In this document: piece after piece, positions 1 to 64,000 of the stretch
How positions within the stretch are numbered: position 1 is the stretch's first letter
Layout: each line of letters opens with the position of its first letter
From: Lytechinus pictus
Taxonomy: Eukaryota
NCBI RefSeq assembly: GCF_037042905.1
Contig: NC_087252.1
Location: 3,536,001-3,600,000 of the forward strand
Length of the DNA: 64,000 bases
Direction of reading: 5' to 3'
Made by a program: the position numbers and the translations under genes
The notes under the pieces: model-generated
What the model was told of the DNA's origin: nothing
The model's database searches: none
The model's input: the letters and a program-made list of their open reading frames with translations, nothing else

Positions 1-39
1 AGGATAATGTAGCACCCCCGGTCTAACATTTATTTTTGG

Positions 40-260
40 AACCCAGAACAAACATCAAATTAGCGCCCCAAGGTTGAACATGAATTGGCGCCCAAGGACA
101 AACATCAAATTGGCGCCCCTATGTCGAACATCAATTATGCGCCCCTAGTTAGAACACCAATTCCGCTCCGATATGTCGAACTTTAATTATCAACTGGGCG
201 CCCCCCCCTCCCCCCCCCCCCCCGTCGAACATAAATTCGGCGCCCCCTATATCGAACGTT
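40..260. repeat. Degenerate ~25-bp tandem repeat (GTCGAACATCAATTGGCGCCCC-like)
   Basis: Recurring aacat(c)aa(a)ttggcgcccc units; the array probably extends beyond the window start. Confidence 0.6.
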
Positions 261-558
261 TTACCCTAAAGCAAAATGTGTTTGCTCCCTAAAAGGTTCA
301 TATATGCACCGTATTTGGTGCAAGTGTACACCCTTGATGGTGAATGGGTGACGTCATCAGTCTGCTCATTTGCATACCGAACAGGATGTGCATATAATTT
401 TTTTTGGTGAAAGTAAGCGAGACTTTAAAATATTACATTCTAATTCTCCATCCGATTTGATGAAACTTTCAGTGTTATGCTTGTTGGATTTTTCTCATTT
501 TATTCAATTCAACTTTATATTGAGGAGGAATTGTCATTTAGGGTTTATCAATGTAAGT

Positions 559-3500
559 TCATTCATTTTTTTTCATTCATTTATTGATTCCACTTTTAAA
601 ACAAATAACATAATATACATAACAAATGTATTCGTAAACATAGTGTATCAAAGATCAAATTAAATATCTAACATAAGTACTTAAACATAAGGTACACTAC
701 AAAATGTAAAAAAAGTGAGGAGCCTAAATAAAAAGCAGAGCTTGTCGAAAATTAGGCTCCCATTGGGAGAAAATATAAGTTGTTACTTTGGGCGAACAAA
801 TGTGAAAAAGGAATACATATTTATTACATTGAATGTTTTACACAAAATATATCGAAAGGCATCAAGTAACCAGAAAATGATGAAGTAGAAAAAGAATAAC
901 AATAGTAAGATAAAATGAAATTGGAAAACGACCAAAAGATGGAGGGGGGAGTCAAGGGATAAATAATAGAGTATAATAAAGAAAGAATAGAAAAACATAA
1001 TTATAATTATAATAATTATTATTAATATTATTATTATTTGCAGTCATCAGTACGATCCAGCATTGTACCTCTCTAAGAGGTATAACTTAAGCTTGTGTTT
1101 GAAACAATTGAGAGAGGGGCTATCAACCAGTTCGTTATCTAGGCTGTTCCAGAATTTGGGTCCTGTTGTTGTAAAAGTGCTATTTGCAAAAACGGTTCGG
1201 GTTTGTGGGAGGTGGTAATGATTAGCTTGTCTAGTTGAATGGGAATGTAAAATGAAATTGCGTTGAAATAATGGCGCAAAGGCATCTGGTAAATTGTCAT
1301 TCTTAAGTTCGAACATAAATATACCAAGATTGTACAAATATAAATCAGATAGTTTCAAGATTTTGCAATTATAAAAAAGATTGTTTGTTTGAGCACGAAA
1401 TCCAGCGTTATTGATTATTCTTATGACACGCTTTTGGACAATGTTAATTTTTTCCAAGAGGGTTTTGGAGCTATTGCCCCATGTTAGAATACAGTAATTG
1501 ATGTAGGGCAAGATTAGAGCAGAATAAAGTATACGCAACACATGAAAGGGTACAAAGTGTTTCAGTTTGTTTATCACACCAGTGTTACGAGATAATAATT
1601 TAGATAAGGAATCAATCTGTACCCGCCATGTTAGCTTACTGTCGATATATATACCTAAAAATTTGGTAGAATCAACCTGGGAGATGTTTTTATTATTTAT
1701 AAGTATACGACCGGGTAAAGTGGACACCGAGTTGCTGAATAGCATAAAATTAGTTTTATCAACGTTAAGGGACAATTTATTGGCCTGTATCCAATCAAAA
1801 ACAGCTGTTAATTCAGTATTAATGATATTTAAAAGAGTATTTGGGTTATGATGGGAGCAAAAAATATTGGAGTCATCAGCAAAAAGAATAAAAGATAACA
1901 CTGAAGAGGAATTCTGTAAATCATTGATATATAAAATAAAGAGGAGCGGGCCTAATAATGAACCTTGTGGGACTCCACATCTAATGGTTTGAGGGGTTGA
2001 TTCAACACCATTAATATAAACATATTGTTGTCTATCATGAAGGTAGTCCCTGAACCACTCCAAGGCCTTTCCTCGAATTCCGTAGTGAGACAACTTGTAT
2101 AGCAAAATATCATGGTTAATGGTATCGAAGGCCTTGGAGAGGTCCAGAAAAATACCCGCAGTATGTAACTTGCTGTCAATAGCTCTGGCAATTTTATTGA
2201 TGAATAACAAGAGGGCATACTGTGTTGTTGAATGTTGTCTGCGGAAACCAAACTGAGAACCAGAAAGCACATTATTGTTATTTAAAAAATCAAAGAGGCG
2301 AGAGTAGACAATTTTTTCTAGTATCTTGGAAAAGCTGGTTAAAAGAGATATAGGGCGAAAATTTCCTAAGTCATGTTTATTGCCTTTCTTAAAGATAGGT
2401 ATGACCTTGGAGATCTTCATTTTCTTTGGGACCGAGCCAGTTGTTAAAGATAAATTAAATATATGTGTTAACGGACAGACTATTTGGCAAATGACTTTTT
2501 TTAATAAGGCATTTGTTACACCGTCATATCCAGGGCTTTTCTTAAGCTTCAGGTTGCTTACAATATCAATAACCTCAGTTTCTTGAACAGGAAGGAAAAA
2601 TAAACTATGAACAATTTTGTTACGTAGGAAAGAATGAAAGGGGGAATTGGTAGCAGGTATGTTTTCTGCAAGATTAGGTCCTATGTTAACAAAGAATGAA
2701 TTGAATGCGTTGGCAATGCTAGTCTGATCGTCAATGCATGCGCCTTCAAACTGGATGTCGTTAAATTCATGACTATCATTATTTGTTTTATTTAAAACCT
2801 TATTAATTATTTTCCACGTACCACCAATGTTAGATCTAAATAAAGAGAATTGATTCGAAAAGTATTGTTCTTTTGCCATACGTAGAGTAAAAGTTAACTT
2901 ATTCCTGTAAAGTTTGTATCTCATTTCGTTAGTTTCGCTAGGATTTGCTTTGTATTTGCAGAATAATCTGTTTTTCTTATTTATAGACCTAAGTAAACCT
3001 TTGGAAATCCAGGGTGATCTGGGTATCTTCTTATAGTTTCGACGAGCAGAGCATTGAAGGGGTATGGTGGTATCAAGTGATTCAAAGAATATATCAATAA
3101 ATTTATCAAAAGCTTGGTTGGAATCTTCGAGATTAAGTATCGGTTGCCAGCTAATAACTGAAAGACTTTCTTTAAATCTATTAATATTGTTCTCAGATAA
3201 AATCCTAAATTCGTTGTATTTATATTTTTTTGATAGAGAGGAATTTTTAATGTTTGATATGAAGGAAAATATTGGGAAATGATCAGATAGATCAGAGACA
3301 ATAATTCCAGAAAGGGAAGGAGAATGTATATTTGTAAAGATATTGTCTATTAGGGTTGACGAGTTATCAGTAACTCTAGTGGGCCTCGTGATGGCCGGAG
3401 CGAATGAATGTGTGAGTAAGATCTCGACAAAGTCTCTGCAATTTGAATTTTGGTGATATTGAAATAAGTTGATATTAAAGTCTCCCATGATAAAGCACGG

Positions 3501-4350
3501 TTTGTTACTGATGATAGGTGAGGACAATATAGACTGAAGTATAGATATAAACTGTGAGGAATCAGCATTTGGAGGTCTATAAATTTCACCTATGATAATG
3601 TTTTTATCACATTTCAATTCAACGAAAAGACATTCTATATCTTGAGTCATGTATGTTAATTCAGGTCTAGTATAAAAAACTAGCTTATCAGATAAATAAA
3701 ATGCGACTCCGCCTCCTGATTTGCCTTCCCTATTGTTGCAAATAAGCTTGAACCCTTCTATTGAATGTATTGATGTGGGCGAGTCAGTAAACCAGGTTTC
3801 ACAAAGTCCGATAATCGAAAGATTTACATCTAAATTATTGATGAATAATTGGAATGGGTCGAGGTTTTTGTTGAGGCTACGTGCATTGTGGTGTAGGAGA
3901 GAGAGTGTACTTGGGCACCTGGCAAATGTGTTCTCAGATAATTGGCTTGAAAGATAATAGTCAGAAGACAAGTTATTCACAAAAACATCATTTTCATCTG
4001 ATTCAAGTTGGAATTCAGGCATTTCGTTGTTAAGTTGATTAATACTGCTTACTGTACTATGATATGAGGGAGAAAGAATTTCAGGATCGTGGTTAGCCAA
4101 AGAAGCAACATTAGTATCAATGGGGCAATTGGTCATGAAAGGAACTGGTTGAGAGTTGGGATTGAAATAGGTGGAATCAACATCAATAGCTTGTACGAAA
4201 CGGGTTGGACCATGGAGCTAATGCAAATCATTGGAACATGTGTGTACAAAAGAGAGCATATGTAAATTTCTGAAAGAAAATAACTATGTAAATACCATGC
4301 TGGATCGCAACAAGGAATGCAAGGGGAATTGACAGTAAAAATAAAAAACA
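559..4350 (-). mobile_element. Non-LTR retrotransposon (LINE), CR1/L2 group (Crack/Daphne-like); no ORF1 visible
   Basis: Intact ORF2; ~490-bp 3' UTR with a stem-loop; AATAAA followed by an (ATGA)n-type tail at 559-590 on the minus strand. The 5' boundary is approximate. Confidence 0.85.
1047..4136 (-). CDS. LINE ORF2: APE endonuclease plus reverse transcriptase, 1029 aa, uninterrupted
   Basis: APE motifs HHNARSL, GLCETW, IYRPP, MGDFN, TLIDNIF, SDHFPI; RT motifs FRPISLL, QFGFR, FLDLSKAFD, GVPQGSLLGPLLF, LFADD, KFLG. Confidence 0.95.
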   Translation of the reverse strand: MTNCPIDTNVASLANHDPEILSPSYHSTVSSINQLNNEMPEFQLESDENDVFVNNLSSDYYLSSQLSENTFARCPSTLSLLHHNARSLNKNLDPFQLFINNLDVNLSIIGLCETWFTDSPTSIHSIEGFKLICNNREGKSGGGVAFYLSDKLVFYTRPELTYMTQDIECLFVELKCDKNIIIGEIYRPPNADSSQFISILQSILSSPIISNKPCFIMGDFNINLFQYHQNSNCRDFVEILLTHSFAPAITRPTRVTDNSSTLIDNIFTNIHSPSLSGIIVSDLSDHFPIFSFISNIKNSSLSKKYKYNEFRILSENNINRFKESLSVISWQPILNLEDSNQAFDKFIDIFFESLDTTIPLQCSARRNYKKIPRSPWISKGLLRSINKKNRLFCKYKANPSETNEMRYKLYRNKLTFTLRMAKEQYFSNQFSLFRSNIGGTWKIINKVLNKTNNDSHEFNDIQFEGACIDDQTSIANAFNSFFVNIGPNLAENIPATNSPFHSFLRNKIVHSLFFLPVQETEVIDIVSNLKLKKSPGYDGVTNALLKKVICQIVCPLTHIFNLSLTTGSVPKKMKISKVIPIFKKGNKHDLGNFRPISLLTSFSKILEKIVYSRLFDFLNNNNVLSGSQFGFRRQHSTTQYALLLFINKIARAIDSKLHTAGIFLDLSKAFDTINHDILLYKLSHYGIRGKALEWFRDYLHDRQQYVYINGVESTPQTIRCGVPQGSLLGPLLFILYINDLQNSSSVLSFILFADDSNIFCSHHNPNTLLNIINTELTAVFDWIQANKLSLNVDKTNFMLFSNSVSTLPGRILINNKNISQVDSTKFLGIYIDSKLTWRVQIDSLSKLLSRNTGVINKLKHFVPFHVLRILYSALILPYINYCILTWGNSSKTLLEKINIVQKRVIRIINNAGFRAQTNNLFYNCKILKLSDLYLYNLGIFMFELKNDNLPDAFAPLFQRNFILHSHSTRQANHYHLPQTRTVFANSTFTTTGPKFWNSLDNELVDSPSLNCFKHKLKLYLLERYNAGSY

Positions 4351-4695
4351 AATTCCATTCAGAAAGAAAATGTCATCTGGTTTTCCTTAATGACTTTATG
4401 TAAAACATTGAATATTTAGATGCGTTACAATGTATTATAGAACTAATACCAAATAAGATAACAGTATTGGTCATACGTTTTAAATGACAACTCACAGTTA
4501 CCACCTAAGTGAATTAAGGAGAAAAATATAACTCCAAAATATCAATATGTAGTTGATAAAAAAACTAGCCGTATATAAAGAAAGAAAAAAGTTGTAAGAC
4601 TATTGTTAGACCAAATATTGTGGATAAGATCTTAGATTAACAACAGGCCTACATGAAATCAATGGAATTTGGTGTTATATCAACTACAGTGTCTA

Positions 4696-4867
4696 CACTG
4701 TAAAAAAAACGATGCGCCAACCCATGCAGCACCTAAAGCGCCTGCACAGCGACCGCACCACGAGTGCCGATCCCTTAGTCTAAATTTGAACTAAAAAATC
4801 AGCACCCGTAGCGCAGCCACTATACAAGCACATCAAGCGCCAAATTAGCACATCATTCCTTACAGTG
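4696..4867. mobile_element. Small CMC-type MITE
   Basis: Termini CACTGTAA...TTACAGTG, flanked by TA on both sides. Confidence 0.6.
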
Positions 4868-5259
4868 TATATAAGGAGCCTGCAGTTGTCAATATTCTTG
4901 CCAGGATCAACCTTCTCGTCTCTATATGTTATTCTCCTGTCTATCTTGACTTCTTCATTTTGATTTCCTTCTCTACTTTCTCTTTTCTAAATATATCTGT
5001 TGATCCTCGAAAAGTGCAATGTAGTATGAAAGAGGTTTCGATATTTTTTTTCATTTATTATCAAAACGTCTGTAGTATATTTTATATGTGATATTTATTT
5101 TACTCCTTAAGACATTTTACCCCAAAATGTAATTAATGAAATGTATAATTGTGCTTTTAATTTTGCAATTCACATGTATTCCAGTTTGTTGAATGGAATA
5201 TGTGGAGAACTTCAATTTCAATATGTGAAGAATTTCAATTTAAATTAAAAGCTACTAGA

Positions 5260-5900
5260 TGTAGAACAGAATATTACAAACGGTCATTTGTTTACACGGG
5301 CATAGTTCAGTGGAATAATCTCACAGTTGAAATTCGACACTCTCCTAATCTCAATACTTTCAAAAATAATCTGTAAACATATTGACAAATCAACTCCGTA
5401 CTACTGCTAGTGCTTATATCCCCACTTTATTACATTTAACTATCAATGGGTAATACAATTTTCAGTCTTTTTATCTTGATTTCTTGATTGATGTTGATGG
5501 GGTATAGTAGATTGTATCAGATAATGTTGTTGTCTATATTGATATCCCACATATGTATTGTTTTTTTTATATTTTTATATTTGTATATATGGATGTATAA
5601 GTACTGTGTGCTAATGTTCACATATTTAGCTTATTTCTCTTAGCCAAATTCAATATTACATTTTCTATATTCTTTTGTATATTCCTTTCTGTTAAAGAAT
5701 CGGGTAGTATTTCCATGTATGTATTTATTGCTGTTTGTCATGCATTTTTAATTTATTCACCTTTTTGGTTTTGCTCGATTTCCTAAGGTTACTAAATGAT
5801 ATTCACATTTGTCTTTGTACTTTGTAACATATTGCTGTAAGCTATGTATACATTTTAAGTCTTGTTTTATCATCTTTGTCTGTTTGTTCTGGGCTGATAT
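5260..5900 (+). mobile_element. Decayed 3' end of a CR1/L2-group LINE
   Basis: Translates as YYKRSFVYTGIVQWNNLTVEIRHSPNLNTFKNNL*, matching the ORF2 C-terminal WNSL...SLNxFK motif; a T-rich UTR-like tract follows. Confidence 0.6.
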
Positions 5901-7269
5901 ACATTTCTGTAGTTATGTACATGCATATTTTACTTTTTTTAAAGCATGAGATGAAAGTGTGGCAGGTCAAACTTTTTTTTTAAGTAGACATTTTCATTAC
6001 ATTTCTGTCAGTCTGAAAGTCATTTCTCTTCAAATTCACAAAGAAAATGTGATATTTTCTTGAAATAAGAAAAATATTTTTTTTCTCCAGACACCCTACT
6101 TAGATCTAGTGGAATAGATCTGATTTATCTTAGACAAAAAGCTTTGAACAGTCTCTGTATTGTTTGTTCCGCTGAATTATGACAGTCTGCGTTGGCCTCT
6201 CTCACCAAGGCAATGTGATATGACAGTAAAATGTCAAAAAAAAATTCAATAAATCCCCAGAAACGACGGTTATTCCTGTCTACAGTGTTAAATCTGACTA
6301 TCGCTGCATTGCTTGCCAAGGAAATAGGCCTGGCTAAATTTAGAGTTAGGCCTAGGCCTAGTCCTAACGTTAGACCTCTCTCTACTCCTAATTTAGGTCC
6401 ATATCTGTTTCTTTGAAGAGTTTTTTATGTAAACTTTTTTTGGGACTCGTTTATGTTTCCAGGTCTAGGAATAGAAAACAGGCCTAAACCTAGACCAACA
6501 GCTCAGTCTTGACTAGACTAGGCCTGGCCTCGATTTATGTAAAAATTTAGATCTAGGCCTAACGTTAGTCTGTGCTATATATAAATCATTTTAGATTCTA
6601 TTTCTAGCCTAGCCGGTAGCCCTAATTGGCTGATCTAGTCTACTGTATGATCTAGAAGCACTGGTCGAGATCTAGACTAAATAACTAGACTAAAAGTTAG
6701 ACCCTATCTAGACCTAGAACTAGATCTATATCAATCTAGGTATGTATAGGTCTAGATCAGAAATGTGTAGACTCTCAACATGCTCAATGTAGATTCTAAA
6801 TAAATAAAAAATAAATGTAGGCTAGTCTACAGTAGATCTACCCATCTAACGTTAGTCCTTTAATTTGAAGTAGGCTAGAGTTCTAACGTTGGATTATTTA
6901 TATTACTAGATCTAAAGGATCTAGATCTAAAGCTAGGGACTGTAGCTCGAGATCTAGAGGTCTAGCACCTCCCTTAAAACTAGTACTAAGCCTACAGCTA
7001 CATTGTAGTTCTCTGTGTAGCCAAACAACGGTTAGCATTGTCTTAATCTTATTTTGGTGTGTGTAGTTACCATCATACAAACACATATTTTGATGAATGA
7101 GAAAATGTGCCTTGCAGATTATTTTACCTCAAGTCAAAACCTAGTGTTCTAAATTTCATGGGCATAGGCCTATGTCTTAAAATGAAGAAGTAGTTCATTC
7201 CATTAGATGTGTTTACACATTTCATATACATGTACATAGCACGTCACATTTAATCGGAAATCATGATGC

Positions 7270-7657
7270 CAGTGATAATAACATAAATACATTTTTGAAT
7301 ACACTATTTTCATATGATTTTTATCCATGTATAAATATACCTACTAGGATAACTCCAATGTCAGCGACAATAATTGATAACATATTTTCCAATTCTTCTA
7401 ATGATAATAATCATAGTGGTGTTTTTACTTATGATATTACGGATCACTTACCAATATTTTTTATTTCTCCACTTCTGATGCTTAATGATGATAAAAAGCC
7501 GAATAAAAGAAAATATAGAAAAGAAAATTTGAATACTATTTCGGCCTTAATTGAAGACTTAGTAAGAGAAGAATGGCATGAAATTATGGTTCAGCATGAT
7601 GTTAATAGAGCTTACAAATACTTTATTGACAAACTAACTCATTATTACAAGTTGTAA
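7270..7657 (+). pseudogene. LINE ORF2 fragment (C-terminal part of the APE endonuclease)
   Basis: PTRIT..SATIIDNIF...SGVFTYDITDHLPIF is homologous to the two larger LINE ORFs in this window. Confidence 0.8.
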
Positions 7658-7659
7658 AC

Positions 7660-8480
7660 TGATAAAGAAGTTCAAATCACTTGATTTTCATCTAACTTTG
7701 ATATTTGATTTGTTATCATGGCAACATGATTTTTTATAAAGTCATAAAATATAGTTTGCACATCGTCACATCAAGACTAATGTTTATGCCACATTTCATG
7801 AGAATTGGTCGAAACTGTGGAAATAGTTGGAATTGCAAGATTTTTACATTATTTTTGCCATAATATACCGTTACCATAGCAACACAATTTCCGACACATG
7901 CAAAAATGTGTCTTGCAAATTTTCATCTAAAGACTTATGTCTGTGCCGAATTTCATGAGAAATCGTTTGAAACTTATAAAGTAATTAAAACCACAAGTTT
8001 TTCACCTAATTTTCGATATTTGATATGTTGTTACCATGGCAACGCAATCACATACTTTAGGCATAGAATATGTTTTGCTCATCTTCACAATAAGACTAAT
8101 GTATGTGCCACATTTCATGAGAATTGGTTAAAAACTGAGGAAGTAGTTGGAACAGCATTAAAAATATTTTTACATAATTTCTGTAATAATATACCGTCAC
8201 CATGGCAACACAATTTCCGACACATGAAAAAATGTGTCTTGCACATCTTTACCTCAAAACCAATGTGTGAGCCAACTTTCATGAGAATTGGTAGAAAACT
8301 GCTGATGTATTTTAAAAAGAAAAATTTTGGCCATAATATACTGTTACCATGGCAACACAATTTCCCAAAAAAGGAAAAAAAAAACTTCGTACACCTCCTT
8401 ATCTTGAGACCAATGTTTGTTCCAAATTTCATGAAAATCGGTTAAAAACCGAGGAAGTAGCTGGTAATGCAATATAGGCA
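7660..8480. repeat. Degenerate tandem array with alternating GTTACCATGGCAAC and AAATTTCATGAGAATTGG motifs (probably a non-autonomous TE interior)
   Basis: Five or so recurrences of each motif at roughly 150-170-bp spacing. Confidence 0.65.
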
Positions 8481-8499
8481 TACATTCTAAAAAATTGTT

Positions 8500-8703
8500 G
8501 GCCATGATTTGTTGGATTTAAACCAGGCTTAAACTACCCCCAGCGCGAGTTTAACTTTTTGAGGATTTATTACCACACTTAGACCAGGGTTAACTTAAAC
8601 CTTGCTATCGGAATACGAAACTTAAACCTAGGTTGAAATATGGCAGTTTATTACCACACTTAGACCAGGGTTAACTTAAACCACGCTATCAGAATACGGG
8701 CCA
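8500..8703. mobile_element. Partial MITE with an internal ~80-bp duplication, Harbinger-like end
   Basis: Two copies of TATTACCACACTTAGACCAGGGTTAACTTAAACC..GCTATC.GAATACG, ending in GAATACGGGCC. Confidence 0.45.
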
Positions 8704-11650
8704 GTGAGTTTAACTTGATAGCCAGAAAATATCGTCATATGCCCCGGCCCAAGGCCTTCTCTCATTTTTTTAAACCTGTTTCTCGTATACTTTTGTTTGT
8801 GCATATGTGTGTGTTTTGTGATTTTTTTTGGTGGGGGAGGGGGGGTGGGGGGCATTGAGGAATTCTACATCACATCCTCTTCCAGGTCCGCCATCTGTAC
8901 GCCAGTGGGGAGTTCTAGCGAGCCAAAAGGAGATCGAGGAGGGGGGATGATTTTAAGCAATATCAAGGGATGATTTTTTTTCTGATCAACCACCAAAAAG
9001 TGATGTAAGATAAGAAAAAGAAAATATTTCATAACACTAAATAGAAAAGGTCCGCATTTAGCATATAGGCTAAGCTAGGATAAGATTTGTCGGATATAGC
9101 TATGTTATATATGATATGCTTTGTAGTACTTTTTACTTTGTTATACTAATAGATCTTATGTACAAATTGTGAAACGGAGCCCAATAGAAGAAATGAAATG
9201 AAATGACCCGTGAAAACAAATTATTTCTAATTCTATATTCATATTTTTGACATTCAAACTAGGACGCATCACACAGGTCAGTAAGTGATATCTGCCAGGC
9301 CCAATATCAGATCATGGAAATATCCACGCATTCACTTTCACTTTACCCTGTTTACAGAACGCTCCTACAATAGGGCATGGATGTCTCACATTACACTGGA
9401 ATATTACAATACGTGATCATGTCCAAGTTCTCCTTCATGTATATCAGGTGCTAAATGACATCACATTACGTATGTTAATACCATGACCCTGTTACTTTTG
9501 CAATAACCCACTGGCTAGTCTTCACGGGGTAGAGAAGCAAATGTGCACTTAAAGTTTGTAAAGTTAAAGAAAAATAAAGTGGTCAATATTACATCACATT
9601 GTGCAATTCTTTCCCATCACCGGTCCCTCTCCATTATACCAAATTCATTTTTATAAGCATAATTTTCAAAAGCATATCATTTTGTTGCTTGAAATTTAAT
9701 GTATTTTGTAATGTTTGTGGTATGGTACTGAGTAGTGACATTAGGGTGAATATTTCACTTTATGTGTAATGTGTAGAAGATGAATTTTAACGTGTTTTAC
9801 TAGTATATTTATTACTACTTTCAAGTCGCAGAAATCATTTTAATGAAGCATTGATGATGAATATGTTGGAATGATTTCATGACGACCCTTTAATCTCATG
9901 AGGGATTGTTAGTAGAAGATGACAATACTTTTTTTTAAATAGTCCGATTCATTTGATCATCGCAAAAATAAACCATAATGCTTATTTATATAAAATATGA
10001 TACTATAATGATAATTATTGTCTATGTAAGTAATAATATGTTTCTCATTGTTCACATGTAGATTGTTTTGTTCCTAGCTGTTACATGTTTCTATTTTATT
10101 TTCTATTATGTTTTGCACGGCATGAATGTAATCAAGATGGACAATAAATAAATACTTACACTTCTACTATGAAAGGGCTGTTTTTTCTAGAAATATCGAT
10201 GATGATTCAAGTGCATGATACCGATGGTTTTAAAAATAATAATGTCGAATATAATATTGTAATAAAGAATATCGAATTATTCGATTATTAAAATATTGGT
10301 TGTACGTATCGTAACAAAATCAAGGCTACGAATTCTTCGGACAAACGTGAATTCCTCGTAAGCCCTACAGGCCTATATGGCATGAAATAGCTGCAGACAT
10401 ACAGTAGCACGAGGCTCATTATTTATGAACCGAAACCAAGCATACATAAATTATGATAATAATATATACAACAGGCCAGCCCACCGTACTATGCAAGGAT
10501 GCAGACAAAACATGAAATTACATGATATTTACGGTGTTGGGCAGTTAACGCATGGGGGTATGGCAGGTCATAGAAATCTATTTTTAAAAAGTCGCGATTG
10601 ACATAAGCTAGAAAGGGCAAATATTGACGTATTTCATATTAAGATTTGAATTTTTGACTGAATTGGAACATGATATCTAGATAATAACGTCATGCCCCCC
10701 CCCCTTCTTCTCCCATTCCCGTTATTCATTTTTCTTCTGTATCTGATATTCATGTTGTTTTTGGTGATTTTTGGCATTTTAGTCATTCTACACCACACCC
10801 TCTTAAAGTACCCCGTCTGTACGCCAGTGGGAAGTTTCTAACGAACCAAAAGAAGAGAGAGAGGGGAGGGGAAATCATCTTAATTCTAATTAAGCCCTAT
10901 AAACATGATAAAAGATGAAGTTTTACTCATCAACCATCTTGAAAAAAGTGTGAGAGTAGCAAACATGAAATATTTCATAAATTCTGTACATAAAAGATCC
11001 GCCTTTAGCATAAAATGTACAAACAGTATTTGTAGAAGCTTGATCTGTGAAAACGGATTATTTATTATTTCATATTCATATTTTTGGCATTCATACTAGG
11101 GGATTTCATCCCAAGTTTAATGAACGATGTTTACCCGGTCTTATCAGAGAACTATCCATCCCTTTTCAAACTACAAGATGAATAGAGGCCTACACAATAT
11201 AGCAAGAATGCTTCATAATCATACTACAGGGAATGTACATGTATTGGGAAGTGTTCGTGGCCAAGTTCGCATTCATGTATATCCTGCTCTTAATTACATC
11301 TCAGTACGTATGATAATAAATACCATGACCCTGTTACCATGGCAACAACCCTCTGGCTAGTCTCCGATAAGATACCACTTTCACTTTTTGACTTTGCCAT
11401 TTTCAAAGGGAATCAAAAATGGGGTTTTCTGTTATTGTTATTTTCCTAATCGCACGAAGCATGAAAAATGGCAATGTATTCAACATAATATATGCTTTGA
11501 TGGTCATGTTAACAAAGATCCGAATCCAGGATCATGTTGGGAATGTCTGAAATAATTTATTTTCATATCGCCACACTATCTTTGTATTATTGATGTTGCT
11601 TTCTTGATAATACAAGATTTTGAAATGAAAATAATACTATCATTCATTAC

Positions 11651-11656
11651 ATAGAT

Positions 11657-11716
<60 letters not shown>
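11651..11716. repeat. (GATA)n microsatellite
   Basis: Read directly from the sequence. Confidence 0.95.
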
Positions 11717-13870
11717 GAATATATTCTTGGAAGTATATATTCGGATAAAATGTAACTCATGTTCTTGAAACATGCATAAAAATGGTATAATTTAATAGAT
11801 TTTATATGTAGTAAGATTTTGACTATCAATCAGGATGAGTACAAATGGGGAATCATTTTCATAGACCTACCATTAATGAATATGCAAGATATTATATAAC
11901 GCATTAAAGCCAATTTGAGTAACTTTAAATTAATATGTGCGTAACCTTGGCATGACGTGGTTGATGACACAAACGAGTTAATAACGCTTAAATTGGAACA
12001 TTATACTTATGAATTAAAAATTTAGCAGATGCTGGAGCAAGTCGGTATTTTTGGCACGTTTCACTTGATGTTGATCAACTAATCGAGCGTGATAACAATG
12101 CATGAATGTGACCCGCCTATGATCCATGGACAGGTGGTGTTTGAACATCTGCCCTTACAACTACAGCTGCCTTGTGTTTCCTTTGTTCAATTTTCCCGCC
12201 AGGAAAACGAATAATTGTCTTTTTAAATGATTTTAACGAACCAGGGGCTGTAAAGTGATAGGGGGATGAACAGCATAAATCAAAATTGGATGGTAATTGC
12301 ACGTTTTTATGGGGGAAACCCTTAGCATCCTCTGACACCCTCTCCCCCCAGTTCCACGGCCCTTTTCCACATCATATTTCATGTGAAAAAAAGGAATTTG
12401 AGTAAATGGAAAAAAATACCCATACCAAAGCCAAATTGCTCCACGAATTTGGGTTAGATTATGTAAGTTTCAATGGGCTAAAGAATAATGATGACAATCT
12501 TTAAATTAATAATTTACCCATGTAACGATTTTTTGCGGGAAAGGAAAGTTTAAAATAAAGTTGCTATTGTACGATATTTGTGATAACTGTATTATATTGT
12601 TGTGTGGCAGATAACTAACAGCATAAGTACCTAGTAGGTATCCATTTTTGCGGCAATACTGCCTAATGTATTTGTAATATTGCAACATAAAAAAATGTAA
12701 AAAAAGTTTATTTTTTCCTTTTTTTCCAGACCAGGGTTAATGAAGGAAATTAGCATTATAAAATATGATCGAGTCATACATATCTTACCTTTTCTGCCTT
12801 TTCGCCTGAGGTATTAAATTGGAGAAGGGTTAATGATAACATCATGATGTGCAAGGGCTGCTTGAAGAACAATTCCCTACTACTACGAATTACTATGATT
12901 CATTGACTGCTGTAACGCATAAATCTCTTATCTGCCCATCTAATAGAATGTTTTCCAAATTATATTAATGACAAAGTATTTGAATTCGTGGTTACTCCAC
13001 CTAATCAAGACCCAATGGTCTTAAATAATGTCTATTGTGAGAAGAAATGCGGGGGTACAACGTCCACACTGCACCTGTCAGATATGCAATACCTTCCATA
13101 CACTCCACCCCCCCCCCCCCTCCTCTTCCCACCCCTCTTTGTTTGGCCTCTCTGAGAGCGTTTGGGACATCATTGGCTCTTAACTCTTCTATATTTAGTT
13201 ATGAATTATGCAGGAGGACCATATTTTATCCAATTCATTAAACTGTTCGTGATAGATATGAATTTAGATAATTGGTAATCTATACATTTATTGACGGTAG
13301 TAGCCAACTGTTATTGTTATTATTACAGGAGCGTATACATTAGGGGGAAAGAAAAACTCATCCCCTCCTCCCCAGCGGATGGGGACTGATGCGATCCTGT
13401 GCACATATAAGTATATATATATATACATATATCATATACAACAACAAAGTAAGTCCCCCTTAAACAGACATCCATAATTTCCGAACCAATAGGAGTTTTA
13501 CAAATATTTTTACATGAGTGCGTAGGTAATTTTATAGGCTAACCTCTGATTGAATCTGGTGGACGTACTTTATATCATGCTGCAGTGACCACCGCTAGAA
13601 GGTGTGTAAAAGAAATTTAGACACGAATTTGAAACAGCTTGAAAAGCGTATTGCGATGGGTTTATTCGTATAAAAAAGTGTTTAAGTCAAGACATCCTAA
13701 CAAGGGAAGAACCTTGAACAGAGGGTCAAAGGGCGCACGATATCCCCATGTGAACCCACCGTCTGACAAACATTCATAAATCAAGGTTGAACTTCATTTA
13801 CTTATAATGTAGGTCTCCTATTCGCAAGAGTGAGACATTTTTCTGAACGTCGGTGACCTTTCATCCTTAA

Positions 13871-14411
13871 AGGGAAAGTTCAACCCGATAAAAAAGGTTA
13901 TTGTAAAATATAGCAGAACAAATAATGAAAAATATTGCCGGTCGGAGGTTTGATAAAAATCCATTAAAAAAAATAATTTTAATTATTTTATTTTTGATGT
14001 CATATGCGAGCAGCTTTCCTACATATCGGATGGTAAAAAATCAAAGTGTCATTATCTCAAACTCATCATAATAAGCAGTTCTTATACAGAAACGTAATAC
14101 AAAGTAATATAAAGTCTCTATGAAAACGGTTTTTACTGTACCTTTAATGTATCAATGAACAAATCATTAATTCCACACCCGTTCCTAAAAGGAAAACAAA
14201 AAATAGTCATCACGAACCATTAAAACAATGAAATTAATGCATTTTATATTACATAGCAAATGGGACAGCTGCTCGTTTGTGACGTCACTAACATCAAACT
14301 TAAAATTCCAATAACTTTGTTAATTATTGGTTAATTTTCCTCAAGCATTCACCAATATATTTCATTTTTTGCTTTTTTTACAACAAACTTTTCTTCAGGT
14401 GATCTGGCCCT
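13871..14411. mobile_element. Kolobok-like non-autonomous element (degenerate)
   Basis: TTAA|AGGGAAAGTTCAACCCGA...TCAGGTGATCTGGCCCT|ATAA: AGG/CCT ends with a TTAA-like target site. Confidence 0.5.
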
Positions 14412-14578
14412 ATAACGAAGGGCAAGATAATTGTCGCTTCTATATTTGGAGCCAAGTTCGGAGCTTAAACTGTTGATGCTCATCGCCTTGGGTGTTATCT
14501 TTTTTTTCTTTTTTGCATTTAATGGGTTTTCTAAACTATTTCATTTCTTTGACATGAACAAAATCGACAAATCGCATG

Positions 14579-14780
14579 CAAGAACTTACCCTTCATGGAT
14601 ATCGATTCCATAAATGATTTGATGTATAATTTGTATAATTTATAATCATGTTTCAAATAGTTTGTACAACTTGCTTATTGAATGTGAATGTTTATTTTGA
14701 TTTGAGAGAATACAATAAAACATCCTTTAAAAAAAATTGAAATAGTTATGGAATCGATATCCATGAAGGGTAAGGTCTTG
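14579..14780. mobile_element. Short element with ~35-bp inverted repeats
   Basis: CAAGAACTTACCCTTCATGGATATCGATTCCATAA versus TTATGGAATCGATATCCATGAAGGGTAAGGTCTTG; no clear TSD. Confidence 0.65.
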
Positions 14781-15194
14781 TGTACGTTGCTGGACAAATA
14801 GACCAATCAGGCTCACAGCCGAGACATATTTGTTCATTAAATCTGTTTTAGTGTGTTGAACACAATCATGACGAATGATTGCATATGATCTTACATATAG
14901 TTATTCATAACAAAATGGAAGCCAAAACAGGATACGTAAATATATATTTTTCTAAGTATATTTCCTCCTAAATAACAAAAGACGTAGTGAATTACTGAAC
15001 AGTAGACGTTGAACTCCTGTATAAAAAAAATTGATGAGGCAAGTCGTGCATGAGCGACCAACACGGATTAGTGAAAGCATTACGATGTTTACTCCTCCAC
15101 TATTTTAAATTGCTATACCCTTCCAAATAAAAAAAATAAATGAAAGATTTCACTCCAAATGTATAATGAAGGTGCGAAATTGTTGTAAATCAAC

Positions 15195-15400
15195 TTTGTC
15201 CACATTTATTCACATTGTGCTGGACTCCACCCAGGTGAGGAAATCGGGTACCTGGCATTGATCAATTCCTTGAAAGGCGTGTACGCTGTAAGTAATTAAG
15301 GCCTTTGAGGTAAAACTGGGAGAGCAATATCCAAGTCATTTGGAAGCGCATAGAGACTTTACAATCATAATGTGAAATAAGCTATATTAGAACTGTTATC
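15195..15400 (+). mobile_element. 5'-truncated CORE-type SINE
   Basis: CTCCACCCAGGTGAGGAAATCGGGTACC core followed by a tail that runs into the microsatellite. Confidence 0.55.
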
Positions 15401-15481
15401 ATTATTATTATTTTCATTATCATTATTATCATCAGTAGTAGTAGTAGTAGTAATAGTAACATCATTGTTATTACTATCATC

Positions 15482-15512
<31 letters not shown>

Positions 15513-15593
15513 ATAGTAGAAGTAGTAGTAATAGTAATTTAGTAGTAGTAGTAGTAGTAGTAGTTGTTGTTGTAGTAGTAGTAGTAGTAGTAT

Positions 15594-15625
<32 letters not shown>

Positions 15626-15765
15626 TCATTATTAGTATTATTGTCATCATTATTATTATTAGTAGTAGTATTATTATCATTATTATAATCATTGTTATCA
15701 TTATTATTATTATTATTAATATTATTACTATTATTATTATTATCATTATTGTTATTATTATTATC
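15395..15765. repeat. Compound (TAG)n/(TAT)n/(CAT)n microsatellite
   Basis: Read directly from the sequence; it is the source of the spurious poly-N/T/L ORFs. Confidence 0.95.
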
Positions 15766-16039
15766 AAGTCTTTGAATAAGCAAACATTACTTCTCTATGT
15801 CAAGCTTAACTGAACATACATCAAGTGAAAAAAAAAGAAATGCCAATATTCATCCTTCACATAGTGTAAAAAATGTCTCCTTTAGACTTTGAAAATTTAC
15901 TATATTTTAAGTGTGCTTCCCCACGTGTGACTTGAGAAACAATTTAATTTTTTACACAGAGGTTACTTATTAAGTGTAGAAACTCTTCTGCGTAGAAATT
16001 TTTCTACAAAGTGAGTGTGTTCAGAACCGTCTAGAGCAA

Positions 16040-19000
16040 AAACAACAAATGTTGAACAATAGTTTGAACAATATCAATGAAAACACATTTCTTTTACATT
16101 TAAATATAAGGAGCCTGAACAAGAATTTTGATCAGCTTGATCTACTTCTAGAACATTTTAATTCACATAATAGCCCTATTATTGGTCTGACTGAAACATG
16201 GCTCCAACACTCTAGTAACTCTCTTTTGAATATTGATGATTATTGTTTTCTCACAAACAACAGACATAATAGACCAGGAGGTGGTGTTGGTATGTATATA
16301 CCGAACCGCCTAGATTACTCTTGTTTAAAAGATCTTACCCACATGACTGAAAGTCTTGAATCACTTTTTATAGAGGTTAAAAATAAACACAGAAGGAATG
16401 TTATAATAGGGGTGATTTACCGCCCTCCACAATGTCCCCATGATGATTTCTTAAGAGATATCCAAAACATTTTACAAATTCCAATAATTCAAAATAAACA
16501 CTGCTTCTTAATGGGCGATTTTAACTCTGTTGCAGTCCAATGTTCAAGGATTTCCTCACGATTTTCTCGAAATCATTCTTTCGGCTTCTTTTTTACCTAC
16601 CATAACTAAACCTACGAGAGTAACAGACCGATCTTCCACATTAATTGATAATATTTTTACTAATATGCAAGATATGCCTTTAGAATCAGGAATCGTTATT
16701 TTTGATATATCTGACCATTACCCTATATTTTGTAGAACTTCTCTTTTAAACACACGAGATGATAGCCGTAATTCTAAAATAAAAACTCGCAGTTTAAATG
16801 CCAGAAATTTAGAACGCCTCAATGAAAATTTAAGTACAGTTGACTGGCAACAAATTTATAATTCTGAAGATGTGAATGAGGCTTACGATAATTTCATTGG
16901 TATTTTAAAGGATAAATTTGATATTTGTATACCACTTAGAGAACGAGTGAGTAACTATAAAAAATACCCTAGATCTCCATGGGTAACTAAATCTATCTTA
17001 AGATCGATAAACCGAAAAAATAATCTGTTTTATAAATACAAAACTAATCCAAATAATAAGACTCGTGGAAAATACACTCGATATAAAAATATTTTGACCA
17101 ATTTACTACGACAAGCGAAAACAAATTATTATGCTTTGCAATTTGAGCTTAATAAAAATAATATGAGAAACACATGGAAAATAATTAACAGAACATTAAA
17201 CAGAAACAGTAAAACGCAAAAAAATATAAAAATTAAATCAGAGACTAACGATTTTATTGAAGAACCTCAAGCAATTGCTGATACTTTTAACGCGTACTTC
17301 TCTCAAATTGGAGAAAAACTTGCAGAAAATATACCGACAACTGGCAGTAAATTTGATAATTATCTGGGTAATAACAACTCATCTTCCTTGTTTTTTGTCC
17401 CTACCGACCGTGAGGAAATTATCGGTATAGTGAATAGGTTAGAAGGAAAGAAAAGTTCAGGACACGACGAGATAGATAACCGTCTCCTCAAATCCATAAT
17501 CTTAACAATAGCGACTCCGCTGGCCCACATTTTTAACCTATCCCTAACTAGTGGCAATGTACCTAATAACATTAAAATTGCGAAAGTAATCCCAATATTT
17601 AAAAAAGGAGACACATCTGAAACAAAAAATTACAGACCAATATCACTATTACCATCATTATCCAAAGTTTTGGAAAGGATCGTATTTATTAGAGTGACAG
17701 ACTTCTTAAACAAACATAATATTTTTTGCGAATCACAGTTCGGTTTTCGATCTAATCGTGATACTACTCAAGCAATATTGAAATGCATTGATACATTATC
17801 ACATGCGATTGATCAACATTTACACACTATTGGGATATTCCTGGACTTTTCCAAGGCTTTTGATACAATTAATCATAATATCCTTTTAGTAAAGCTGTCA
17901 CACTATCGTGTTAGAGGGAAAGCCTTGGAATGGTTCAGGAATTACTTATCAAATAGAAAACAATATGTACAAATAGATAACCACAATTCAGCGTTACGAC
18001 CAATAAATTGTGGAGTCCCGCAGGGAAGCATCCTTGGCCCCTTGTTATTTATCATATACATAAACGACTTTTATAAATCTTCAGACGTTCTATCTTTCAT
18101 TTTATTTGCAGACGATTCCAACTTATTTTATTCTCATGCAAACCCAATTACTCTTCTTTCTACTATAAATCTTGAACTAAAACGTGTAGTACAGTGGGTT
18201 AAAGCCAACAAATTATCTTTAAACATCGTTAAGACAAATTTTATGTTATTTAGTAACACTTTGCGAAATCTACCCGGAGACATCCTTTTGGACAACACAC
18301 CTCTCAATAGGGTCACATCAACCAAATTCTTAGGCCTCACAATTGACGATAAATTAAAATGGAACATTCATATTCAAAATATTTCCAAAACTGTATCGCG
18401 GAATGTTGGTATAATGAACAAACTTCGACATTTCTTTCCAAAATCAACACTATTTACACTTTATTTCTCACTTATACTTCCGTATTTTAATTATGGAATA
18501 CTGGCTTGGGGTAAAGCCTACAAGAGTCTCACCGACAAAATGCTTATTCTACAAAAGAAGGTTATAAGGATTATACACAATGCTCCTTTTCGATGTCATA
18601 CTGATGATTTGTTCTACAAGTCGAATCTCCTCAAATTTCCGGATTTATTTCTTTTTCATACAGGACAATTCATGTACAAACTGAACACAAATAAATTACC
18701 AAACATTTTGATGATCATGTTTACAAAAAACAACACTATTCACAATTATCCAACCCGACAATCCCGTCGCTTCCACCTTCCCCGTACACGTACTCTCTTC
18801 GCACAAAAAACAATTACCTTCTATGGCCCTAAATACTGGAACTCACTCAGCAATGACATCGTAAATGCTGCCAGTTTGAACAGTTTTAAGATTAAACTGA
18901 AGAAACAAATTCTTGAATCATATAAAGCAAATTCCAATTGAACAGTCGATAACCAATCCCTTTTACCCTCCTCTTTCTCCCCCCCCCCCCCTCCCTGACC

Positions 19001-19605
19001 GTCTCTTTACCTCGCTCTCTTCCGCTCATTCTCCTTCATCGGTCTTATGCCCTTCACTCTTTTGCTTTTTTTCTCTCCTTCTTCTCTTCTTCTTTCAACC
19101 ACACATGTGCACCACCCTATCCTTTTGATATATTTCTTCATCCATTATCTCGGTATTTCTTCATCGACCATCACATCAACCTTATTCTTTTTTTTCTCTC
19201 TCTCATTCTCATTTTCGTTTTATACCTGTACTTTAAAAATCTTTAATTCTCTGAGGGGTCCACACTCAACAAGCCCTGCTTTTTAGTGGATCCCTCCATT
19301 TACTCAACCTTATTGGAAACAAAAAAGAGTTATAAAGGTAGCCTTGCATTTTTTTAATATTTTTTTTTTCCGAGAATGGCATACATTTTGTTCTATTTCC
19401 ATTGTATATATTGTTATTGGTTAATATGATTATCACGTTATTTAGTGTTTACCATAAACATTTATTTACTTTCTTGTATAGTCATATTGCTTGCAATGTA
19501 TATTCATTTGTATTGATTTGTACGGTTATCATTTTATATCTGTGTAATTATTCCTTATCTTGTATTGAGTTGAGAAATGAAATAAAACTTGAACTTGAAC
19601 TTGAA
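16040..19605 (+). mobile_element. 5'-truncated CR1/L2-group LINE (second family member)
   Basis: APE+RT ORF2, ~660-bp 3' UTR, then AATAAA and a (CTTGAA)n tail at 19581-19605. Confidence 0.9.
16049..18941 (+). pseudogene. LINE ORF2 (APE+RT) with one frameshift near 16526
   Basis: ORF 16049-16609 carries HLNIRSL, LTETW, YRPP, MGDFN. The homologous frame continues in ORF 16530-18941 with DNIF, SDHYP, YRPISLLP, GVPQGSILGP, LFADD. Confidence 0.9.
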
Positions 19606-20457
19606 ATGCATTTGATACAGGGCAAACAATAATTTTGATAACATTTGATATAGGCCTACTGCCAAAAGCATGAATAATAATAATGCTCAATTTTTATATA
19701 ACGCAAATTACAGTTAAGTCTATTAGCGCTCTAGAATGTAGTATGAGAAAGAAACAGTGACAGAAAATAAAGAAAAACAATCATTTTGAACCTGAATACT
19801 TTATCAACTCTTTGCACGCTGAATTAACTTTTGGGGAATAAGAATGAAAATTGTTTCCATGTTATTTTCTTTGAATCAAAATTTCCATTTTGAGCCATTG
19901 ATACTGTCATTGACTGATGATTATTAGAGATGATGTACAAGAACTTTTGCCATTTATTAGCTTCTCTAATATGAAGCTAGGGGACGAAACTGATTATTAC
20001 ATGTACTACGACTGTTGAATTTAATTGTACGGATGTGCAAAATTGAAACATCAGCATGCAAAGGGTTAAACATAACCTAAATACATTATTACACATATTT
20101 TAGGCAGATTTTTTACAATTTCGAATTAGATAATGCATCATTGGAAATTTAAATTTATCTTATGAAAAGGTAACACTTTAACATAGACTTTAAAAAACCA
20201 AGACAAGAACATCTTTTAATATTATCGGGAAGTTTATTCCATGGCTGAGGAACTGAATATTGAAATGCTCTTTGTCCATATGAAATTGTATTTACATTTA
20301 GGGTAATGAACATCTTTCTGTTACTTGAACGTGGTTGCCTACCCGGGTGATGCTCATGACGAAGCTATTGTAAGTATGAAGGGGTCACTTTATGCTGACA
20401 TTTTAAAACAGTTACACAAAAATTGAAAATCAATCTTTCGCTGGTAACCAATGTAAT

Positions 20458-20646
20458 AGAGGTGCCGTGGCCGAGTGGTCTAAGGCGCCTGGCTATACAT
20501 GGAAAAGTCCGGGGTTCGATCCCCGGACGCGGCCGCTATGCCCTTGAGCAAGGCATTTAATCTACATTCTTCTTTTATCCCGTTTTCAAATAAAAGGAAA
20601 TGCTATATGCATTATTGGTAACTAGGTGTGAACTTGTTTTAAAAAA
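20458..20646 (+). mobile_element. tRNA-derived SINE
   Basis: A box TGGCCGAGTGG, B box GGTTCGATCC, then CCCTTGAGCAAGGCATTTAA; a close second copy starts at 24824. Confidence 0.85.
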
Positions 20647-20736
20647 TGTAAGTTGCAAAGCATAAGAAAAACTGATTCTCGAGACCGTGTTTTAGTGATA
20701 ACCCTGGCAGCAGGAGTCTGAATTCGGTGCAATCTA

Positions 20737-20975
20737 CACAGCAAAAACTGTGGTGTTAACCGGTGTACACAGAGGACCACACCAGTCATTTTACACCGAT
20801 GTTAAATTGGTGGTGTTAGTTTTACAGCTATAGGTGTTATTACAACACCTATGGTTGTTACATTTACACTCTTTGGTGTTATGTTCAATCTCTATGGTGT
20901 TATTTTAACACCTCAGGGTGTGGTCCTCTATTAACACCAATTGGTGTCAGTTTTAACACCACAATTTTTACAGTG
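20737..20975. mobile_element. CMC-type MITE with GGTGTT subterminal repeats
   Basis: TA|CACAGCAAAAACTGTGGTGTTAA...TTAACACCACAATTTTTACAGTG|TA. Confidence 0.8.
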
Positions 20976-21020
20976 TACTGATCAGTTTGTCCGACCCACT
21001 GGATTGACTGCATTATCAAC

Positions 21021-21183
21021 CAGGGGCCGCGGAAGCGGGGGGGCTGGGTTGGCTTCAGCCCCCCCCCCCCCACTTTTTTCCAAAACCATGTACAAAACCG
21101 TAAAAATGACCATACGATTGTGATTTTTTGCATGGTCAGCACCCCCCCCCCCCCCCATTTTGAAAACCGTTCCGGGGCCCCTG
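21021..21183. mobile_element. hAT-like MITE with apparent 5-bp TSD
   Basis: TCAAC|CAGGGGCCGCGGAA...TTCCGGGGCCCCTG|TCAAC. Confidence 0.7.
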
Positions 21184-21229
21184 TCAACTACGCCAATTCA
21201 TGAACCGTGTTGAAAGACTGTGGGATCAT

Positions 21230-21319
21230 TCAGGCAACTGAATCTGTTCTTGGTATCGCTTTGAGTGTAACCCCGTTGGGTGGAGTAAGGGTACCACCTC
21301 CCCCGAATACTGGTGGAAT
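21230..21319 (-). CDS. Cytochrome P450 (clan 3, CYP3A-like), last coding exon
   Basis: poly-T-AG acceptor, then IPPVFGGGGTLTPPNGVTLKAIPRTDSVA*; phase 0 matches the previous exon ending CAQTE. Confidence 0.85.
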   Translation of the reverse strand: MPPVFGGGGTLTPPNGVTLKAIPRTDSVA

Positions 21320-22637
21320 CTAAAAAAAAAATGAAAGGAAACTTTTATCAGGGAGGCAAATGATGATTATGATAATTATTTTTTTCTACTAACAGTAGTT
21401 ATGGCTTCTGAACAACAGTGTTAGATGTATTACTATTTCTTTGGTCATCGGACTCTGGCTTATATATGTTTTTATGAAGAACCTTTACTTCCTCGGTAGG
21501 TCCATGGAGTTTCTTTATCTGAATCGTTTACAGACACAATCGCATGCATTGGTACCAATAGCTTTTATAATAACATCAGTGCAAAACAGAATATAAAGTC
21601 CTAGTTTGTCTTGATACAACTCGGGATACAACTCCTCATATCGAGTAGTCATGTGGAGCATTTCATCAAGTGTAGAGCCTCCCCCCCCCCACATCTCCTG
21701 ATATATACAATACATGTCGTCATAAAAATATGCATATCTATCATATCTGCTGGTACCAAACACAATACTACTGATACCGCCATTACATTCAGGGATTTAG
21801 TTTCTTCAGTGCAAGCTTCAATGAATATGTAAAATGCTTAGGTTTGGATGTTAATGGGGAATAGGGAGGAAAAAATTCTCTGATATCATTGATATCATCA
21901 TGATCTAGGATGATTATAATTGTATTAAACCATCCATGACTTCAATTTCATAATAAGAGCAGTAACTATCTGTCACACAACATCCTATGAGTGGAAAGCC
22001 ATGTGTTGATTATGTTCATTTTACATTGGTTAAAGCACAAAGAGTTGGTTTGACCATGGACCTACTAGCTAGTAGGTCCATGGTTTGACATGAACTTTCA
22101 GGGTGCAATCTTCATGCTTTAAATTGCTTTTACAACAACTACAGTCATTCATCTCATAAATTGAAACTTTTTTGTTGTTGTTTTATTGATCTTACACGAT
22201 ATGGTTCGTAGGTGAGGGCAGAGCATTTTTGAAGAAAAAAAGAACATAGCAAAAGAGGGACAGAACCAACCTGGCAATTTCATGAAATAACTTCTTTTTT
22301 ACGTCTGGTTGTCTTTTGTCTCTCTTCTGTTCATGGATAGCTAAAGCCACGATAATTTGAGATCAAGCTAAGTTTTCATGTGTCCTAAAATATTGAGATA
22401 TATCGTTCCATGAAAAGCAACACATTGGCGGTGGGATGCACATATTTTATGGAATTGTCAGCTTTCTGCAATCTTCTGAATTCCACCACGTAATAGCAGG
22501 AGGCTTTTCATAGAAGTGGAAATTCTGTGGCTGGGGTATTGCACTATGATGCTAGTGAAAAGGCTTGAGAATGGAACATCATAATATTGACATCTATATA
22601 TTAATGATATTTGTTTGTGTAGTTTAGAATACCATAC

Positions 22638-22800
22638 CTCAGTCTGTGCACACGTCTCGAATCTAAACTTCTGAAGAAGACGGCAAACGGCCATCTTGGT
22701 TTCCATGAGAGCGAAACGCATTCCAACGCAGTTTCGAGGACCGCTTCCAAAGGGCAGGTAAGAATATGGGTGTCTCTTCTCTCGTTCAGACTTGTTAAAT
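22638..22800 (-). CDS. Cytochrome P450 (clan 3, CYP3A-like), heme-binding exon
   Basis: (R)FNKSEREKRHPYSYLPFGSGPRNCVGMRFALMETKMAVCRLLQKFRFETCAQTE contains the FxxGxRxCxG heme motif; AG/GT splice sites. Confidence 0.95.
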
Positions 22801-23264
22801 CTGTGTTAAGGGTGGATGGAAACAAAATTGGCAACATGTAGTTTATTGATTTTACAACACCATTCACCATCAGGACAATCTACTTGGTGTAATATTAAAG
22901 AAGAAAACAATCATTGAATCATGTCCATATATACGTATCCATACCAGGAATAAAATAATGAAGAAAGTTGACATTTTTTTTTTGCAATTTGAATGTTGGA
23001 GGAGCGATCTTTTCCAAATTTTATTCCAACCTTGCTTATTAGCTACCACTGGCTTAAATCCGAGCGCAGAATCTTTTCTTCAGGGCAATGATTCTGTGCC
23101 ATCCCGCACACACGCATACACTTGAATAGTATGATGTCACAGATTTACGCCAATATAATATCTATATCCATCAACTAAGTGGTGGATTCGAACCATATTA
23201 AGTGCTGTAGGCAATATCTCGAAAAGGTTGTCCCCTCAAACTTTTCAATGTTTAATATTACAAT

Positions 23265-23670
23265 AATGATAATAATAATTAGACTTATATCGCGCCAAAT
23301 CCACTCTGAAGAGTGCTCAAGGCGATTTTTATGAAATTATAAAAAAAAAATTAAGAAGAATTGAAGGGAAATGTTTTAAGGTAATGTTTGAAAGTTTCAG
23401 AGTTCAAGCACTGTTTGATGTTTTCTGGGAGGCTATTCCATAACTTAGAGGATGAGTATTAAAACAAATGATCTTTCCCCCAAGGTTTTGGAAACTTTGG
23501 GGGTAACAAGCGAATTGGAAAATGTGGAACGTAAGGATCGTGAAGGGGTATAACCTTTGATCAGTGAAATGAGGTACTAGGGAGAAGAGCCATGGACGCA
23601 GTGGAAAGTTAACAACAAAATCTTAAACATAATACGTTGTTTTACAGAGAGCCAATGTAAGGATCTGTAA
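23265..23670 (-). mobile_element. L2 LINE 3' fragment in a CYP intron
   Basis: SLHWLSVKQRIMFKILLLTFHCVHGSSP...RSLRS...LWNSLPENIK, followed by an (ATT)n tail. Confidence 0.85.
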
Positions 23671-24011
23671 TATAAAATTTCAGAATTTAGCGTGAAGTTC
23701 TGTATACAAAAATAGAATAATGATATCTACTTTGATTTCTATTGTTTTACTGTATACCTTTTTTATTTGTTTTTATGCTATGTAATACAAAAGGGATGCG
23801 TAGTTCGATCTGGTTGACTTAGATGGGATTCGACTTAAAGTATCTAAATAATGTAGCAAATACACTGCATAATCTCTCTTGAAATTATTAGGAGTAACTG
23901 CACATAGTGTTCCACACTGAGAACCCATTGGGGCACACACTGTGAGACACTGTTTTCTTTCCAGGAAGGTAGAGCGATGGTTTGACTGATAGATGACTAA
24001 TGCAGACTTGC

Positions 24012-24345
24012 GGAAGCGTCGTGGTGTAACGGTTCTGACTCTCGCCTTGCAATCAGAGGGTCGTCCGTTCGAATCCCACCACGGCCTAGCGTCCTTTGGC
24101 AAGCCATAATCTATACTTTGCCACTCTCCACCCAGGTGTTAAATGGGTACCCGGTAGGATGAGAACGCTTATGTAGTATGCCTAGCAATTGAGTCTTGGA
24201 ACTCTTGTTAGAATGCTCTCCAGGGAGAGGAGAAAATGCATACATTGTATGCAGGCATTTCAAGATCCGATGACCGGGGTAATAATAATTGCAATATAAA
24301 GCGCTATATAAATGTAACTTTTATTATCATTATTATTATTATTAA
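24012..24345 (+). mobile_element. tRNA-derived CORE-type SINE
   Basis: A box TGGTGTAACGG, B box GTTCGAATCC, core CTCCACCCAGGTGTTAAATGGGTACC, L2-like tail GCGCTATATAAATG...(ATT)n; a TAG/TAT microsatellite continues to ~24440. Confidence 0.85.
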
Positions 24346-24363
24346 TCATTATTATAATTATTA

Positions 24364-24396
<33 letters not shown>

Positions 24397-24483
24397 TTAC
24401 GATCATTATTATTATTATCATTATTATTATCATTATTAACTGGAAAGAAGAATAGAGCGAACTGAAAACAAAAGCAAACCAAC

Positions 24484-24621
24484 CTTTCAGGATCAAACTT
24501 CTCTGGCTCAGGCCAATACTCAGGATTGTGATGGATTGCTTTCAACGGGAAAATAACTTGGACTCCTTTCTCCACCACTATACCGTTGTATTCAAAGGTT
24601 TCAGTGCAAACTCTGTTGGCA
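24484..24621 (-). CDS. Cytochrome P450 (clan 3, CYP3A-like), PERF exon
   Basis: (I)ANRVCTETFEYNGIVVEKGVQVIFPLKAIHHNPEYWPEPEKFDPE(R); phase-2 AG/GT junctions fit both neighbouring exons. Confidence 0.95.
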
Positions 24622-24823
24622 CTGCTTGTTGATAAGATAAATAAGATAAAATTATAGTGATGACATAATTGAATCAGTAATATATTTGTATTGTATGAAA
24701 TGTCAGACAAAAAATAAAAGATTTATATTTTGTAATCAGATGCAACATAATTGTAGTGAATCACACTGGCTGTAAGAATTTCAACCTATCATTATCAATC
24801 ATTATGCACAATTAAAAGCTTGT

Positions 24824-25016
24824 GGAGGTGCCGTGGCCGAGTGGTCTAAGGCGCCTGGCTATACCTGAGAAAGTCCGGGGTTTGATCCCCGGCCGCGGCA
24901 GCTATGCCCGTGAGCAAGGCATTTAATCTACAATGCTCTTTTATCTTTCTTTCAAATAAATGGAAATGCTATGTGCATTATAGGTAACGAGGTGTGAACT
25001 TGTTTTTAAAAAAATA
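24824..25016 (+). mobile_element. tRNA-derived SINE (same family as 20458)
   Basis: Closely similar to 20458-20646 over its full length. Confidence 0.85.
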
Positions 25017-25476
25017 AAAGCTTGGACGAGTCCGCCATGGATATAGTAGAAATTCTAAATTCAGCCACTTTAATTACATAAGGCTTTACGTACACTGCTT
25101 GTCTTTGTAAAAAAAAAATGTACAAGATCATCACCTTAAGGTGTTTTTAACTGTTTAAACACTTTACATAGGATATTTTCGGGTCTTTCGGGTCACCAAT
25201 ATAAAATGTCAGACAATCTAATCGAACCAATCCATAATGAGAAAAACATTGGGAGTGTAGCAGATTTGTTAAAATAGACACGAACCCTACATCATAAAAA
25301 AAAATTCACAACGGCATAATTGGATAAAAGAGAAATCCGAGAGATTCCCAGTCAATTTGATTGATCCAAATACAAAAAAAAACCTTGATGGCTTACTGCC
25401 TTTGTGAAAGCAGAGAGCAGTCATACATCATCAAAAACGTTCAAAACATCATAAATGGATCTTGAAACAAACCTAC

Positions 25477-25484
25477 ATAAAAGC
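25477..25484 (-). CDS. Orphaned last 8 nt (GCT TTT AT) of the CYP K-helix exon, followed by its splice donor
   Basis: Removing 25487-51574 and one TSD copy restores ...CCT CCA GCT TTT AT|gtaggt, which joins T GCC AAC AGA to give ETLRMFPPAFIANRVC. Confidence 0.85.
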
Positions 25485-25499
25485 TGCCCTTACAAAAAT

Positions 25500-26380
25500 G
25501 TCCTGTGGTAATACCATATAATTACCATAGGACTGTACCACACGATTACCACATATATTGTTGTGTGGTAATGCTATGTCTTTATGTCCTGTGGTATTGT
25601 GTGGTAATGTGTGGTAATGTCGTGTGGTATTGTCCTGTGGTAAATTGGAACATTTACCACACAACATTACCACAGGAATACCACATGAATGGATTAATAT
25701 ATGGTAACATTTACCACACAAGGGATTAATTTATGGTAACAATTTTTACCACATACCATTTACCACATAGATTATCACACGACATTTACCACACCATTTA
25801 CCACACACCAGTTACGACATGCATTACCACACACCATTTACCACACAAATTACCTCACATTTTACCACACACCAGTTACCACACGCGTTACCACACATCA
25901 TTTACCACACGAATTACCTCATATTTTACCACATGCCTTACCACACAAATTACCTCACATTTTACCACACACCGGTTACCACACGCGTTACCACACATAA
26001 TTTACCACACAAATTACCTCATATTTTACCACATGCCTTACCACACAAATTACGTCACATTTTACCACACACCGGTTACCACATGCATTACTACACACGA
26101 TTTACCACACACGTTACCACATACACTACCACACACCAGTTACATAACTGGTGTGTGGTAATGCATGTGGTAACTGGTGTGTGGTAAAATATGAGGTAAT
26201 TCGTGTGGTAAATGGTGTGTGGTAAACACTAACCAGTTACCACACATATTGTACATAATACACATAATACCATGCATCAGAGTCATTACCCAAAATGTGT
26301 GTGGTAACTAGATGTGTGATAACTGATGCATGATAATGTATGTTGCAACTGGTGTGTTGCAATGTGTGTGGTAACTGGTT
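25500..26380. repeat. Left subterminal repeat array of element A (TACCACAC, both orientations)
   Basis: Dense TTACCACAC/GTGTGGTAA motifs. Confidence 0.9.
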
Positions 26381-27065
26381 AGATACATCACAGATCATGG
26401 GTATGATTTTGGTAGCAGTAGAATGTGTTCATGACCCTATGTACTTTTATAAGATTAAGAAAATACAACACCTTCAATGAACAGACAACAAATGATTTTA
26501 CAAGTGATATAGAAAGTACTGGTATTTAGCTCATAGAGTCATCAATTTACAATACTGGTTTAGATTTGCTATTGACAAAAATTGTGTAACAGCTGCTTTA
26601 CTGTACAAACAGTGTAACATAATAGTAACTATCAAAGAAATTAGTTACAGTGCATATAAATACTTTTAAAAAAGATACATTTCTTCTAAATACTTTAAAA
26701 AGTTACCTCAAAGGTTATCTGGCTTTTCAGCAAACCAAATTAACGACCATTGTAGTTTTTTTGCAGGTCACACATACAGAATGGACTGATTTACTCTTTG
26801 TTTTATGCTTAAAGACAAAAATGATTAAACTCTTAATCGTTTTTAAGAAAATGAACAAAACATAAGGATGTGTCTACAATAGGTAATATCATATAAGTAG
26901 CTGCGGCAAAGTGCACTGTACTCAAAATTGCGTATAACAAAATGCATAATTATCCCAAGTTTACTTCAAGGCTGAAGGGCAAGTAGAAATAGACGAGAGA
27001 TGATAATATGTATTTGGAGAAAATGAAAACTAGGACAATACCCTGGCATGTAATATCTGAATTAA

Positions 27066-27787
27066 AGGAAAATAACACCCAAAACATAATACCACATGAT
27101 ATTATTGATAAATACAGGACAATCAACATGAATCCACTCATACCCTAATCCAATTACGGAGTACCACCTTTTCAAAGTTGGCCTCTTACAGTATGGTTCG
27201 AAGTTTCTGGATGGAGGTCGCCATTTTCGCGGGGTTAGTTAGGAAATTATTACATCAGCAACGAACTACATCTCTAAACGTTTAGGCATTATATATTCTA
27301 TTTTATCAATAACAAATCAAATGTACAGATAAAACTCATAAAAATATTAGTTAAAATTTGTTTAATATATGGTAGGTTCAAAATACAATTTGATGAGTTT
27401 TAATGATAAGATTTACACCCCAATTTCCGCTGCCAATTTGTAAATCGTAGATTAGGGTGTAATTTTTATCATTAAAACTCATCAAGTCGTAATTTGAACC
27501 TATCATATAATATTAAACAAATTTTAATTAATATTTTATGAGTTTTATCTGTACATTTGATTTATTATCGATGAAATAGAATATATAATGCCCAAACGTT
27601 TAGAGATGTAGTTCGTCGCTGACGGAATAATCCCCATCCATAGACTTTGTACCAGAAGATGCCAACTTTGAAAAGGTGGCACTCCATACTGGGACATCGG
27701 ATTGGGGGTATATGAGTGGATTCATTTTCATTGTCCTGTATTTATCAATGGTATCATGTGGTATTATATTTTGGGTTTTATTTTCCT
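27066..27787. mobile_element. Palindromic Kolobok-like MITE
   Basis: TTAA|AGGAAAATAACACCC...GGGTTTTATTTTTCCT|TTAA; the two halves are inverted copies about a centre near 27435. Confidence 0.85.
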
Positions 27788-27867
27788 TTAAGATATTGTA
27801 CTGGTTTATATCATGGCATTACAAAGTTCATCTGTAGTGCACACTGTGTCAAGTGCACAAACGTATT

Positions 27868-28159
27868 CATGGTTCCCACAAAAATTTGAAAACAGAATTC
27901 CATGACCTCTCCATGACTAAATTGCTGCTTTCCATGACTTAATTCCTTTCTGGCACAGTTTACAAAATCAGACATGTTATGATCATGAACACCAATTATA
28001 ATAGTAGAGTACAATCACAGAGTATGAGAGTTGTGAGACATAAAAAACTAGAAAGCTGTCATAGCCAAGAGGTAAATGCAATTCCGTGACTTTTCACATA
28101 TCCCTGACTTTCCATGACCAATTTTTTTCCAGGATTTTCCATGACTGTGGGAACCCTGT
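27868..28159. mobile_element. hAT-like MITE with CCATGAC subterminal motifs
   Basis: CATGGTTCCCACA...TGTGGGAACCCTG termini. Confidence 0.6.
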
Positions 28160-28444
28160 AATAAAACTGCATTGACAGAGCTCTATCATTTTTAAAGTTA
28201 ATTTCAATTTCCTTCAAACATTTTATTCATCTCTTTTTGGTTGGACCTTGAATATAATACAATACAATGTTTTGGCAGGTCGTCTATAAAAGCATGTACA
28301 TCGTTAAAAAAGGCTTTTGGCAGGAACTTTTGGCAAGTAGTCAACAGTATCAATGCATGTAAATTTGGGTGAAAGAATCATACATGTACATTAATTCTTA
28401 AGAAAAGTTTGTGGTTGTATTACACTATCACTTAAACGTATTAA

Positions 28445-28817
28445 AAAGACAGCAGTTGCAGCAAACAATTATTTCATGAGAAATTGTCAAAATATTGTAC
28501 ATAATCTCTAGATCTGGTACATTAATGTAAGCTTGTATTTTTGTAAAATCACTAATTTTGAACTTAAAATTAATTATTTTGATGATCACTAACACAGAAA
28601 AGAACATGTGGGACAGGACAGTGTATTATGATTGATTTGAAAAATACCTGACATTGGATAGAATTACATGCTTATTTTGCTCATTTCTCAGCAATTACAC
28701 ATTTTCTTCCCGAGCTATAATTAATTATGGCACATGTCTTTTATATTTTGCTGGTAATTCTATTGGATTCTGTTCGAACTCATTTTAAGATTGTTACTAC
28801 AACTGGTAATTTATCTT
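28445..28817. mobile_element. Degenerate Kolobok-like MITE
   Basis: TTAA flanks; CAGTTGCAGCAAACAAT versus ATTGTTACTACAACTG near the two ends. Confidence 0.4.
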
Positions 28818-29559
28818 TAAAGTTGTACTTGTATATGATACGGGCTCAACATAATCTAAAATAAAGTAATTTTTACCATGCAAAATAGTGAAAATTTTAT
28901 CAAAATCAGATAAAATTTTTAAAAAATTAATTACAAAAATATTGGTCATCAACACATGCAAGTAGATACATGTAAGTTTATATGATATCATGCCCACATT
29001 TTTATTGTTCTCATGTTACCAGATAAAATAATAATTTACTTCATGTGTGTAATAAGTATGTCTTCCAATCCCATGTAGCAAAAGAACTTCCAGCAATAAT
29101 CAATACAGGTAAGTCACATCAATACAGTTTACAATCCGATTTGTTTCATTCTTGGTAAACAAAATTAAATGCACAATTTTATATACAAAATAATAAGTTG
29201 GGGATACGTGTACATGTACAATGTACGTCAGTATGACATCATCAGCTTGCTACTTGCATATATGCTTAGAGCTCTTTCACCAAAATAATGCAGAGGTTAG
29301 AATGTCATACATTACTTTATTATCCCTTGTCTAATTTGGATGAATTTTTCAGTTTTGTTAAAAAGTAATAAAAGGCAATATCCATGGTTACCCTTAAACT
29401 TGACCTCAATGCATGTTCGCTTTTACACAACACGTTATTTTGCGAGATACAAAGCGCATGAGATTTAAAAAAATTCAAATTACCAGACAGTGACAGTATT
29501 GTTGTAAGTACAGAGCAAAGATCAGGATGGTAGGTCTTCTCAAATTGTATTTGGATTGA

Positions 29560-29975
29560 TCCAAGGTTGTTGACAACTGGAGGAGAGGAAGGAGCTAATT
29601 CCACGGCCTTGGAGCAGTAGTGGAGAAAGTTGCATCACCAGTAGCTAATTCGTAGGTGCGTAATGATCACAAAAATAAAAAGGCAAGTGCGCCTAGAATG
29701 AAAATGACGCACAAGGGATTCCTTATAAAACATGTAATCTGGATCTCTGTCAATGACTTTGAAAATCAGGAGACGGACACTGATGTTCATGTATATCCTT
29801 TCCTTGACTTGCAGCCAGCGAAGTTGGCGTATGGCAAATGGCACAATAGATGCAGCATTCTGTACTATATGCAGTCAGTCCAGATCGCCCTAATTCAAGC
29901 ACGAAGAGCATTACAATAGTCCAGTTTAGATAGCGCTAAACCATGGACTGCTTTGTGGCAAGTAGAAATATAAAA
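29560..29975 (-). mobile_element. Decayed L2 LINE fragment
   Basis: AVHGLALSKLDYCNAL and RQLRWLQVKERI...LLIFK resemble the L2 motifs SRLDYCN and LHWLPV.RI.FK. Confidence 0.7.
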
Positions 29976-31394
29976 GGCACTTCCCATTGGCCTTTATTCT
30001 TCCAATCTGTTTGATGTTATACTGGTAGGGAGCAGGTTCCAATAGCACTATGAAAGGAGTTACGAAACCAGATGAATGGGTGCAGATTCAGGACACCTTC
30101 CATTTCAACTTAAGGCATCTGCAATAAATAACAGAAGAAGATAAACATAAAAGCCTTTCCTGCATTAACTATTTAATATTCATTAAAAACTACATGGTTT
30201 CAATATCAATTTCCAAACTTTTTAAAAAATGATTAAAAAACAATGTGGGGTTTGTTCCATATTTATACTTCAAATATTAACATGTAAAGTCAGGTCGGGG
30301 GAGGGGGGCTTGATGCCCTCAAGATCTGCTGCACCTCCAAACCATCTCTGTATAGGGAAGGACATTTTAAAGTTTAAAAAAAAATATTTATTTTAATTAA
30401 ACATGATTTTAATTCATGCTTTTTTAAAATGTGTTTTAAATGGTTATGGGATAATTCCATCAGTTTGAATAAGAAATTACAAGTTGCCAATTTCACATAA
30501 CGAAGATCAATTCTGATGTGATAATAAATGCATGTCAGATGTTGATGTTTCACTTATGCCTATCTAATACGTTTGAATTGACAACAGCATGAACCTTGTA
30601 AGGGCATTAATTATTAGACAAGCTTTGTATCAGAGTGGTTACAAAATCAAAATTATTTTACTGCATCTCATGTTCATGCACATGTAAATAATCAAAATAA
30701 CACAATAATTATAAAAAATACCTTCCACAAAGGATAAATTTGTACACACCATTATATCTGCATGAATATTGTTATTTTAGTCCACCTATAATGATACAGC
30801 TGATGAGAGTTTGAATGATGGTATCAAGATGGTGCTTCTACCAGGGCTGCAAAAGAGAGAAAAAAAAATAAAATGTTAACCTCAATCATGCCAAGAAATC
30901 ATGCCAACCGTTGTGAAACTCTATTAGCGCCAAATTACACTCTAAACTTGTCATTAGAACGTCCAAACCGATACACGTCAGCCAGGAATCTAGTACTAGC
31001 ACAATCAGCTATGCATTTGCACCAATTCCCTCTGTATTTTCTTGCATATGGACGTCTCTCGACTTAAAGGTCATGTCATTGTGTTATATAGCTTGGGAAT
31101 TGCAAGCAAGTGATCCTTCGAAATGTTTACCTGCTTAAAAGTAACATTTCTTAAGCCTTAATTTTGTATATTTAGATAACAAAAGGCTTACAAATTGGAA
31201 AAATCAAATGTTTGCCCAAAATTATTGTGGGAAAGGTGGATTTTTTAAGGGAAATCCATCTTTGTGTACCAAGTTCTACAGGCAACAGAGACTTGTCTAG
31301 CTCCGTGAATGAAAATACCCCTTGTACAATGTAAAAATGATAAAAATATCATCACAGAGTCCTCTAGGTACAGTTAGGACCATTGACAGATAAG

Positions 31395-33635
31395 GTGCCC
31401 TAAGATTGCGCACATCCGAATCTGCGCGATTCTGATAATGGAAGATACGCAACGACTCCAAACAAAAAATAAACTTTACACCTGAAAGAGCCTACTGTAC
31501 TTAGTCTTACCTACTGCCCGATGCCTCCTGACATGTAGAGCAACAACAAAGGACCTCCACTCCTGGCGGCCAGTGGTTCTGGGCCGTCTTCTGGAAACTC
31601 CCCCGGGCTAGGTCATATTCACCGACTTCATCTCCTCCTCAAATGTGATGCCAGGACAAGTAGTTTTGGGTCTCCCTCTCTTTCTCCTGGAATGTCATAA
31701 ACAGATCTATTCATAAAAAATCTGACTTAAAATGGTTGGAAAATAATGAATTTAGGGCATTGGCAAGAGTTCCATATGCAACCCCACTAAAATTGAAAAT
31801 AAAAACATGAAGAAGGTTCAGAATAATATATCTAGCACAATATAGAACATATATGATGGGGTAGTGGATAGTACTAGGAGTGGAAATACATACTAAAATA
31901 TGGCTTTATTCCGTCAAATTTCGAGCATGTATGGATGTATCTAGTGTGTGTAATTGTCCATAGACATCGGTTTATTTACTCAAGGGTCTGTGAGTCAAGT
32001 CTAGGCGAACTATTGGCTGATAATCGTTAAAATACCCCTTCCGGCATCAGCACTTCTTGCTAGCATAGCAGGAACAGGTCTTGACTGCAAATAAAACGAG
32101 GTGATCTCAAGTCCCAACTAAGGTGCCAAAACAAGGGTAAAAAAATTATAGAAAAATCTGAAGTGAACGAACTGGAATGGAATTAAGTCTCAACAATCTT
32201 ATTTTTTATCATGTTGGTGGGGGGTACATTGGAATTGCATATGGAATTCTTTCCAGGGCATTTCATGTGACGTCCTCAAAATGCAGCCTCTGTGACTGTG
32301 CTTTCTTATCGAAATCTTCGCATCATGTGAATAAGTGCGCAGACATCGGCCACTATTAGTATTACCCAGTTGTTGTGTGTCCAGACAGGTTGTGTGTCTG
32401 GACGATCAATTTTAGAAAGTCATTTGGAAAAAAAGCAAAGTTCCATCAATTTTTAGTACAAATTATTAGGAAATATTATAAAGAACAAAATAGAAGATGA
32501 TAACAAGTATCGAATTCATATTTTTAGTGTAATCCAAAGATAAAAGGAAGGCTTCAAAAAGATAAAACTGTCCGGACACCCGACCCCCATCCTACCAGCA
32601 ACGTTCTCGCCAGTGTAGAACACGCGTCGCATGCGACACATGTAAATTCCACAAGCTCTATATGCGTCACGGGCAAAAAAAAATCATAAAAAGTGGGGAA
32701 AAGTCATCGGAAATAATTGTTGCATCATTCATCATCAATCCTCAAAAGTAAAGGATGTTTCAGAATCATTTCGGCAACAAACAAACTACGATCTTCTTAT
32801 TGATGACCGGAAAAATATCCATGCATAGAAACTGGCGCATTTCCACTTCCAGCCGGCTAGCCAGCCAGCCAAGCCTGAGCTGAGCAGCCACACTAGCCCG
32901 CGTTGCCAGCGCGCCTAGCTGAGCTGGACATGCATGCTATACGCCACAATGCATGTTAAACTGAATTGTCCGCGGTGCGACCCGGGTCCGACGTAGCCTT
33001 TCATTTTTACATGATAGTGATACCGTTTCCCGATAGTTATCAAGAAATTTTTATCATAAAATGAATTGTTCCACATAATTTTCCCGCTAATTTCTAAGTA
33101 ATATTCTTAACGTTCATTCTCAATTTCTCATGTCATTCTGATCTGCTGTCGGGCTACCGTACCAGTATGATGGTGGGCCCTAAGTCTGCGCACCTAACAA
33201 TTTGAGTTAAGATTTAACATGAATTTCTTCTTATTTCACAAAATCTTTTGGATAATAATGTTCCTTATATTATTGAGAGTAAGTATACCAAATTTCTCAT
33301 TAAAAAATGAAAGAAAATATAGGATTTTCTTGAAAAAACCTTGGGCAGTCATTTTCAGATTGAAAAAAAAAATGGTACCCCATGTCTGCGCACTCATTCA
33401 CTTTGCACACGATTCGGAGATTTTGATGAGAAAGGCTGTATTTTGAGGCCGTCACATGAAATGCCCTGAATTCATTATTTTTTCACCATTTTGAGTCGGA
33501 TTTTTTTATGAATACCTGTCTATGTATTGCATGTGTAAAGTTCGTGCTCGTTGCGTATCTTTTTTTACTAGAATCGCGCAGATACGCGGGTGCGCAGACT
33601 TGGGAGACCGCGCAGACATGGGGGAACTGACCATA
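31395..33635. mobile_element. Long-TIR non-autonomous DNA element inside A
   Basis: Inverted matches: 31395-31435 with 33570-33610, 32255-32290 with 33432-33468, and 32325-32352 with 33380-33402. Ends approximate; no TSD resolved. Confidence 0.65.
31497..31692 (-). mobile_element. RTE-clade LINE 3' fragment
   Basis: PGERERGRPKTT-like...EEEMKSVNMT...RQEWRSFVVALH, typical of the RTE ORF C-terminus, followed by a short TAAG-containing tail. Confidence 0.75.
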
Positions 33636-34009
33636 CCACTAACTTAATAATTTTGTTCAATCAAAATGCAAGTAAATGACCATGACTGGCCGAGATATTT
33701 TCCCAAGAAAATCAATTATTTCTCTTAATTTTTAATGAGACTTTTTGCACACTTACTCATCAGAATACAAGGAACATCATCAATTGAAAGATTTTGTAAA
33801 ATAACAGGAAATTCACGTTAAATCTAAACTCAAATCGTTTAGGTGTGCTGTGACTGTGTGCAGACTTGAGACCACCAGCCAGTGGTCCACATCACAGCAG
33901 CGAGCAGGCGCTCGGGCCCGGCCGAGCGCCCGGTTAGACAGGATGGGATTGCCAGTGTCATGTCATTTTCATTGACGAAATCTTTAGCTAGTTGCAAGCC
34001 GGGGCATTT

Positions 34010-34230
34010 AACAAACTACGAAAAGAAAATCATAGAAAATGGTTATCTAACTTACTGTTTAGCCTACTGCAAATGTCTTCGAAGTCGTCCACATCTAACC
34101 CGCATTCTTTAAGTAGTTGAATTATTAACGGCCTTCTTCGTCCCACTTCTCGATCGAGCTCAATAAACTGCAACGCAACGCAAACGGTATTCTTTTCAAA
34201 TGTTGGCGGTAAGTGCGCATGCGCAAGCCT
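34010..34230 (-). promoter_or_regulatory. Putative promoter and first non-coding exon of element A
   Basis: Palindrome TGCGCATGCGCA (NRF1/P3A2 consensus) at 34214-34225; donor ACA|GTAAGT at 34055; homologous to 42145-42360. Confidence 0.5.
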
Positions 34231-36291
34231 GTCGCCGCCCCCCCCCCCCCCGGCCCCCCCCCCCCAGGGTGACCAGATTTCATAAAATGAAATAAGGGAC
34301 AATCGAAAAAAGATCAACAAAGAAGGCTACACAGTGTTACACCTGTAAAAAACTTTAAAAAATTGGAAGGGAGGGCACAGTGAGCCACTGCAGTTTTTTC
34401 GCCCTTTTTTCGCCGTTTTGTGTGTTATCCCTTATAAAAAAAATTGAATGGTATACCATTGAAATACCATACACCATACACCATTGAAACACCATTGATA
34501 TACCATTGGAATACCATTCGCACAGCACCCATCATACACCAATGGTATACCATTCAAGCCCCAATGGTATACCATTCAAACTAATTTAAATAATTGGGAC
34601 GTTACTATTACCATATTCATGAGCACCATTTACCATTCATATACCATTGATCAAACACCATTCACCATTGATCTACCATGGCCACTATAGACAGGTTTAC
34701 CATTGACCACCATTCAGCCACCATTCACTGGCCTACCATTTACCATTCAGCCACCGTTCACTGGACACCATTGGTCTACCATTCACCTTACACCATTCAC
34801 CATTCGCCTACCATTCACCATACACCGTTGACCTACCATTCACCGTACACCATTCACGTACCATTCACCATACACCATTCGCCTACCATTCACCATACAC
34901 CGTACACCTACCATTCACCGTACACCATTCGCGTACCATTCACCATAAACCATTCGCCTACCATTCATCATACACCGTACACCTACCATTCACCGTACAC
35001 CATTCGCGTACCATTCACCTACCATTCACCATACACCGTTCACCATTGCCCTACCATTCACCATACACCATTGACCTACCATACATTGTACACCATTGGC
35101 CTACCATACACCGCACACCATTGACCTACCATTTACAGTTCACCATTGGCCTACCATACACCATTGACCTACCAATCACCGTACACCATTGGCTTACCAT
35201 ACACCGTTGACCTACCATTTACCGTACACCATTGGCCTACCGTTCACTGTACACCATTGTCATACCATACACTCTATACCATTGGTCAACCATTCAATTT
35301 ACACCATTGGCCATACGTTATAGACCACAAGTGTACTGTGAATGGTAGACCAATGGTTTACACTGAATGATAGACAGTAGACCAAAGGTGTACAATGTAT
35401 AGTAGGCCAATAAAGTACAGTGAATGGTATAGACCAATGGTGAACAGCATATATAGCTCGGGTTAATGGTAGGTTTGATAATGGATTAAGTATGCACAAG
35501 AAAAAAATGATGAAAACAGTTATTTCAAGAACGTCAAATGTTTTTACTATAAGAAGTTTAAGTACAGCATAAATGGAACACAGCATTCACAAGTATAGAC
35601 TTTATAATTAAAGCACATAAGTTATGAATATATATGACTTTGCTCCTTGTTGACATCTATACTCTGTCAATCTTGGTATCTAAAATAAACATGTATCAAG
35701 ACAGAGTTTAATTGAAAAACACAACAAATGAATAACATTTCCAAGAATAAACATGTTCTCTCTGATGGCTTTTTACGTGGATTGAGTACTTGGCAAAACC
35801 ACTGTTCTGCAAACAAACCTGATACTTGTAATACAATAACCTTGATTTTAAATCTGTTGTGTGTAATTGCTTTCACACAGCTACTTCAATGACATTAATA
35901 AAATATTTTTTTTACTAATAAGTTCAAGTACAAAAGAGTGGAACCCAGTATTGACAAGTACATGTATGGCATAAAAGCACCAGCATTATGAATACATGTG
36001 ACTGCACGACTCTACAAGAGGTCAATGATTGCACTCCACATAGATATTATGTTAATCTTCCTATAAACAAATCTAAATGTAAGACAGAGTTTGGACAACA
36101 AACTGATGAACACCAAATTTCGAAGATTAAACTCAAAATGTGTGATAGCCTTCACATGGCCAAATGATTAAAGGTAAAGAGTACCAAACTTAGAGGAAAT
36201 AAATATCCCCAAAAGGGGGGAAAATAGTACCCCCATAAAAATATAACCTAATATTTCTCTATTTTCTTTTCACCTAAAAGATATATCAAAC

Positions 36292-36860
36292 GGCGTGTTT
36301 CTACATAGAATCGTTAAAAGGTATTACCCGCGTAAGTATCCAGAATCCCGGAAAACTTTCCTGTAGAATTTTGTAGAAACAGACGCGATGCGGTTTATTG
36401 ATAAACTGCTTCAAGCAAAATATGGTTTCTCATAACCATCTCTGAGAGGTGGTTATTGCCATGTTAATCCGTTTAACTTTTCTGTAAAAACACACGGCAA
36501 AATAGCGTATCGTGTCTGGCGGAAGTGCTTAATCCCAAAAGTGCAATTTCGCAGTACATAAATTTGCACATTCTGGCCTTTTCGATCTCGCCAGCTGATC
36601 ATGCAACACGTATACCTGCTACATTGAGTGAGATCTACCACAAATTATGAAAATTTTCCTAAGAAGATGCAATTTTGGACATATGTACAATGCAACGTGA
36701 GGTTATAGGTTGAATTTTCCGATTTCCGCCGTATTTGCAATGCGAAAAGCGAGTTAATCAGATTATTCGGTTTGTAGAAGCAGGTTGGTTTAAGGGCGAT
36801 AAGGTTTTTCGAGTCCAGAAAAGATAAATCCTTTTTAATGATTTTCTGTAGAAACATGCC
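36292..36860. mobile_element. MITE, Harbinger-like
   Basis: GGCGTGTTTCTACATAGAATCGTTAAAAGG versus the reverse complement of the right end, GGCATGTTTCTACAGAAAATCATTAAAAAGG. Confidence 0.7.
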
Positions 36861-37894
36861 AAAAGTTTATCATAAATACATTAAAGATACATAAAGGAAT
36901 AAATAATATCTATATCAAAAATAGAATATATAGAATAATAAAGAATATATCATGAAAATAGAAAAAAAACAAGAAAAATAGCGACATCTTTTTTTAATAT
37001 TTTGCAAATCATATAGAAAATAATTCTTAGTAGCACATCTATTTTTTAACTATTTCCCATAGTTCAAATATACAAGATTCCCACTTATTTATTTTTTGTC
37101 TATTTTTTTGTTGTGTTGAATCAGATGAATAACTCAACTATGTGTGAGAAATAATATAATTTTTGTCTTACACAGTATATCAGTAGTCAATCGTAATTTT
37201 TTACAACCTAGCTTGGACAAAATTTGAATTCATATAATACAAAAAAATATATAAATTGGGATCTTGTATATTCATGAGGACTTGCAGAGAACAGTTTTAC
37301 CAAAAAATAACAACTTTAATTCGTCATAATTTCGTTAATCCTCATTCAATTTTGATGAAATTTTCAGTGTTTTTTTTTGTCTGATGTACTCTTTGAATTT
37401 AAATCACATAACTTTCAGTCTAGAGTACCTAGCCCTTCAATCAAATGGGTTGGACGACCGGTTACATTTTACATATAACATAGTAGAATGAAGGGTCCAT
37501 AGAAAGAAAGCATGAGGAAAGGGGAGATTTAGGTAGGAAGAGAATTAATCAGAAAAGCATAATGTTGACAATTTCGTTAAAATCTGATAACAAAGTCTTT
37601 GATTTGAAGGTTTAGCAACATTTTGGGAAAAATTACTGGAATGTGCACATGATCGTCAGGAATATGTGTTAGGCTTATGTTATAAAATGAAATCATAATA
37701 ATTTCATATTTTCGTACACGTGTGTATGATATGTCCCACGTAGCATAAAATGATTTCAAGCAATGCATGTGTTTACATTAAATAAATCTTCACTTCACTT
37801 TTTAGTTCTTGGAGGTCAAAATGTGAATAAACATGACTTCTTGTTATAAAATACAAAAGAACAAGTGGGAGTATGACATCAGCTTGTTAACTGT

Positions 37895-38010
37895 GGGTGC
37901 GTCGTGGTCTAGTGGTTCTGACTCTCACCTTTCAACAGAGTGTCGTGGGTTTGAATCCTAGCAATGGTGTTTTCCTTCAGAAACTGCGTACCCGGCAAGA
38001 TTAATTTCTT
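37895..38010 (+). mobile_element. tRNA-derived SINE head (truncated)
   Basis: GCGTCGTGGTCTAGTGGTTCTGACTCTC...GGTTTGAATCC, similar to the SINE at 24012. Confidence 0.65.
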
Positions 38011-38546
38011 GCAGCTGTAATAAGGAATATGGGATGAAAACAATGCAAAGGACAGTATGTCAGCTACGGGTTCAAAACATCAATGCTTGTCGTGCGTGCA
38101 AGCTTTCTTGAGAAATTGATATATTTTTCTAAAATATCGAGAAATTTGCATAATACACTACCCTTCAATTGAATAGTACCAATTAACAAATATCAACAAA
38201 ACATTTTGTACAATATAATAAAGAAATTCATGTTTAACCATAGATTAGCAGAAAATAACCCGTTATATTAATGGGAGGTTGCCCAAATGATGACAAATAC
38301 CATACCACATGCATACCTGGGGCCAAAGTGTCCACCCCCCCCCCGCCAGCATATTGATTTTTTTCCAGGGGGGGGTGTTAGAAAGGACGTGTAATCCTAT
38401 AAATGGGGATGACATTTGGTCTTTTTCAGCATTTTTACCATTCCTCACAAGTTGTTTTTTCAGCTATGCCACTGCAGGAGTACAATCTGTTTTATTTAAT
38501 GAAGCTTTGCAATTTTTTCCACTGAAGTGAATTCTTACACAATTAC

Positions 38547-38663
38547 CTTTCACAAACTCCAGTTGTTTTCTTGTAAACGGTTTTCTGTGTTCAACACCTG
38601 TATTTTCCTTCCCAGATAATCCTGGACCATCTACATTATCATCCAGTGTATCCGTCGTCCAAT
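38547..38663 (-). CDS. Putative internal coding exon of element C, product unknown
   Basis: TTTCATTTAAG acceptor, AAAG|GTAATT donor, 117 nt, phase 1-1, open frame WTTDTLDDNVDGPGLSGKENTGVEHRKPFTRKQLEFVK. Confidence 0.35.
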
Positions 38664-39180
38664 CTTAAATGAAATAAAATCAATTTGAGTGTTGGAAAAT
38701 ATGCATGTGCAGATAAAAACAAAAATATAATACTAATATAGTAAAACTTTCTTTAAGCTCCAAAATGCAATGATTCACTCATATACAGCATCATGATAAT
38801 TTTTATTTCAACATATGCAGCAAATTCACTTGAAAATATGTTTGAAATTGATGTCACAGAAATAAAATTCCCCCACCAAAGATTTTCTGTGTGACGTGTG
38901 TGTGCATGCTGGAAATATATAGATCAATATAACACAGTTACTCTGCTGCGTAACGTGTTTTGATCAGCAATCATGTAGATATGCAAGAGAAAATTATCTA
39001 ATAGAAAAAGAATGATCTGAAGTCATATTTCCAGAGCAGCAGTTTTCAAAAGGTAGGCCTAATCAATTAATTGATAACATTCAATATGATTTTCTTTTCT
39101 TGGTATTGACAATCACAGTAACGGATCCAGATGGGCACAATTGACCTGTGCCCCCCCCCCCCCTTGAGAGCAATAGTCAA

Positions 39181-39606
39181 TGGCCCGAATTCAAAAAGGT
39201 GGTTTTGAAAACCCCGGTTGAGTCTATGTTTTATGGAGATTTCCTGTATAAATTAAGCTTATTTACAGCGTATATCAAAATATGTCCAATGTTGATGCGC
39301 GCTTTTGTCACAGTGCGCCAAATTGACGCCTGTTGCCGTGGTTATCCACGCTATTTTAATCACGAGTCCACTGTTTTGAATTAATGAGTCCACTCTTCAA
39401 ACAGTGGACTCATGAATAAAATAGCATATCTAACCATGGTAACAGGCGTCAATTTGGCGCACTGCGACAAAAGCGCGCATCAGAATTGGACATTTTTTAT
39501 ACACGCGCCAGATACGTGCTAAATTAAGCGTAATTTATACAGGAAATCTGCATACACCATGGACTCAACCGTGGGTTTTCAAAACCACCTTTGTGAATTC
39601 GGGCCT
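39181..39606. mobile_element. Palindromic PIF/Harbinger-like MITE
   Basis: GGCCCGAATTCAAAAAGGTGGTTTTGAAAACCC...GGGTTTTCAAAACCACCTTTGTGAATTCGGGCC; inverted over almost its whole length. Confidence 0.85.
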
Positions 39607-39689
39607 ATGTGTTTAATGTAAATATGGCGTCTTTACACAAGTGTGTCCCTCCTTTTGAAAGTTACAGCAAATATTTCTAACGGAAATAT

Positions 39690-39865
39690 ATACCGTGTTT
39701 ACACTTAATCGGCTTTTTCATAACGTGTAAAACACGATTAACTTGCATCGGCTCGCGGTTCAGAATCAGCAATTTGCACCACCAAAGTAGTAGGTTCAGA
39801 ACCGCGAGCCGATGCAGAATCGGCTTTTTTACTACGTGTAAACAGAAAGCCGATTCTGCATCTGC
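39690..39865. mobile_element. Small inverted-repeat element
   Basis: TGCATCGGCTCGCGGTTC / GAACCGCGAGCCGATGCA and CGTGTTTACAC / CGTGTAAAC inverted pairs. Confidence 0.55.
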
Positions 39866-42144
39866 AATTGGTGCGCATTTCATTTACTTTACCATTGTGA
39901 CATAATTGTAAGCGCACGGATCCAGCGTTGTCTTTATTATGGCGTATTTTGTTGGTCAATACACAGGTCAATACACAGTATGCCCACCATTTTTCCAAAC
40001 ATCACGATCGGGAACGGCGGTATTTTGGCTCCATTCCCGATATTATCGTAATGGTGGGAGCCATGCCGGGGTGGAATTCAGAGACCAGTGAGTTGGGGGG
40101 ATTTTCCCCAGGCCAAGCCGGTCCGGGTTGAGAGCCAAAACAGCGAAGATCAGAAGCTGTTATGTCTCCGAAAAATACCAAATAAATACCAAGATAATGT
40201 GACCATTTACCACTATTCATGAACCAAGCTCATCTATTTTCTCGAATAATCTAACTTAATTCATCCTTTACATGAATTTCAGCCACTTTGAGCAGTGGAA
40301 ACAGCATTATTTTAGCTTTGATCTCGACGTCTTAGTTAAAATTCTTAGTCAGATTTTGCCAAACGAACGCAGAGGGCAGCAACACTGTTGACTTCATGTT
40401 TGCGCGTTGTAATCGCTAACTTCAGCAAATATCCAAATAAATATACGGTGGAGTGAGACCCTAAATCTGATAACTCGAATGATGAAATCATGGTGGAAGC
40501 CGGAATAAAGATGTTCCTGATGCTCAGTGAATTGATTCGGACAAATATTTAGGTTAAATTAGTTCGCTAACATCGCAGGGTACGAAAGTGCATTAGGGAT
40601 TAGCGGGGCCAGGTTTTTCTTAGGGCTGCAGCAGCGGTGTTGAGCGGTGGCTCCGAGTTCCGGGCCGATCCAGGACCCAGAATTTTTTTTGCTAAACCTT
40701 CCGGTCCGGGCTCAAGCCAGGTTATCTTTGCGGGCCCCAACATTAAACACTACGTTATCGTTCAAATTCTCAGTCAGACATCACTTTGCTTGGCTTTGCC
40801 ATTATTTATAAGGACTGAAGTTAGCGACCAAAAGATTTGCCTGCGGCAGTTTGCATGATTTGGTTACGAACTTCAGTCCATATCAAAATTACGGCAAAGC
40901 AACGCATGAGGATTCAAACAATGACGTAGAGATCGAAGCCGATAAACAGCTGTTCCCGATATTCGGAAAAGCGGTGGGCATATGGACATTCAAATGCAAT
41001 TCAGACTTGATATGACATTTGAGAACAACATTTGGTGGTGAATTTTGCTCGAAGTTGGTCGGTGCGAAATTAGCGCCCAATCCCACGGAAAAATCCCAAG
41101 GAAAAAATTCAGAAATTGTGATTTTAGTCAGCTGGCATGGCTGAGTTCAGATTAGTATAGGCCCTTTTTTGGGGGGGATACATTTACATATACTATGTAA
41201 ACTACGAATTTTGTTTACAAACGTCAAAAACTATGCCAATTTTTATATTTGAACAAATTATATCGTATTCATATGTAATAAATATTCTAAAAAACCTTAG
41301 GCCTAACCAAGAAGAAAATATCACATAACTCACAAATACCAAATCCCGCCATGTTTTCAGAACACTTCTTGATTTATCATGGAATATTTCTCTGCCTCAA
41401 TTGCTAAAATATGTTAATTCCAAACAGTTGTAGGTTTTCTCTGAATAATTGCAGTTTCTCTAGAAAGATTGAATAGGAATCGTTTGTCACTCTCTCCAGT
41501 CACAGTTCCGCAGACAAAGTGCACATTTTACCATTGAAATTGCATGCGCAATAAGTGGTGCGTAGCTTTTTAGGGCCTGCGTAGCCTTTAATGCTTTATT
41601 TTATGTTTTAAAATTTAGGACACCTTACCATGTTTCACCTTAATACTACCATGTCCATGTCATCTTAATTTACCAACATTATCTACCAACAACAACAAAT
41701 TATAGGCCTCATTCCAGAGCAATATTTTTCGGCAAGGTTTCCATTTCAGTGAAACAATGTCAATGTTGTGCAGTAACCAATGGCCTAATTGACACTTTGA
41801 CACTCAATGTCATGACAGTACTGCACTGTACAGCATTAATTTAACAAGTCATTCATTCATAAATTCATACCGCCGATATTCAGAGATGGTTTTGTAAAAC
41901 ATTGAAAATAGATATCAGGCCATACTAGCGAATTACTACTCAATGACAATAATGCTCGGCTCAGCTCACCTCAGCCTATACAAAGCATATTAACGCACCC
42001 CATAATCCATTTCGCCAGAGACAGGCGTGTCCCGGCCCGCGCCAACGGGGCAGTGGCGGTACGGTGGCAGTGAAACCCCGTGGCAGTACAACGACATCTA
42101 ACAGTAACACTAACGGTAACATTCTAGAAAATCAGGCCGAGCCA

Positions 42145-42365
42145 CTAACTACGAAAACAATATCAAAGAAAATTGTTATCTAACTTACTGTTTAGCGTAT
42201 TCTGCGAATGAATTTGAAGTCGTTGTCCGAATCTGACCTGTGTTCCTTTAGTTTATGATGAATTATAGACGGACTTCTGAACAGCAAAACAGTGGTTGAT
42301 CGGGTTCTTTTTTCAAATATTGCAATTGGCGGTTACATGCGTACGTGCGCGCGCGCGTGCGAGAA
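42145..42365 (-). promoter_or_regulatory. Putative promoter and first non-coding exon of element C
   Basis: Shares GTTATCTAACTTACTGTTTAGC and flanking blocks with 34010-34230; GC repeat upstream; donor at 42188. Confidence 0.5.
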
Positions 42366-43235
42366 CAATACTTACATACATAGAGCGAGCTAGCTAGCAG
42401 CGCAGCCAACACATCCCGATATTGGGGGGGGGGTAAATCAAGACCAAATCAGGGGGAGGGGGCTTCTTAGCCAAGATACATCCCGATATGGGGGAGGAGT
42501 GAATTGCATGTATAAGACCAAATCAGGGGTGTCTTTTTCTTGATTGGTTCTGGGTTGGCAATTAACCATGCAGTCAATTTTTGCCACTGCTTATCCTTTG
42601 AAAGGATCTATGAAAAAAGTAATTTTGCTCAATTTTTTTCTGTTCTATAATTCCATGTCTTTCTTTTTTTTCTTTCCATTGTCTTTTTTTTCTTTTTCCT
42701 TCTTTTTTTCTGTTCAGTCTTTCTTCTTTTCTTTGTCTTGGTCTTTTTCTTTTCTTTTTTTAAATTTATTTTTCTGTTTTTCGATATATATATTTTTTAC
42801 TTATTTCTTTTTTTCCTTTTCTCTCTTTGTTTAATTTCGCTTTTGTTTTGATTGCAATTGAGAATTTCGTTCATTAGATTTTTTTCTGTAACATATTGTA
42901 CTAGCCTGGCGGCAGGGAATTTTGATATACTGGGGGGGGGGGCAAGACAATAACAGACAAATCATTTCAATTAAGCAAGTAATGATCGGCCTAGAATAGC
43001 TCTCCTCTTTATAAACACCATCCATGAGTGAGAAAAAATAATTAAAACACAATTTGTAAAGAAAAAAAAAGAGGAACGGTTTATGATCAAAAGCAGTAGT
43101 AGCGATATATAAATTGGCCGGGAGGGGGCTTTGGTCGTTGCAGACCAAAATCAGGGTTTGCCGATGGGAATTTCAATAGGGGTTGGGGGAGGAAGACAAC
43201 CAACAGTGAATTCATTTTAAGCAAAATAATGACCT

Positions 43236-43452
43236 ATGGGACATTGCAAGAAACTTGCAATTGAACGCAAGTCAATTTCAAACTCCAAAATCAATTGAAA
43301 GTCTTACTTTTCATTGCAAACTTGCAACTGATTTATTGTTTCTTCCATCAATAAATCTAAAAATTGGTTTACTTTAGATGAAATTAGTCTATCACTTGTA
43401 AATTTGCAACCGAATTTTGGGATTGACTGCAAATATTTCCTTGCAACACCCC
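43236..43452. mobile_element. Harbinger-like MITE
   Basis: GGGACATTGCAAGAAA...TTCCTTGCAACACCCC termini. Confidence 0.55.
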
Positions 43453-46400
43453 ATAGCTCTCTTTATAAAAAGTGGCCATAATTAAATAAGAAAATTAATT
43501 TAAAAATAGAACAAAACTTTAAAGAAGGGGGGGGGGCGTTACATAAAAAAACTGTATACCGTACAGATAGGAGAGGTGGTGTGCCGTTCAAATTATACCA
43601 AGAAACAAAAAGAGAAAAGAAAGGATGGTGAAATGTACAATTTTCTATTTAGTACGATACACATCTTGTTCATGCTCTTTAAAACTTGCATGTTTTAATT
43701 TCAAGATTTTTACGGTAAATGATGATTATATTCTTCCCTTTCGGGAGCGGCTGTGAAATAATTTGTCCGTTGATATTAAGGTACAATAAAATCCTTTTTA
43801 TCAAATAAGATTTCATTGACTCCTTTTATTTTTGCACTCAATGCATCAGATATAAATTTAGAAGGTAATATGTACAATTGTAAAATATAACAAATTAATA
43901 GTATTGTATTTTAAGCACTGGTTCAATGATATTTAAACACATATAGGCCTTTTACTTAATAAAGACAAAGACAATTTAAAAGAATGCAACAGACCATGTT
44001 TGCCATCATGAGCGAATGGGCCTGATTTGGGGAAGCTGCTCGCATAAAAGTCACAACTCAAAAATTTTAATAATTCTAATTTTTAATCTTTGATTTTTTT
44101 TTCTTTAAATCTTCGGAATTATGTTATTGGGTAATGCAATTGGGCATACCATTCACCATTAACATAAATAGCATTCATTAGGCACACACCGCTAAGCCAC
44201 AATTGCGTTACAATTATCCAACAACTATCCATTAATTATACCACTATATAGGCACATGCTACTGAGACACCATATTGGGCATATGGTATACCATTACACA
44301 TATACCACTGAGACTATTGGACACCACTGAGACACCATTGGGTTTATGGTATACCATTCACCATACCAATCATATCATTATAGAGGCACATACTACTGAG
44401 ACACCATTGAATACGACTGAGACACCATTGGGTATATGGTATACCATTCACCATACCAATCATACCATTAGAGGCACATATACTACTGAGAGTCTGAGAC
44501 ACCATTGTATACCACTGAGACACCATTGGGTATGGTATACCATTCATCATACCAATCATACCATTAGAGGCACATACTACTGAGACACCATTGTATACCA
44601 CTGAGACACCATTGGTATATGGTATACCATTCACCATACAAATCATACCATTAGAGGCACATACTACTGAGACACCATTGAATACCACTGAGACACCATT
44701 GGGTATATGGTATACCATTCATCATACCAATCATACCATTAGAGGCACATACTACTGAGACACCATTGTACACCACTGAGACACCATTGGGTATGGTATA
44801 CCATTCATCATACCAATCATACCATTAGACACATACCACTGAGACACCATTGGGTATATGGTATACCATTTACCATTAAATAAACTACCAATTACCATTA
44901 AGAACTTACCATTGAAACACCACTTAAATACCATTCGCGTACCATTTACCATTCAGATCACCATTCAACTACCATAAACTACCACTTACCATTAAGAACT
45001 TACCATTGAAACACCAATTAAATACCATTCGCGTACCATTTACCATTCAGATCACCATTCAACTACCATTCGCCACCATTCAAATACCATTGGCGATTTT
45101 TATAAGGGATAACCTATGGGAAATTCAAAGTTGCAGTTTTTTCGCCGTTTTGAAAACGGCTAGAAAAGGGCGAAGAAAGGGAGAATTTTTGGAGAAAAAA
45201 CGGCCAAAAAACGGCTACATTAGGTTTCCTATGTAAACATTGAATTATTATGGAGTGCCATCATTGTTCAATATAAGCGGAGCTATTGATTTCCCCATGA
45301 AAACGGCGAGAAAACGGCGAATGTTAAGGACAAGGATCCTGTTAGAGGAGTGAAGATACTGAGAGAAAACGGCTAATAAACGGAGAGAAAAGGGCTAGAA
45401 AACGGAGACAAAAGGGCGAATGGGTAGTAAGGTGTGTGTTGCATAAAAGGGAGAGAAAAGGGCGAGAAAACGGAGACAAAAGGGCGAATGGGTATAAGGC
45501 GTGCAGTGCATAAACGGAGAGAAAATTGTGAATGGGTCCCAAGGAGTGCATTGCTCGAAAGGGAGAGAAAGTGGCGGGACAACGGAGAGAAAAGGGCAGA
45601 TGAGTAGTAAGAGGTGAGAGCATGAAACAGAAAAAAAGGTTAGAAAAAAAAAGAAAAGGGCGAATGGGTAGTACGAAGTGCATTGCATAAAATGGCAAAA
45701 AGAAATGTGAAAATGCGCGATATGCATTGAGAAAAAGTGACTATAAAACGTAGAATATATATTTGCAATTTTTCTGCCAACTTAAGATTTTCTGAAGAAC
45801 TCCTTTTGGAAATAAGCTCTAGTTTTCATGGGTAATATTTATTAATAATTCTCATTTCATTCATGTAAACAATTTTGTATATTACTTCCGGGGGGGGGTT
45901 ACGCCTTCTTTCATAAATCTTATTTACATATTGTATAGGCCTACTACATTAATTGTTTTATTTCAACATTTTTTATATTTCATGTGGAATTTGATAAAAT
46001 GTCAATCAGATGAAAATAAAATTTAATTGAATTGGATTGAAACTTCTTTGAATACTTTATTTTTTACTCTTATTTTCCCTTCTTCATGGGCGGGAACCCG
46101 AGGGGGACGTGTCCCTCACTTTTTGGAAAGGGGGGCATAATATCAAATCCCCCTCTACTATTTGTGGTCTTTTATGATGGAGAACAATAAATCATTCAAA
46201 GTCGAATGTAGTTAAAGAGCTTAAATTTGCCCTATTTACTAAAAAAATGCAAAATTTCTCACGCCGAATATTGGCACGCAGGTTGTCAGGGAAGTAATCT
46301 ACAAAATTGTATCGTAATTTGTTTCATGCAAATCGCTATTAAGTAATTATGCTAATTCATGCGTAATTAGTAGGCAAAATCATACTTTTTCCTCTAACTC

Positions 46401-49184
46401 CCTTTATAAAGTTTAGAATGTTCTATTTTTTTTTTGTATAAGAACTCTTTGTCTACATGAACAAAATTGTGATATCAGATCAATTTCTTATGTCTTATTG
46501 TTTTTTGCAATTCCGTATGTATTTCTTTTGTTTTTTACTTTTTGTTTTTCATTATTTTTTCAATTAAATTTGTTTGGGACTCTTCTGACAGAGCTGCCAA
46601 CCGTAACGTTTTTTTGTTTTTTCAGCTTTTGTTTTGAGTGAAAATAAGTCTTCTCGTGTTCGCACCGATAACAAGAAGACAAGACAATGGGAATAGAGAT
46701 GGTGTGATGCCGCGATGTTCATTTTATTAAAGTTTGACAATGTTTCACCTTCAAATTTTATTTGTTTCTAAAACATTTTAGTTTTCTAACAATTTTTAAA
46801 TATATTATAAAAAAGACAAATATCAGTAAGATTTTTTTGTTAGATGATTACATTTGTTTTGTTTGCTTGAAGCTTAAATTTTTGTTTCCTCTGTAATTCT
46901 TTCTTCATTTCTTTCTTTATTGCTTTCTTTCGTTCATTTTCTTTCTTTTCTATCTTTTTTCTTCATCCTTTCTTCTATCCTTCCTGCTTGTTTTTTTTTG
47001 TTCTATCTTATTTCAAATCTTTCCTAGCTTTCTTTCCTGATCCTTTTTTTCTTCCCTTCCTTCCTTTTCTTACTTTCCTTTTATTTCCTTTCTTCTTTCT
47101 TTCCTTATTTTCTTTTTGGTTCCCTTCCTCTCCTCTTCTCTTTTCATTCTTTCTGTCATTCCATCCTTTCTTTCATTCTTTTCTTGCTTTCACTCTCGCA
47201 TGATAATGCGAAAGGCACTTTTCATGTTCCTGATGCTGCAGTCACATTTCCACTACCGCGGCTATGGCGAGTCGAAAACAGCCGTTTTATTAATGTGTAG
47301 ATGGTACAAAAAAGTCTTAACGGATGTTTTTGACCCGCCATAATTAAGGGAAATGTGACTGGGCCATTGGTCATGTAAGTAGTATCCAACAAACCACTTC
47401 GATATATTTTAATTCTTGGGGAGGCATACATCAGCCTCCATGATGTCATGAGCTGGTTCGATCTCGTTGATATATTGGTCAAAACTGTGTTTTATAGTGT
47501 TAAAATGCACGTGAGCTACTTCGTTTTATAGGAAAGATAACTTTTAAAATGTATAACAGAAGCTTTGGAGTGAATGCCCTAGCTGCATGTTGCGACTTCA
47601 ATGGGGTCAATTAATTACACGTCTCGCACGTTTTGTGAACAATGGAAGGTGTGAATGAAGGTGTGAAGATTGCAGTGAACACCTAACAATAGGAAGAATC
47701 TGTTTCAATTTAAGTTACGCAATGATCACTTGTGATCTCTCGTTGTGTTTCTTCAACCCGGATGAATCCCCCAAACCACATTGTCCAATCACGGACCTAC
47801 TACAATAGTCAGCGTTTGTGAAAACGGAATGATAATCGAGGATGATAGTGTATTTTTGATGTAATTAAATAATGATAGTGGTGATAATGAAGGGGGATAA
47901 AGAGGAAGAAGAGGACGAGAATGATGGTGGTGGTAATGATTTTGATGGCGGTGATGATGATGACGATAACATAATTATTTTTTTTCTTGATAAACATATT
48001 GTGTGTGTAAATTTATAAAAAAGGAGGAAATTTTCTTTTTAAGAATTATGATATAAAAAGGACAAAGGACAAAGAAAAAAGATTAGACTTATATTATAAT
48101 TTCTGAAACAACTGGGTCTGGAAAAAAGACTTTTTCTCGAAAGGGTGCGGCCATTCCCACTTCGCAAACGCAAACGATCGTAACAAGCCCAAGATAAAGA
48201 AAATAATACAGTACAGTATAATTGAATACATTTAGCACATTGCAGCATCTTTCCAAGAGAAAAATGATGAAAAAAAAATCATATTTATGAAGTATCAATT
48301 TTCTAAACATAACAAAATACGGTGAAAATGAATTAATTATAGATTTTTGTTAATTCTCTTATGACAGCAGAAAACACGTGTTTGGTATACGAACCACAAG
48401 TGACAAAAGATTTCACACGCGAAGAGGGGCGAAATCGGAAGCTGATAATTTTTTTTTCAGATATAGGCCGATTGATTTCAGCCATTTTAAAATTCTTATT
48501 TTTAGTAGGTATATGTGATTACTTTATGGTGGAATTTTGATGAATTTTAAGAATAAGTTTGATATGATTGATGATTGAAAAAAACTGAAGATTGTTCGGT
48601 ATTATACACTACCATACATTACGGTAGTATGGATGTTATTCCAAGTTGTCTCAAGTACATGCACTCACCCGCTTGTGTGGTACAACATTATTGCTGATTT
48701 GTACTTGTTTAGTCCTATTTATTACTAGTTTTATTACTTTTTTGTGCCTTTCGTCATTTATTAGCAGTTTTGAAGGTTTTTTTTACCGATGGGGGTATTC
48801 ACCCTTATATTAGCCGTTTTGTAGCCGTTTTCCACAAGGGAGGTATTCGCCCTTCATTAGCCGTTTTGTAGCCGTTTTCCACAAGGAAGGTATTCGCCAT
48901 TTATTAGCCGTTTTGTAGCCGTTTCCCACAATGGAGGTATTCGCCCTTTATTAGCCGTTTTGTAGCCGTTTTCTCGAAGGGAGGTATTCACTATTTTATT
49001 CTGATGAAAATCATTGTTGCATACAGTTAGCTTTCCATAGTCGGTACACTTTTTTTGTCGCCGTTTTTTAGCCGTTTTCTAGCCCTTTTCTAGCCGTTTC
49101 CTATTGGGAAAAAGGGAGAAAAAACGGAGAAAAAACAGAGAAAAAACGGCGAATCACCCAAACCAGTCTGGCTCACTGTGGGGT

Positions 49185-49875
49185 GAACGAAAGAATGAAG
49201 GAAAGAAAGAAAAGGCGGAAGAAAAGAGATGAAAAGAGAAGAAAAAAAATTAATGAAGGAAAAAATAAAAAAAGAATAAAAGAAAGTTAGAATAAAAAAG
49301 AGAAAAAAAGTTTCCGCCATTCTTTGAATTTAATACAGAAAGAGAGAAAAAGAAAGAAATGGAAGAAGAATACATGTGTGAAAGACAAAATAAAGGAGAG
49401 AAAGAAAAAAAGTAAGAAAAAGGAGGAGGAAAGAAAGAATGAAGGAAAGAAAAATGTTTTCTTCATTCTTTGAAAGAAAGAAACAAAGAAAGAAGGAAAC
49501 AGTAAGGGAGGAGGGAAGGAAGAAATTAAGGGAGGGAGAGAAATAATAAGGGAAAGAATTATAAGGAAAAATAAAATAAAGAATGAAAGAAAGAGAGGGA
49601 GGAAGAATGAAGTGAGGAAGGAGTGAAAACATAATGGAAGTAGAGAAAGAATTAAAATAAAAAGGAGAGGAAGGGAGGGGAAGAAAAAAGTTGAAAGAAA
49701 GAATGGAGGAAATAAAAAAAGGAAATTTGATAAAGAAGACGGGTAAGAAAAAGGGAGGAAAAAAATGAACACAGAGAGAGAGAAAGGATCAGGAAAGGCA
49801 AATAGGAAATAGAGATAGATGGAACAAAAACGGGCAAGCAGGAAGGATAGAAGGATGAAGAAAGAAGGATAGAAA
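49185..49875. repeat. Polypurine (GA-rich) low-complexity tract inside the hAT element
   Basis: Almost only A and G; explains the Phe/Leu/Ser-rich minus-strand ORFs. Confidence 0.9.
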
Positions 49876-50589
49876 AGTTCAAACTTCAAGCAAAAAATTC
49901 CAATCATCTAACAAAAATCATAATGATATTTGGTGTTTTTAAAATATATTTTTAAAAAATGTTTTAGAAATGAATAAAATTTCAAAGTGATTCTTTTTTT
50001 ACTTAAAAATTAGATGAAACATCGCGGCATTATATAGAACAAGACTCAAAACGAAAGTTGAAACAACTAGATCTAGTTATGAAAACTCAATAACTTGTTC
50101 CTCCGATTACATCCCCAAATCAGTAATCTGAGAACCCATAATATAATTATACAAATTTCCCGCCGATTTTGTGATTATTTTGGCATGTTTCATTGTGTTT
50201 GGTGTAGAGAATCTGCTCCGATCCTACATGCCTTGCTAGTACTAGCCTGTCACACAAAGGCAGGAGGCCAGTTCGATTGGGTTAGCAAGAAAATCACCTT
50301 GCAAAAGTTTATTTATCGATTTTATTGTTGTCTCTGCTTCGTCATCTGTTGGTTATTTTAATGAAAATTCGTCACTTTTAAATATATTTTGTTCAATATT
50401 CTGAAATACGGGACAAATAGGCGTCCCGGGAAGGGTTTGTCGGGACGCCGGGACAAAGAAGCAAAATACGGGACAATCCCGGGAAATACGGAACGTCTGG
50501 TCACCCTGCCCCCCCTCCGGCGAATCAATTTTTAATTTTGATAGGGGGTGAGCTGAGGGGGGTCTAAGTTATGGGTGTGAAAACTTTTT

Positions 50590-51560
50590 TTGTGTGGTAT
50601 TTCTGATTTTCAACAGAAGGGCAATAACACACAAATACCACATATTTGAATTGACAGTACTATACAATGGGCTATGACGTAACATGCTTTCATGTGGTAA
50701 TTTTGATTTACCACAGCAGTATAATTCCACACAAATACCACATATTTGAATTGACACACAATGGCATCATGTGGTATTGCATTCATGCGGTAAGTTTGAT
50801 TTACCGCAGAGCATAACACCACAAAAATACCACATATTTGAATTTACATTACCACACAATGGGCTAATGTGGAAACATGCTTTCATATGTGGTAATTTTG
50901 ATTTACCACAGCAGTATAAAAATGCCACACAAATACCACATATTTGAATTTACGTTACCACACAATGGCATCATGAGGTAAAGCATTCATGTGGTAATTT
51001 TGTTTTACCACAGAAGTATACTTGCAATACACAAATACCATTACCACACAATGGCATCATGAGGTAACATGCATTCCTGTGGTAATTTTGATTTACCACA
51101 GAAATATAACAATACCACACATACCACATATTTGAATTTACATTACCACACAATGGCATCATGAGGTAACATGCATTCATGTGGTAATTTTGATTTACCA
51201 CAGAAATATAACAATACCACACAAATACCACATATTTGAATTTACATTACCACACAATGGCATCATGAGGTAACATGCATTCATGTGGTAATTTTGATTT
51301 ACCACAGAAATATAACAATACCACACAAATACCACATATTTGAATTTACATTACCACACAATGGCATATGAGGTAACATGCATTCATGTGGTAATTTTGA
51401 TTTACCACAGAAGTACCACATAGACAACAAATTACCACAGCCACCAGCTGACGTTACCACACAAGGATATGGAAAATTACCACAGATGTTCATGTGGTAA
51501 CCTACATTCATGTGGTAATTCGTGTGGTAAAGCCGGGTACCACACAGATATACCACACGA
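50590..51560. repeat. Right subterminal repeat array of element A, including a ~104-bp tandem unit
   Basis: TTACCACACAATGGCAT...ATTTGAATTTACA recurs at about 51041, 51143, 51248 and 51351. Confidence 0.9.
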
Positions 51561-51574
51561 CATTTTCGTAAGGG

Positions 51575-51787
51575 TGGAGGGAACATCCTGAGTGTCTCGC
51601 AGACGACCTTGTCCATGTACGGCATGGATGCAACAGAACTGTATCCCACAGAATCCCTGGAGGGGGTCATCTTGTCCACCTCATCGATGAGCTTCTCCTG
51701 GACATGAGAGTTCCTGGCTAATGCATAGAAGATGAACCCAAGGAGTGTGGTGGTCGTCTCGTAACCAGCAATGAAAAACGTTACAGC
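51575..51787 (-). CDS. Cytochrome P450 (clan 3, CYP3A-like), I/K-helix exon, interrupted by element A
   Basis: CCTCACAG acceptor, then AVTFFIAGYETTTTLLGFIFYALARNSHVQEKLIDEVDKMTPSRDSVGYSSVASMPYMDKVVCETLRMFPP (AGYETT and ExxR motifs). Upstream exons lie beyond the window. Confidence 0.95.
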
Positions 51788-52389
51788 CTGTGAGGTAAAA
51801 TGGGGAAATTGGAATCAGGGTACTAATGGATAATTCGTTTTTCATTCCCGATTTTCGTAGAGCAAAAACGGAAGTCAACCTCATGGATTGGTCTGTGAAA
51901 ACACAAAAACGAAATCACAACGAGAAAAACCCCGTTGTGATTTCATTTTTGGAGATCAAAAACAGAAGAATGAAATCAGAAATACTTTTGGTCCTCTCTG
52001 ATACCTCATTCTATACCTGTGTTTGTTATATATCAAAAACAAAATCAGAACACGCTTTCTACCCCCTGATTCTGTTTGGAAAAACGCAGACAGCGAAAAC
52101 GAAATCAGGTACTCGCATTCCACTTCTTGCTCTGATTTTGTCTTTCGCGCACAGCCAACAGCCATATCGTTATATAGACGTGCACGCAGTACAGTGCATG
52201 CATGATACGACCATGAAGCTATTACGTAAGAGCTTCATGTTACGTCTACGTGCAACAAAAATTCACGTTAACATTTTCGGACCTTCACAGACAGTGGCGT
52301 AGCTAGGATTTTTTTCCCCGGGGGGCACTGGGGGTCCTTGCTTTTTCAGGGGGGGGGGGACACCGGCCATTTTTGGCGGTGTGTGTGTA

Positions 52390-54262
52390 ATAAAGTAATT
52401 TTTCAAGGGGCCCCCAGGGATATCCCGACGGCCTAGCCAGGGTAACCACGTAACCTAACTTGTAGAGCTCGACACGGGCAACCATGCAGATAAACACTGA
52501 CTTGACCCGGTGCATGCACATTAAAGGGGCTGAAATTAACAAAATTAAAGGGAATAAAGGGCTATTTATCGCATTTTTTTAATTAAAATAAAGTAATTTT
52601 TCAAGGGGCCCCAATGGATATCCCAACGCCCTAGCCAGGGTGACCAGGTATCCTAACTTGTAGAACCCGACTCGGGCAATCAGATAAACACTAGCTTGAC
52701 CCGGCGCACGCACATCTAGGGGGCTCAAATTAACAAAATTAAAGGGAATAAAGGGCTATTTATCACATTTTTAAAAATTTAAATAAAGGATTTTTTCAAG
52801 GGGCCCCCAGGGATATCTCGATGGCTTAGCCAGGGTAACCACGTATCCTAACTTGTAGAACCCGACTCGGGCAACCAGGTAAACACTGACTTGACCCGGC
52901 GCACGCACATCTAGGGGGCTCAAATTAACAAAATTAAAGGGAATAAAGGGCTATTTATCACATTTTTAAAAATTTAAATAAAGGATTTTTTCAAGGGGCC
53001 CCCAGGGATATCTCGATGGCTTAGCCAGGGTAACCACGTATCCTAACTTGTAGAAGTTGACTCGAGCAACCAGATAAACACTAGCTTGACCCGGCGCATG
53101 CACATTTAGGGGGCTCAAATTAACAAAATTAAAGGGAATAAAGGGCTATTTATCGCATTTTTTAAATTAAAATAAAGTAAATTTTCAAGGGCCCCCCAGG
53201 GATATCCCGACGGCCTAGCCAGGGCAACCACGTACCCTAACTTGTAGAACTCGACTCGGGCAACCAGATAAACACTGATTTGATCCGGCGCATGCACATT
53301 TAGGGGGCTCAAATTAACAAAATTAAAGGGAATAAAGGGCTATTTATCGCATTTTTAAAATTAAAATAAAGTATTTTTTCAAGGGGCCCCCAGGGATATT
53401 CCAACAGCCTAGACAGGGTAACCATGTATCCTAACTTGTAGAAATCGACTCGGGCAACCAGGTAAACACTGACTTGACCCGGCGCATGCACATCTAGGGG
53501 GCTCAAATTAACAAAATTAAAGGGAATAAAGGGCTATTTATCACATTTTTAAAAATTTAAATAAAGGATTTTTTCAAGGGGCCCCCAGGGATATCTCGAT
53601 GGCTTAGCCAGGGTAACCACGTATCCTAACTTGTAGAACTTGACTCGAGCAACCAGATAAACACTAGCTTGACCCGGCGCATGCACATTTAGGGGGCTCA
53701 AATTAACAAAATTAAAGGGAATAAAGGGCTATTTATCGCATTTTTTAAATTAAAATAAAGTAAATTTTCAAGGGCCCCCCAGGGATATCCCGACGGCCTA
53801 GCCAGGGCAACCACGTACCCTAACTTGTAGAACTCGACTCGGGCAACCAGATAAACACTGATTTGATCCGGCGCATGCACATTTAGGGGGCTCAAATTAA
53901 CAAAATTAAAGGGAATAAAGGGCTATTTATCGCATTTTTAAAATTAAAATAAAGTATTTTTTCAAGGGGCCCCCAGGGATATTCCAACAGCCTAGACAGG
54001 GTAACCATGTATCCTAACTTGTAGAAATCGACTCGGGCAACCAGGTAAACACTGACTTGACCCGGCGCATGCACATCTAGGGGGCTCAAATTAACAAAAT
54101 TAAAGGGAATAAAGGGCTATTTATCACATTTTTAAAAATTTAAATAAAGGATTTTTTCAAGGGGCCCCCAGGGATATCTCGATGGCTTAGCCAGGGTAAC
54201 CACGTATCCTAACTTGTAGAACTTGACTCGAGCAACCAGATAAACACTAGCTTGACCCGGCG
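52390..54262. repeat. ~194-bp satellite array, first block
   Basis: AAATTAACAAAATTAAAGGGAATAAAGGGC recurs every 194-195 bp. Confidence 0.95.
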
Positions 54263-54601
54263 GCGAAATTATTTTTCCCACCGAGTTCTGGACCAACATA
54301 TGAATATTCATGACTTGCGTCTTCGGATTGAGAGTACGCATGCGCGTGGACTTGGCCTCGACCAGTGCCGATCGTAAGCATTCACGTTGCTCAGAATGAA
54401 TTGGCATCGTCAAATTACCGGTACCCTTACATAGTGACATAGGCTTAGATCTATATATATATATATATATATCCAATCCTTAAACACTTAATAAACTAGC
54501 TGCCATTAATGGCAAGACATGTGCTAGGGTAGGGCTAGCTTAGGCTAGCGCATTAACTTTACCTCAAATCTGGACCTGTCTAATTAATGCCTAGTACTAA
54601 T

Positions 54602-57166
54602 CAGTGTTGTAGTGCCTTGGCCTTAAGGCGCCTTGATGCCTATCTACTTTTTCAAAGCCTTGGCCTTGAGAGGGCCTTGGCCTTGAGGATTTTGAGCCTT
54701 GAAATTTTAAGGCATTTTCAAGGCTTTTTCAAGGCATTTTGTATTTTGTACTTTCATTTGTTTTAAATAAGTAATTATAAATGTTTCAATTGTTTTTTTT
54801 TTTTTTTATATATTTAACAACACTAATGGTCAATACTACCAATCACCAGTAACAGTAGCAGCAGCAGTAGTAAGTGCACTAGCAGTGTCATCAATTGTAA
54901 TTGTCACCATTATCAAGAAATTCAAACAAAGAATACATCAGTTTTGAAAAATAGCATTGTGTATTGGTAATGTGTTGTAATCATATGATGATAATGACAG
55001 TAAATAATAATGGTCATGATCAAGATAATAGTGCTTTGATGACAAGAATAATTTTTACATCTGACTGCAATTTTTGACAACAATTTCATACTTTAAACAT
55101 AGCTAACTCTAAAGAACGATAACAAGGTTGATTTCTATTCCATTAGGATTTTCCTTGTATTATTTTCTTTGGCCAACAAGAATGTTTTAAGTCTTAATGA
55201 TATTCTGAAAAGATTTGGTAAACTTGAACACAGTCTCCAATTTTGTCATCCAAATGGGTTATGTCAATGGCATGATGAGCCAGAAACTTTGAGGGGCCAA
55301 GCATGGCATATATAGAGCAAAATTTCTGTCAAAAAAAATAAGAAAGCGATTGAAGCGAGCGAGTGAACAAAATTTGTCCCCCTCTTTCTATAAGAAAAGC
55401 TAATTTTGCAATAGATTGTTTAAAAAATAATAGCACATTTACTCCATCTTTTCCTTTCCCTTTTCCCCCTTGTCTAAGTTTATTCTTGGTGGTGGGACTT
55501 TTTCTTCTCTCTATCTCTCTTCTAAATTTTATATTTGTTTTGGGTCAGATTGTCAAAAAAAGGGGGAAAAAATGTTTACTTCTTTTTAATCATATATCGT
55601 TCAACATTGAATCTCATTTCTCTACAGTTTCAAGGAAATAAACAACGTATTTGTTTTTGTGTCAATATGGTTTCAAGAAATAATAATTAACAAAAAATAA
55701 TTTAATAATTAATAATCATTAATATCATCAATAAGTATTAATAATTAATGATTAATTAACTGTTTAATAAAAGTGGTTGTAAGCAGAAAAAAATATGAAA
55801 ACTGACAAGAGTCCTAAAAATGACTCATTTTCAGTTTATGCATTTGAAAATTTTAGCTTGCGCTTTGTGCTCTCTTGCCCCCCCCCCCCCAAAAAAATGC
55901 CCTTTTTAAAAAAGAAATACCTTCTTTAATTAGGTTCGAAAATCACAGATTTTGAATCGCGCTTGCATCAATTATTGTTTAGTACAGTACTGCTAATGGT
56001 TACAAAAATGTATAGAATGTTGCTTTATGGTTGAAATATCACAAATATTTGGCTCGCTTCCTGCACTCGCATCAATTATTGTACTCGTTCTCTTCCCGTT
56101 CACAAAAAAATGCTTAGAATGTCCAGTTTTCAGGTTGGAATATTACAAATTTTTGAGCTCGCGCTTTGCGCTCGCATTATTTTTTATCGGTGAGTTATGT
56201 ATCTTATTTAAAATGCAGTAATTAACTGCTTAATTAACTGCTTCCTTTACTGGTCAGTATATAAAAAGAATTAGCGAGGGCAAAGTTATTTTTAAGTTCG
56301 ATACACATCTTTTTCATGATTACAAAACCAGCTCAGAATAAAATAATTTCCATGTCTTATTACACGACATGTCAAGAAGTTTGAGCTGGTGATTCGCGCT
56401 GGCAACATCGCGCAAGGAAATTTCAACAATGATTAGCCCCATAATTGACCATAAATCAAGTTTTACAACATCAGAATTGATTTTTTTTTTCAAAACCGCT
56501 TGCTCGCTATGCTTTCTCGCTGAGAAGTAAAACCTAGAGCAAAATATCTATCTTATAATTAAAAATCATATTAGAAAGCCTTTGCTCAACTTAATTTCTA
56601 TAAAACACACAATTACTTCACGCAGTTCATAATCTCATTTTGAAAATACATGTATCTGTTTGCACAAAAAAACTCATTTTGATAAATGGGTGCCTTTTTG
56701 GCGTTGACCCCCCCCCCCCATAATAATTTTCTGCTGCCCCTGTCCCAGGGAGTGGAGAAAAACATACGTTGAGAATGCCAGGATCAGATGACCGTGGTAA
56801 TAATAATTATTGCAATGTAAATCGCCTATAGAAAAATTATGGATTATGTGTACACAGGTAACTATATCATTATTTTAATATGTCTCTATCATGAAATTAT
56901 TTTTGTTTTAAACGTACAAAGGTTAATTTTTTTCTCGCTCAGTCCCCTCGCTCACATACATTTTACCATGTGTGATGTCTGCCGCCTAAGTATTGTTAGT
57001 TCATTGTTCTGTATATCGTAAGTTTGAAATGCCTTGGCCTTGAGGTTTTCAGGCCTTGGCCTTGGGTTTCCATGCCTTGGCCTTTGCCTTTGGTATTGAA
57101 GCCTTGGCCTTGGGTATTAAAGCCTTGGCCTTGGCCTTGGAGGTTTGAGCCTTGACTACAACACTG
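54602..57166. mobile_element. hAT-like element with GCCTTG subterminal repeats
   Basis: TIR CAGTGTTGTAGT at both ends; absent from the opposite MULE arm. Confidence 0.85.
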
Positions 57167-57372
57167 AATAGCCGACTAATGCCATGGTTAACCTCGAACT
57201 GGTTAATTCCGAACTTCACGTTTAATTAGGTTTAGACAAATATTAGCTTATTTGCCATGGTTTAATATGTCTAGTCCGTATACAAAACCAGTCCTAGATC
57301 TAAAAAAAAATATCTTAGTTCTAGTCTAGTCTCTATATCTAGACTCTGATCTACGCTGTATCAGCATGGAAC

Positions 57373-57691
57373 CACTAGTGTACCAAGGGGGGGGGGGAAG
57401 ACTGTCCCTCTGACGAGTCACAACTGATTCAGGGGACGTGCCCCCTTTGAGAAGCCAAATTAATAATTTGTAATGTAAAAATGCAATGAAAAAGACGTAT
57501 GTCCCCTTTTTTGAACGTGAAGATCTTTTTTTTTTTTTTTTGCTTGCCAATTTTTTTTTCAGCTAAGAAATCCATAATTTGGGGTGAAGACCCTTTTTTT
57601 GGGGGGGAGGGGGGCTTGTCACATTTTTTCGCGGACGAAATATCCTCTAAAAAATTTGCCCCCCTTTTGGAAAATCCTAGGTACACCAGTG
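57373..57691. mobile_element. hAT-like MITE at the centre of the MULE
   Basis: CACTAGTGTACC...GGTACACCAGTG; CATGGAAC on both sides (the right copy is offset by 4 nt). Confidence 0.65.
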
Positions 57692-58500
57692 CGTGCATGG
57701 AACGTATTCTAACGTCAGGCACAAATTAACGTCAGTGATCTTGATCTGATCCCCGTCTTCACCCAAAATTAAGGATTTCGTAGCTGAAAAAAATTTGACA
57801 AGAAAAAAAAAGATCTTCACGTTCAAAAGAGGGGACATACGTCTTTTTTCGTTGCATTTTGACATTACAAATTAGGCTTCTCAAGGGGGGGCACGTCCCC
57901 TGGATCAGTTGTGACTCGTCAGGGGGGCAGTCTGCCCCCCCCCCCCTTTGGTACACTAGTGGTTCCATGCTGATAGCGCGTAGATCAGAGTCTAGATCTA
58001 GAGACTAGACTAGAACTAAGATATTTATTTTAGATCTAGGACTGGTTCTCTATACGGACTAGACATATTAAACCATGGTAAATAAGCTAATATTGGTCCA
58101 AACCTAATCAAACGTAAAGTTCGGAATTAACAAGTTCGAAGTTAACCATGGCATTAGTCGGCTATTCCTATTAGTATTAGGCATTAGACAGGTCCAGATT
58201 TGAGGTTAATGCGCTAGCCTAAGCTAGCCCTACCCTAGCACATGTCTTGCCATTAATGGCAGCTAGTTTATTAAGTGTTTAAGGATTGGATATATATATA
58301 TATATAGATAGATCTAAGCCTATAATAAGACCTATGTCACTATGTAAGGGTACCGGTAATTTGACGATGCCAATTCATTCTGACCAACGTGAATGCTTAC
58401 GATCGGCACTGGTCCACGCGCATGCGTACTCTCAATCCGAAGACGCAAGTCATGAATATTCATATGTCGGTCCAGAACTCGGTGGGAAAAATAATTTCGC

Positions 58501-59483
58501 GACCCGGCGCATGCACATTAAGGGGGCTCAAATTAACAAAATTAAAGGGAATAAAGGGCTATTTATCGCATTTTTTAAATTAAAATAAAGTAAATTTTCA
58601 AGGGGCCCCCAGGGATATCCCGACAGCCTAGCCAGGGTAACCACGTATCCTAACTTGGAGAAATTGACTCGGGCAACCAGATAAACACTGATTTGACCCG
58701 GTGCATGCACATTTAGGGGGCTCAAATTAACAAAATTAAAGGGAATAAAGGGATATTTATCGCATTTTTAGAATTAAAATAAAGTATTTTTTCAAGGGGC
58801 CCCCAGGGATATCCTGACGGCCTAGCCAGGGTAACCACGTATCCTAACTTGTAGAACTTGACTAGGGCGATCAGATAAAAACTTATTTGACCCGGCGCAT
58901 GCACATTTAGGGGGCTAAAATTAACAAAATTAAAGGGAATAAAGGGCTATTTATCGCATTTTTTAAATTAAAATAAAGTATTTTTTCAAGGGGCCCCCAG
59001 GGATATCCCGACGGCCTAGCCAGGGTAACCACGTATCCTAACTTGTAGAACTTGACTCGGGCGATCAGATAAAAACTGACTTGACCCGGTGCATGCACAT
59101 TTAGGGGGCTAAAATTAACAAAATTAAAGGGAATAAAGGGCTATTTATCGCATTTTTTAAATTAAAATAAAGTAAATTTTCAAGGGGCCCCCAGGGATAT
59201 CCCGACGGCCTAGCCAGGGCAACCACGTACCCTAACTTGTAGAACTCGACTCGGGCAACCAGATAAACACTGATTTGATCCGGCGCATGCACATTTAGGG
59301 GGCTCAAATTAACAAAATTAAAGGGAATAAAGGGCTATTTATCGCATTTTTAAAATTAAAATAAAGTATTTTTTCAAGGGGCCCCCAGGGATATTCCAAC
59401 GGCCTAGCCAGGGTAACCATGTATCCTAACTTGTAGAACTCGACTCGGGCAACCAGATACACATTAGGTTGACCCGTTGCATG
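58501..59483. repeat. ~194-bp satellite array, second block (same orientation as the first)
   Basis: The array resumes exactly at the MULE TSD; five units. Confidence 0.95.
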
Positions 59484-61322
59484 CAGTGGCGTAACAGGGG
59501 TCGGTGGCTGGGGGGGGGGGGGCAAGAACCAAGAATTTCCCGGTCACATCATAAAGCAGGCAATGGAGTCATAAGGCAAAAATTTTGAGGGGGCGTTATT
59601 ATGGAGTATCGGACAAAAATATATATTTATGCGAGCGAGCGGAGCGTTCGAGCAAAATTTTTGACATTTTAATGGCAAAAATGAGTGGGGTCCGGGGTAG
59701 AGCCCCGGAACCTCTTGATATTAAAGCCATTTTAAACCTTACAGATGGCCACTAATTTTAATCAAATCGCGTGTATATTTATATAGCTTTCACACTACAC
59801 ATAAATTCAGTGCTGCAGTTGTGTACCGTAATCATCTAAATATTTTGAGGGGGTCTACCATAGCAAATGTGGGAAAATTTGTAAAAAGTCGGCAGCGAGC
59901 GAAACGAGCCAGAAGAAAAATGGCCTTTTGAAATAAAATTGAATTGTGTGATAGACTTTTACATCACAGCAAATATCATGTCTTATATTTTTTTTATTTC
60001 ATTCATCTCATTTCGCTGCCTCCTTCATATTCTTTTATTTCCCCTTGGCTGTGGAACCAATCCCCCCCCCCCCCGTACGCCAGTGCTTCAACGCAAAGGT
60101 TAATGCAGGAAGGGTCCATATAGCTTTGGATATTTAGCAAGTTTATAATAGACTTTCATACGAAATTATGCTATATACCATCCATCTTTTTTTCCCGCTC
60201 GTTATCTTCAATCCTCAGCAGCCCGGTAGTAATATCTTGTCCCTTTTTTTTATTTTCCAATTTAGATTTTGCCTCATTCCATTCTACCTTCACTCGCTTT
60301 TGTTTGCCTTTATCATCTTTAATTCATTTCCCTGTCTTTTAAAATTATTTTGAAATTAAATTCTAATTATGTGATAGTCGCTTTGGAAATTTAGTCGATC
60401 AATCAATCAATCAATCAATGTAGTTGTGTACCGTAATCATCCAAATATTTTGAGGGGGCACACCATAGCAAATGTGGGAAAATTTGTTTTAAATAAAAGT
60501 CGCCAGCGAGCGAAGCGAGCCAGAAGAAAAATGGCATTTTGAAATAAAATTATAATTATGTGATAGATTTTTACATCATAGCAAATGTCATGTCTTATAT
60601 ATTTTTTAAAATATTTTATTCATCTCATTACGCTGCCTCCTTCATTTTCTTTTATTTCCCCTTGGCTGTGGAACCCCCCCCCCCCCCCGTACGCCAGTGC
60701 TTCAACGGAAGGATCCATATAGGGGGCCGTTATAGAACCCTTTAAAGGTTACAGGTTAAGAGCCTCCACTGCACGGGGTCTTGACTCTTGGACAGAGCCC
60801 CCGGTAGCTTTGGATATTTAGCAAGTTTATAATAGACTTTCATACGAAATTATGCTATATACCATCCATCTTTTTTCCCTCTCGTTTACTTCAATCCTCA
60901 GCAGCCCATCTTGTCCCTTTTTTTTATTTTCCAATTTAGATTTTGCCTCATTCCATTCTACCTTAATTTCCCGCTTTTGTTTGCCTTTTTGTCATCTTTA
61001 ATTCATTTCCCTGTCATACTAATCATGCTAATGTATGTGTATATCTGGGAAAATTGTTCTTCCTCACATGTTCTTCTTTCCTTCCTTTTTCCAAATTCTT
61101 TCCGTTTTCCCTTTTTTTTCTTAGTTTTATTTTCCCTTACCCTTTTCTATTCCCCTCCCTTTTCCCCCTTTTATCTTTTTTCCTTTCCTTTTCCTTTCCC
61201 TTTCTTTCTTTCTCCCCTTATTTTTTCCTTTTCCCGGTTTTTTTTCTTAACATTTTCACGGTGAACTCCGCCAGGGGGAAGGGGGGCAGCTTGCCCCCCC
61301 CCCCCCGCCTGTTACGCAACTG
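59484..61322. mobile_element. hAT-like element with 8-bp TSD
   Basis: GTTGCATG|CAGTGGCGTAACAGG...CCTGTTACGCAACTG|GTTGCATG; internal duplication of ~59815-60335 at ~60420-61015. Confidence 0.9.
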
Positions 61323-63082
61323 GTTGCATGCTCATTATGGGGGCTAAAATTAACAAAAGTAAAGGAATACGGGCTTTTTCAAGCATGGGGAACCACGGTC
61401 CTGACTTTTTCCCCCATCCCTTAGTGCTGCCGATGGGTAGAGTAAAAAACAACAAGGAAAGAGAGAAGACAAAATAGAAGAGAGAGAAGCGAAAGAGAGA
61501 GATAGGAAAGAAAAGGAGGGGGAAAGGGAGAGAAAGAGAAGGGAGAACGGAGGGGTCATATCATTGTATGAACAGGATATTTTATGATTATGCCCCGAGC
61601 ATTAGTGCGAAGCTCAATGCGAGATAAGAACAAAATAGAGGGGGCACACCATGGCGCACGCAGCAAAAATTTGCTTAATAATAAGTCTCCAGCGAGCGAA
61701 GCGAGCGAGAATAAAAATCACCTTCAATTTTGAGATTGATTTTGACATGGTATGCAGAAAATGACATATCTTTCCTCTTCCTTTTCTTTCTTTCCTTTTA
61801 TCATTTTTTTTTTCTCGGTTGTAGAACTTTTTTTTTTTTTTTTTTTTTTTTTTTGGGGGGGGGGCAGTGCTATGCGGTTCGGGTCCGGGGCAATGACGGT
61901 ACTAGGGTTTTTAACCTAGGAGGAGGCAAACAAACATTTTGGGGCCGGGGGGATGGCACACATTTTTAAAAAAAATCGAGCGAGAAGCGCGAGCTAATTT
62001 TATCGCGAATGCAGTCCCTACTGATTTAAAAAGGGAACTGTTAAGAATCAGCTGTTTGCATTAATTGGGTCATGAAGATGATATCTCACCAAATGAATAA
62101 TGCGAGCGCGAAGCGTGAGCTGAAAATTTTTGATATCCGGGATGATACCTGGCCGTTCTAAGCTTTTTTTTAATTATAAAATGAATGGCTATCTAATTCG
62201 CTGAAAATAAATCCTCTATGGAAATTATGAATACGCAGGATATGTATCTCGCTAAAACAAATAATGAAAACTCTAATAACATTTGATTTTTAAGCCCCAT
62301 GTGAACAGATAATCATTAATAACTGCGAGCGCGTATCGCGAGCTACATTTTGAATTTTATATAATGGCCTGAAAGATTTATGTTCGTGACCAAAATTGTT
62401 GGGACCTAAATGCTAACGGTGAATGGATGAGAATGTTTTTAAAATTTAAAGAACAAAAAACATTTTTGGAGTATTATGACAACGTTTACTATACATTTTG
62501 TTTCTTCAAATTTCGGGGGGGGGGGGCAACTCACTGGGGACTCCCCATTCGGTGGCGCCACTGGTCTGGGGCGGAGCCCCCAGAACCTCGTGATATTTTT
62601 AAACATTGCAGATGGCCATTTTTTTTTTAAATCAAATCGCGGGTACATACATCACATATTATATTAAGTTGCTAATTAATTGAATTGAAGGCTACACGTG
62701 CAAAAGAAAATGTCTCATGAGAATTATTCGAAGATTTGAGGAGCTTTATACTCATATCTTATATTTTGACAATACGTTTTCTATCGATATACGCCCCCAT
62801 CTTTTCTCCAAGAGATGACGATCTACAACAGAAGGCTGAAGATATTCATTCGACCCAACCCATTCTCATTTTTTTAATTTGTAAGTTGATTACAAAAAAG
62901 AATATGTATAATGATTAGACTGATTCTAGAAACAGAGAATGGGCAACCATTGAACATATTTTGTGCAAATAAAAGAAAAATACAGGTGTCACTCAGCTTT
63001 CGGAACTATTTTATTGGCGGAGGATTTAGGACTGAGTATAATATATGAATAAGATCTGCTCATGAGATGCTTTAACCAGTTG

Positions 63083-63415
63083 CCCCCTAAATGTGCATGC
63101 GCCGGGTCAAGCTAGTGTTTACCTGGTTGCCCGAGTCGAGTTCTACAAGTTAGGATACGTGGTTACCCTGGCTAGGCCGTCGGGATATCCCTGGTGGCCC
63201 CTTGAAAAATTATTTTTTTTTTTTTTTAAAAATGCGATAAATAGCCCTTTATTCCCTTTAATTTTGTTAAATTTAGCCCTCTAAATGTGCATGCGCCGGG
63301 TCAAGTCAGTGTTTATCTGATTGCCCGAGTCAAGTTCTACAAGTTAGGATACGTGGTTACCCTGGCTAGGCCGTCGGGATATCCCTGGGGGCCCCTTGAA
63401 AAATTACTTTATTAC
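63083..63415. repeat. Inverted copies (~1.7 units) of the 194-bp satellite in the right arm
   Basis: Reverse complement of the units at 52390-52720. Confidence 0.9.
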
Positions 63416-64000
63416 ACACACACCGCAAAAAATGGCCGGTGCCCCCCCCCCCCTGAAAAAGCAAGGACCCCCCAGTCCCCCCCCCCCCCCCCCCGGGAAA
63501 AAAATCCTAGCTACGCCATTGTCTGCGAAGGTCCGAAAACGCTGGAAAAAGCCATGTTAAAGTGAATTTTTGTTGCACGTGGTCGTATCATGCATGCACT
63601 GCACTGCGTGCACGTGTGTTGGCTGTTGGCTGTGCGAAAGACGAAATCAGAGAGCAGGAAGTGGAAAGCGAACTACCCGATTTCGTTTTCGCTGTCTGCG
63701 TTTTTCCAAACAGAATCAGGGGGGTAGAAAGCCTGTTCTGATTTTGTTTTTAATATATAACAAACACAGGTATAGAATGAGGTATCAGAGAGGACCAAAA
63801 GTATTTCTGATTTCATTCTTCTGTTTTTGATCTCCAAAAATGAAATCACAACGGGGTTTTTCTCGTTGTGATTTCGTTTTTGTGTTTTCAAAGACCAATC
63901 CATGAGGTTGACTTCCGTTTTTGCTCTACGAAAATCAGGAATGAAAAACGAATTATCCATTAGTACCCTGATTAATTGGACACCTAAGTGATGTTGACAA

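Follow-up and report, generated by a model that had tools for sequence, protein, structure and literature searches.

A nested 26-kb CACTA-type element interrupts exon 10 of a CYP3-like gene in an allele of Lytechinus pictus

The interrupted CYP3-like gene

The window analysed here is a stretch of 64,000 nucleotides of Lytechinus pictus DNA (assembly GCF_037042905.1, contig NC_087252.1, positions 3,536,001 to 3,600,000), and coordinates refer to it unless a contig is named. On its minus strand lies a CYP3-like cytochrome P450 gene of 13 exons, of which exons 1–9 fall outside the window (G000:C8:3610821-3600479). The gene has 534 codons with no stop, and 12 of 12 introns have GT–AG borders, i.e., the P450 exons are undamaged, as the first-pass annotation had stated. 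A domain search found in the protein the full P450 domain that is common to clan 3 (CYP3-like) P450s; its best solved relative is human CYP3A4 (E 6e-108), and its relatives are named "cytochrome P450 3A-like" in databases, a label based on similarity. The gene is one of four CYP3-like paralogues in tandem, the other three being only 55–58% identical to it.

Exon 10 is present in two pieces. The 5′ piece (51575..51787, minus strand, 213 nt) encodes the I-helix and the ExxR motif, and the P450 frame runs up to a terminal inverted repeat (TIR) after the motif ETLRMFPP. The exon's final 8 nt are displaced to 25477..25484 (minus strand) and have the GT donor directly after them; a donor lies at the equivalent place in all three tandem paralogues. 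Exon 11, which encodes the PERF region (24484..24621, minus strand), starts at 24621 in phase with these 8 nt, and is followed by exon 12 (22638..22800, minus strand), with the haem-binding cysteine at residue 475 of 534, and by exon 13 (21230..21319, minus strand), which includes the stop codon. Between the two pieces, after codon 402, lies a transposon of 26,088 bp, element A (25487..51574). Its TIRs begin at 25487 and end at 51574, agree at 22 of their first 24 bases, and are flanked by the target site duplication (TSD) TG (25485-25486 and 51575-51576), one copy of which is formed by the last two bases of the 5′ exon piece. The first-pass reading, in which a CACTA/EnSpm-type element splits a P450 exon and the missing 8 nt and donor reappear beyond the far TIR, is thus borne out.

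Element A carries a subterminal array of the motif TACCACA/TGTGGTA next to its left TIR (25487..26330), and a right subterminal array of 102–104-bp units with the other TIR (50590..51574), the latter region being transcribed as read-through from exon 10. The motif occurs 43 times in 844 bp on the left and 41 times in 985 bp on the right, whereas 200 shuffles averaged 0.1 occurrences and never exceeded 2. A 2-bp TSD of varied sequence was found in all 16 other family copies checked at both ends. The 12 further copies whose left end is identical all measure 10.5–12.1 kb, and 30 of 36 paired copies in the family measure 6.5–13.1 kb; the body of A in the window is about 10.8 kb. A differs from its nearest sampled relatives by 0.44–0.61% (8 copies), suggesting that the family is young, in agreement with the first-pass view. 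One A-family copy on contig C7 sits between two P450 exon matches; a search for targeting of P450 genes by the family found no P450 match in the flanks of this copy, about 800 bp on each side.

Inserts nested in element A

The surplus of A over the family size, 15 kb, consists of a second element, C, holding a third, B, plus a miniature element (MITE). The MITE (33168..33635, about 470 bp) has a TA duplication and belongs to an abundant young family, with relatives up to 100% identical (40 scored of 1566 candidates). Element C (34376..49180) has CACAGTGAGCCA termini and a 3-bp TSD, GGG, and measures 4.1 kb without B. Element B (34429..45108, 10,680 bp) sits within C, 53 bp from the left end of the latter, and has CCCTTATAAAAA termini, a 2-bp TSD, AT, and subterminal ACCATT arrays. 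Together, C and B make up 57% of the length of A in the window. All three inserts have intact ends and TSDs, with relatives 99–100% identical at the ends. Over the sampled copies, B differs from its nearest relatives by 0.89–2.0% (19 copies), and C by about 1.6% or more (12 copies). The first-pass description of A as carrying many decayed inserts is therefore only half right: the 10.8-kb body does hold older repeat fragments, whereas the large inserts are intact and young. These older repeats amount only to DNA matches of 69–85% to unrelated loci and a foldback of 78% at 27062-27791. The frame at 29638-29874, which we had taken to resemble the end of a LINE, is not claimed as a LINE remnant because the two LINE frames of the window gave no match to it in tblastn, and neither did Pfam or the ESM Atlas. 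For an exon-like segment common to A and B, the ESM Atlas returned only matches under 0.9, which do not count as evidence.

CMC/CMCT-type elements with CAC termini and a 3-bp TSD also go by the name Chapaev3. Transib/RAG-like elements have a 5-bp TSD, and a reading of the CACAGTG ends of C as Transib/RAG was ruled out since a 5-bp TSD occurs in none of 12 copies; all 12 show CACAG ends with a 3-bp TSD instead. In its CAC..GTG termini and 3-bp TSD, C resembles the CMC/CMCT elements (EnSpm in Repbase usage) as described in Kojima 2025 (PMC12730594). No autonomous partner of C was identified.

Growth in place or movement of the whole nest

The MITE and C occur only in this copy of A, and all 8 of the 8 close sisters have clean empty sites for both. 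For the A|C junction the sole match was this locus (40 scored of 668 candidates), and likewise for the C|B junction (40 scored of 100). A reached 26 kb because the MITE, C and B landed in it on its own terminal branch. We regard as probable the account in which a non-autonomous CACTA element grew to 26 kb in place within a null, segregating allele, the nest most likely having grown after arrival at the P450 site.

The first-pass annotation had considered it probable that the whole composite jumped recently as one unit. This is true of the 10.8-kb body, which moves with its older repeat fragments. For the entire nest, the corresponding history, in which the MITE, C and B were gained at an earlier site and all 26 kb then hopped into the exon, with the donor excised or on another haplotype, is a less likely alternative. 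The ends of A are intact, with the inner elements 8.9 kb and 2.4 kb away from them, and intact TIRs and TSD are also seen in a relative of 27.6 kb. Cut-and-paste transposition leaves no sister copy, and the lack of a sister composite in one haplotype is not decisive against such a hop. In addition, B and C are each further removed from their closest sampled relatives than A is from its own, and the donors of B and C are therefore absent from the assembled haplotype; with such unseen donors the rule, the donor of A could be absent too, already with the nest. Beyond residue 30, private amino-acid changes are no more numerous in the interrupted allele (2) than in the database protein P0001 (3), when polarised with L. 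variegatus. However, the search for other A copies with the same nest, which the first-pass annotation had itself proposed, found none, which argues against a composite jump (one haplotype, with 40 candidates scored in each genome search). Four of the 8 close sisters carry a private insert of 0.6–1.2 kb and no insert is common to any two, and the four other A copies longer than 20 kb carry different inserts, one of them having B elsewhere, without C. The length of 26 kb would also speak against such a hop, as transposition declines with element length.

The intact exons had further been taken as a sign of a recent jump. This argument fails because, even for a gene inactive along the entire branch of this copy, the expected number of nonsense or splice changes is only about 0.3 (probability of none about 0.72–0.76); intact exons are thus expected under either history.

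Intact and interrupted alleles

A spliced contig from run X1 joins exon 9, exon 10, the 8 nt and exon 11, i.e., it is an intact mRNA. In contrast, a contig from run X5 joins exon 9 to exon 10, runs over the exon|TIR junction without any difference, and continues for 155 nt or more into A, ending near 51383. None of the runs listed as holding such contigs is on record as RNA, and the raw RNA runs X21 and X22 (about 6% read) gave almost no exon coverage. The evidence for read-through is a single contig from a single run, possibly of the assembled stock; that for the intact allele is the spliced contig of X1 and one database protein, P0001 of Lytechinus pictus, whose sequence is uninterrupted at the site and departs from the present allele at 8 of 521 residues, and no DNA read over the empty site turned up. 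The read-through frame (51299..51574, minus strand) adds 91 foreign codons before a stop at 51301-51299, with transcription seen to about 51383 only. Poly(A)-like signals lie further into A, near 50536-50313. Exact removal of A as an intron would lack GT–AG boundaries.

The intact X1 mRNA, the intact P0001 and the absence of stops in 534 codons rule out a fixed pseudogene, so that the earlier preference for a null allele over an old pseudogene was sound. Both intact and broken versions are present in the species, and the insertion is therefore a real, fairly ordinary loss-of-function allele, neither a fixed pseudogene nor a misassembly.

A more far-reaching proposal, that the A family is transposing now by way of a 27.6-kb element on C8 (described below), that the whole nest hopped very recently, and that the allele is revertible in the En/Spm style by somatic excision or by in-frame splicing from 51302, appears decidedly doubtful. 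Its last component in its own right, a leaky or revertible allele in which splicing from 51302 to exon 11 in frame would add about 90 residues, or in which A is precisely excised in somatic cells, is quite improbable. A phase-2 GT donor-like site does start at 51302, one base before the read-through stop; it is in phase with exon 11, its hexamer GTAAAT is also the one used by intron 5 of the interrupted gene, and the C8 candidate possibly has an intact transposase. However, the X5 contig ends near 51383 without a joint from 51302 to exon 11, and an insert of 90 residues just past the ExxR motif would be expected to wreck the fold. Splicing that takes out A exactly is likewise disfavoured by the lack of GT–AG boundaries, and an empty allele is the simpler source of the intact X1 mRNA, with P0001 as another haplotype.

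An assembly artefact, i.e., a repeat mis-joined into exon 10, is hardly credible: no long DNA read across both junctions is at hand, but the exact 2-bp TSD, the in-phase 8-nt remainder, the exact TSD of every nested element and the public RNA-type contig over the exon|TIR junction all contradict it.

Classification of A and a candidate autonomous partner

No transposase was found inside A, B, C or the four large A copies by tblastn with the genome's own transposase frames, and Pfam identified a transposase in 0 of 10 internal frames of A, B and C. A candidate autonomous element lies at G000:C8:25607893-25635502. It is 27.6 kb long, with TIRs alike at 23 of 24 bases and the TSD TT, and carries an open Transposase_21-like frame of 836 aa. 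Transposase_21 is a borderline match to this frame, with 29.5 bits in one scan (cut-off 28.6) and 27 bits, E 3e-6, below the cut-off, when the whole frame was scanned, where DUF4218 also gave a weak match. The left terminus of A matches that of the C8 element at 11 of 11 bases (21/24 over the longer end), the right at 10/11, and B at 10/11. Under the Repbase rule, a non-autonomous element is assigned by the same TSD length and by termini matching a classified element over positions 1–11 with at most one mismatch (PMC4455052); both A and B agree with the C8 element in this way. Beyond the ends and shared dispersed repeats, no internal homology between A and the C8 candidate was detected, and no A-like end pair was found within 10 kb of eight other transposase loci.

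A has CCC-starting TIRs, a variable 2-bp TSD and subterminal repeat arrays, which are the criteria for animal TRC elements. Since its first 11 bases match an element with a Transposase_21-like frame, A is best assigned, on its termini, to the animal CACTA/TRC family as a non-autonomous member, rather than to piggyBac. Plant-type CACTA was ruled out for A and B by their CCC ends and 2-bp TSDs in place of CACTA termini and a 3-bp TSD. An origin from piggyBac, for which a 5′-CCCTT-3′ TIR start with TTAA sites is documented in a preprint (bioRxiv 10.1101/2024.04.01.587621), has a negligible chance and is already refuted by the TSD test, as none of 17 A copies has a TTAA flank, their TSD being instead a variable 2 bp, and as the best terminal match of A is the Transposase_21-like element.

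Proposed mechanism and implications

In the scheme we propose, A would be moved in trans by a Transposase_21-type enzyme recognising the CCCTTAC ends and the subterminal arrays, for which the C8 element is a candidate source. One copy entered exon 10 and duplicated 2 bp; the allele is still transcribed and spliced to exon 10, as seen in one run, and then reads into A. The predicted product ends in the foreign tail, with neither the PERF region nor the haem cysteine, and therefore, from what is known of P450 structure, could not be a P450. The insertion allele segregates alongside intact alleles, as one run and one database protein show, and it is probably tolerated because three tandem paralogues adjoin it.

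Other Lytechinus pictus have an intact version of this detoxification gene, whereas the present genome has a broken one, and annotation and toxicology work should therefore genotype the site. Large gene-less elements with CCC ends are linked here to one particular CACTA element, a candidate autonomous one whose transposase frame is open, so that activity becomes testable. If the family is transposing now and the whole nest did hop, the allele could serve without further construction as a reporter of CACTA activity in a sea urchin, and inner elements more diverged than their host would mean that divergence among copies cannot date insertions here. Nest order and copy divergence can disagree, and a cut-and-paste insertion can therefore be dated neither by undamaged exons nor by the lack of a sister composite.

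Comparison with known systems

Exon knock-outs by CACTA elements and transposon nests are both well known. No published description of this allele or of the A family was found in a search that left out most subscription journals and Repbase entries. Like the exon alleles of maize En/Spm and dSpm, the present allele has an exon interrupted by a non-autonomous CACTA element with subterminal arrays, and read-through into that element; the plant elements differ in their CACTA ends and 3-bp TSDs. The dSpm exon alleles can revert by excision or leak through cryptic splicing, neither of which was seen for the A allele.

The animal CACTA/TRC elements described in DeMarco et al. 2006 (PMC1636069), namely SmTRC1 of Schistosoma mansoni and those of Tribolium and Aedes, share with A the CCC termini, the 2-bp TSD, repeats near the ends and many copies devoid of transposase, with a Transposase_21-like frame in the presumed partner of A. 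However, A is longer, at 10.8 kb (26 kb here) vs. 4.5–9 kb, has no transposase remnant and bears dense subterminal arrays at both ends. Insertions of transposable elements in and around alleles of xenobiotic-metabolising P450 genes, exons included, are described in Chen and Li 2007 (PMC1852546); those insect insertions are small elements, whereas the one reported here measures 26 kb, has three tiers and interrupts a CYP3-like gene of an echinoderm.

Insertion of element A into exon 10

Element A, a transposon of CACTA/TRC type, spans 25487–51574, with TIRs alike at 22 of 24 bases, TG on both flanks and a duplication of 2 bp. The right TIR lies at the point where exon 10 of a CYP3-like P450 gene breaks off on the minus strand, and the last 8 nt of this exon (25477–25484, minus strand), followed by the GT donor, are displaced past the left TIR; exon 11 starts at 24621 in a phase matching that of exon 10. 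These junctions, which agree with the split CYP exon, TIRs and 2-bp TSD described in the first-pass annotation, show insertion of A into exon 10 with a 2-bp duplication. A subterminal motif of A occurs ~400-fold above shuffled expectation at both ends, with the middle at background, and the window contains no N.

Four CYP3-like genes stand in tandem on the minus strand of contig C8, which holds the window; the disrupted gene comes last in this row, and nine of its 13 exons are outside the window. The 13 exons are open over 534 codons with no stops and all 12 introns are GT–AG, bearing out the earlier statement that the CYP exons are undamaged. A breaks the frame after codon 402, the haem cysteine being residue 475, and read-through from exon 10 into A adds 91 codons before a stop at 51301–51299. 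Proteins of paralogue type are 55–58% identical to the disrupted-gene protein, and L. variegatus proteins are intact and 94–95% identical. The Lytechinus pictus protein P0001 (XP_054761058.1) is uninterrupted at the insertion site; with 8 differences in 521 residues, it comes from another haplotype. Past residue 30, private changes number two in the A-bearing allele versus three in P0001, showing no sign of decay. Two L. variegatus proteins, P0010 and P0011, are near-identical save around exon 10 and the C-terminus, and represent either a recent duplicate of the gene or two haplotypes.

A second giant insertion of 12.2 kb (51813–63973) is bounded by long inverted ends and has a TSD of 6 bp (AATTGG) that would presumably fit IS3EU/GingerRoot; it lies 25 bp from the exon 10 acceptor, brings intron 9 to 12.7 kb and contains a 194-bp satellite and nested foldbacks (54263–58500 and 57166–58167). 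Two tRNA-like copies recognized by eye, which we take to be SINEs, lie at 24830–25015 (intron 10) and 20500–20650 (downstream of the gene). Two young LINE copies are also found downstream, at 1047–4217 (minus) and 15980–18941 (plus), one of which encodes an endonuclease and a reverse transcriptase in a single open frame of 1056 aa, whereas the other is split into two frames.

Transcripts and alleles

Four of the 23 public sequencing runs listed were aligned to 51420–51900. A 1593-nt contig of run X1 (study P1) joins exon 9, exon 10, the 8 nt and exon 11 as an intact spliced mRNA, and a 1218-nt contig of run X5 (study P2) passes from exon 9 to exon 10 and then into A to ~51383 with no differences, showing a filled allele that is spliced and read through into A. 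X1 and X5 are not recorded as RNA runs, but the absence of the 12.7-kb intron from both contigs shows them to be transcripts. Thus, both alleles exist and the filled allele is transcribed. No intact joint occurs among the X5 pieces listed (three more are present), and contigs cannot show absence; runs X21 and X22, of which ~6% was read, have hardly any exon coverage. X5 may be of the same origin as the assembly, and it is therefore a better guard against misassembly than proof of spread. The A insertion is a real, young, segregating knock-out allele, in line with the null allele proposed in the first-pass annotation; the spliced transcript in X5 runs on into A, and an intact version is found in X1 and P0001.

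Nested elements and the growth of A

Element C (34376–49180; CACAG ends, TSD GGG) lies within A, element B (34429–45108; CCC ends, TSD AT) lies within C, and the rest of A's extra length is a MITE of ~470 bp. The TSD of C is 3 bp in 12 of 12 copies and that of B is 2 bp in all four copies with both ends located (five examined); 12 other copies of B are identical across 272 bp, and relatives of the MITE are up to 100% identical. The inserts, previously described as decayed, are thus young and intact. A and B have in common one 135-bp segment at 77% (approximately 34010–34137 and 42144–42278), which ends in a donor-like site, adjoins a GC-rich promoter-like stretch and may be what is left of the first exon in the parent elements.

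The left 274 bp of A match 13 places at 100%. A paired right end was found for 36 of 40 left ends examined; 30 of these copies measure 6.5–13.1 kb, one 15.6 kb and five, including the window copy, 23.7–39.2 kb, and the 12 other copies with an identical left end measure 10.5–12.1 kb. The four other large copies have inserts different from those of the window copy, one of them having B elsewhere and no C, and four of eight close sisters carry a private 0.6–1.2-kb insert, none of them shared; nesting is therefore routine in family A, and the enlargement of A is ordinary nesting. In a family copy at G000:C13:10372123-10399362, a complete B occupies another position (TSD CG), so that at least two entries of B into elements of family A have taken place. 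Another copy (G000:C7:10772128-10783839) lies between P450 exon matches at C7:10745198 and 10829947, with no P450 exons in its immediate flanks.

The window copy differs from the eight close sisters at 37–51 of 8399 gap-free columns (0.44–0.61%), and the sisters from one another at 15–48. All eight sisters have empty sites for both C and the MITE (the anchors are missing in two older-subfamily copies), and the B site is empty in seven of eight C copies, the remaining one being without its left end. C, B and the MITE arrived later than the split of window A from its sisters, and the nesting is private to the window copy.

Growth in place, in which A would have enlarged by nesting, is probable. 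That the entire nest jumped into the exon as its final move, as the first-pass annotation proposed, is less likely, if still a serious alternative. The A body, including older repeat fragments, is common to all sisters and therefore moves as a unit, which upholds that part of the proposal; the C/B nest, however, has no sister composite, the junctions of A with C and of C with B each matching the window copy only among 40 candidates scored (of 668 and 100, respectively). On the other side, the nearest relatives of B (0.89%; range 0.89–2.0% over 19 sampled copies) and C (~1.6%; 12 sampled copies) are both more distant than that of the host A (0.44%), so that their donors are missing from the assembled haplotype, through cut-and-paste hops or location on other haplotypes; the donor of A itself may likewise be unseen. 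The intact exons, once taken as a sign of a recent jump, are uninformative on its date, because a gene dead over 0.25–0.3% divergence is expected to gain only ~0.3 nonsense or splice changes, with a probability of none of 0.72–0.76 (somewhat lower if small indels are counted). 

Consequences for the gene

A P450 truncated upstream of its PERF region and haem cysteine is inactive, and its loss may be tolerated thanks to the paralogues. The allele could also be leaky by a minor route, in which a phase-2 donor-like site at 51302 would skip the stop in frame; the X5 contig ends short of this site. Our literature searches, in the text available, found no published report of this knock-out allele.

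Comparison with known transposon groups

Transposase_21 has 12 matches in the genome, one of them within the candidate autonomous partner of A (G000:C8:25607893-25635502, 27.6 kb). This element has subterminal repeats, TIRs alike at 23 of 24 bases and the TSD TT, and its Transposase_21-like open frame of 836 aa, scanned whole, scores slightly below the Pfam cut-off; the searched part of this frame is single-copy. The left end of A matches this element at 11/11 and 21/24 bases, and B at 10/11, which agrees with the Repbase rule for assigning non-autonomous elements in the available text of PMC4455052. A may have been moved in trans by a transposase of this type. Three pairs of Transposase_21 elements are near-identical (98.8–99.4%), namely C1:26.46 Mb/C21:13.94 Mb, C14:1.49 Mb/C13:28.96 Mb and C19:0.53 Mb/C2:18.86 Mb, with long open frames and, in some, CCCAG ends, indicating several young autonomous CACTA families in the genome.

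A piggyBac identity, suggested by the common CCCTT start, is ruled out by the TSDs of other A copies with both ends examined, which are 2 bp and varied in 16 of 16, with TTAA in none. With its 3-bp TSD, C fits the CMC-type elements in the available text of PMC12730594. Animal CACTA-related elements are characterized by CCC termini, 2-bp duplications and Transposase_21 in the portion available of DeMarco et al. 2006 (PMC1636069). With its CCC ends, 2-bp TSD, arrays and terminal match to an element with a Transposase_21-like frame, which sustain the earlier CACTA/EnSpm assignment, A adds a new member to a transposon group already known (CACTA/TRC type).

Follow-up and report, generated by a model that had tools for sequence, protein, structure and literature searches.

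A non-autonomous DNA transposon is generally expected to die out once its autonomous partner is lost. In maize En/Spm, TnpA binds the subterminal repeats and TnpD binds the terminal inverted repeats (TIRs) (PMC5105172). Among animal elements, SmTRC1 and the TRCs of Tribolium and Aedes are described as TRC/CACTA (CMC-EnSpm) transposons with CCC termini and a 2-bp target site duplication (TSD) (PMC1636069), and zebrafish EnSpm-N49/N49B is presented as a non-autonomous CMC-EnSpm hybrid with a 2-bp TSD that out-amplified its parents (PMC13189230). Pack-CACTA1a of Arabidopsis is a non-autonomous element carrying a passenger promoter and exons, and a route of hybrid formation has been proposed for Pack-CACTAs in which two neighbouring inserts lose their inner ends (PMC6379663). 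In the Tpn1 family of Ipomoea nil, the CACTA elements are large and non-autonomous, their interiors are substituted and in part transcribed, and autonomous partners are few (PMC5105172).

Here, two elements (A and C) of Lytechinus pictus are compared with these systems. They lie in a window of 64,000 nucleotides (contig NC_087252.1, positions 3,536,001 to 3,600,000), and all coordinates below refer to this window.

Structure of elements A and C

A and C belong to CMC/EnSpm; both are young, non-autonomous elements of 10-11 kb, bounded by CCC…GGG ends and 2-bp TSDs, in agreement with the initial annotation, which had described them as large transposase-less CMC elements. CCC…GGG TIRs were found in both window elements and in 15 of 20 fetched copies with both ends in view. 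A 2-bp TSD was present in 5/7 copies of A, 7/8 of C, 3/3 of D, 6/7 of F and 2/2 of N, as well as in two of three copies of I, one end truncated. The subterminal arrays consist of short motifs that occur in either orientation, as in animal CMC/EnSpm. Pfam searches of 97 ORFs from A and C and of 37 from D gave nothing above the cut-off, and the EnSpm transposases of the same genome gave no tblastn match in the copies of A, C, D and E. Four longer A copies (15.6-39 kb), fetched as candidates for the autonomous partner, were rejected, as they contained nested inserts only and no transposase match.

Element C occupies 34429..45108 (TIR CCCTTATAAAAA, TSD AT, ACCATT arrays at both ends). Element A, with its nested inserts, spans 25487..51574 (TIR CCCTTAC, TSD TG) and is ~9.7 kb when uninterrupted. 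The A-specific left arm (25487..28362), consisting of the TIR, a TACCACA array to about 26380 and filler, is absent from families F and D. The breakpoint ATTTGGG at 28363 opens the interior cassette (28363..34264, minus strand), which is common to the D-ended families F and H (84-92% identity) and to D (about 80%). Within the cassette, intron 1 (31687..34055, minus strand, GT..AG) is supported by spliced reads, as is the acceptor at 31687 of exon 2 (31511..31686, minus strand), while the exon 2 donor at 31510 is predicted. Exon 2 can be aligned in D, F, H and I as well. It seemed to resemble a LINE 3' end, but the idea of a LINE remnant was dropped after a homolog search (none at E<=1), the Atlas and a local search had given no support. 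A block at 29600-30120 had a single weak local match (E 0.002).

Between the promoter of A and its right arm lies an outer nested insert of 16 kb (34265..50508; CAGGGTGACCAG/CAGGGTGACCAGA ends, 13-bp TIR), presumably hAT-like, and inside it an inner insert (34376..49180; CACAGTG ends, GGG duplication). Inserts of the outer type occur in 13 of 30 A loci, near-identical young ones included (short form), so tight spacing of promoter and end is not required; the inner insert is confined to the window copy (1/30). The distance from the shared module described below to the right end of A is 17.5 kb in the window copy and about 1.1-1.6 kb in uninterrupted copies. The right part of A (50509..51574) comprises the shared GATAGGGGGTGAGCTGAG motif to a breakpoint at 50563, followed by the TACCACA array and the TIR. 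ATAAGGG at 34292-34298 does not form the right end of A: it sits within the outer insert, and the true end is at 51574. A poly-C run is present at 34233-34265. A host cytochrome P450 coding exon (51575..51793, minus strand) is split by A and resumes left of 25487, so elements of these families are mutagenic.

A promoter-like module shared by A and C

Comparison of the whole elements by blastn revealed a single strong common block (135 bp, 80% identity, E 1e-26), the two remaining matches being weaker (E 8e-4). This confirmed the alignment of 34010-34230 with 42145-42360 reported in the initial annotation. The local score of the block was 66, the best of 1000 shuffles reached 16, and 3 of 990 random pairs from the window, which contains satellite arrays, attained 66. 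The module occupies 34010..34232 in A (minus strand), where it consists of the intron start, the donor after 34056, exon 1 and then GCGCATGCGC, and 42145..42360 in C (minus strand), with a predicted donor after 42189. The best-kept part does span a minus-strand GTAAGT donor, as claimed: the same 22-mer is found at 34042-34063 and 42175-42196, and in both elements the last exon bases (34056 in A; 42189 in C, where the donor is predicted) end an ACA followed by GTAAGT. The GCGC-rich motifs said to precede both modules are present upstream on the minus strand, including in A GCGCATGCGC at 34215-34224, which we take to be NRF1-like. Both elements begin with CCCTTA and carry unlike arrays, again as described, namely TACCACA in A (42 copies at one end and 57 at the other) versus ACCATT in C (55 and 40), and the two motifs have a TACCA core in common.

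Distribution of the module across end types

The core 15-mer of the module has 156 matches in the genome. All 100 matches listed could be assigned (A 29, C 20, D 40, F 8, G 1, H 1, E 1) and fall in terminal-repeat element families, and the module was therefore rejected as an independent dispersed repeat. Its supposed restriction to CCCTTA-ended elements was too narrow: 49 of the 100 listed matches are in CCCTTA-ended A or C, but half are in CCCTGAT-ended elements. Altogether, six end types were seen around the module (A, C, D, E, I and N); no intact end is visible at two further loci (K at L283, and L013). Family N, in which the module is recognised with an nhmmer E of 6e-29, was discovered via its TIR, whereas D, E, F, G, H, I and K were discovered via the module, so that retention of the module is partly a matter of ascertainment. 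E is known from one copy, whose left end was not found within 30 kb. Eight other CCCTTA look-alikes were fetched: five without an array, two partial A copies and one 675-bp element made of A-type ends alone.

Autonomous elements and candidate partners

T8 is an autonomous EnSpm element of 27.6 kb with an 836-aa ORF (PF02992 at 29.5 bits in one search and 27 bits in another). The arms of N are 72-85% identical to T8; compared with A, the first 12 TIR bases match and the array is 66-70% identical. CCCTTAYAAAAA and the TACCA core are common to A, C, N and T8, which indicates that these shells are related. T19 resembles I in TIR and motif only, with no blastn match, and the search for autonomous partners of C, D and E yielded none. 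The module gave no match in the full T8, none near EnSpm transposases in 10 loci, none in 9 extended transposase loci (best E 0.033) and none in 6 further ones (best E 0.33). In the autonomous elements of this genome, the transposase gene is placed head to head with a BEN-domain gene; this second gene runs leftward, driven from a central CpG-rich region, and in T13/T14 its BEN domain exceeds the cut-off. The module and the interiors of A, C, D and E were considered as remnants of this helper gene and rejected, as its exons matched none of A, C, D and E.

Shared interiors under unrelated ends

Seven of the eight fetched copies of F have D TIRs at both ends, the eighth showing the right end alone. 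The interior of F is 77-92% identical to A (mostly 84-92%) and 74-84% identical to D, save the D left arm and one short block (89-90%). A diverges from F and H abruptly on both sides. The module tree groups A with F, G and H (95/92), separate from D; in an AU test on the short module alignment, a single D-ended clade was not rejected (p 0.1).

The E-type right end persists, decayed, inside the new arms of I and N. In I, the terminal 160 bp of E align at a depth of 2.2 kb with a score of 120.5 against a shuffle maximum of 45.5; in N, they align 2.4 kb inside the element at 95.5 against 43, ending on GGG. A, C, D, F and T8 showed no fossil E terminus, and a fossil left end was found in none of the elements examined: remains of old ends are on the right side in I and N, with only arm fragments in D, F and H. 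Shared interior under unrelated ends, sharp breakpoints and fossil ends together indicate that the ends were likely replaced rather than drifted.

Transcription and coding potential of the module

The splicing expected at 34056 was found: the A-type donor is joined to 31686 (GT..AG) in one contig of 8 reads, from family F. The reads came from raw-read runs picked by species label. In X9, 8 of 85 aligned reads were spliced, and none of those listed in X10 and X11 were. RNA from the module is low and mostly unspliced, with reads reaching about 34150-34195 in exon 1 of A. The module was rejected as a coding exon, there being no third-position excess (changes by codon position 22/19/23) and the frame being broken by frameshifts in C and I and a stop in D, although in several lineages one frame is free of stops across the final 20-30 codons. 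We read the module as a first exon that is spliced, apparently does not code for protein and has a likely promoter.

The initial annotation had proposed a constrained transcription unit. The module core is about 0-6 points higher in identity than linked remnants in most pairs, and up to 17 in E-N, a comparison that favours the core, which was picked as the best block, but no coding pattern accompanies this. Judged from these alignments, constraint on the module is weak.

Proposed origin and persistence of the passenger cassette

We favour, at slightly better than even confidence, the reading that an old passenger cassette has undergone repeated re-wrapping, each time in the ends of another EnSpm family, its carriers being transposase-less and of at least six end types. 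An E-type element (AAAAATAG array) would have supplied the cassette, which was its promoter end. A second family would then have inserted one copy on either side; these copies would lose their inner ends and move all between them as one unit, which is the Pack-CACTA hybrid route. Each new shell would be read by the transposase and DNA-binding helper of a different autonomous partner, the candidate helper being the BEN-domain protein of T13/T14, with putative array binding, and the passenger would switch helper whenever its ends change. Most speculatively, a promoter rich in CpG that lies about 1-3.5 kb in from the right end might keep that end open or unmethylated and favour mobilisation. This would account for the survival of the module amid the turnover of much of the interior. 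The promoter may help the passenger to spread. The full form of this idea, a second-order parasite that outlives its helper families by serial end acquisition and whose promoter licenses mobilisation of any shell, is a tentative possibility, less likely than not.

A rather unlikely alternative, though one to be taken seriously, accepts the re-wrapping and regards the module as a neutral hitchhiker beside the ancestral right end, with transcription as leftover noise. In several pairs the identities of module and linked remnants are close (F-I 73.0 versus 72.6, E-I 74.0 versus 71.5, A-D 85.7 versus 80-87), and the low, mostly unspliced RNA, the missing coding signal and the ascertainment of most families by the module agree with it. 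However, the donor region and exon core are kept in nine lineages, while the leftward interior is mostly unalignable among A, C, E and N; N, found independently of the module, also carries it; A has lost the E/D arm and kept the module; and the A-type donor is in use.

It is improbable that the module derives from an EnSpm helper gene, as the decayed remains of its first coding exon, or that a functional regulatory RNA starts there. Its orientation relative to the right arm does match that of the leftward second gene of autonomous elements, with its central CpG-rich start and, in T13/T14, its BEN domain, and one frame is partly open; yet the codon-position counts, the lack of helper-exon matches and of Pfam domains in the ORFs of A, C and D, and the absence of the module from 15 transposase loci and the full T8 all speak against it. 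Least probable, and already strongly disfavoured, is the single family proposed in the initial annotation, in which TIRs, arrays and their transposases would have diverged together in place around a constrained transcription unit: the CCCTTAYAAAAA and TACCA core and the AU result fit it, but A and F interiors only ~10% apart lie under unrelated TIRs and motifs with sharp junctions, old ends remain inside I and N, a non-autonomous element cannot change its motif without changing partner, and the autonomous T8 lacks the module.

If re-wrapping is correct, one passenger lineage under six end systems, with old ends fossilised in new ones, would escape partner loss by helper switching. Whether an internal promoter makes a transposase-less element more mobile can be tested directly in this system: T8 is a candidate partner, and matched shells with and without the module would serve the comparison. 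For annotation, families defined by interior similarity disagree with families defined by ends.

Comparison with known systems

Our literature search found no account of end replacement across EnSpm families or of EnSpm with BEN, a weak negative with Repbase and most subscription journals outside its scope. A and C resemble the animal TRC/CACTA elements in CCC termini and 2-bp TSD, and the Tribolium TRC TIR begins CCCTAGTAG, like the presumed E end (PMC1636069); they differ from the TRCs as described there in lacking a transposase and in the several unrelated end types around one interior. Maize En/Spm likewise has TIRs, subterminal arrays and a two-protein system (PMC5105172), whereas the autonomous elements here pair the transposase with a BEN-domain gene head to head, array binding by BEN being putative. 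EnSpm-N49/N49B is also an animal non-autonomous CMC-EnSpm hybrid with a 2-bp TSD, but it is 2.5 kb long with CAC ends and two named relatives as parents, and it is not known to share a promoter or to have passed from one end system to an unrelated one (PMC13189230).

The A/F-type interior is transcribed and spliced, as is expected of Pack-CACTA and Tpn1 elements. Pack-CACTA1a shares the non-autonomous structure with passenger promoter and exons, and its hybrid route provides a precedent for the mechanism (PMC6379663); in that account one shell carries varied host DNA, whereas here one passenger derived from a transposon end occupies many shells and the old end is left inside. Tpn1 elements are similarly large, non-autonomous and partly transcribed, with few autonomous partners (PMC5105172). 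A Pfam domain search found no host gene fragment in the interiors, and the interior is common to several families. Tpn1 elements vary in their interiors and have conserved ends (PMC5105172); here the relation is reversed, with a shared interior under six end types.

Element anatomy and the shared first exon

Element A, a transposase-less CMC/EnSpm element beginning with CCCTTA, occupies 25487-51574 and is flanked by a TG target site duplication (TSD). It splits a coding exon of a host cytochrome P450 gene (PF00067), parts of which lie at 51575-51793 and left of 25487, with P450 sequence also at 24480-24625, so the P450 allele in the window is likely disrupted. Nested within A is a CAGGGTGACCAGA-ended insert (34265-50508), which contains a CACAGTG…CACTGTG insert (34376-49180; GGG duplicated), which in turn contains element C (34429-45108; TSD AT), also beginning with CCCTTA. 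The sequence ATAAGGG at 34292-34298 was rejected as the end of A, being part of the CAGGGTGACCAGA-ended insert. The CACAGTG insert carries GCCGTTTT-type arrays at each end; its termini equal the RSS heptamer, yet the duplication is 3 bp, not 5 bp. Satellite arrays with a 194-bp unit (52389-54262 and 58501-59485) lie within a foldback-like element. Both ends were visible in 15 of the 20 copies fetched whole; of these, 5 of the 7 from A and 7 of the 8 from C had a 2-bp TSD.

The initial annotation had aligned minus-strand segments of A (34010-34230) and C (42145-42360) as a promoter-like first-exon module, and this alignment was reproduced. Blastn of the whole elements gave a single strong block (135 bp, 80% identity, E 1e-26) and two further weak matches (E 8e-4). 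The local score of the two modules was 66, compared with a shuffle maximum of 16 (n=1000), and was reached by 3 of 990 random window pairs. A 22-mer is identical at 34042-34063 and 42175-42196, and the last exon base is 34056 in A and, from a predicted donor, 42189 in C. Each module has at least 40 scored copies (90-100% identity) in the 812-Mb genome. The two elements and the first exon common to them are real. In a young subfamily of A (13 of 30 loci), a short form of the CAGGGTGACCAGA-ended insert is fixed just upstream of the putative promoter.

Transcription and splicing

The A module (33930-34231) was compared with three raw RNA runs (X9, X10, X11) and one contig set (X1), the latter guessed to be RNA. 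The runs gave 85, 25 and 91 reads, from several families. Loose read ends at 34055 match sequence ending at 31686, defining a GT..AG intron (34055-31687). This junction was found in one X1 contig, an exact match to the A subfamily of the window, and in 8 X9 reads matching a subfamily of F, a related module-bearing family (F_C7), which bears out the splicing proposed at 34056; none was present among the rows listed for X10 and X11. The majority of reads run through the A donor unspliced. First mates in X9 and X11 are mostly on the plus strand, which in usual stranded libraries indicates minus-strand RNA; X10 reads are mostly of the opposite strand and match K, an old single-locus module copy. 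Read depth tapers at 34150-34195, which is compatible with the proposed start but does not map it, and no pile-up of read ends was called on 33930-34231.

Read in its most open frame, the module shows 22/19/23 substitutions at the three codon positions; the frame shifts in C and in a further family, I, and is interrupted by a stop in another, D. No frame of the spliced A product is free of stops. The module had also been proposed to be constrained. Its core is indeed slightly more similar than linked remnants, but only by ~0-6 points in most pairs (up to 17 in E-N), and was picked as the best block; evidence for constraint is therefore weak.

Distribution of the module among element families

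The core 15-mer has 156 exact matches (reversed control, 6). The 100 listed were assigned by flank blast (30), fetching (40) or coordinate match to scored A/C module copies (30), giving A 29, C 20, D 40, F 8, and G, H and E 1 each; a right TIR lay within 4 kb in 35 of the 40 fetched loci. Since all 100 belong to element families, the module is no free repeat, in line with the initial annotation; its restriction to CCCTTA-ended elements did not hold, only 49 of the 100 having such ends. D has CCCTGATAGCAG ends and ACGTCAT arrays. E, with CTACTAGGG ends and AAAAATAG arrays, has one copy, which may be truncated and situated in a host plexin gene, as a PSI-domain exon (L141:6131-6349) lies 3.6 kb left of its module. 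Most families were discovered via the module itself. Loose read ends led to I (51 pattern matches; 8.1 kb; CCCAGGT ends, AACTGGT motif) and to K (L283:1400-1800, beside a AAAAATAG arm). N was found by TIR search, and its two fetched copies (11.7-12 kb) contain the module (E 6e-29). A-type TIRs and TACCACA repeats make up the whole of a 675-bp element at L263:1024-1698, whose TSD is TT.

Autonomous EnSpm elements

CCC ends and a 2-bp TSD, in which A and C resemble animal TRC/CACTA elements, are features of that group in PMC1636069; the definition of subterminal arrays follows PMC8978399. The genome has 12 PF02992 matches. The transposase loci T13, T19 and T8 have CCC…GGG ends, 2-bp TSDs and arrays of their own. 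Upstream of the transposase in T13, T1 and T19 is a CpG-rich region from which a second, spliced gene runs leftward, and a BEN domain exceeded the cut-off in T13 and T14. In autonomous EnSpm elements, transposase and spliced BEN-domain gene stand head to head around such a region (G000:C13 28.96-28.98 Mb, L171, L172, L195; C14 1.49-1.50 Mb; C1 26.46 Mb; C19 0.51-0.53 Mb). Neither transposase nor helper-gene exon was found in A, C or D. T1 (L196/L175) and T21 (L197/L177) show a CACTCACTCAC-ended stretch of 9.8-16.7 kb (TSD AT) overlapping the transposase region, besides a CCCAGG-type right end.

T8 (G000:C8:25607893-25635502; L173, L174, L199, L288), an autonomous element of 27.6 kb, has a TSD of AA and an open transposase reading frame of 836 aa; no match was obtained between its leftward first exon and the BEN genes of T13, T1 or T19. 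As its match to A is limited to the first 12 TIR bases, which are identical, and arrays aligning at 66-70%, T8 is on sequence grounds a candidate partner of A and no more.

Probable replacement of element ends

The arms of N are 72-85% identical to T8, in which the module is absent. An alignment to the terminal 160 bp of E lies 2.2 kb inside I and another 2.4 kb inside N, both scoring far higher than shuffled sequence; none was obtained in A, C, D and F, nor in T8, and D, F and H retain shorter pieces of the E arm. Between I and T19, the resemblance is confined to TIR and motif. Serial re-wrapping, in which the module acquires new ends, is well supported in I and N.

Re-wrapping is likely in A. 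F has D TIRs at both sides in 7 of 8 fetched copies (TSD in 6 of 7), and its interior is mostly 84-92% identical to A and 74-84% to D, the exceptions being the left arm of D and a single short block. A diverges abruptly from F/H sequence at 28363 and 50563. The module tree groups A, F, G and H (95/92) with D apart; on the same alignment, a clade of D-ended elements remained acceptable in an AU test (p 0.1). The difference between A and F could also stem from homologous exchange between relatives.

For re-wrapping, the simplest route would be for two adjacent inserts to lose the ends facing each other and then carry the intervening DNA. At locus L217 (G000:C6:8346300-8352300), the end of a D element lies ~850 bp inside an N/T8-type TIR (C6:8350292); the two may be nested, in an arrangement able to seed a new wrapping. 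The promoter would benefit the carrier element, although this benefit is the least supported part of the proposal.

Comparison with known systems

Within a limited coverage of the literature, we found no report of a single passenger under many EnSpm end systems. The closest known systems are animal TRC/EnSpm elements, Pack-CACTA, Tpn1 (PMC5105172) and the zebrafish hybrid EnSpm-N49/N49B (PMC13189230). For Pack-CACTA1a, PMC6379663 proposes that neighbouring inserts lacking their inner ends mobilise the DNA between them, and it is this route of hybrid formation that we have borrowed for re-wrapping.

What the first reader, a model, noticed from the sequence alone, without database searches (positions are those of the whole stretch)
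51807..63979. 12.2-kb foldback-like element with AATC termini and a 6-bp TSD, 25 nt from the CYP splice acceptor
Seen in sequence: ~900-bp inverted arms made of a ~480-bp unique outer domain, a CAGTGGCGTAGC hAT-like end and satellite units; TSD AATTGG; no coding sequence. Established knowledge: long TIRs with 6-bp TSDs are a Polinton/Maverick trait, but Polintons typically end in AG...CT. Modular arms with tandem repeats recall Foldback and sea-urchin TU elements. Inference: a non-autonomous family I cannot assign to a superfamily. The insertion may also displace the intron branch point, so one 213-bp exon segment lies between 26-kb and 12-kb insertions.
Basis: partly seen in the sequence, partly recalled or inferred. 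Interest (0 to 1): 0.7.

Follow-up and report, generated by a model that had tools for sequence, protein, structure and literature searches.

The report
Inflated foldback transposon, unassigned AATC ends
A real, gene-less jumping DNA element in a sea-urchin detoxification gene, probably a small element swollen to 12 kb by satellite repeats and by other elements landing inside it; its layout is a known kind, but its end sequence fits none of the transposon groups I could compare it with.

Summary
The element is real: 51813-63973 (12,161 bp), AATC...GATT ends, exact 6-bp duplication AATTGG, 25 nt from the acceptor of a sea-urchin CYP3A-like exon. Reads show the AATC end at two or more other sites with different flanks, so it marks a multi-copy family; only one target duplication could be measured. 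The true TIR is about 350 bp. One contig suggests a ~0.8-kb short form, so the long arms probably arose by inverted recruitment of internal sequence, as in Galileo. Polinton, IS3EU/GingerRoot, Ginger and Crypton end signatures are not met; hAT6 ends were untestable. Best guess for the enzyme: an IS3EU-like relative (about 40%). Branch-point loss is not supported: the element end supplies a CTGAT at -28, and exon-bounded contigs fit use of the acceptor. This allele is already split by a 26-kb exonic insertion. The scan earlier noted similar satellite-armed and 6-bp-TSD foldbacks elsewhere in this genome, but nothing with this sequence.

The parts
51807..51812 (+). Left copy of 6-bp target-site duplication AATTGG
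63974..63979 (+). Right copy of 6-bp target-site duplication AATTGG
51813..63973 (.). Whole non-autonomous foldback-type element, 12,161 bp, AATC...GATT ends
   Evidence: same terminus with other flanks
51813..52164 (+). Left TIR proper (about 352 bp) with a repeated AAAACGAAATCAG-like motif in alternating orientation; the terminus starts at the motif's AATCAG core
   Evidence: 9 motif cores in 330 bp against a shuffle mean of 0.83, 0 of 1000 shuffles reach it (pattern chosen after seeing the arm); hairpin fold z -3.99; inner limit
63620..63973 (-). Right TIR proper (about 354 bp)
52178..52291 (+). Inverted copy of the inner spacer, inferred to be recruited into the left arm
   Evidence: geometry of X2 record 12 (inference)
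63522..63619 (-). Inner spacer, inferred to be the original spacer of a ~0.8-kb short form
   Evidence: (X2 record 12)
52292..52388 (+). 97-bp end of a separate high-copy CAGTGGCG (hAT-like) family, cut off and joined to the satellite
   Evidence: other flanks before 52292 in 4 of 4 runs and far higher depth; no TSD
63414..63521 (-). Inverted copy of the same hAT-like end with the same satellite junction
52389..61379 (+). 194-bp satellite array, about 14.9 units once the two nested inserts are removed; units 4-6 and 7-9 differ by 0-1 bases (recent 3-unit duplication)
63082..63413 (-). 1.7 satellite units of the right arm
54263..58500 (.). Nested MULE-like foldback, 4,238 bp, G...C ends, ~770-bp arms, 9-bp TSD GACCCGGCG, inserted in a satellite unit
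   Evidence: MULE label from recalled TSD/end rule
54602..57166 (.). 2,565-bp CAGTGTTG...CAACACTG element inside the left arm of the MULE-like insert; only a 3-bp direct repeat (AAT) flanks it
59484..61322 (.). Nested hAT-like element, 1,839 bp, CAG...CTG ends, 8-bp TSD GTTGCATG, inserted in the last satellite unit
   Evidence: CAG-end rule recalled, 8-bp TSD per PMC12730594
61380..63081 (.). 1.7-kb non-coding middle with fragments of dispersed repeats
51814..51818 (-). Branch-point-like CTGAT (A at -28 from the acceptor) supplied by the element end
   Evidence: such a motif occurs in 16% of random 20-mers of the window, so it may be chance
51575..51787 (-). 213-bp segment of a CYP3A-like exon; acceptor AG at 51789-51788
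   Evidence: (100% over 71 aa to P0002)
25487..51574 (.). Neighbouring 26,088-bp CCC...GGG insertion with 2-bp TSD that splits this exon 10 nt before its donor (context, not part of the element)

Best explanation
A non-autonomous cut-and-paste DNA transposon of a multi-copy sea-urchin family with AATC ends. Shown: ends, one 6-bp TSD, other copies of the end, nested inserts, no gene found. Inferred steps: (1) the family's basic form is a small element of about 0.8 kb, two ~350-bp TIRs around a ~100-bp spacer, with repeated AATCAG-core motifs as transposase binding sites; (2) a CAGTGG (hAT-like) element with a 194-bp satellite entered at the spacer edge; (3) repair or conversion between the arms copied spacer, hAT-like end and first satellite units in inverted form to the other side, giving ~900-bp modular arms and erasing the hAT TSD; (4) a transposase acting in trans with a 6-bp stagger placed the element in the CYP intron, probably after step 3 (about 65%); (5) the left array grew by multi-unit duplication and took a MULE-like and a hAT-like insertion, at times I cannot order against step 4. 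My best guess for the enzyme is an integrase-type DDE transposase related to IS3EU/GingerRoot with a changed terminal base (about 40%); membership is not shown. The insertion probably leaves the splice acceptor usable.
For: Exact TSD and symmetric ends. Same terminus after other flanks: CAAAAC in X2 and X21, CATCTA in 14 X21 reads; a DNA-run contig of another organism (X9 record 17) begins exactly at 51813. Shorter, diverged subfamilies keep the terminus (joints 51843 to 51946 and 51843 to 51971). X2 record 12 runs from the left arm (to 52106, then GGA and about 21 more letters) straight into an inverted stretch with the 15-base insertion peculiar to the right arm, starting at the base next to the hAT-like end; predicted length 770 bp. 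Both arms carry the same hAT-like end and the same satellite junction, without TSD. Outer arms differ at 5 of 298 aligned bases, inner arms at 24 of 418, Fisher p 0.0065, which fits arm extension before the last jump. Precedent for TIR extension by recruiting internal sequence: Galileo, PMC3573991 passages; for satellite growth in one arm: Tetris, PMC4079207 passages. IS3EU/GingerRoot make 6-bp TSDs with no clear base preference; fungal IS3EU ends are TAYGG, and AAT differs from TAT only at base 1.
Against: Only one TSD was measured (n = 1). No genome was held, so no copy count and no autonomous partner. The short form rests on one contig of depth 5-6.5 whose letters I could not read; it could be a deletion derivative. 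No record among the 20 rows shown in table 8 bridges 52291/52292 (71 more not shown), so the long composite is not shown to be multi-copy. Later conversion could also explain the more similar outer arms. IS3EU/GingerRoot ends are TA..TA or TG..CA in the papers read, and this element fails that test; its bases 4-5 (CA) also differ from fungal TAYGG. The letters beyond the exon edge at 51787 were not displayed, X1 is not on record as RNA, and its haplotype is not shown to carry the 12-kb element.
Confidence: 0.72

Rival explanations
1. Grew in place: a ~0.8-kb AATC element jumped into the intron first, and arm extension, satellite growth and all nested insertions happened afterwards at this locus; the 12-kb form never moved.
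For: No contig shown joins the AATC arm to the hAT-like end (20 rows shown, 71 not). Recent array duplication. Long spacing between TIRs lowers transposition (PMC6431247 passage).
Against: Inner arms are more diverged (24 of 418) than outer arms (5 of 298), p 0.0065; growth after insertion predicts the opposite unless the outer arms were converted later.
Confidence: 0.3
2. Mobilised by a hAT6-type transposase (hAT lineage with 6-bp TSDs).
For: hAT6 makes 6-bp TSDs and sits among animal hAT/Blackjack families (PMC12730594 passage). Bases 4-9 read CAGGGT, like hAT ends (recalled). Subterminal motifs in both orientations are hAT-like (recalled).
Against: The end begins with AA, not the usual CA/TA of hAT (recalled). 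With CAGGG taken as the end there is no direct repeat of 4 bp or more (register scan), and AAT is constant at all flanks seen. hAT6 end sequences were not in any paper I read.
Confidence: 0.15
3. Non-autonomous Polinton/Maverick derivative.
For: 6-bp TSD and TIRs of 46-1,447 bp are Maverick traits (PMC8097293; PMC8969392).
Against: Ends lack AG and the short terminal repeats (AGT)2, (AG)3, (AC)3A needed for protein-primed replication. No Polinton gene remnant among the ORFs scanned. Viral-contig scan gave 2 chance hits only.
Confidence: 0.06
4. Crypton-type element moved by a tyrosine recombinase, with the 6-bp repeat as recombination core.
For: Cryptons have 4- or 6-bp terminal direct repeats and occur in sea urchins (PMC3212892 passages).
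Against: Cryptons lack TIRs and their direct repeat is similar across copies; here the TIRs are long and the flanking 6-mers differ: AATTGG, CCAATT, CAAAAC, CATCTA.
Confidence: 0.03
5. No single element: two separate copies in opposite orientation, or an assembly artefact, with a chance 6-bp match.
For: No read or contig shown spans the whole element or clearly shows the empty site; one X21 read at 51758 fits either allele.
Against: Chance about 4e-4; arms share a three-part junction over ~900 bp; nested inserts have perfect TSDs.
Confidence: 0.03

Closest known systems
Tetris with its MITE DAIBAM, Drosophila virilis (PMC4079207; passages read)
   Same: Gene-less foldback; arms of an outer flanking domain plus ~200-bp tandem repeats; array expansion inside the element; a short relative sharing the outer TIR.
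   Different: Tetris has 8-10-bp TSDs; here 6 bp. Here the satellite comes in behind a foreign hAT-like end, and half the length is nested elements.
Galileo copies with extended TIRs, Drosophila mojavensis (PMC3573991; passages read)
   Same: Internal sequence recruited as an inverted copy to lengthen the TIRs in non-autonomous copies; repeated binding sites in the TIR.
   Different: Galileo is a P-superfamily element (abstract) with a known transposase; its ends and TSD differ (recalled).
IS3EU / GingerRoot (PMC10045372, PMC6839031, PMC12730594; passages read)
   Same: 6-bp TSD without clear base preference; TIRs; found in animals; sizes to 12.9 kb.
   Different: Ends are TA..TA or TG..CA; here AA..TT. 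GingerRoot TIRs are 100-150 bp; here about 350 bp, extended to about 900. No transposase to compare.
Polinton/Maverick (PMC8097293; passages read)
   Same: 6-bp TSD; TIR length range.
   Different: No AG end, no terminal micro-repeat, no genes.
TU elements of Strongylocentrotus purpuratus (recalled; only the citation of a sea-urchin foldback was seen)
   Same: Sea-urchin foldbacks with modular arms and variable middles.
   Different: As recalled, TU has an 8-bp TSD and short tandem repeats in the outer domain; here 6 bp, with the tandem array inside. Not tested against TU sequence.

Membership tests
Foldback-type element (structural class) | Long modular inverted arms with tandem repeats, flanked by a TSD | tested here: met
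   description
Foldback-type element (structural class) | Non-coding middle | tested here: met
   0 Pfam families for 6 of 6 element ORFs scanned; 0 Rfam; longest ORF without Atlas support. Short spliced exons would be missed.
Polinton/Maverick | 6-bp TSD | tested here: met
   one locus
Polinton/Maverick | AG end or terminal micro-repeat (AGT)2, (AG)3, (AC)3A | tested here: not met
Polinton/Maverick | pPolB, integrase, capsid genes or remnants | tested here: not met
   (not required of a non-autonomous copy)
IS3EU/GingerRoot | 6-bp TSD | tested here: met
   one locus; definition
IS3EU/GingerRoot | TA..TA or TG..CA termini | tested here: not met
   A register giving a TA end on the right only fails: the base before AATC is G, T, C or A at different ends and a DNA contig starts at 51813
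IS3EU/GingerRoot | Integrase-related DDE transposase in an autonomous partner | not testable with these tools
   no genome held
hAT6 | 6-bp TSD | tested here: met
   definition
hAT6 | hAT6 terminal signature and hAT transposase | not testable with these tools
   ends not given in the passages read; Repbase and Dfam not available
Ginger1/Ginger2 | TGTNR ends, 4-5-bp TSD | tested here: not met
   (PMC6839031 gives 6 bp for Ginger2; the ends still fail)
Crypton | No TIR; short terminal direct repeat similar across copies | tested here: not met
CMCT (EnSpm/Mirage/Chapaev/Transib) | CA..TG ends in most cases, 2-5-bp TSD | tested here: not met
TU elements | Sequence similarity and TSD length of TU | not tested
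   no TU sequence or paper held (one search listed only the Tetris paper)

The most novel reading that the evidence does not exclude
The AATC...GATT ends with a 6-bp TSD and an array of inverted AATCAG-core motifs are the signature of an undescribed lineage or superfamily of animal cut-and-paste transposases, active in sea urchins, which can still move 6-12-kb composites whose arms were rebuilt from a foreign transposon end and a satellite.
Probability: 0.2. Interest if true: 0.7.

Novelty: new variant of a known kind. Interest (0 to 1): 0.4.

Why it matters
The architecture is known and seems common in this genome. What is open is the enzyme: non-autonomous DNA transposons are classified by their ends plus TSD (PMC7805219 passage), and this pair matched none of the 6-bp-TSD groups whose ends I could read. 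One genome search would either extend the end signature of IS3EU or hAT6 or reveal a new transposase lineage. The locus is also a readable record of how a small element becomes a foldback and a satellite carrier, and the CYP3A-like allele with two large insertions is a candidate loss-of-function allele in a model sea urchin.

Tried and rejected
Whole-genome search: none held. Terminal motif scans: 25-mer in metagenomes 0 hits; 17-mer 23 loci, none extending into the arm (6-11 of the next 30 bases match in 23 of 23); 18-mer in viral contigs 2 loci, chance; 21-mer in prokaryote genomes 0. No third copy of the end in the window. Other boundary registers, including a 7-bp repeat, a TA end and a CAGGG end: rejected because they break end symmetry or lack a TSD and because of the flanks. 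The 158-aa ORF in the left arm: no Pfam, Atlas 0.78 or less, frame differs in the right arm. One X21 read starting at 51758: depth fits both the filled and the empty allele, not used. No RNA holder was listed; this blank is not evidence. Branch point as an adaptation: rejected, the motif is found in 16% of random 20-mers. Not-in-print searches: sea urchin + DNA transposon + 6-bp target site duplication, 0 papers; IS3EU + termini + sea urchin, 0; some searches listed papers, none describing AATC ends in what I saw. The library lacks Repbase Reports and most subscription journals; one review of superfamily signatures was not held. Supplements of PMC6839031 and PMC10045372 were listed but not opened and may hold further end sequences. 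Earlier-finding look-ups by sequence gave 0 look-alikes.
Full report
Observation. The element spans 51813-63973 (12,161 bp). It begins AATCAGGGTAC and ends with the reverse complement, and AATTGG lies directly outside both ends; 6 is the only exact repeat length from 2 to 12 at these boundaries. A chance 6-bp match has a probability of about 4e-4. The arms align over 912 and 892 bp at 86.4% with gaps. The element starts 25 nt from the last intron base of a cytochrome P450 gene on the minus strand. The 71-aa exon segment is identical to P0002, named by its source as Lytechinus pictus CYP3A8-like, so the host is a Lytechinus sea urchin. I found no gene in the element: 0 Pfam families for 6 of 6 ORFs scanned, 0 Rfam matches, and the longest ATG ORF, 158 aa, gave Atlas scores of 0.78 or less. 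Short spliced exons would have been missed.

The end is a family terminus. No genome was held, so I laid 4 of the 23 listed runs on 51430-52380. Of the loose-end rows, 19 were shown and 21 were not. The terminus follows the flank CAAAAC in X2 and in 6 reads of X21 (a shorter variant), and CATCTA in 14 reads of X21; X1 has two further contigs with a mixed consensus that may be the same loci. In X9, a probable DNA run of another organism, a contig begins exactly at 51813. So at least two other insertion sites exist and the base before AATC varies (G, T, C, A). This rules out a register with a TA end on the right, which the window alone would allow. Joints from 51843 to 51946 and to 51971 show shorter, diverged subfamilies. 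Only the window's TSD could be measured.

Anatomy. The first 330 bp hold 9 AATC(AG/AC/GG) cores on both strands against a shuffle mean of 0.83, and 0 of 1000 shuffles reach 9 (I chose the pattern after seeing the arm). They form inverted pairs (fold z -3.99). I read them as transposase binding sites (inference). Left and right arms part at about position 352, which is also where the X9 relative goes its own way, so the true TIR is about 350 bp. The CAGTGGCG end at 52292 belongs to another, much more abundant family: other flanks precede it in 4 of 4 runs. In the window it has no TSD, and both arms carry the same 97-bp piece with the same junction to the satellite. The two are therefore copies of one end, not the two ends of a hAT element. 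Inside lie about 14.9 units of a 194-bp satellite on the left and 1.7 on the right. Two insertions with perfect TSDs interrupt the left array: 54263-58500 (9 bp, MULE-like, itself a foldback holding a 2,565-bp element) and 59484-61322 (8 bp, hAT-like). They account for 6,094 bp; the remainder is 6,067 bp. Units 4-6 and 7-9 differ by 0-1 bases, so the array grew recently.

How it most likely arose. X2 record 12 (303 nt, depth 5-6.5) runs along the left arm to 52106, then GGA and about 21 further letters, then enters an inverted stretch starting at the base next to the hAT-like end, with the 15-base gap that marks the right-arm version (geometry checked). That is a short form of about 770 bp with the spacer present once. 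I infer a parent of about 0.8 kb, entry of a CAGTGG element with satellite at the spacer edge, and an inverted copy of spacer, foreign end and first satellite units written into the left side by repair or conversion between the arms. Galileo copies extend their TIRs in this way (PMC3573991, passages), and Tetris grows satellites in its arms (PMC4079207, passages). The outer arms differ at 5 of 298 bases and the inner arms at 24 of 418 (p 0.0065), which favours arm extension before the last jump. Against this: the short form is one contig whose letters I could not read and may be a deletion product; no record among the 20 rows shown bridges 52291/52292 (71 not shown); later conversion could have evened out the outer arms.

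Which enzyme. Groups with 6-bp repeats in the passages I read: Polinton (ends AG, (AGT)2, (AG)3, (AC)3A; PMC8097293, PMC6839031), IS3EU/GingerRoot (TA..TA or TG..CA; PMC10045372; fungal TAYGG, PMC12730594), hAT6 (ends not given), Crypton (no TIRs; PMC3212892, PMC8969392). Ginger ends are TGTNR (PMC2836005). AATC matches none of the signatures tested. I therefore file it under no superfamily. As a working guess I give an IS3EU-like relative about 40% (6-bp stagger, variable target, AAT one base from TAT; unchecked earlier notes report IS3EU elements and 6-bp-TSD foldbacks in this genome, and raised my odds without being evidence), an undescribed lineage about 20%, hAT6 15%, Polinton 6%, the rest to others. 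Repbase and Dfam could not be searched, so the family may already be catalogued as an unclassified 6-bp-TSD element.

Effect on the gene. The AG and the pyrimidine tract lie in the 25 host bases and are untouched. The element end places CTGAT with its A at -28; the last intron of the same gene has CTGAT at -29; the reconstructed empty site, only 46 nt because the window ends, has no YTRAY (consensus recalled). The motif occurs in 16% of random 20-mers, so I claim compatibility, not adaptation. X1 record 1 (1,218 nt) matches 51430-51787 with 0 differences, includes the junction with the 26-kb insertion and leaves the window exactly at the exon edge; X2 record 10 leaves at both edges. Both fit splicing at this acceptor, though the departing letters were not shown, neither run is on record as RNA, and X1's haplotype is not shown to carry the 12-kb element. 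The 26,088-bp insertion at 25487-51574 has a 2-bp TSD and splits the exon 10 nt before its donor; read-through stops 162 codons after the exon start. This allele is probably inactive for that reason, whatever the 12-kb element does.

What led nowhere. Motif scans of metagenomes, viral contigs and prokaryote genomes gave only chance hits or none. One read near the junction fits both alleles. Literature searches for this end or for such a sea-urchin family found nothing (lists). All papers were seen as passages from term searches; PMC6431247, PMC7805219 and PMC2817418 likewise; two supplement lists were seen but not opened. TU-element details, the hAT end rule and the MULE TSD rule are recalled. 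Earlier-finding look-ups found no look-alike of this sequence but several satellite-armed foldbacks elsewhere in the genome.

Verdict. A real foldback-type non-autonomous transposon, a known architecture, with an end-plus-TSD signature that stays unassigned. Interest 0.4; new variant of a known kind. If the signature marks a new transposase lineage (about 20%), interest would be 0.7, and one genome search can test it.

Noticed in passing
window 25487-51574: 26,088-bp insertion with CCC...GGG ends, 2-bp TSD and TTACCACA-type subterminal repeats (EnSpm/CACTA-like, label recalled) inside the CYP exon, 10 nt before its donor. The database protein P0002 reads through this point uninterrupted, and X2 record 10 leaves the window at both exon edges, while X1 record 1 reads on into the insertion with 0 differences. 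Read-through meets a stop 162 codons after the exon start, before the heme-binding exon.
   Followed up: partly
window 1047-4217 (-) and 15980-18941 (+): Two LINE-like endonuclease + reverse-transcriptase reading frames (by eye): one open for 1,056 aa, the other in two overlapping frames of 209 and 809 aa. Not scanned.
   Followed up: no
window 52977-54137: Satellite units 4-6 and 7-9 differ by 1, 0 and 0 bases, and unit 13 differs from unit 5 by 1: a very recent three-unit duplication.
   Followed up: partly
window 54602-57166: Element with CAGTGTTGTAGT ends flanked only by AAT; the matching place in the other MULE-like arm has 3 extra bases, possibly an excision or repair footprint.
   Followed up: no
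window 24480-24620 (-): This CYP exon differs from P0002 at 3 residues within the exon while the neighbouring exons match fully, so the window and the database protein are different alleles or close paralogues.
   Followed up: no
X9 record 18, behind 52167: In a second organism the left arm continues into a different interior after arm position 355, a possible handle on a longer or autonomous relative.
   Followed up: no
window 59814-60336 and 60419-61015: Internal duplication (88-90% identity) inside the nested hAT-like element.
   Followed up: no
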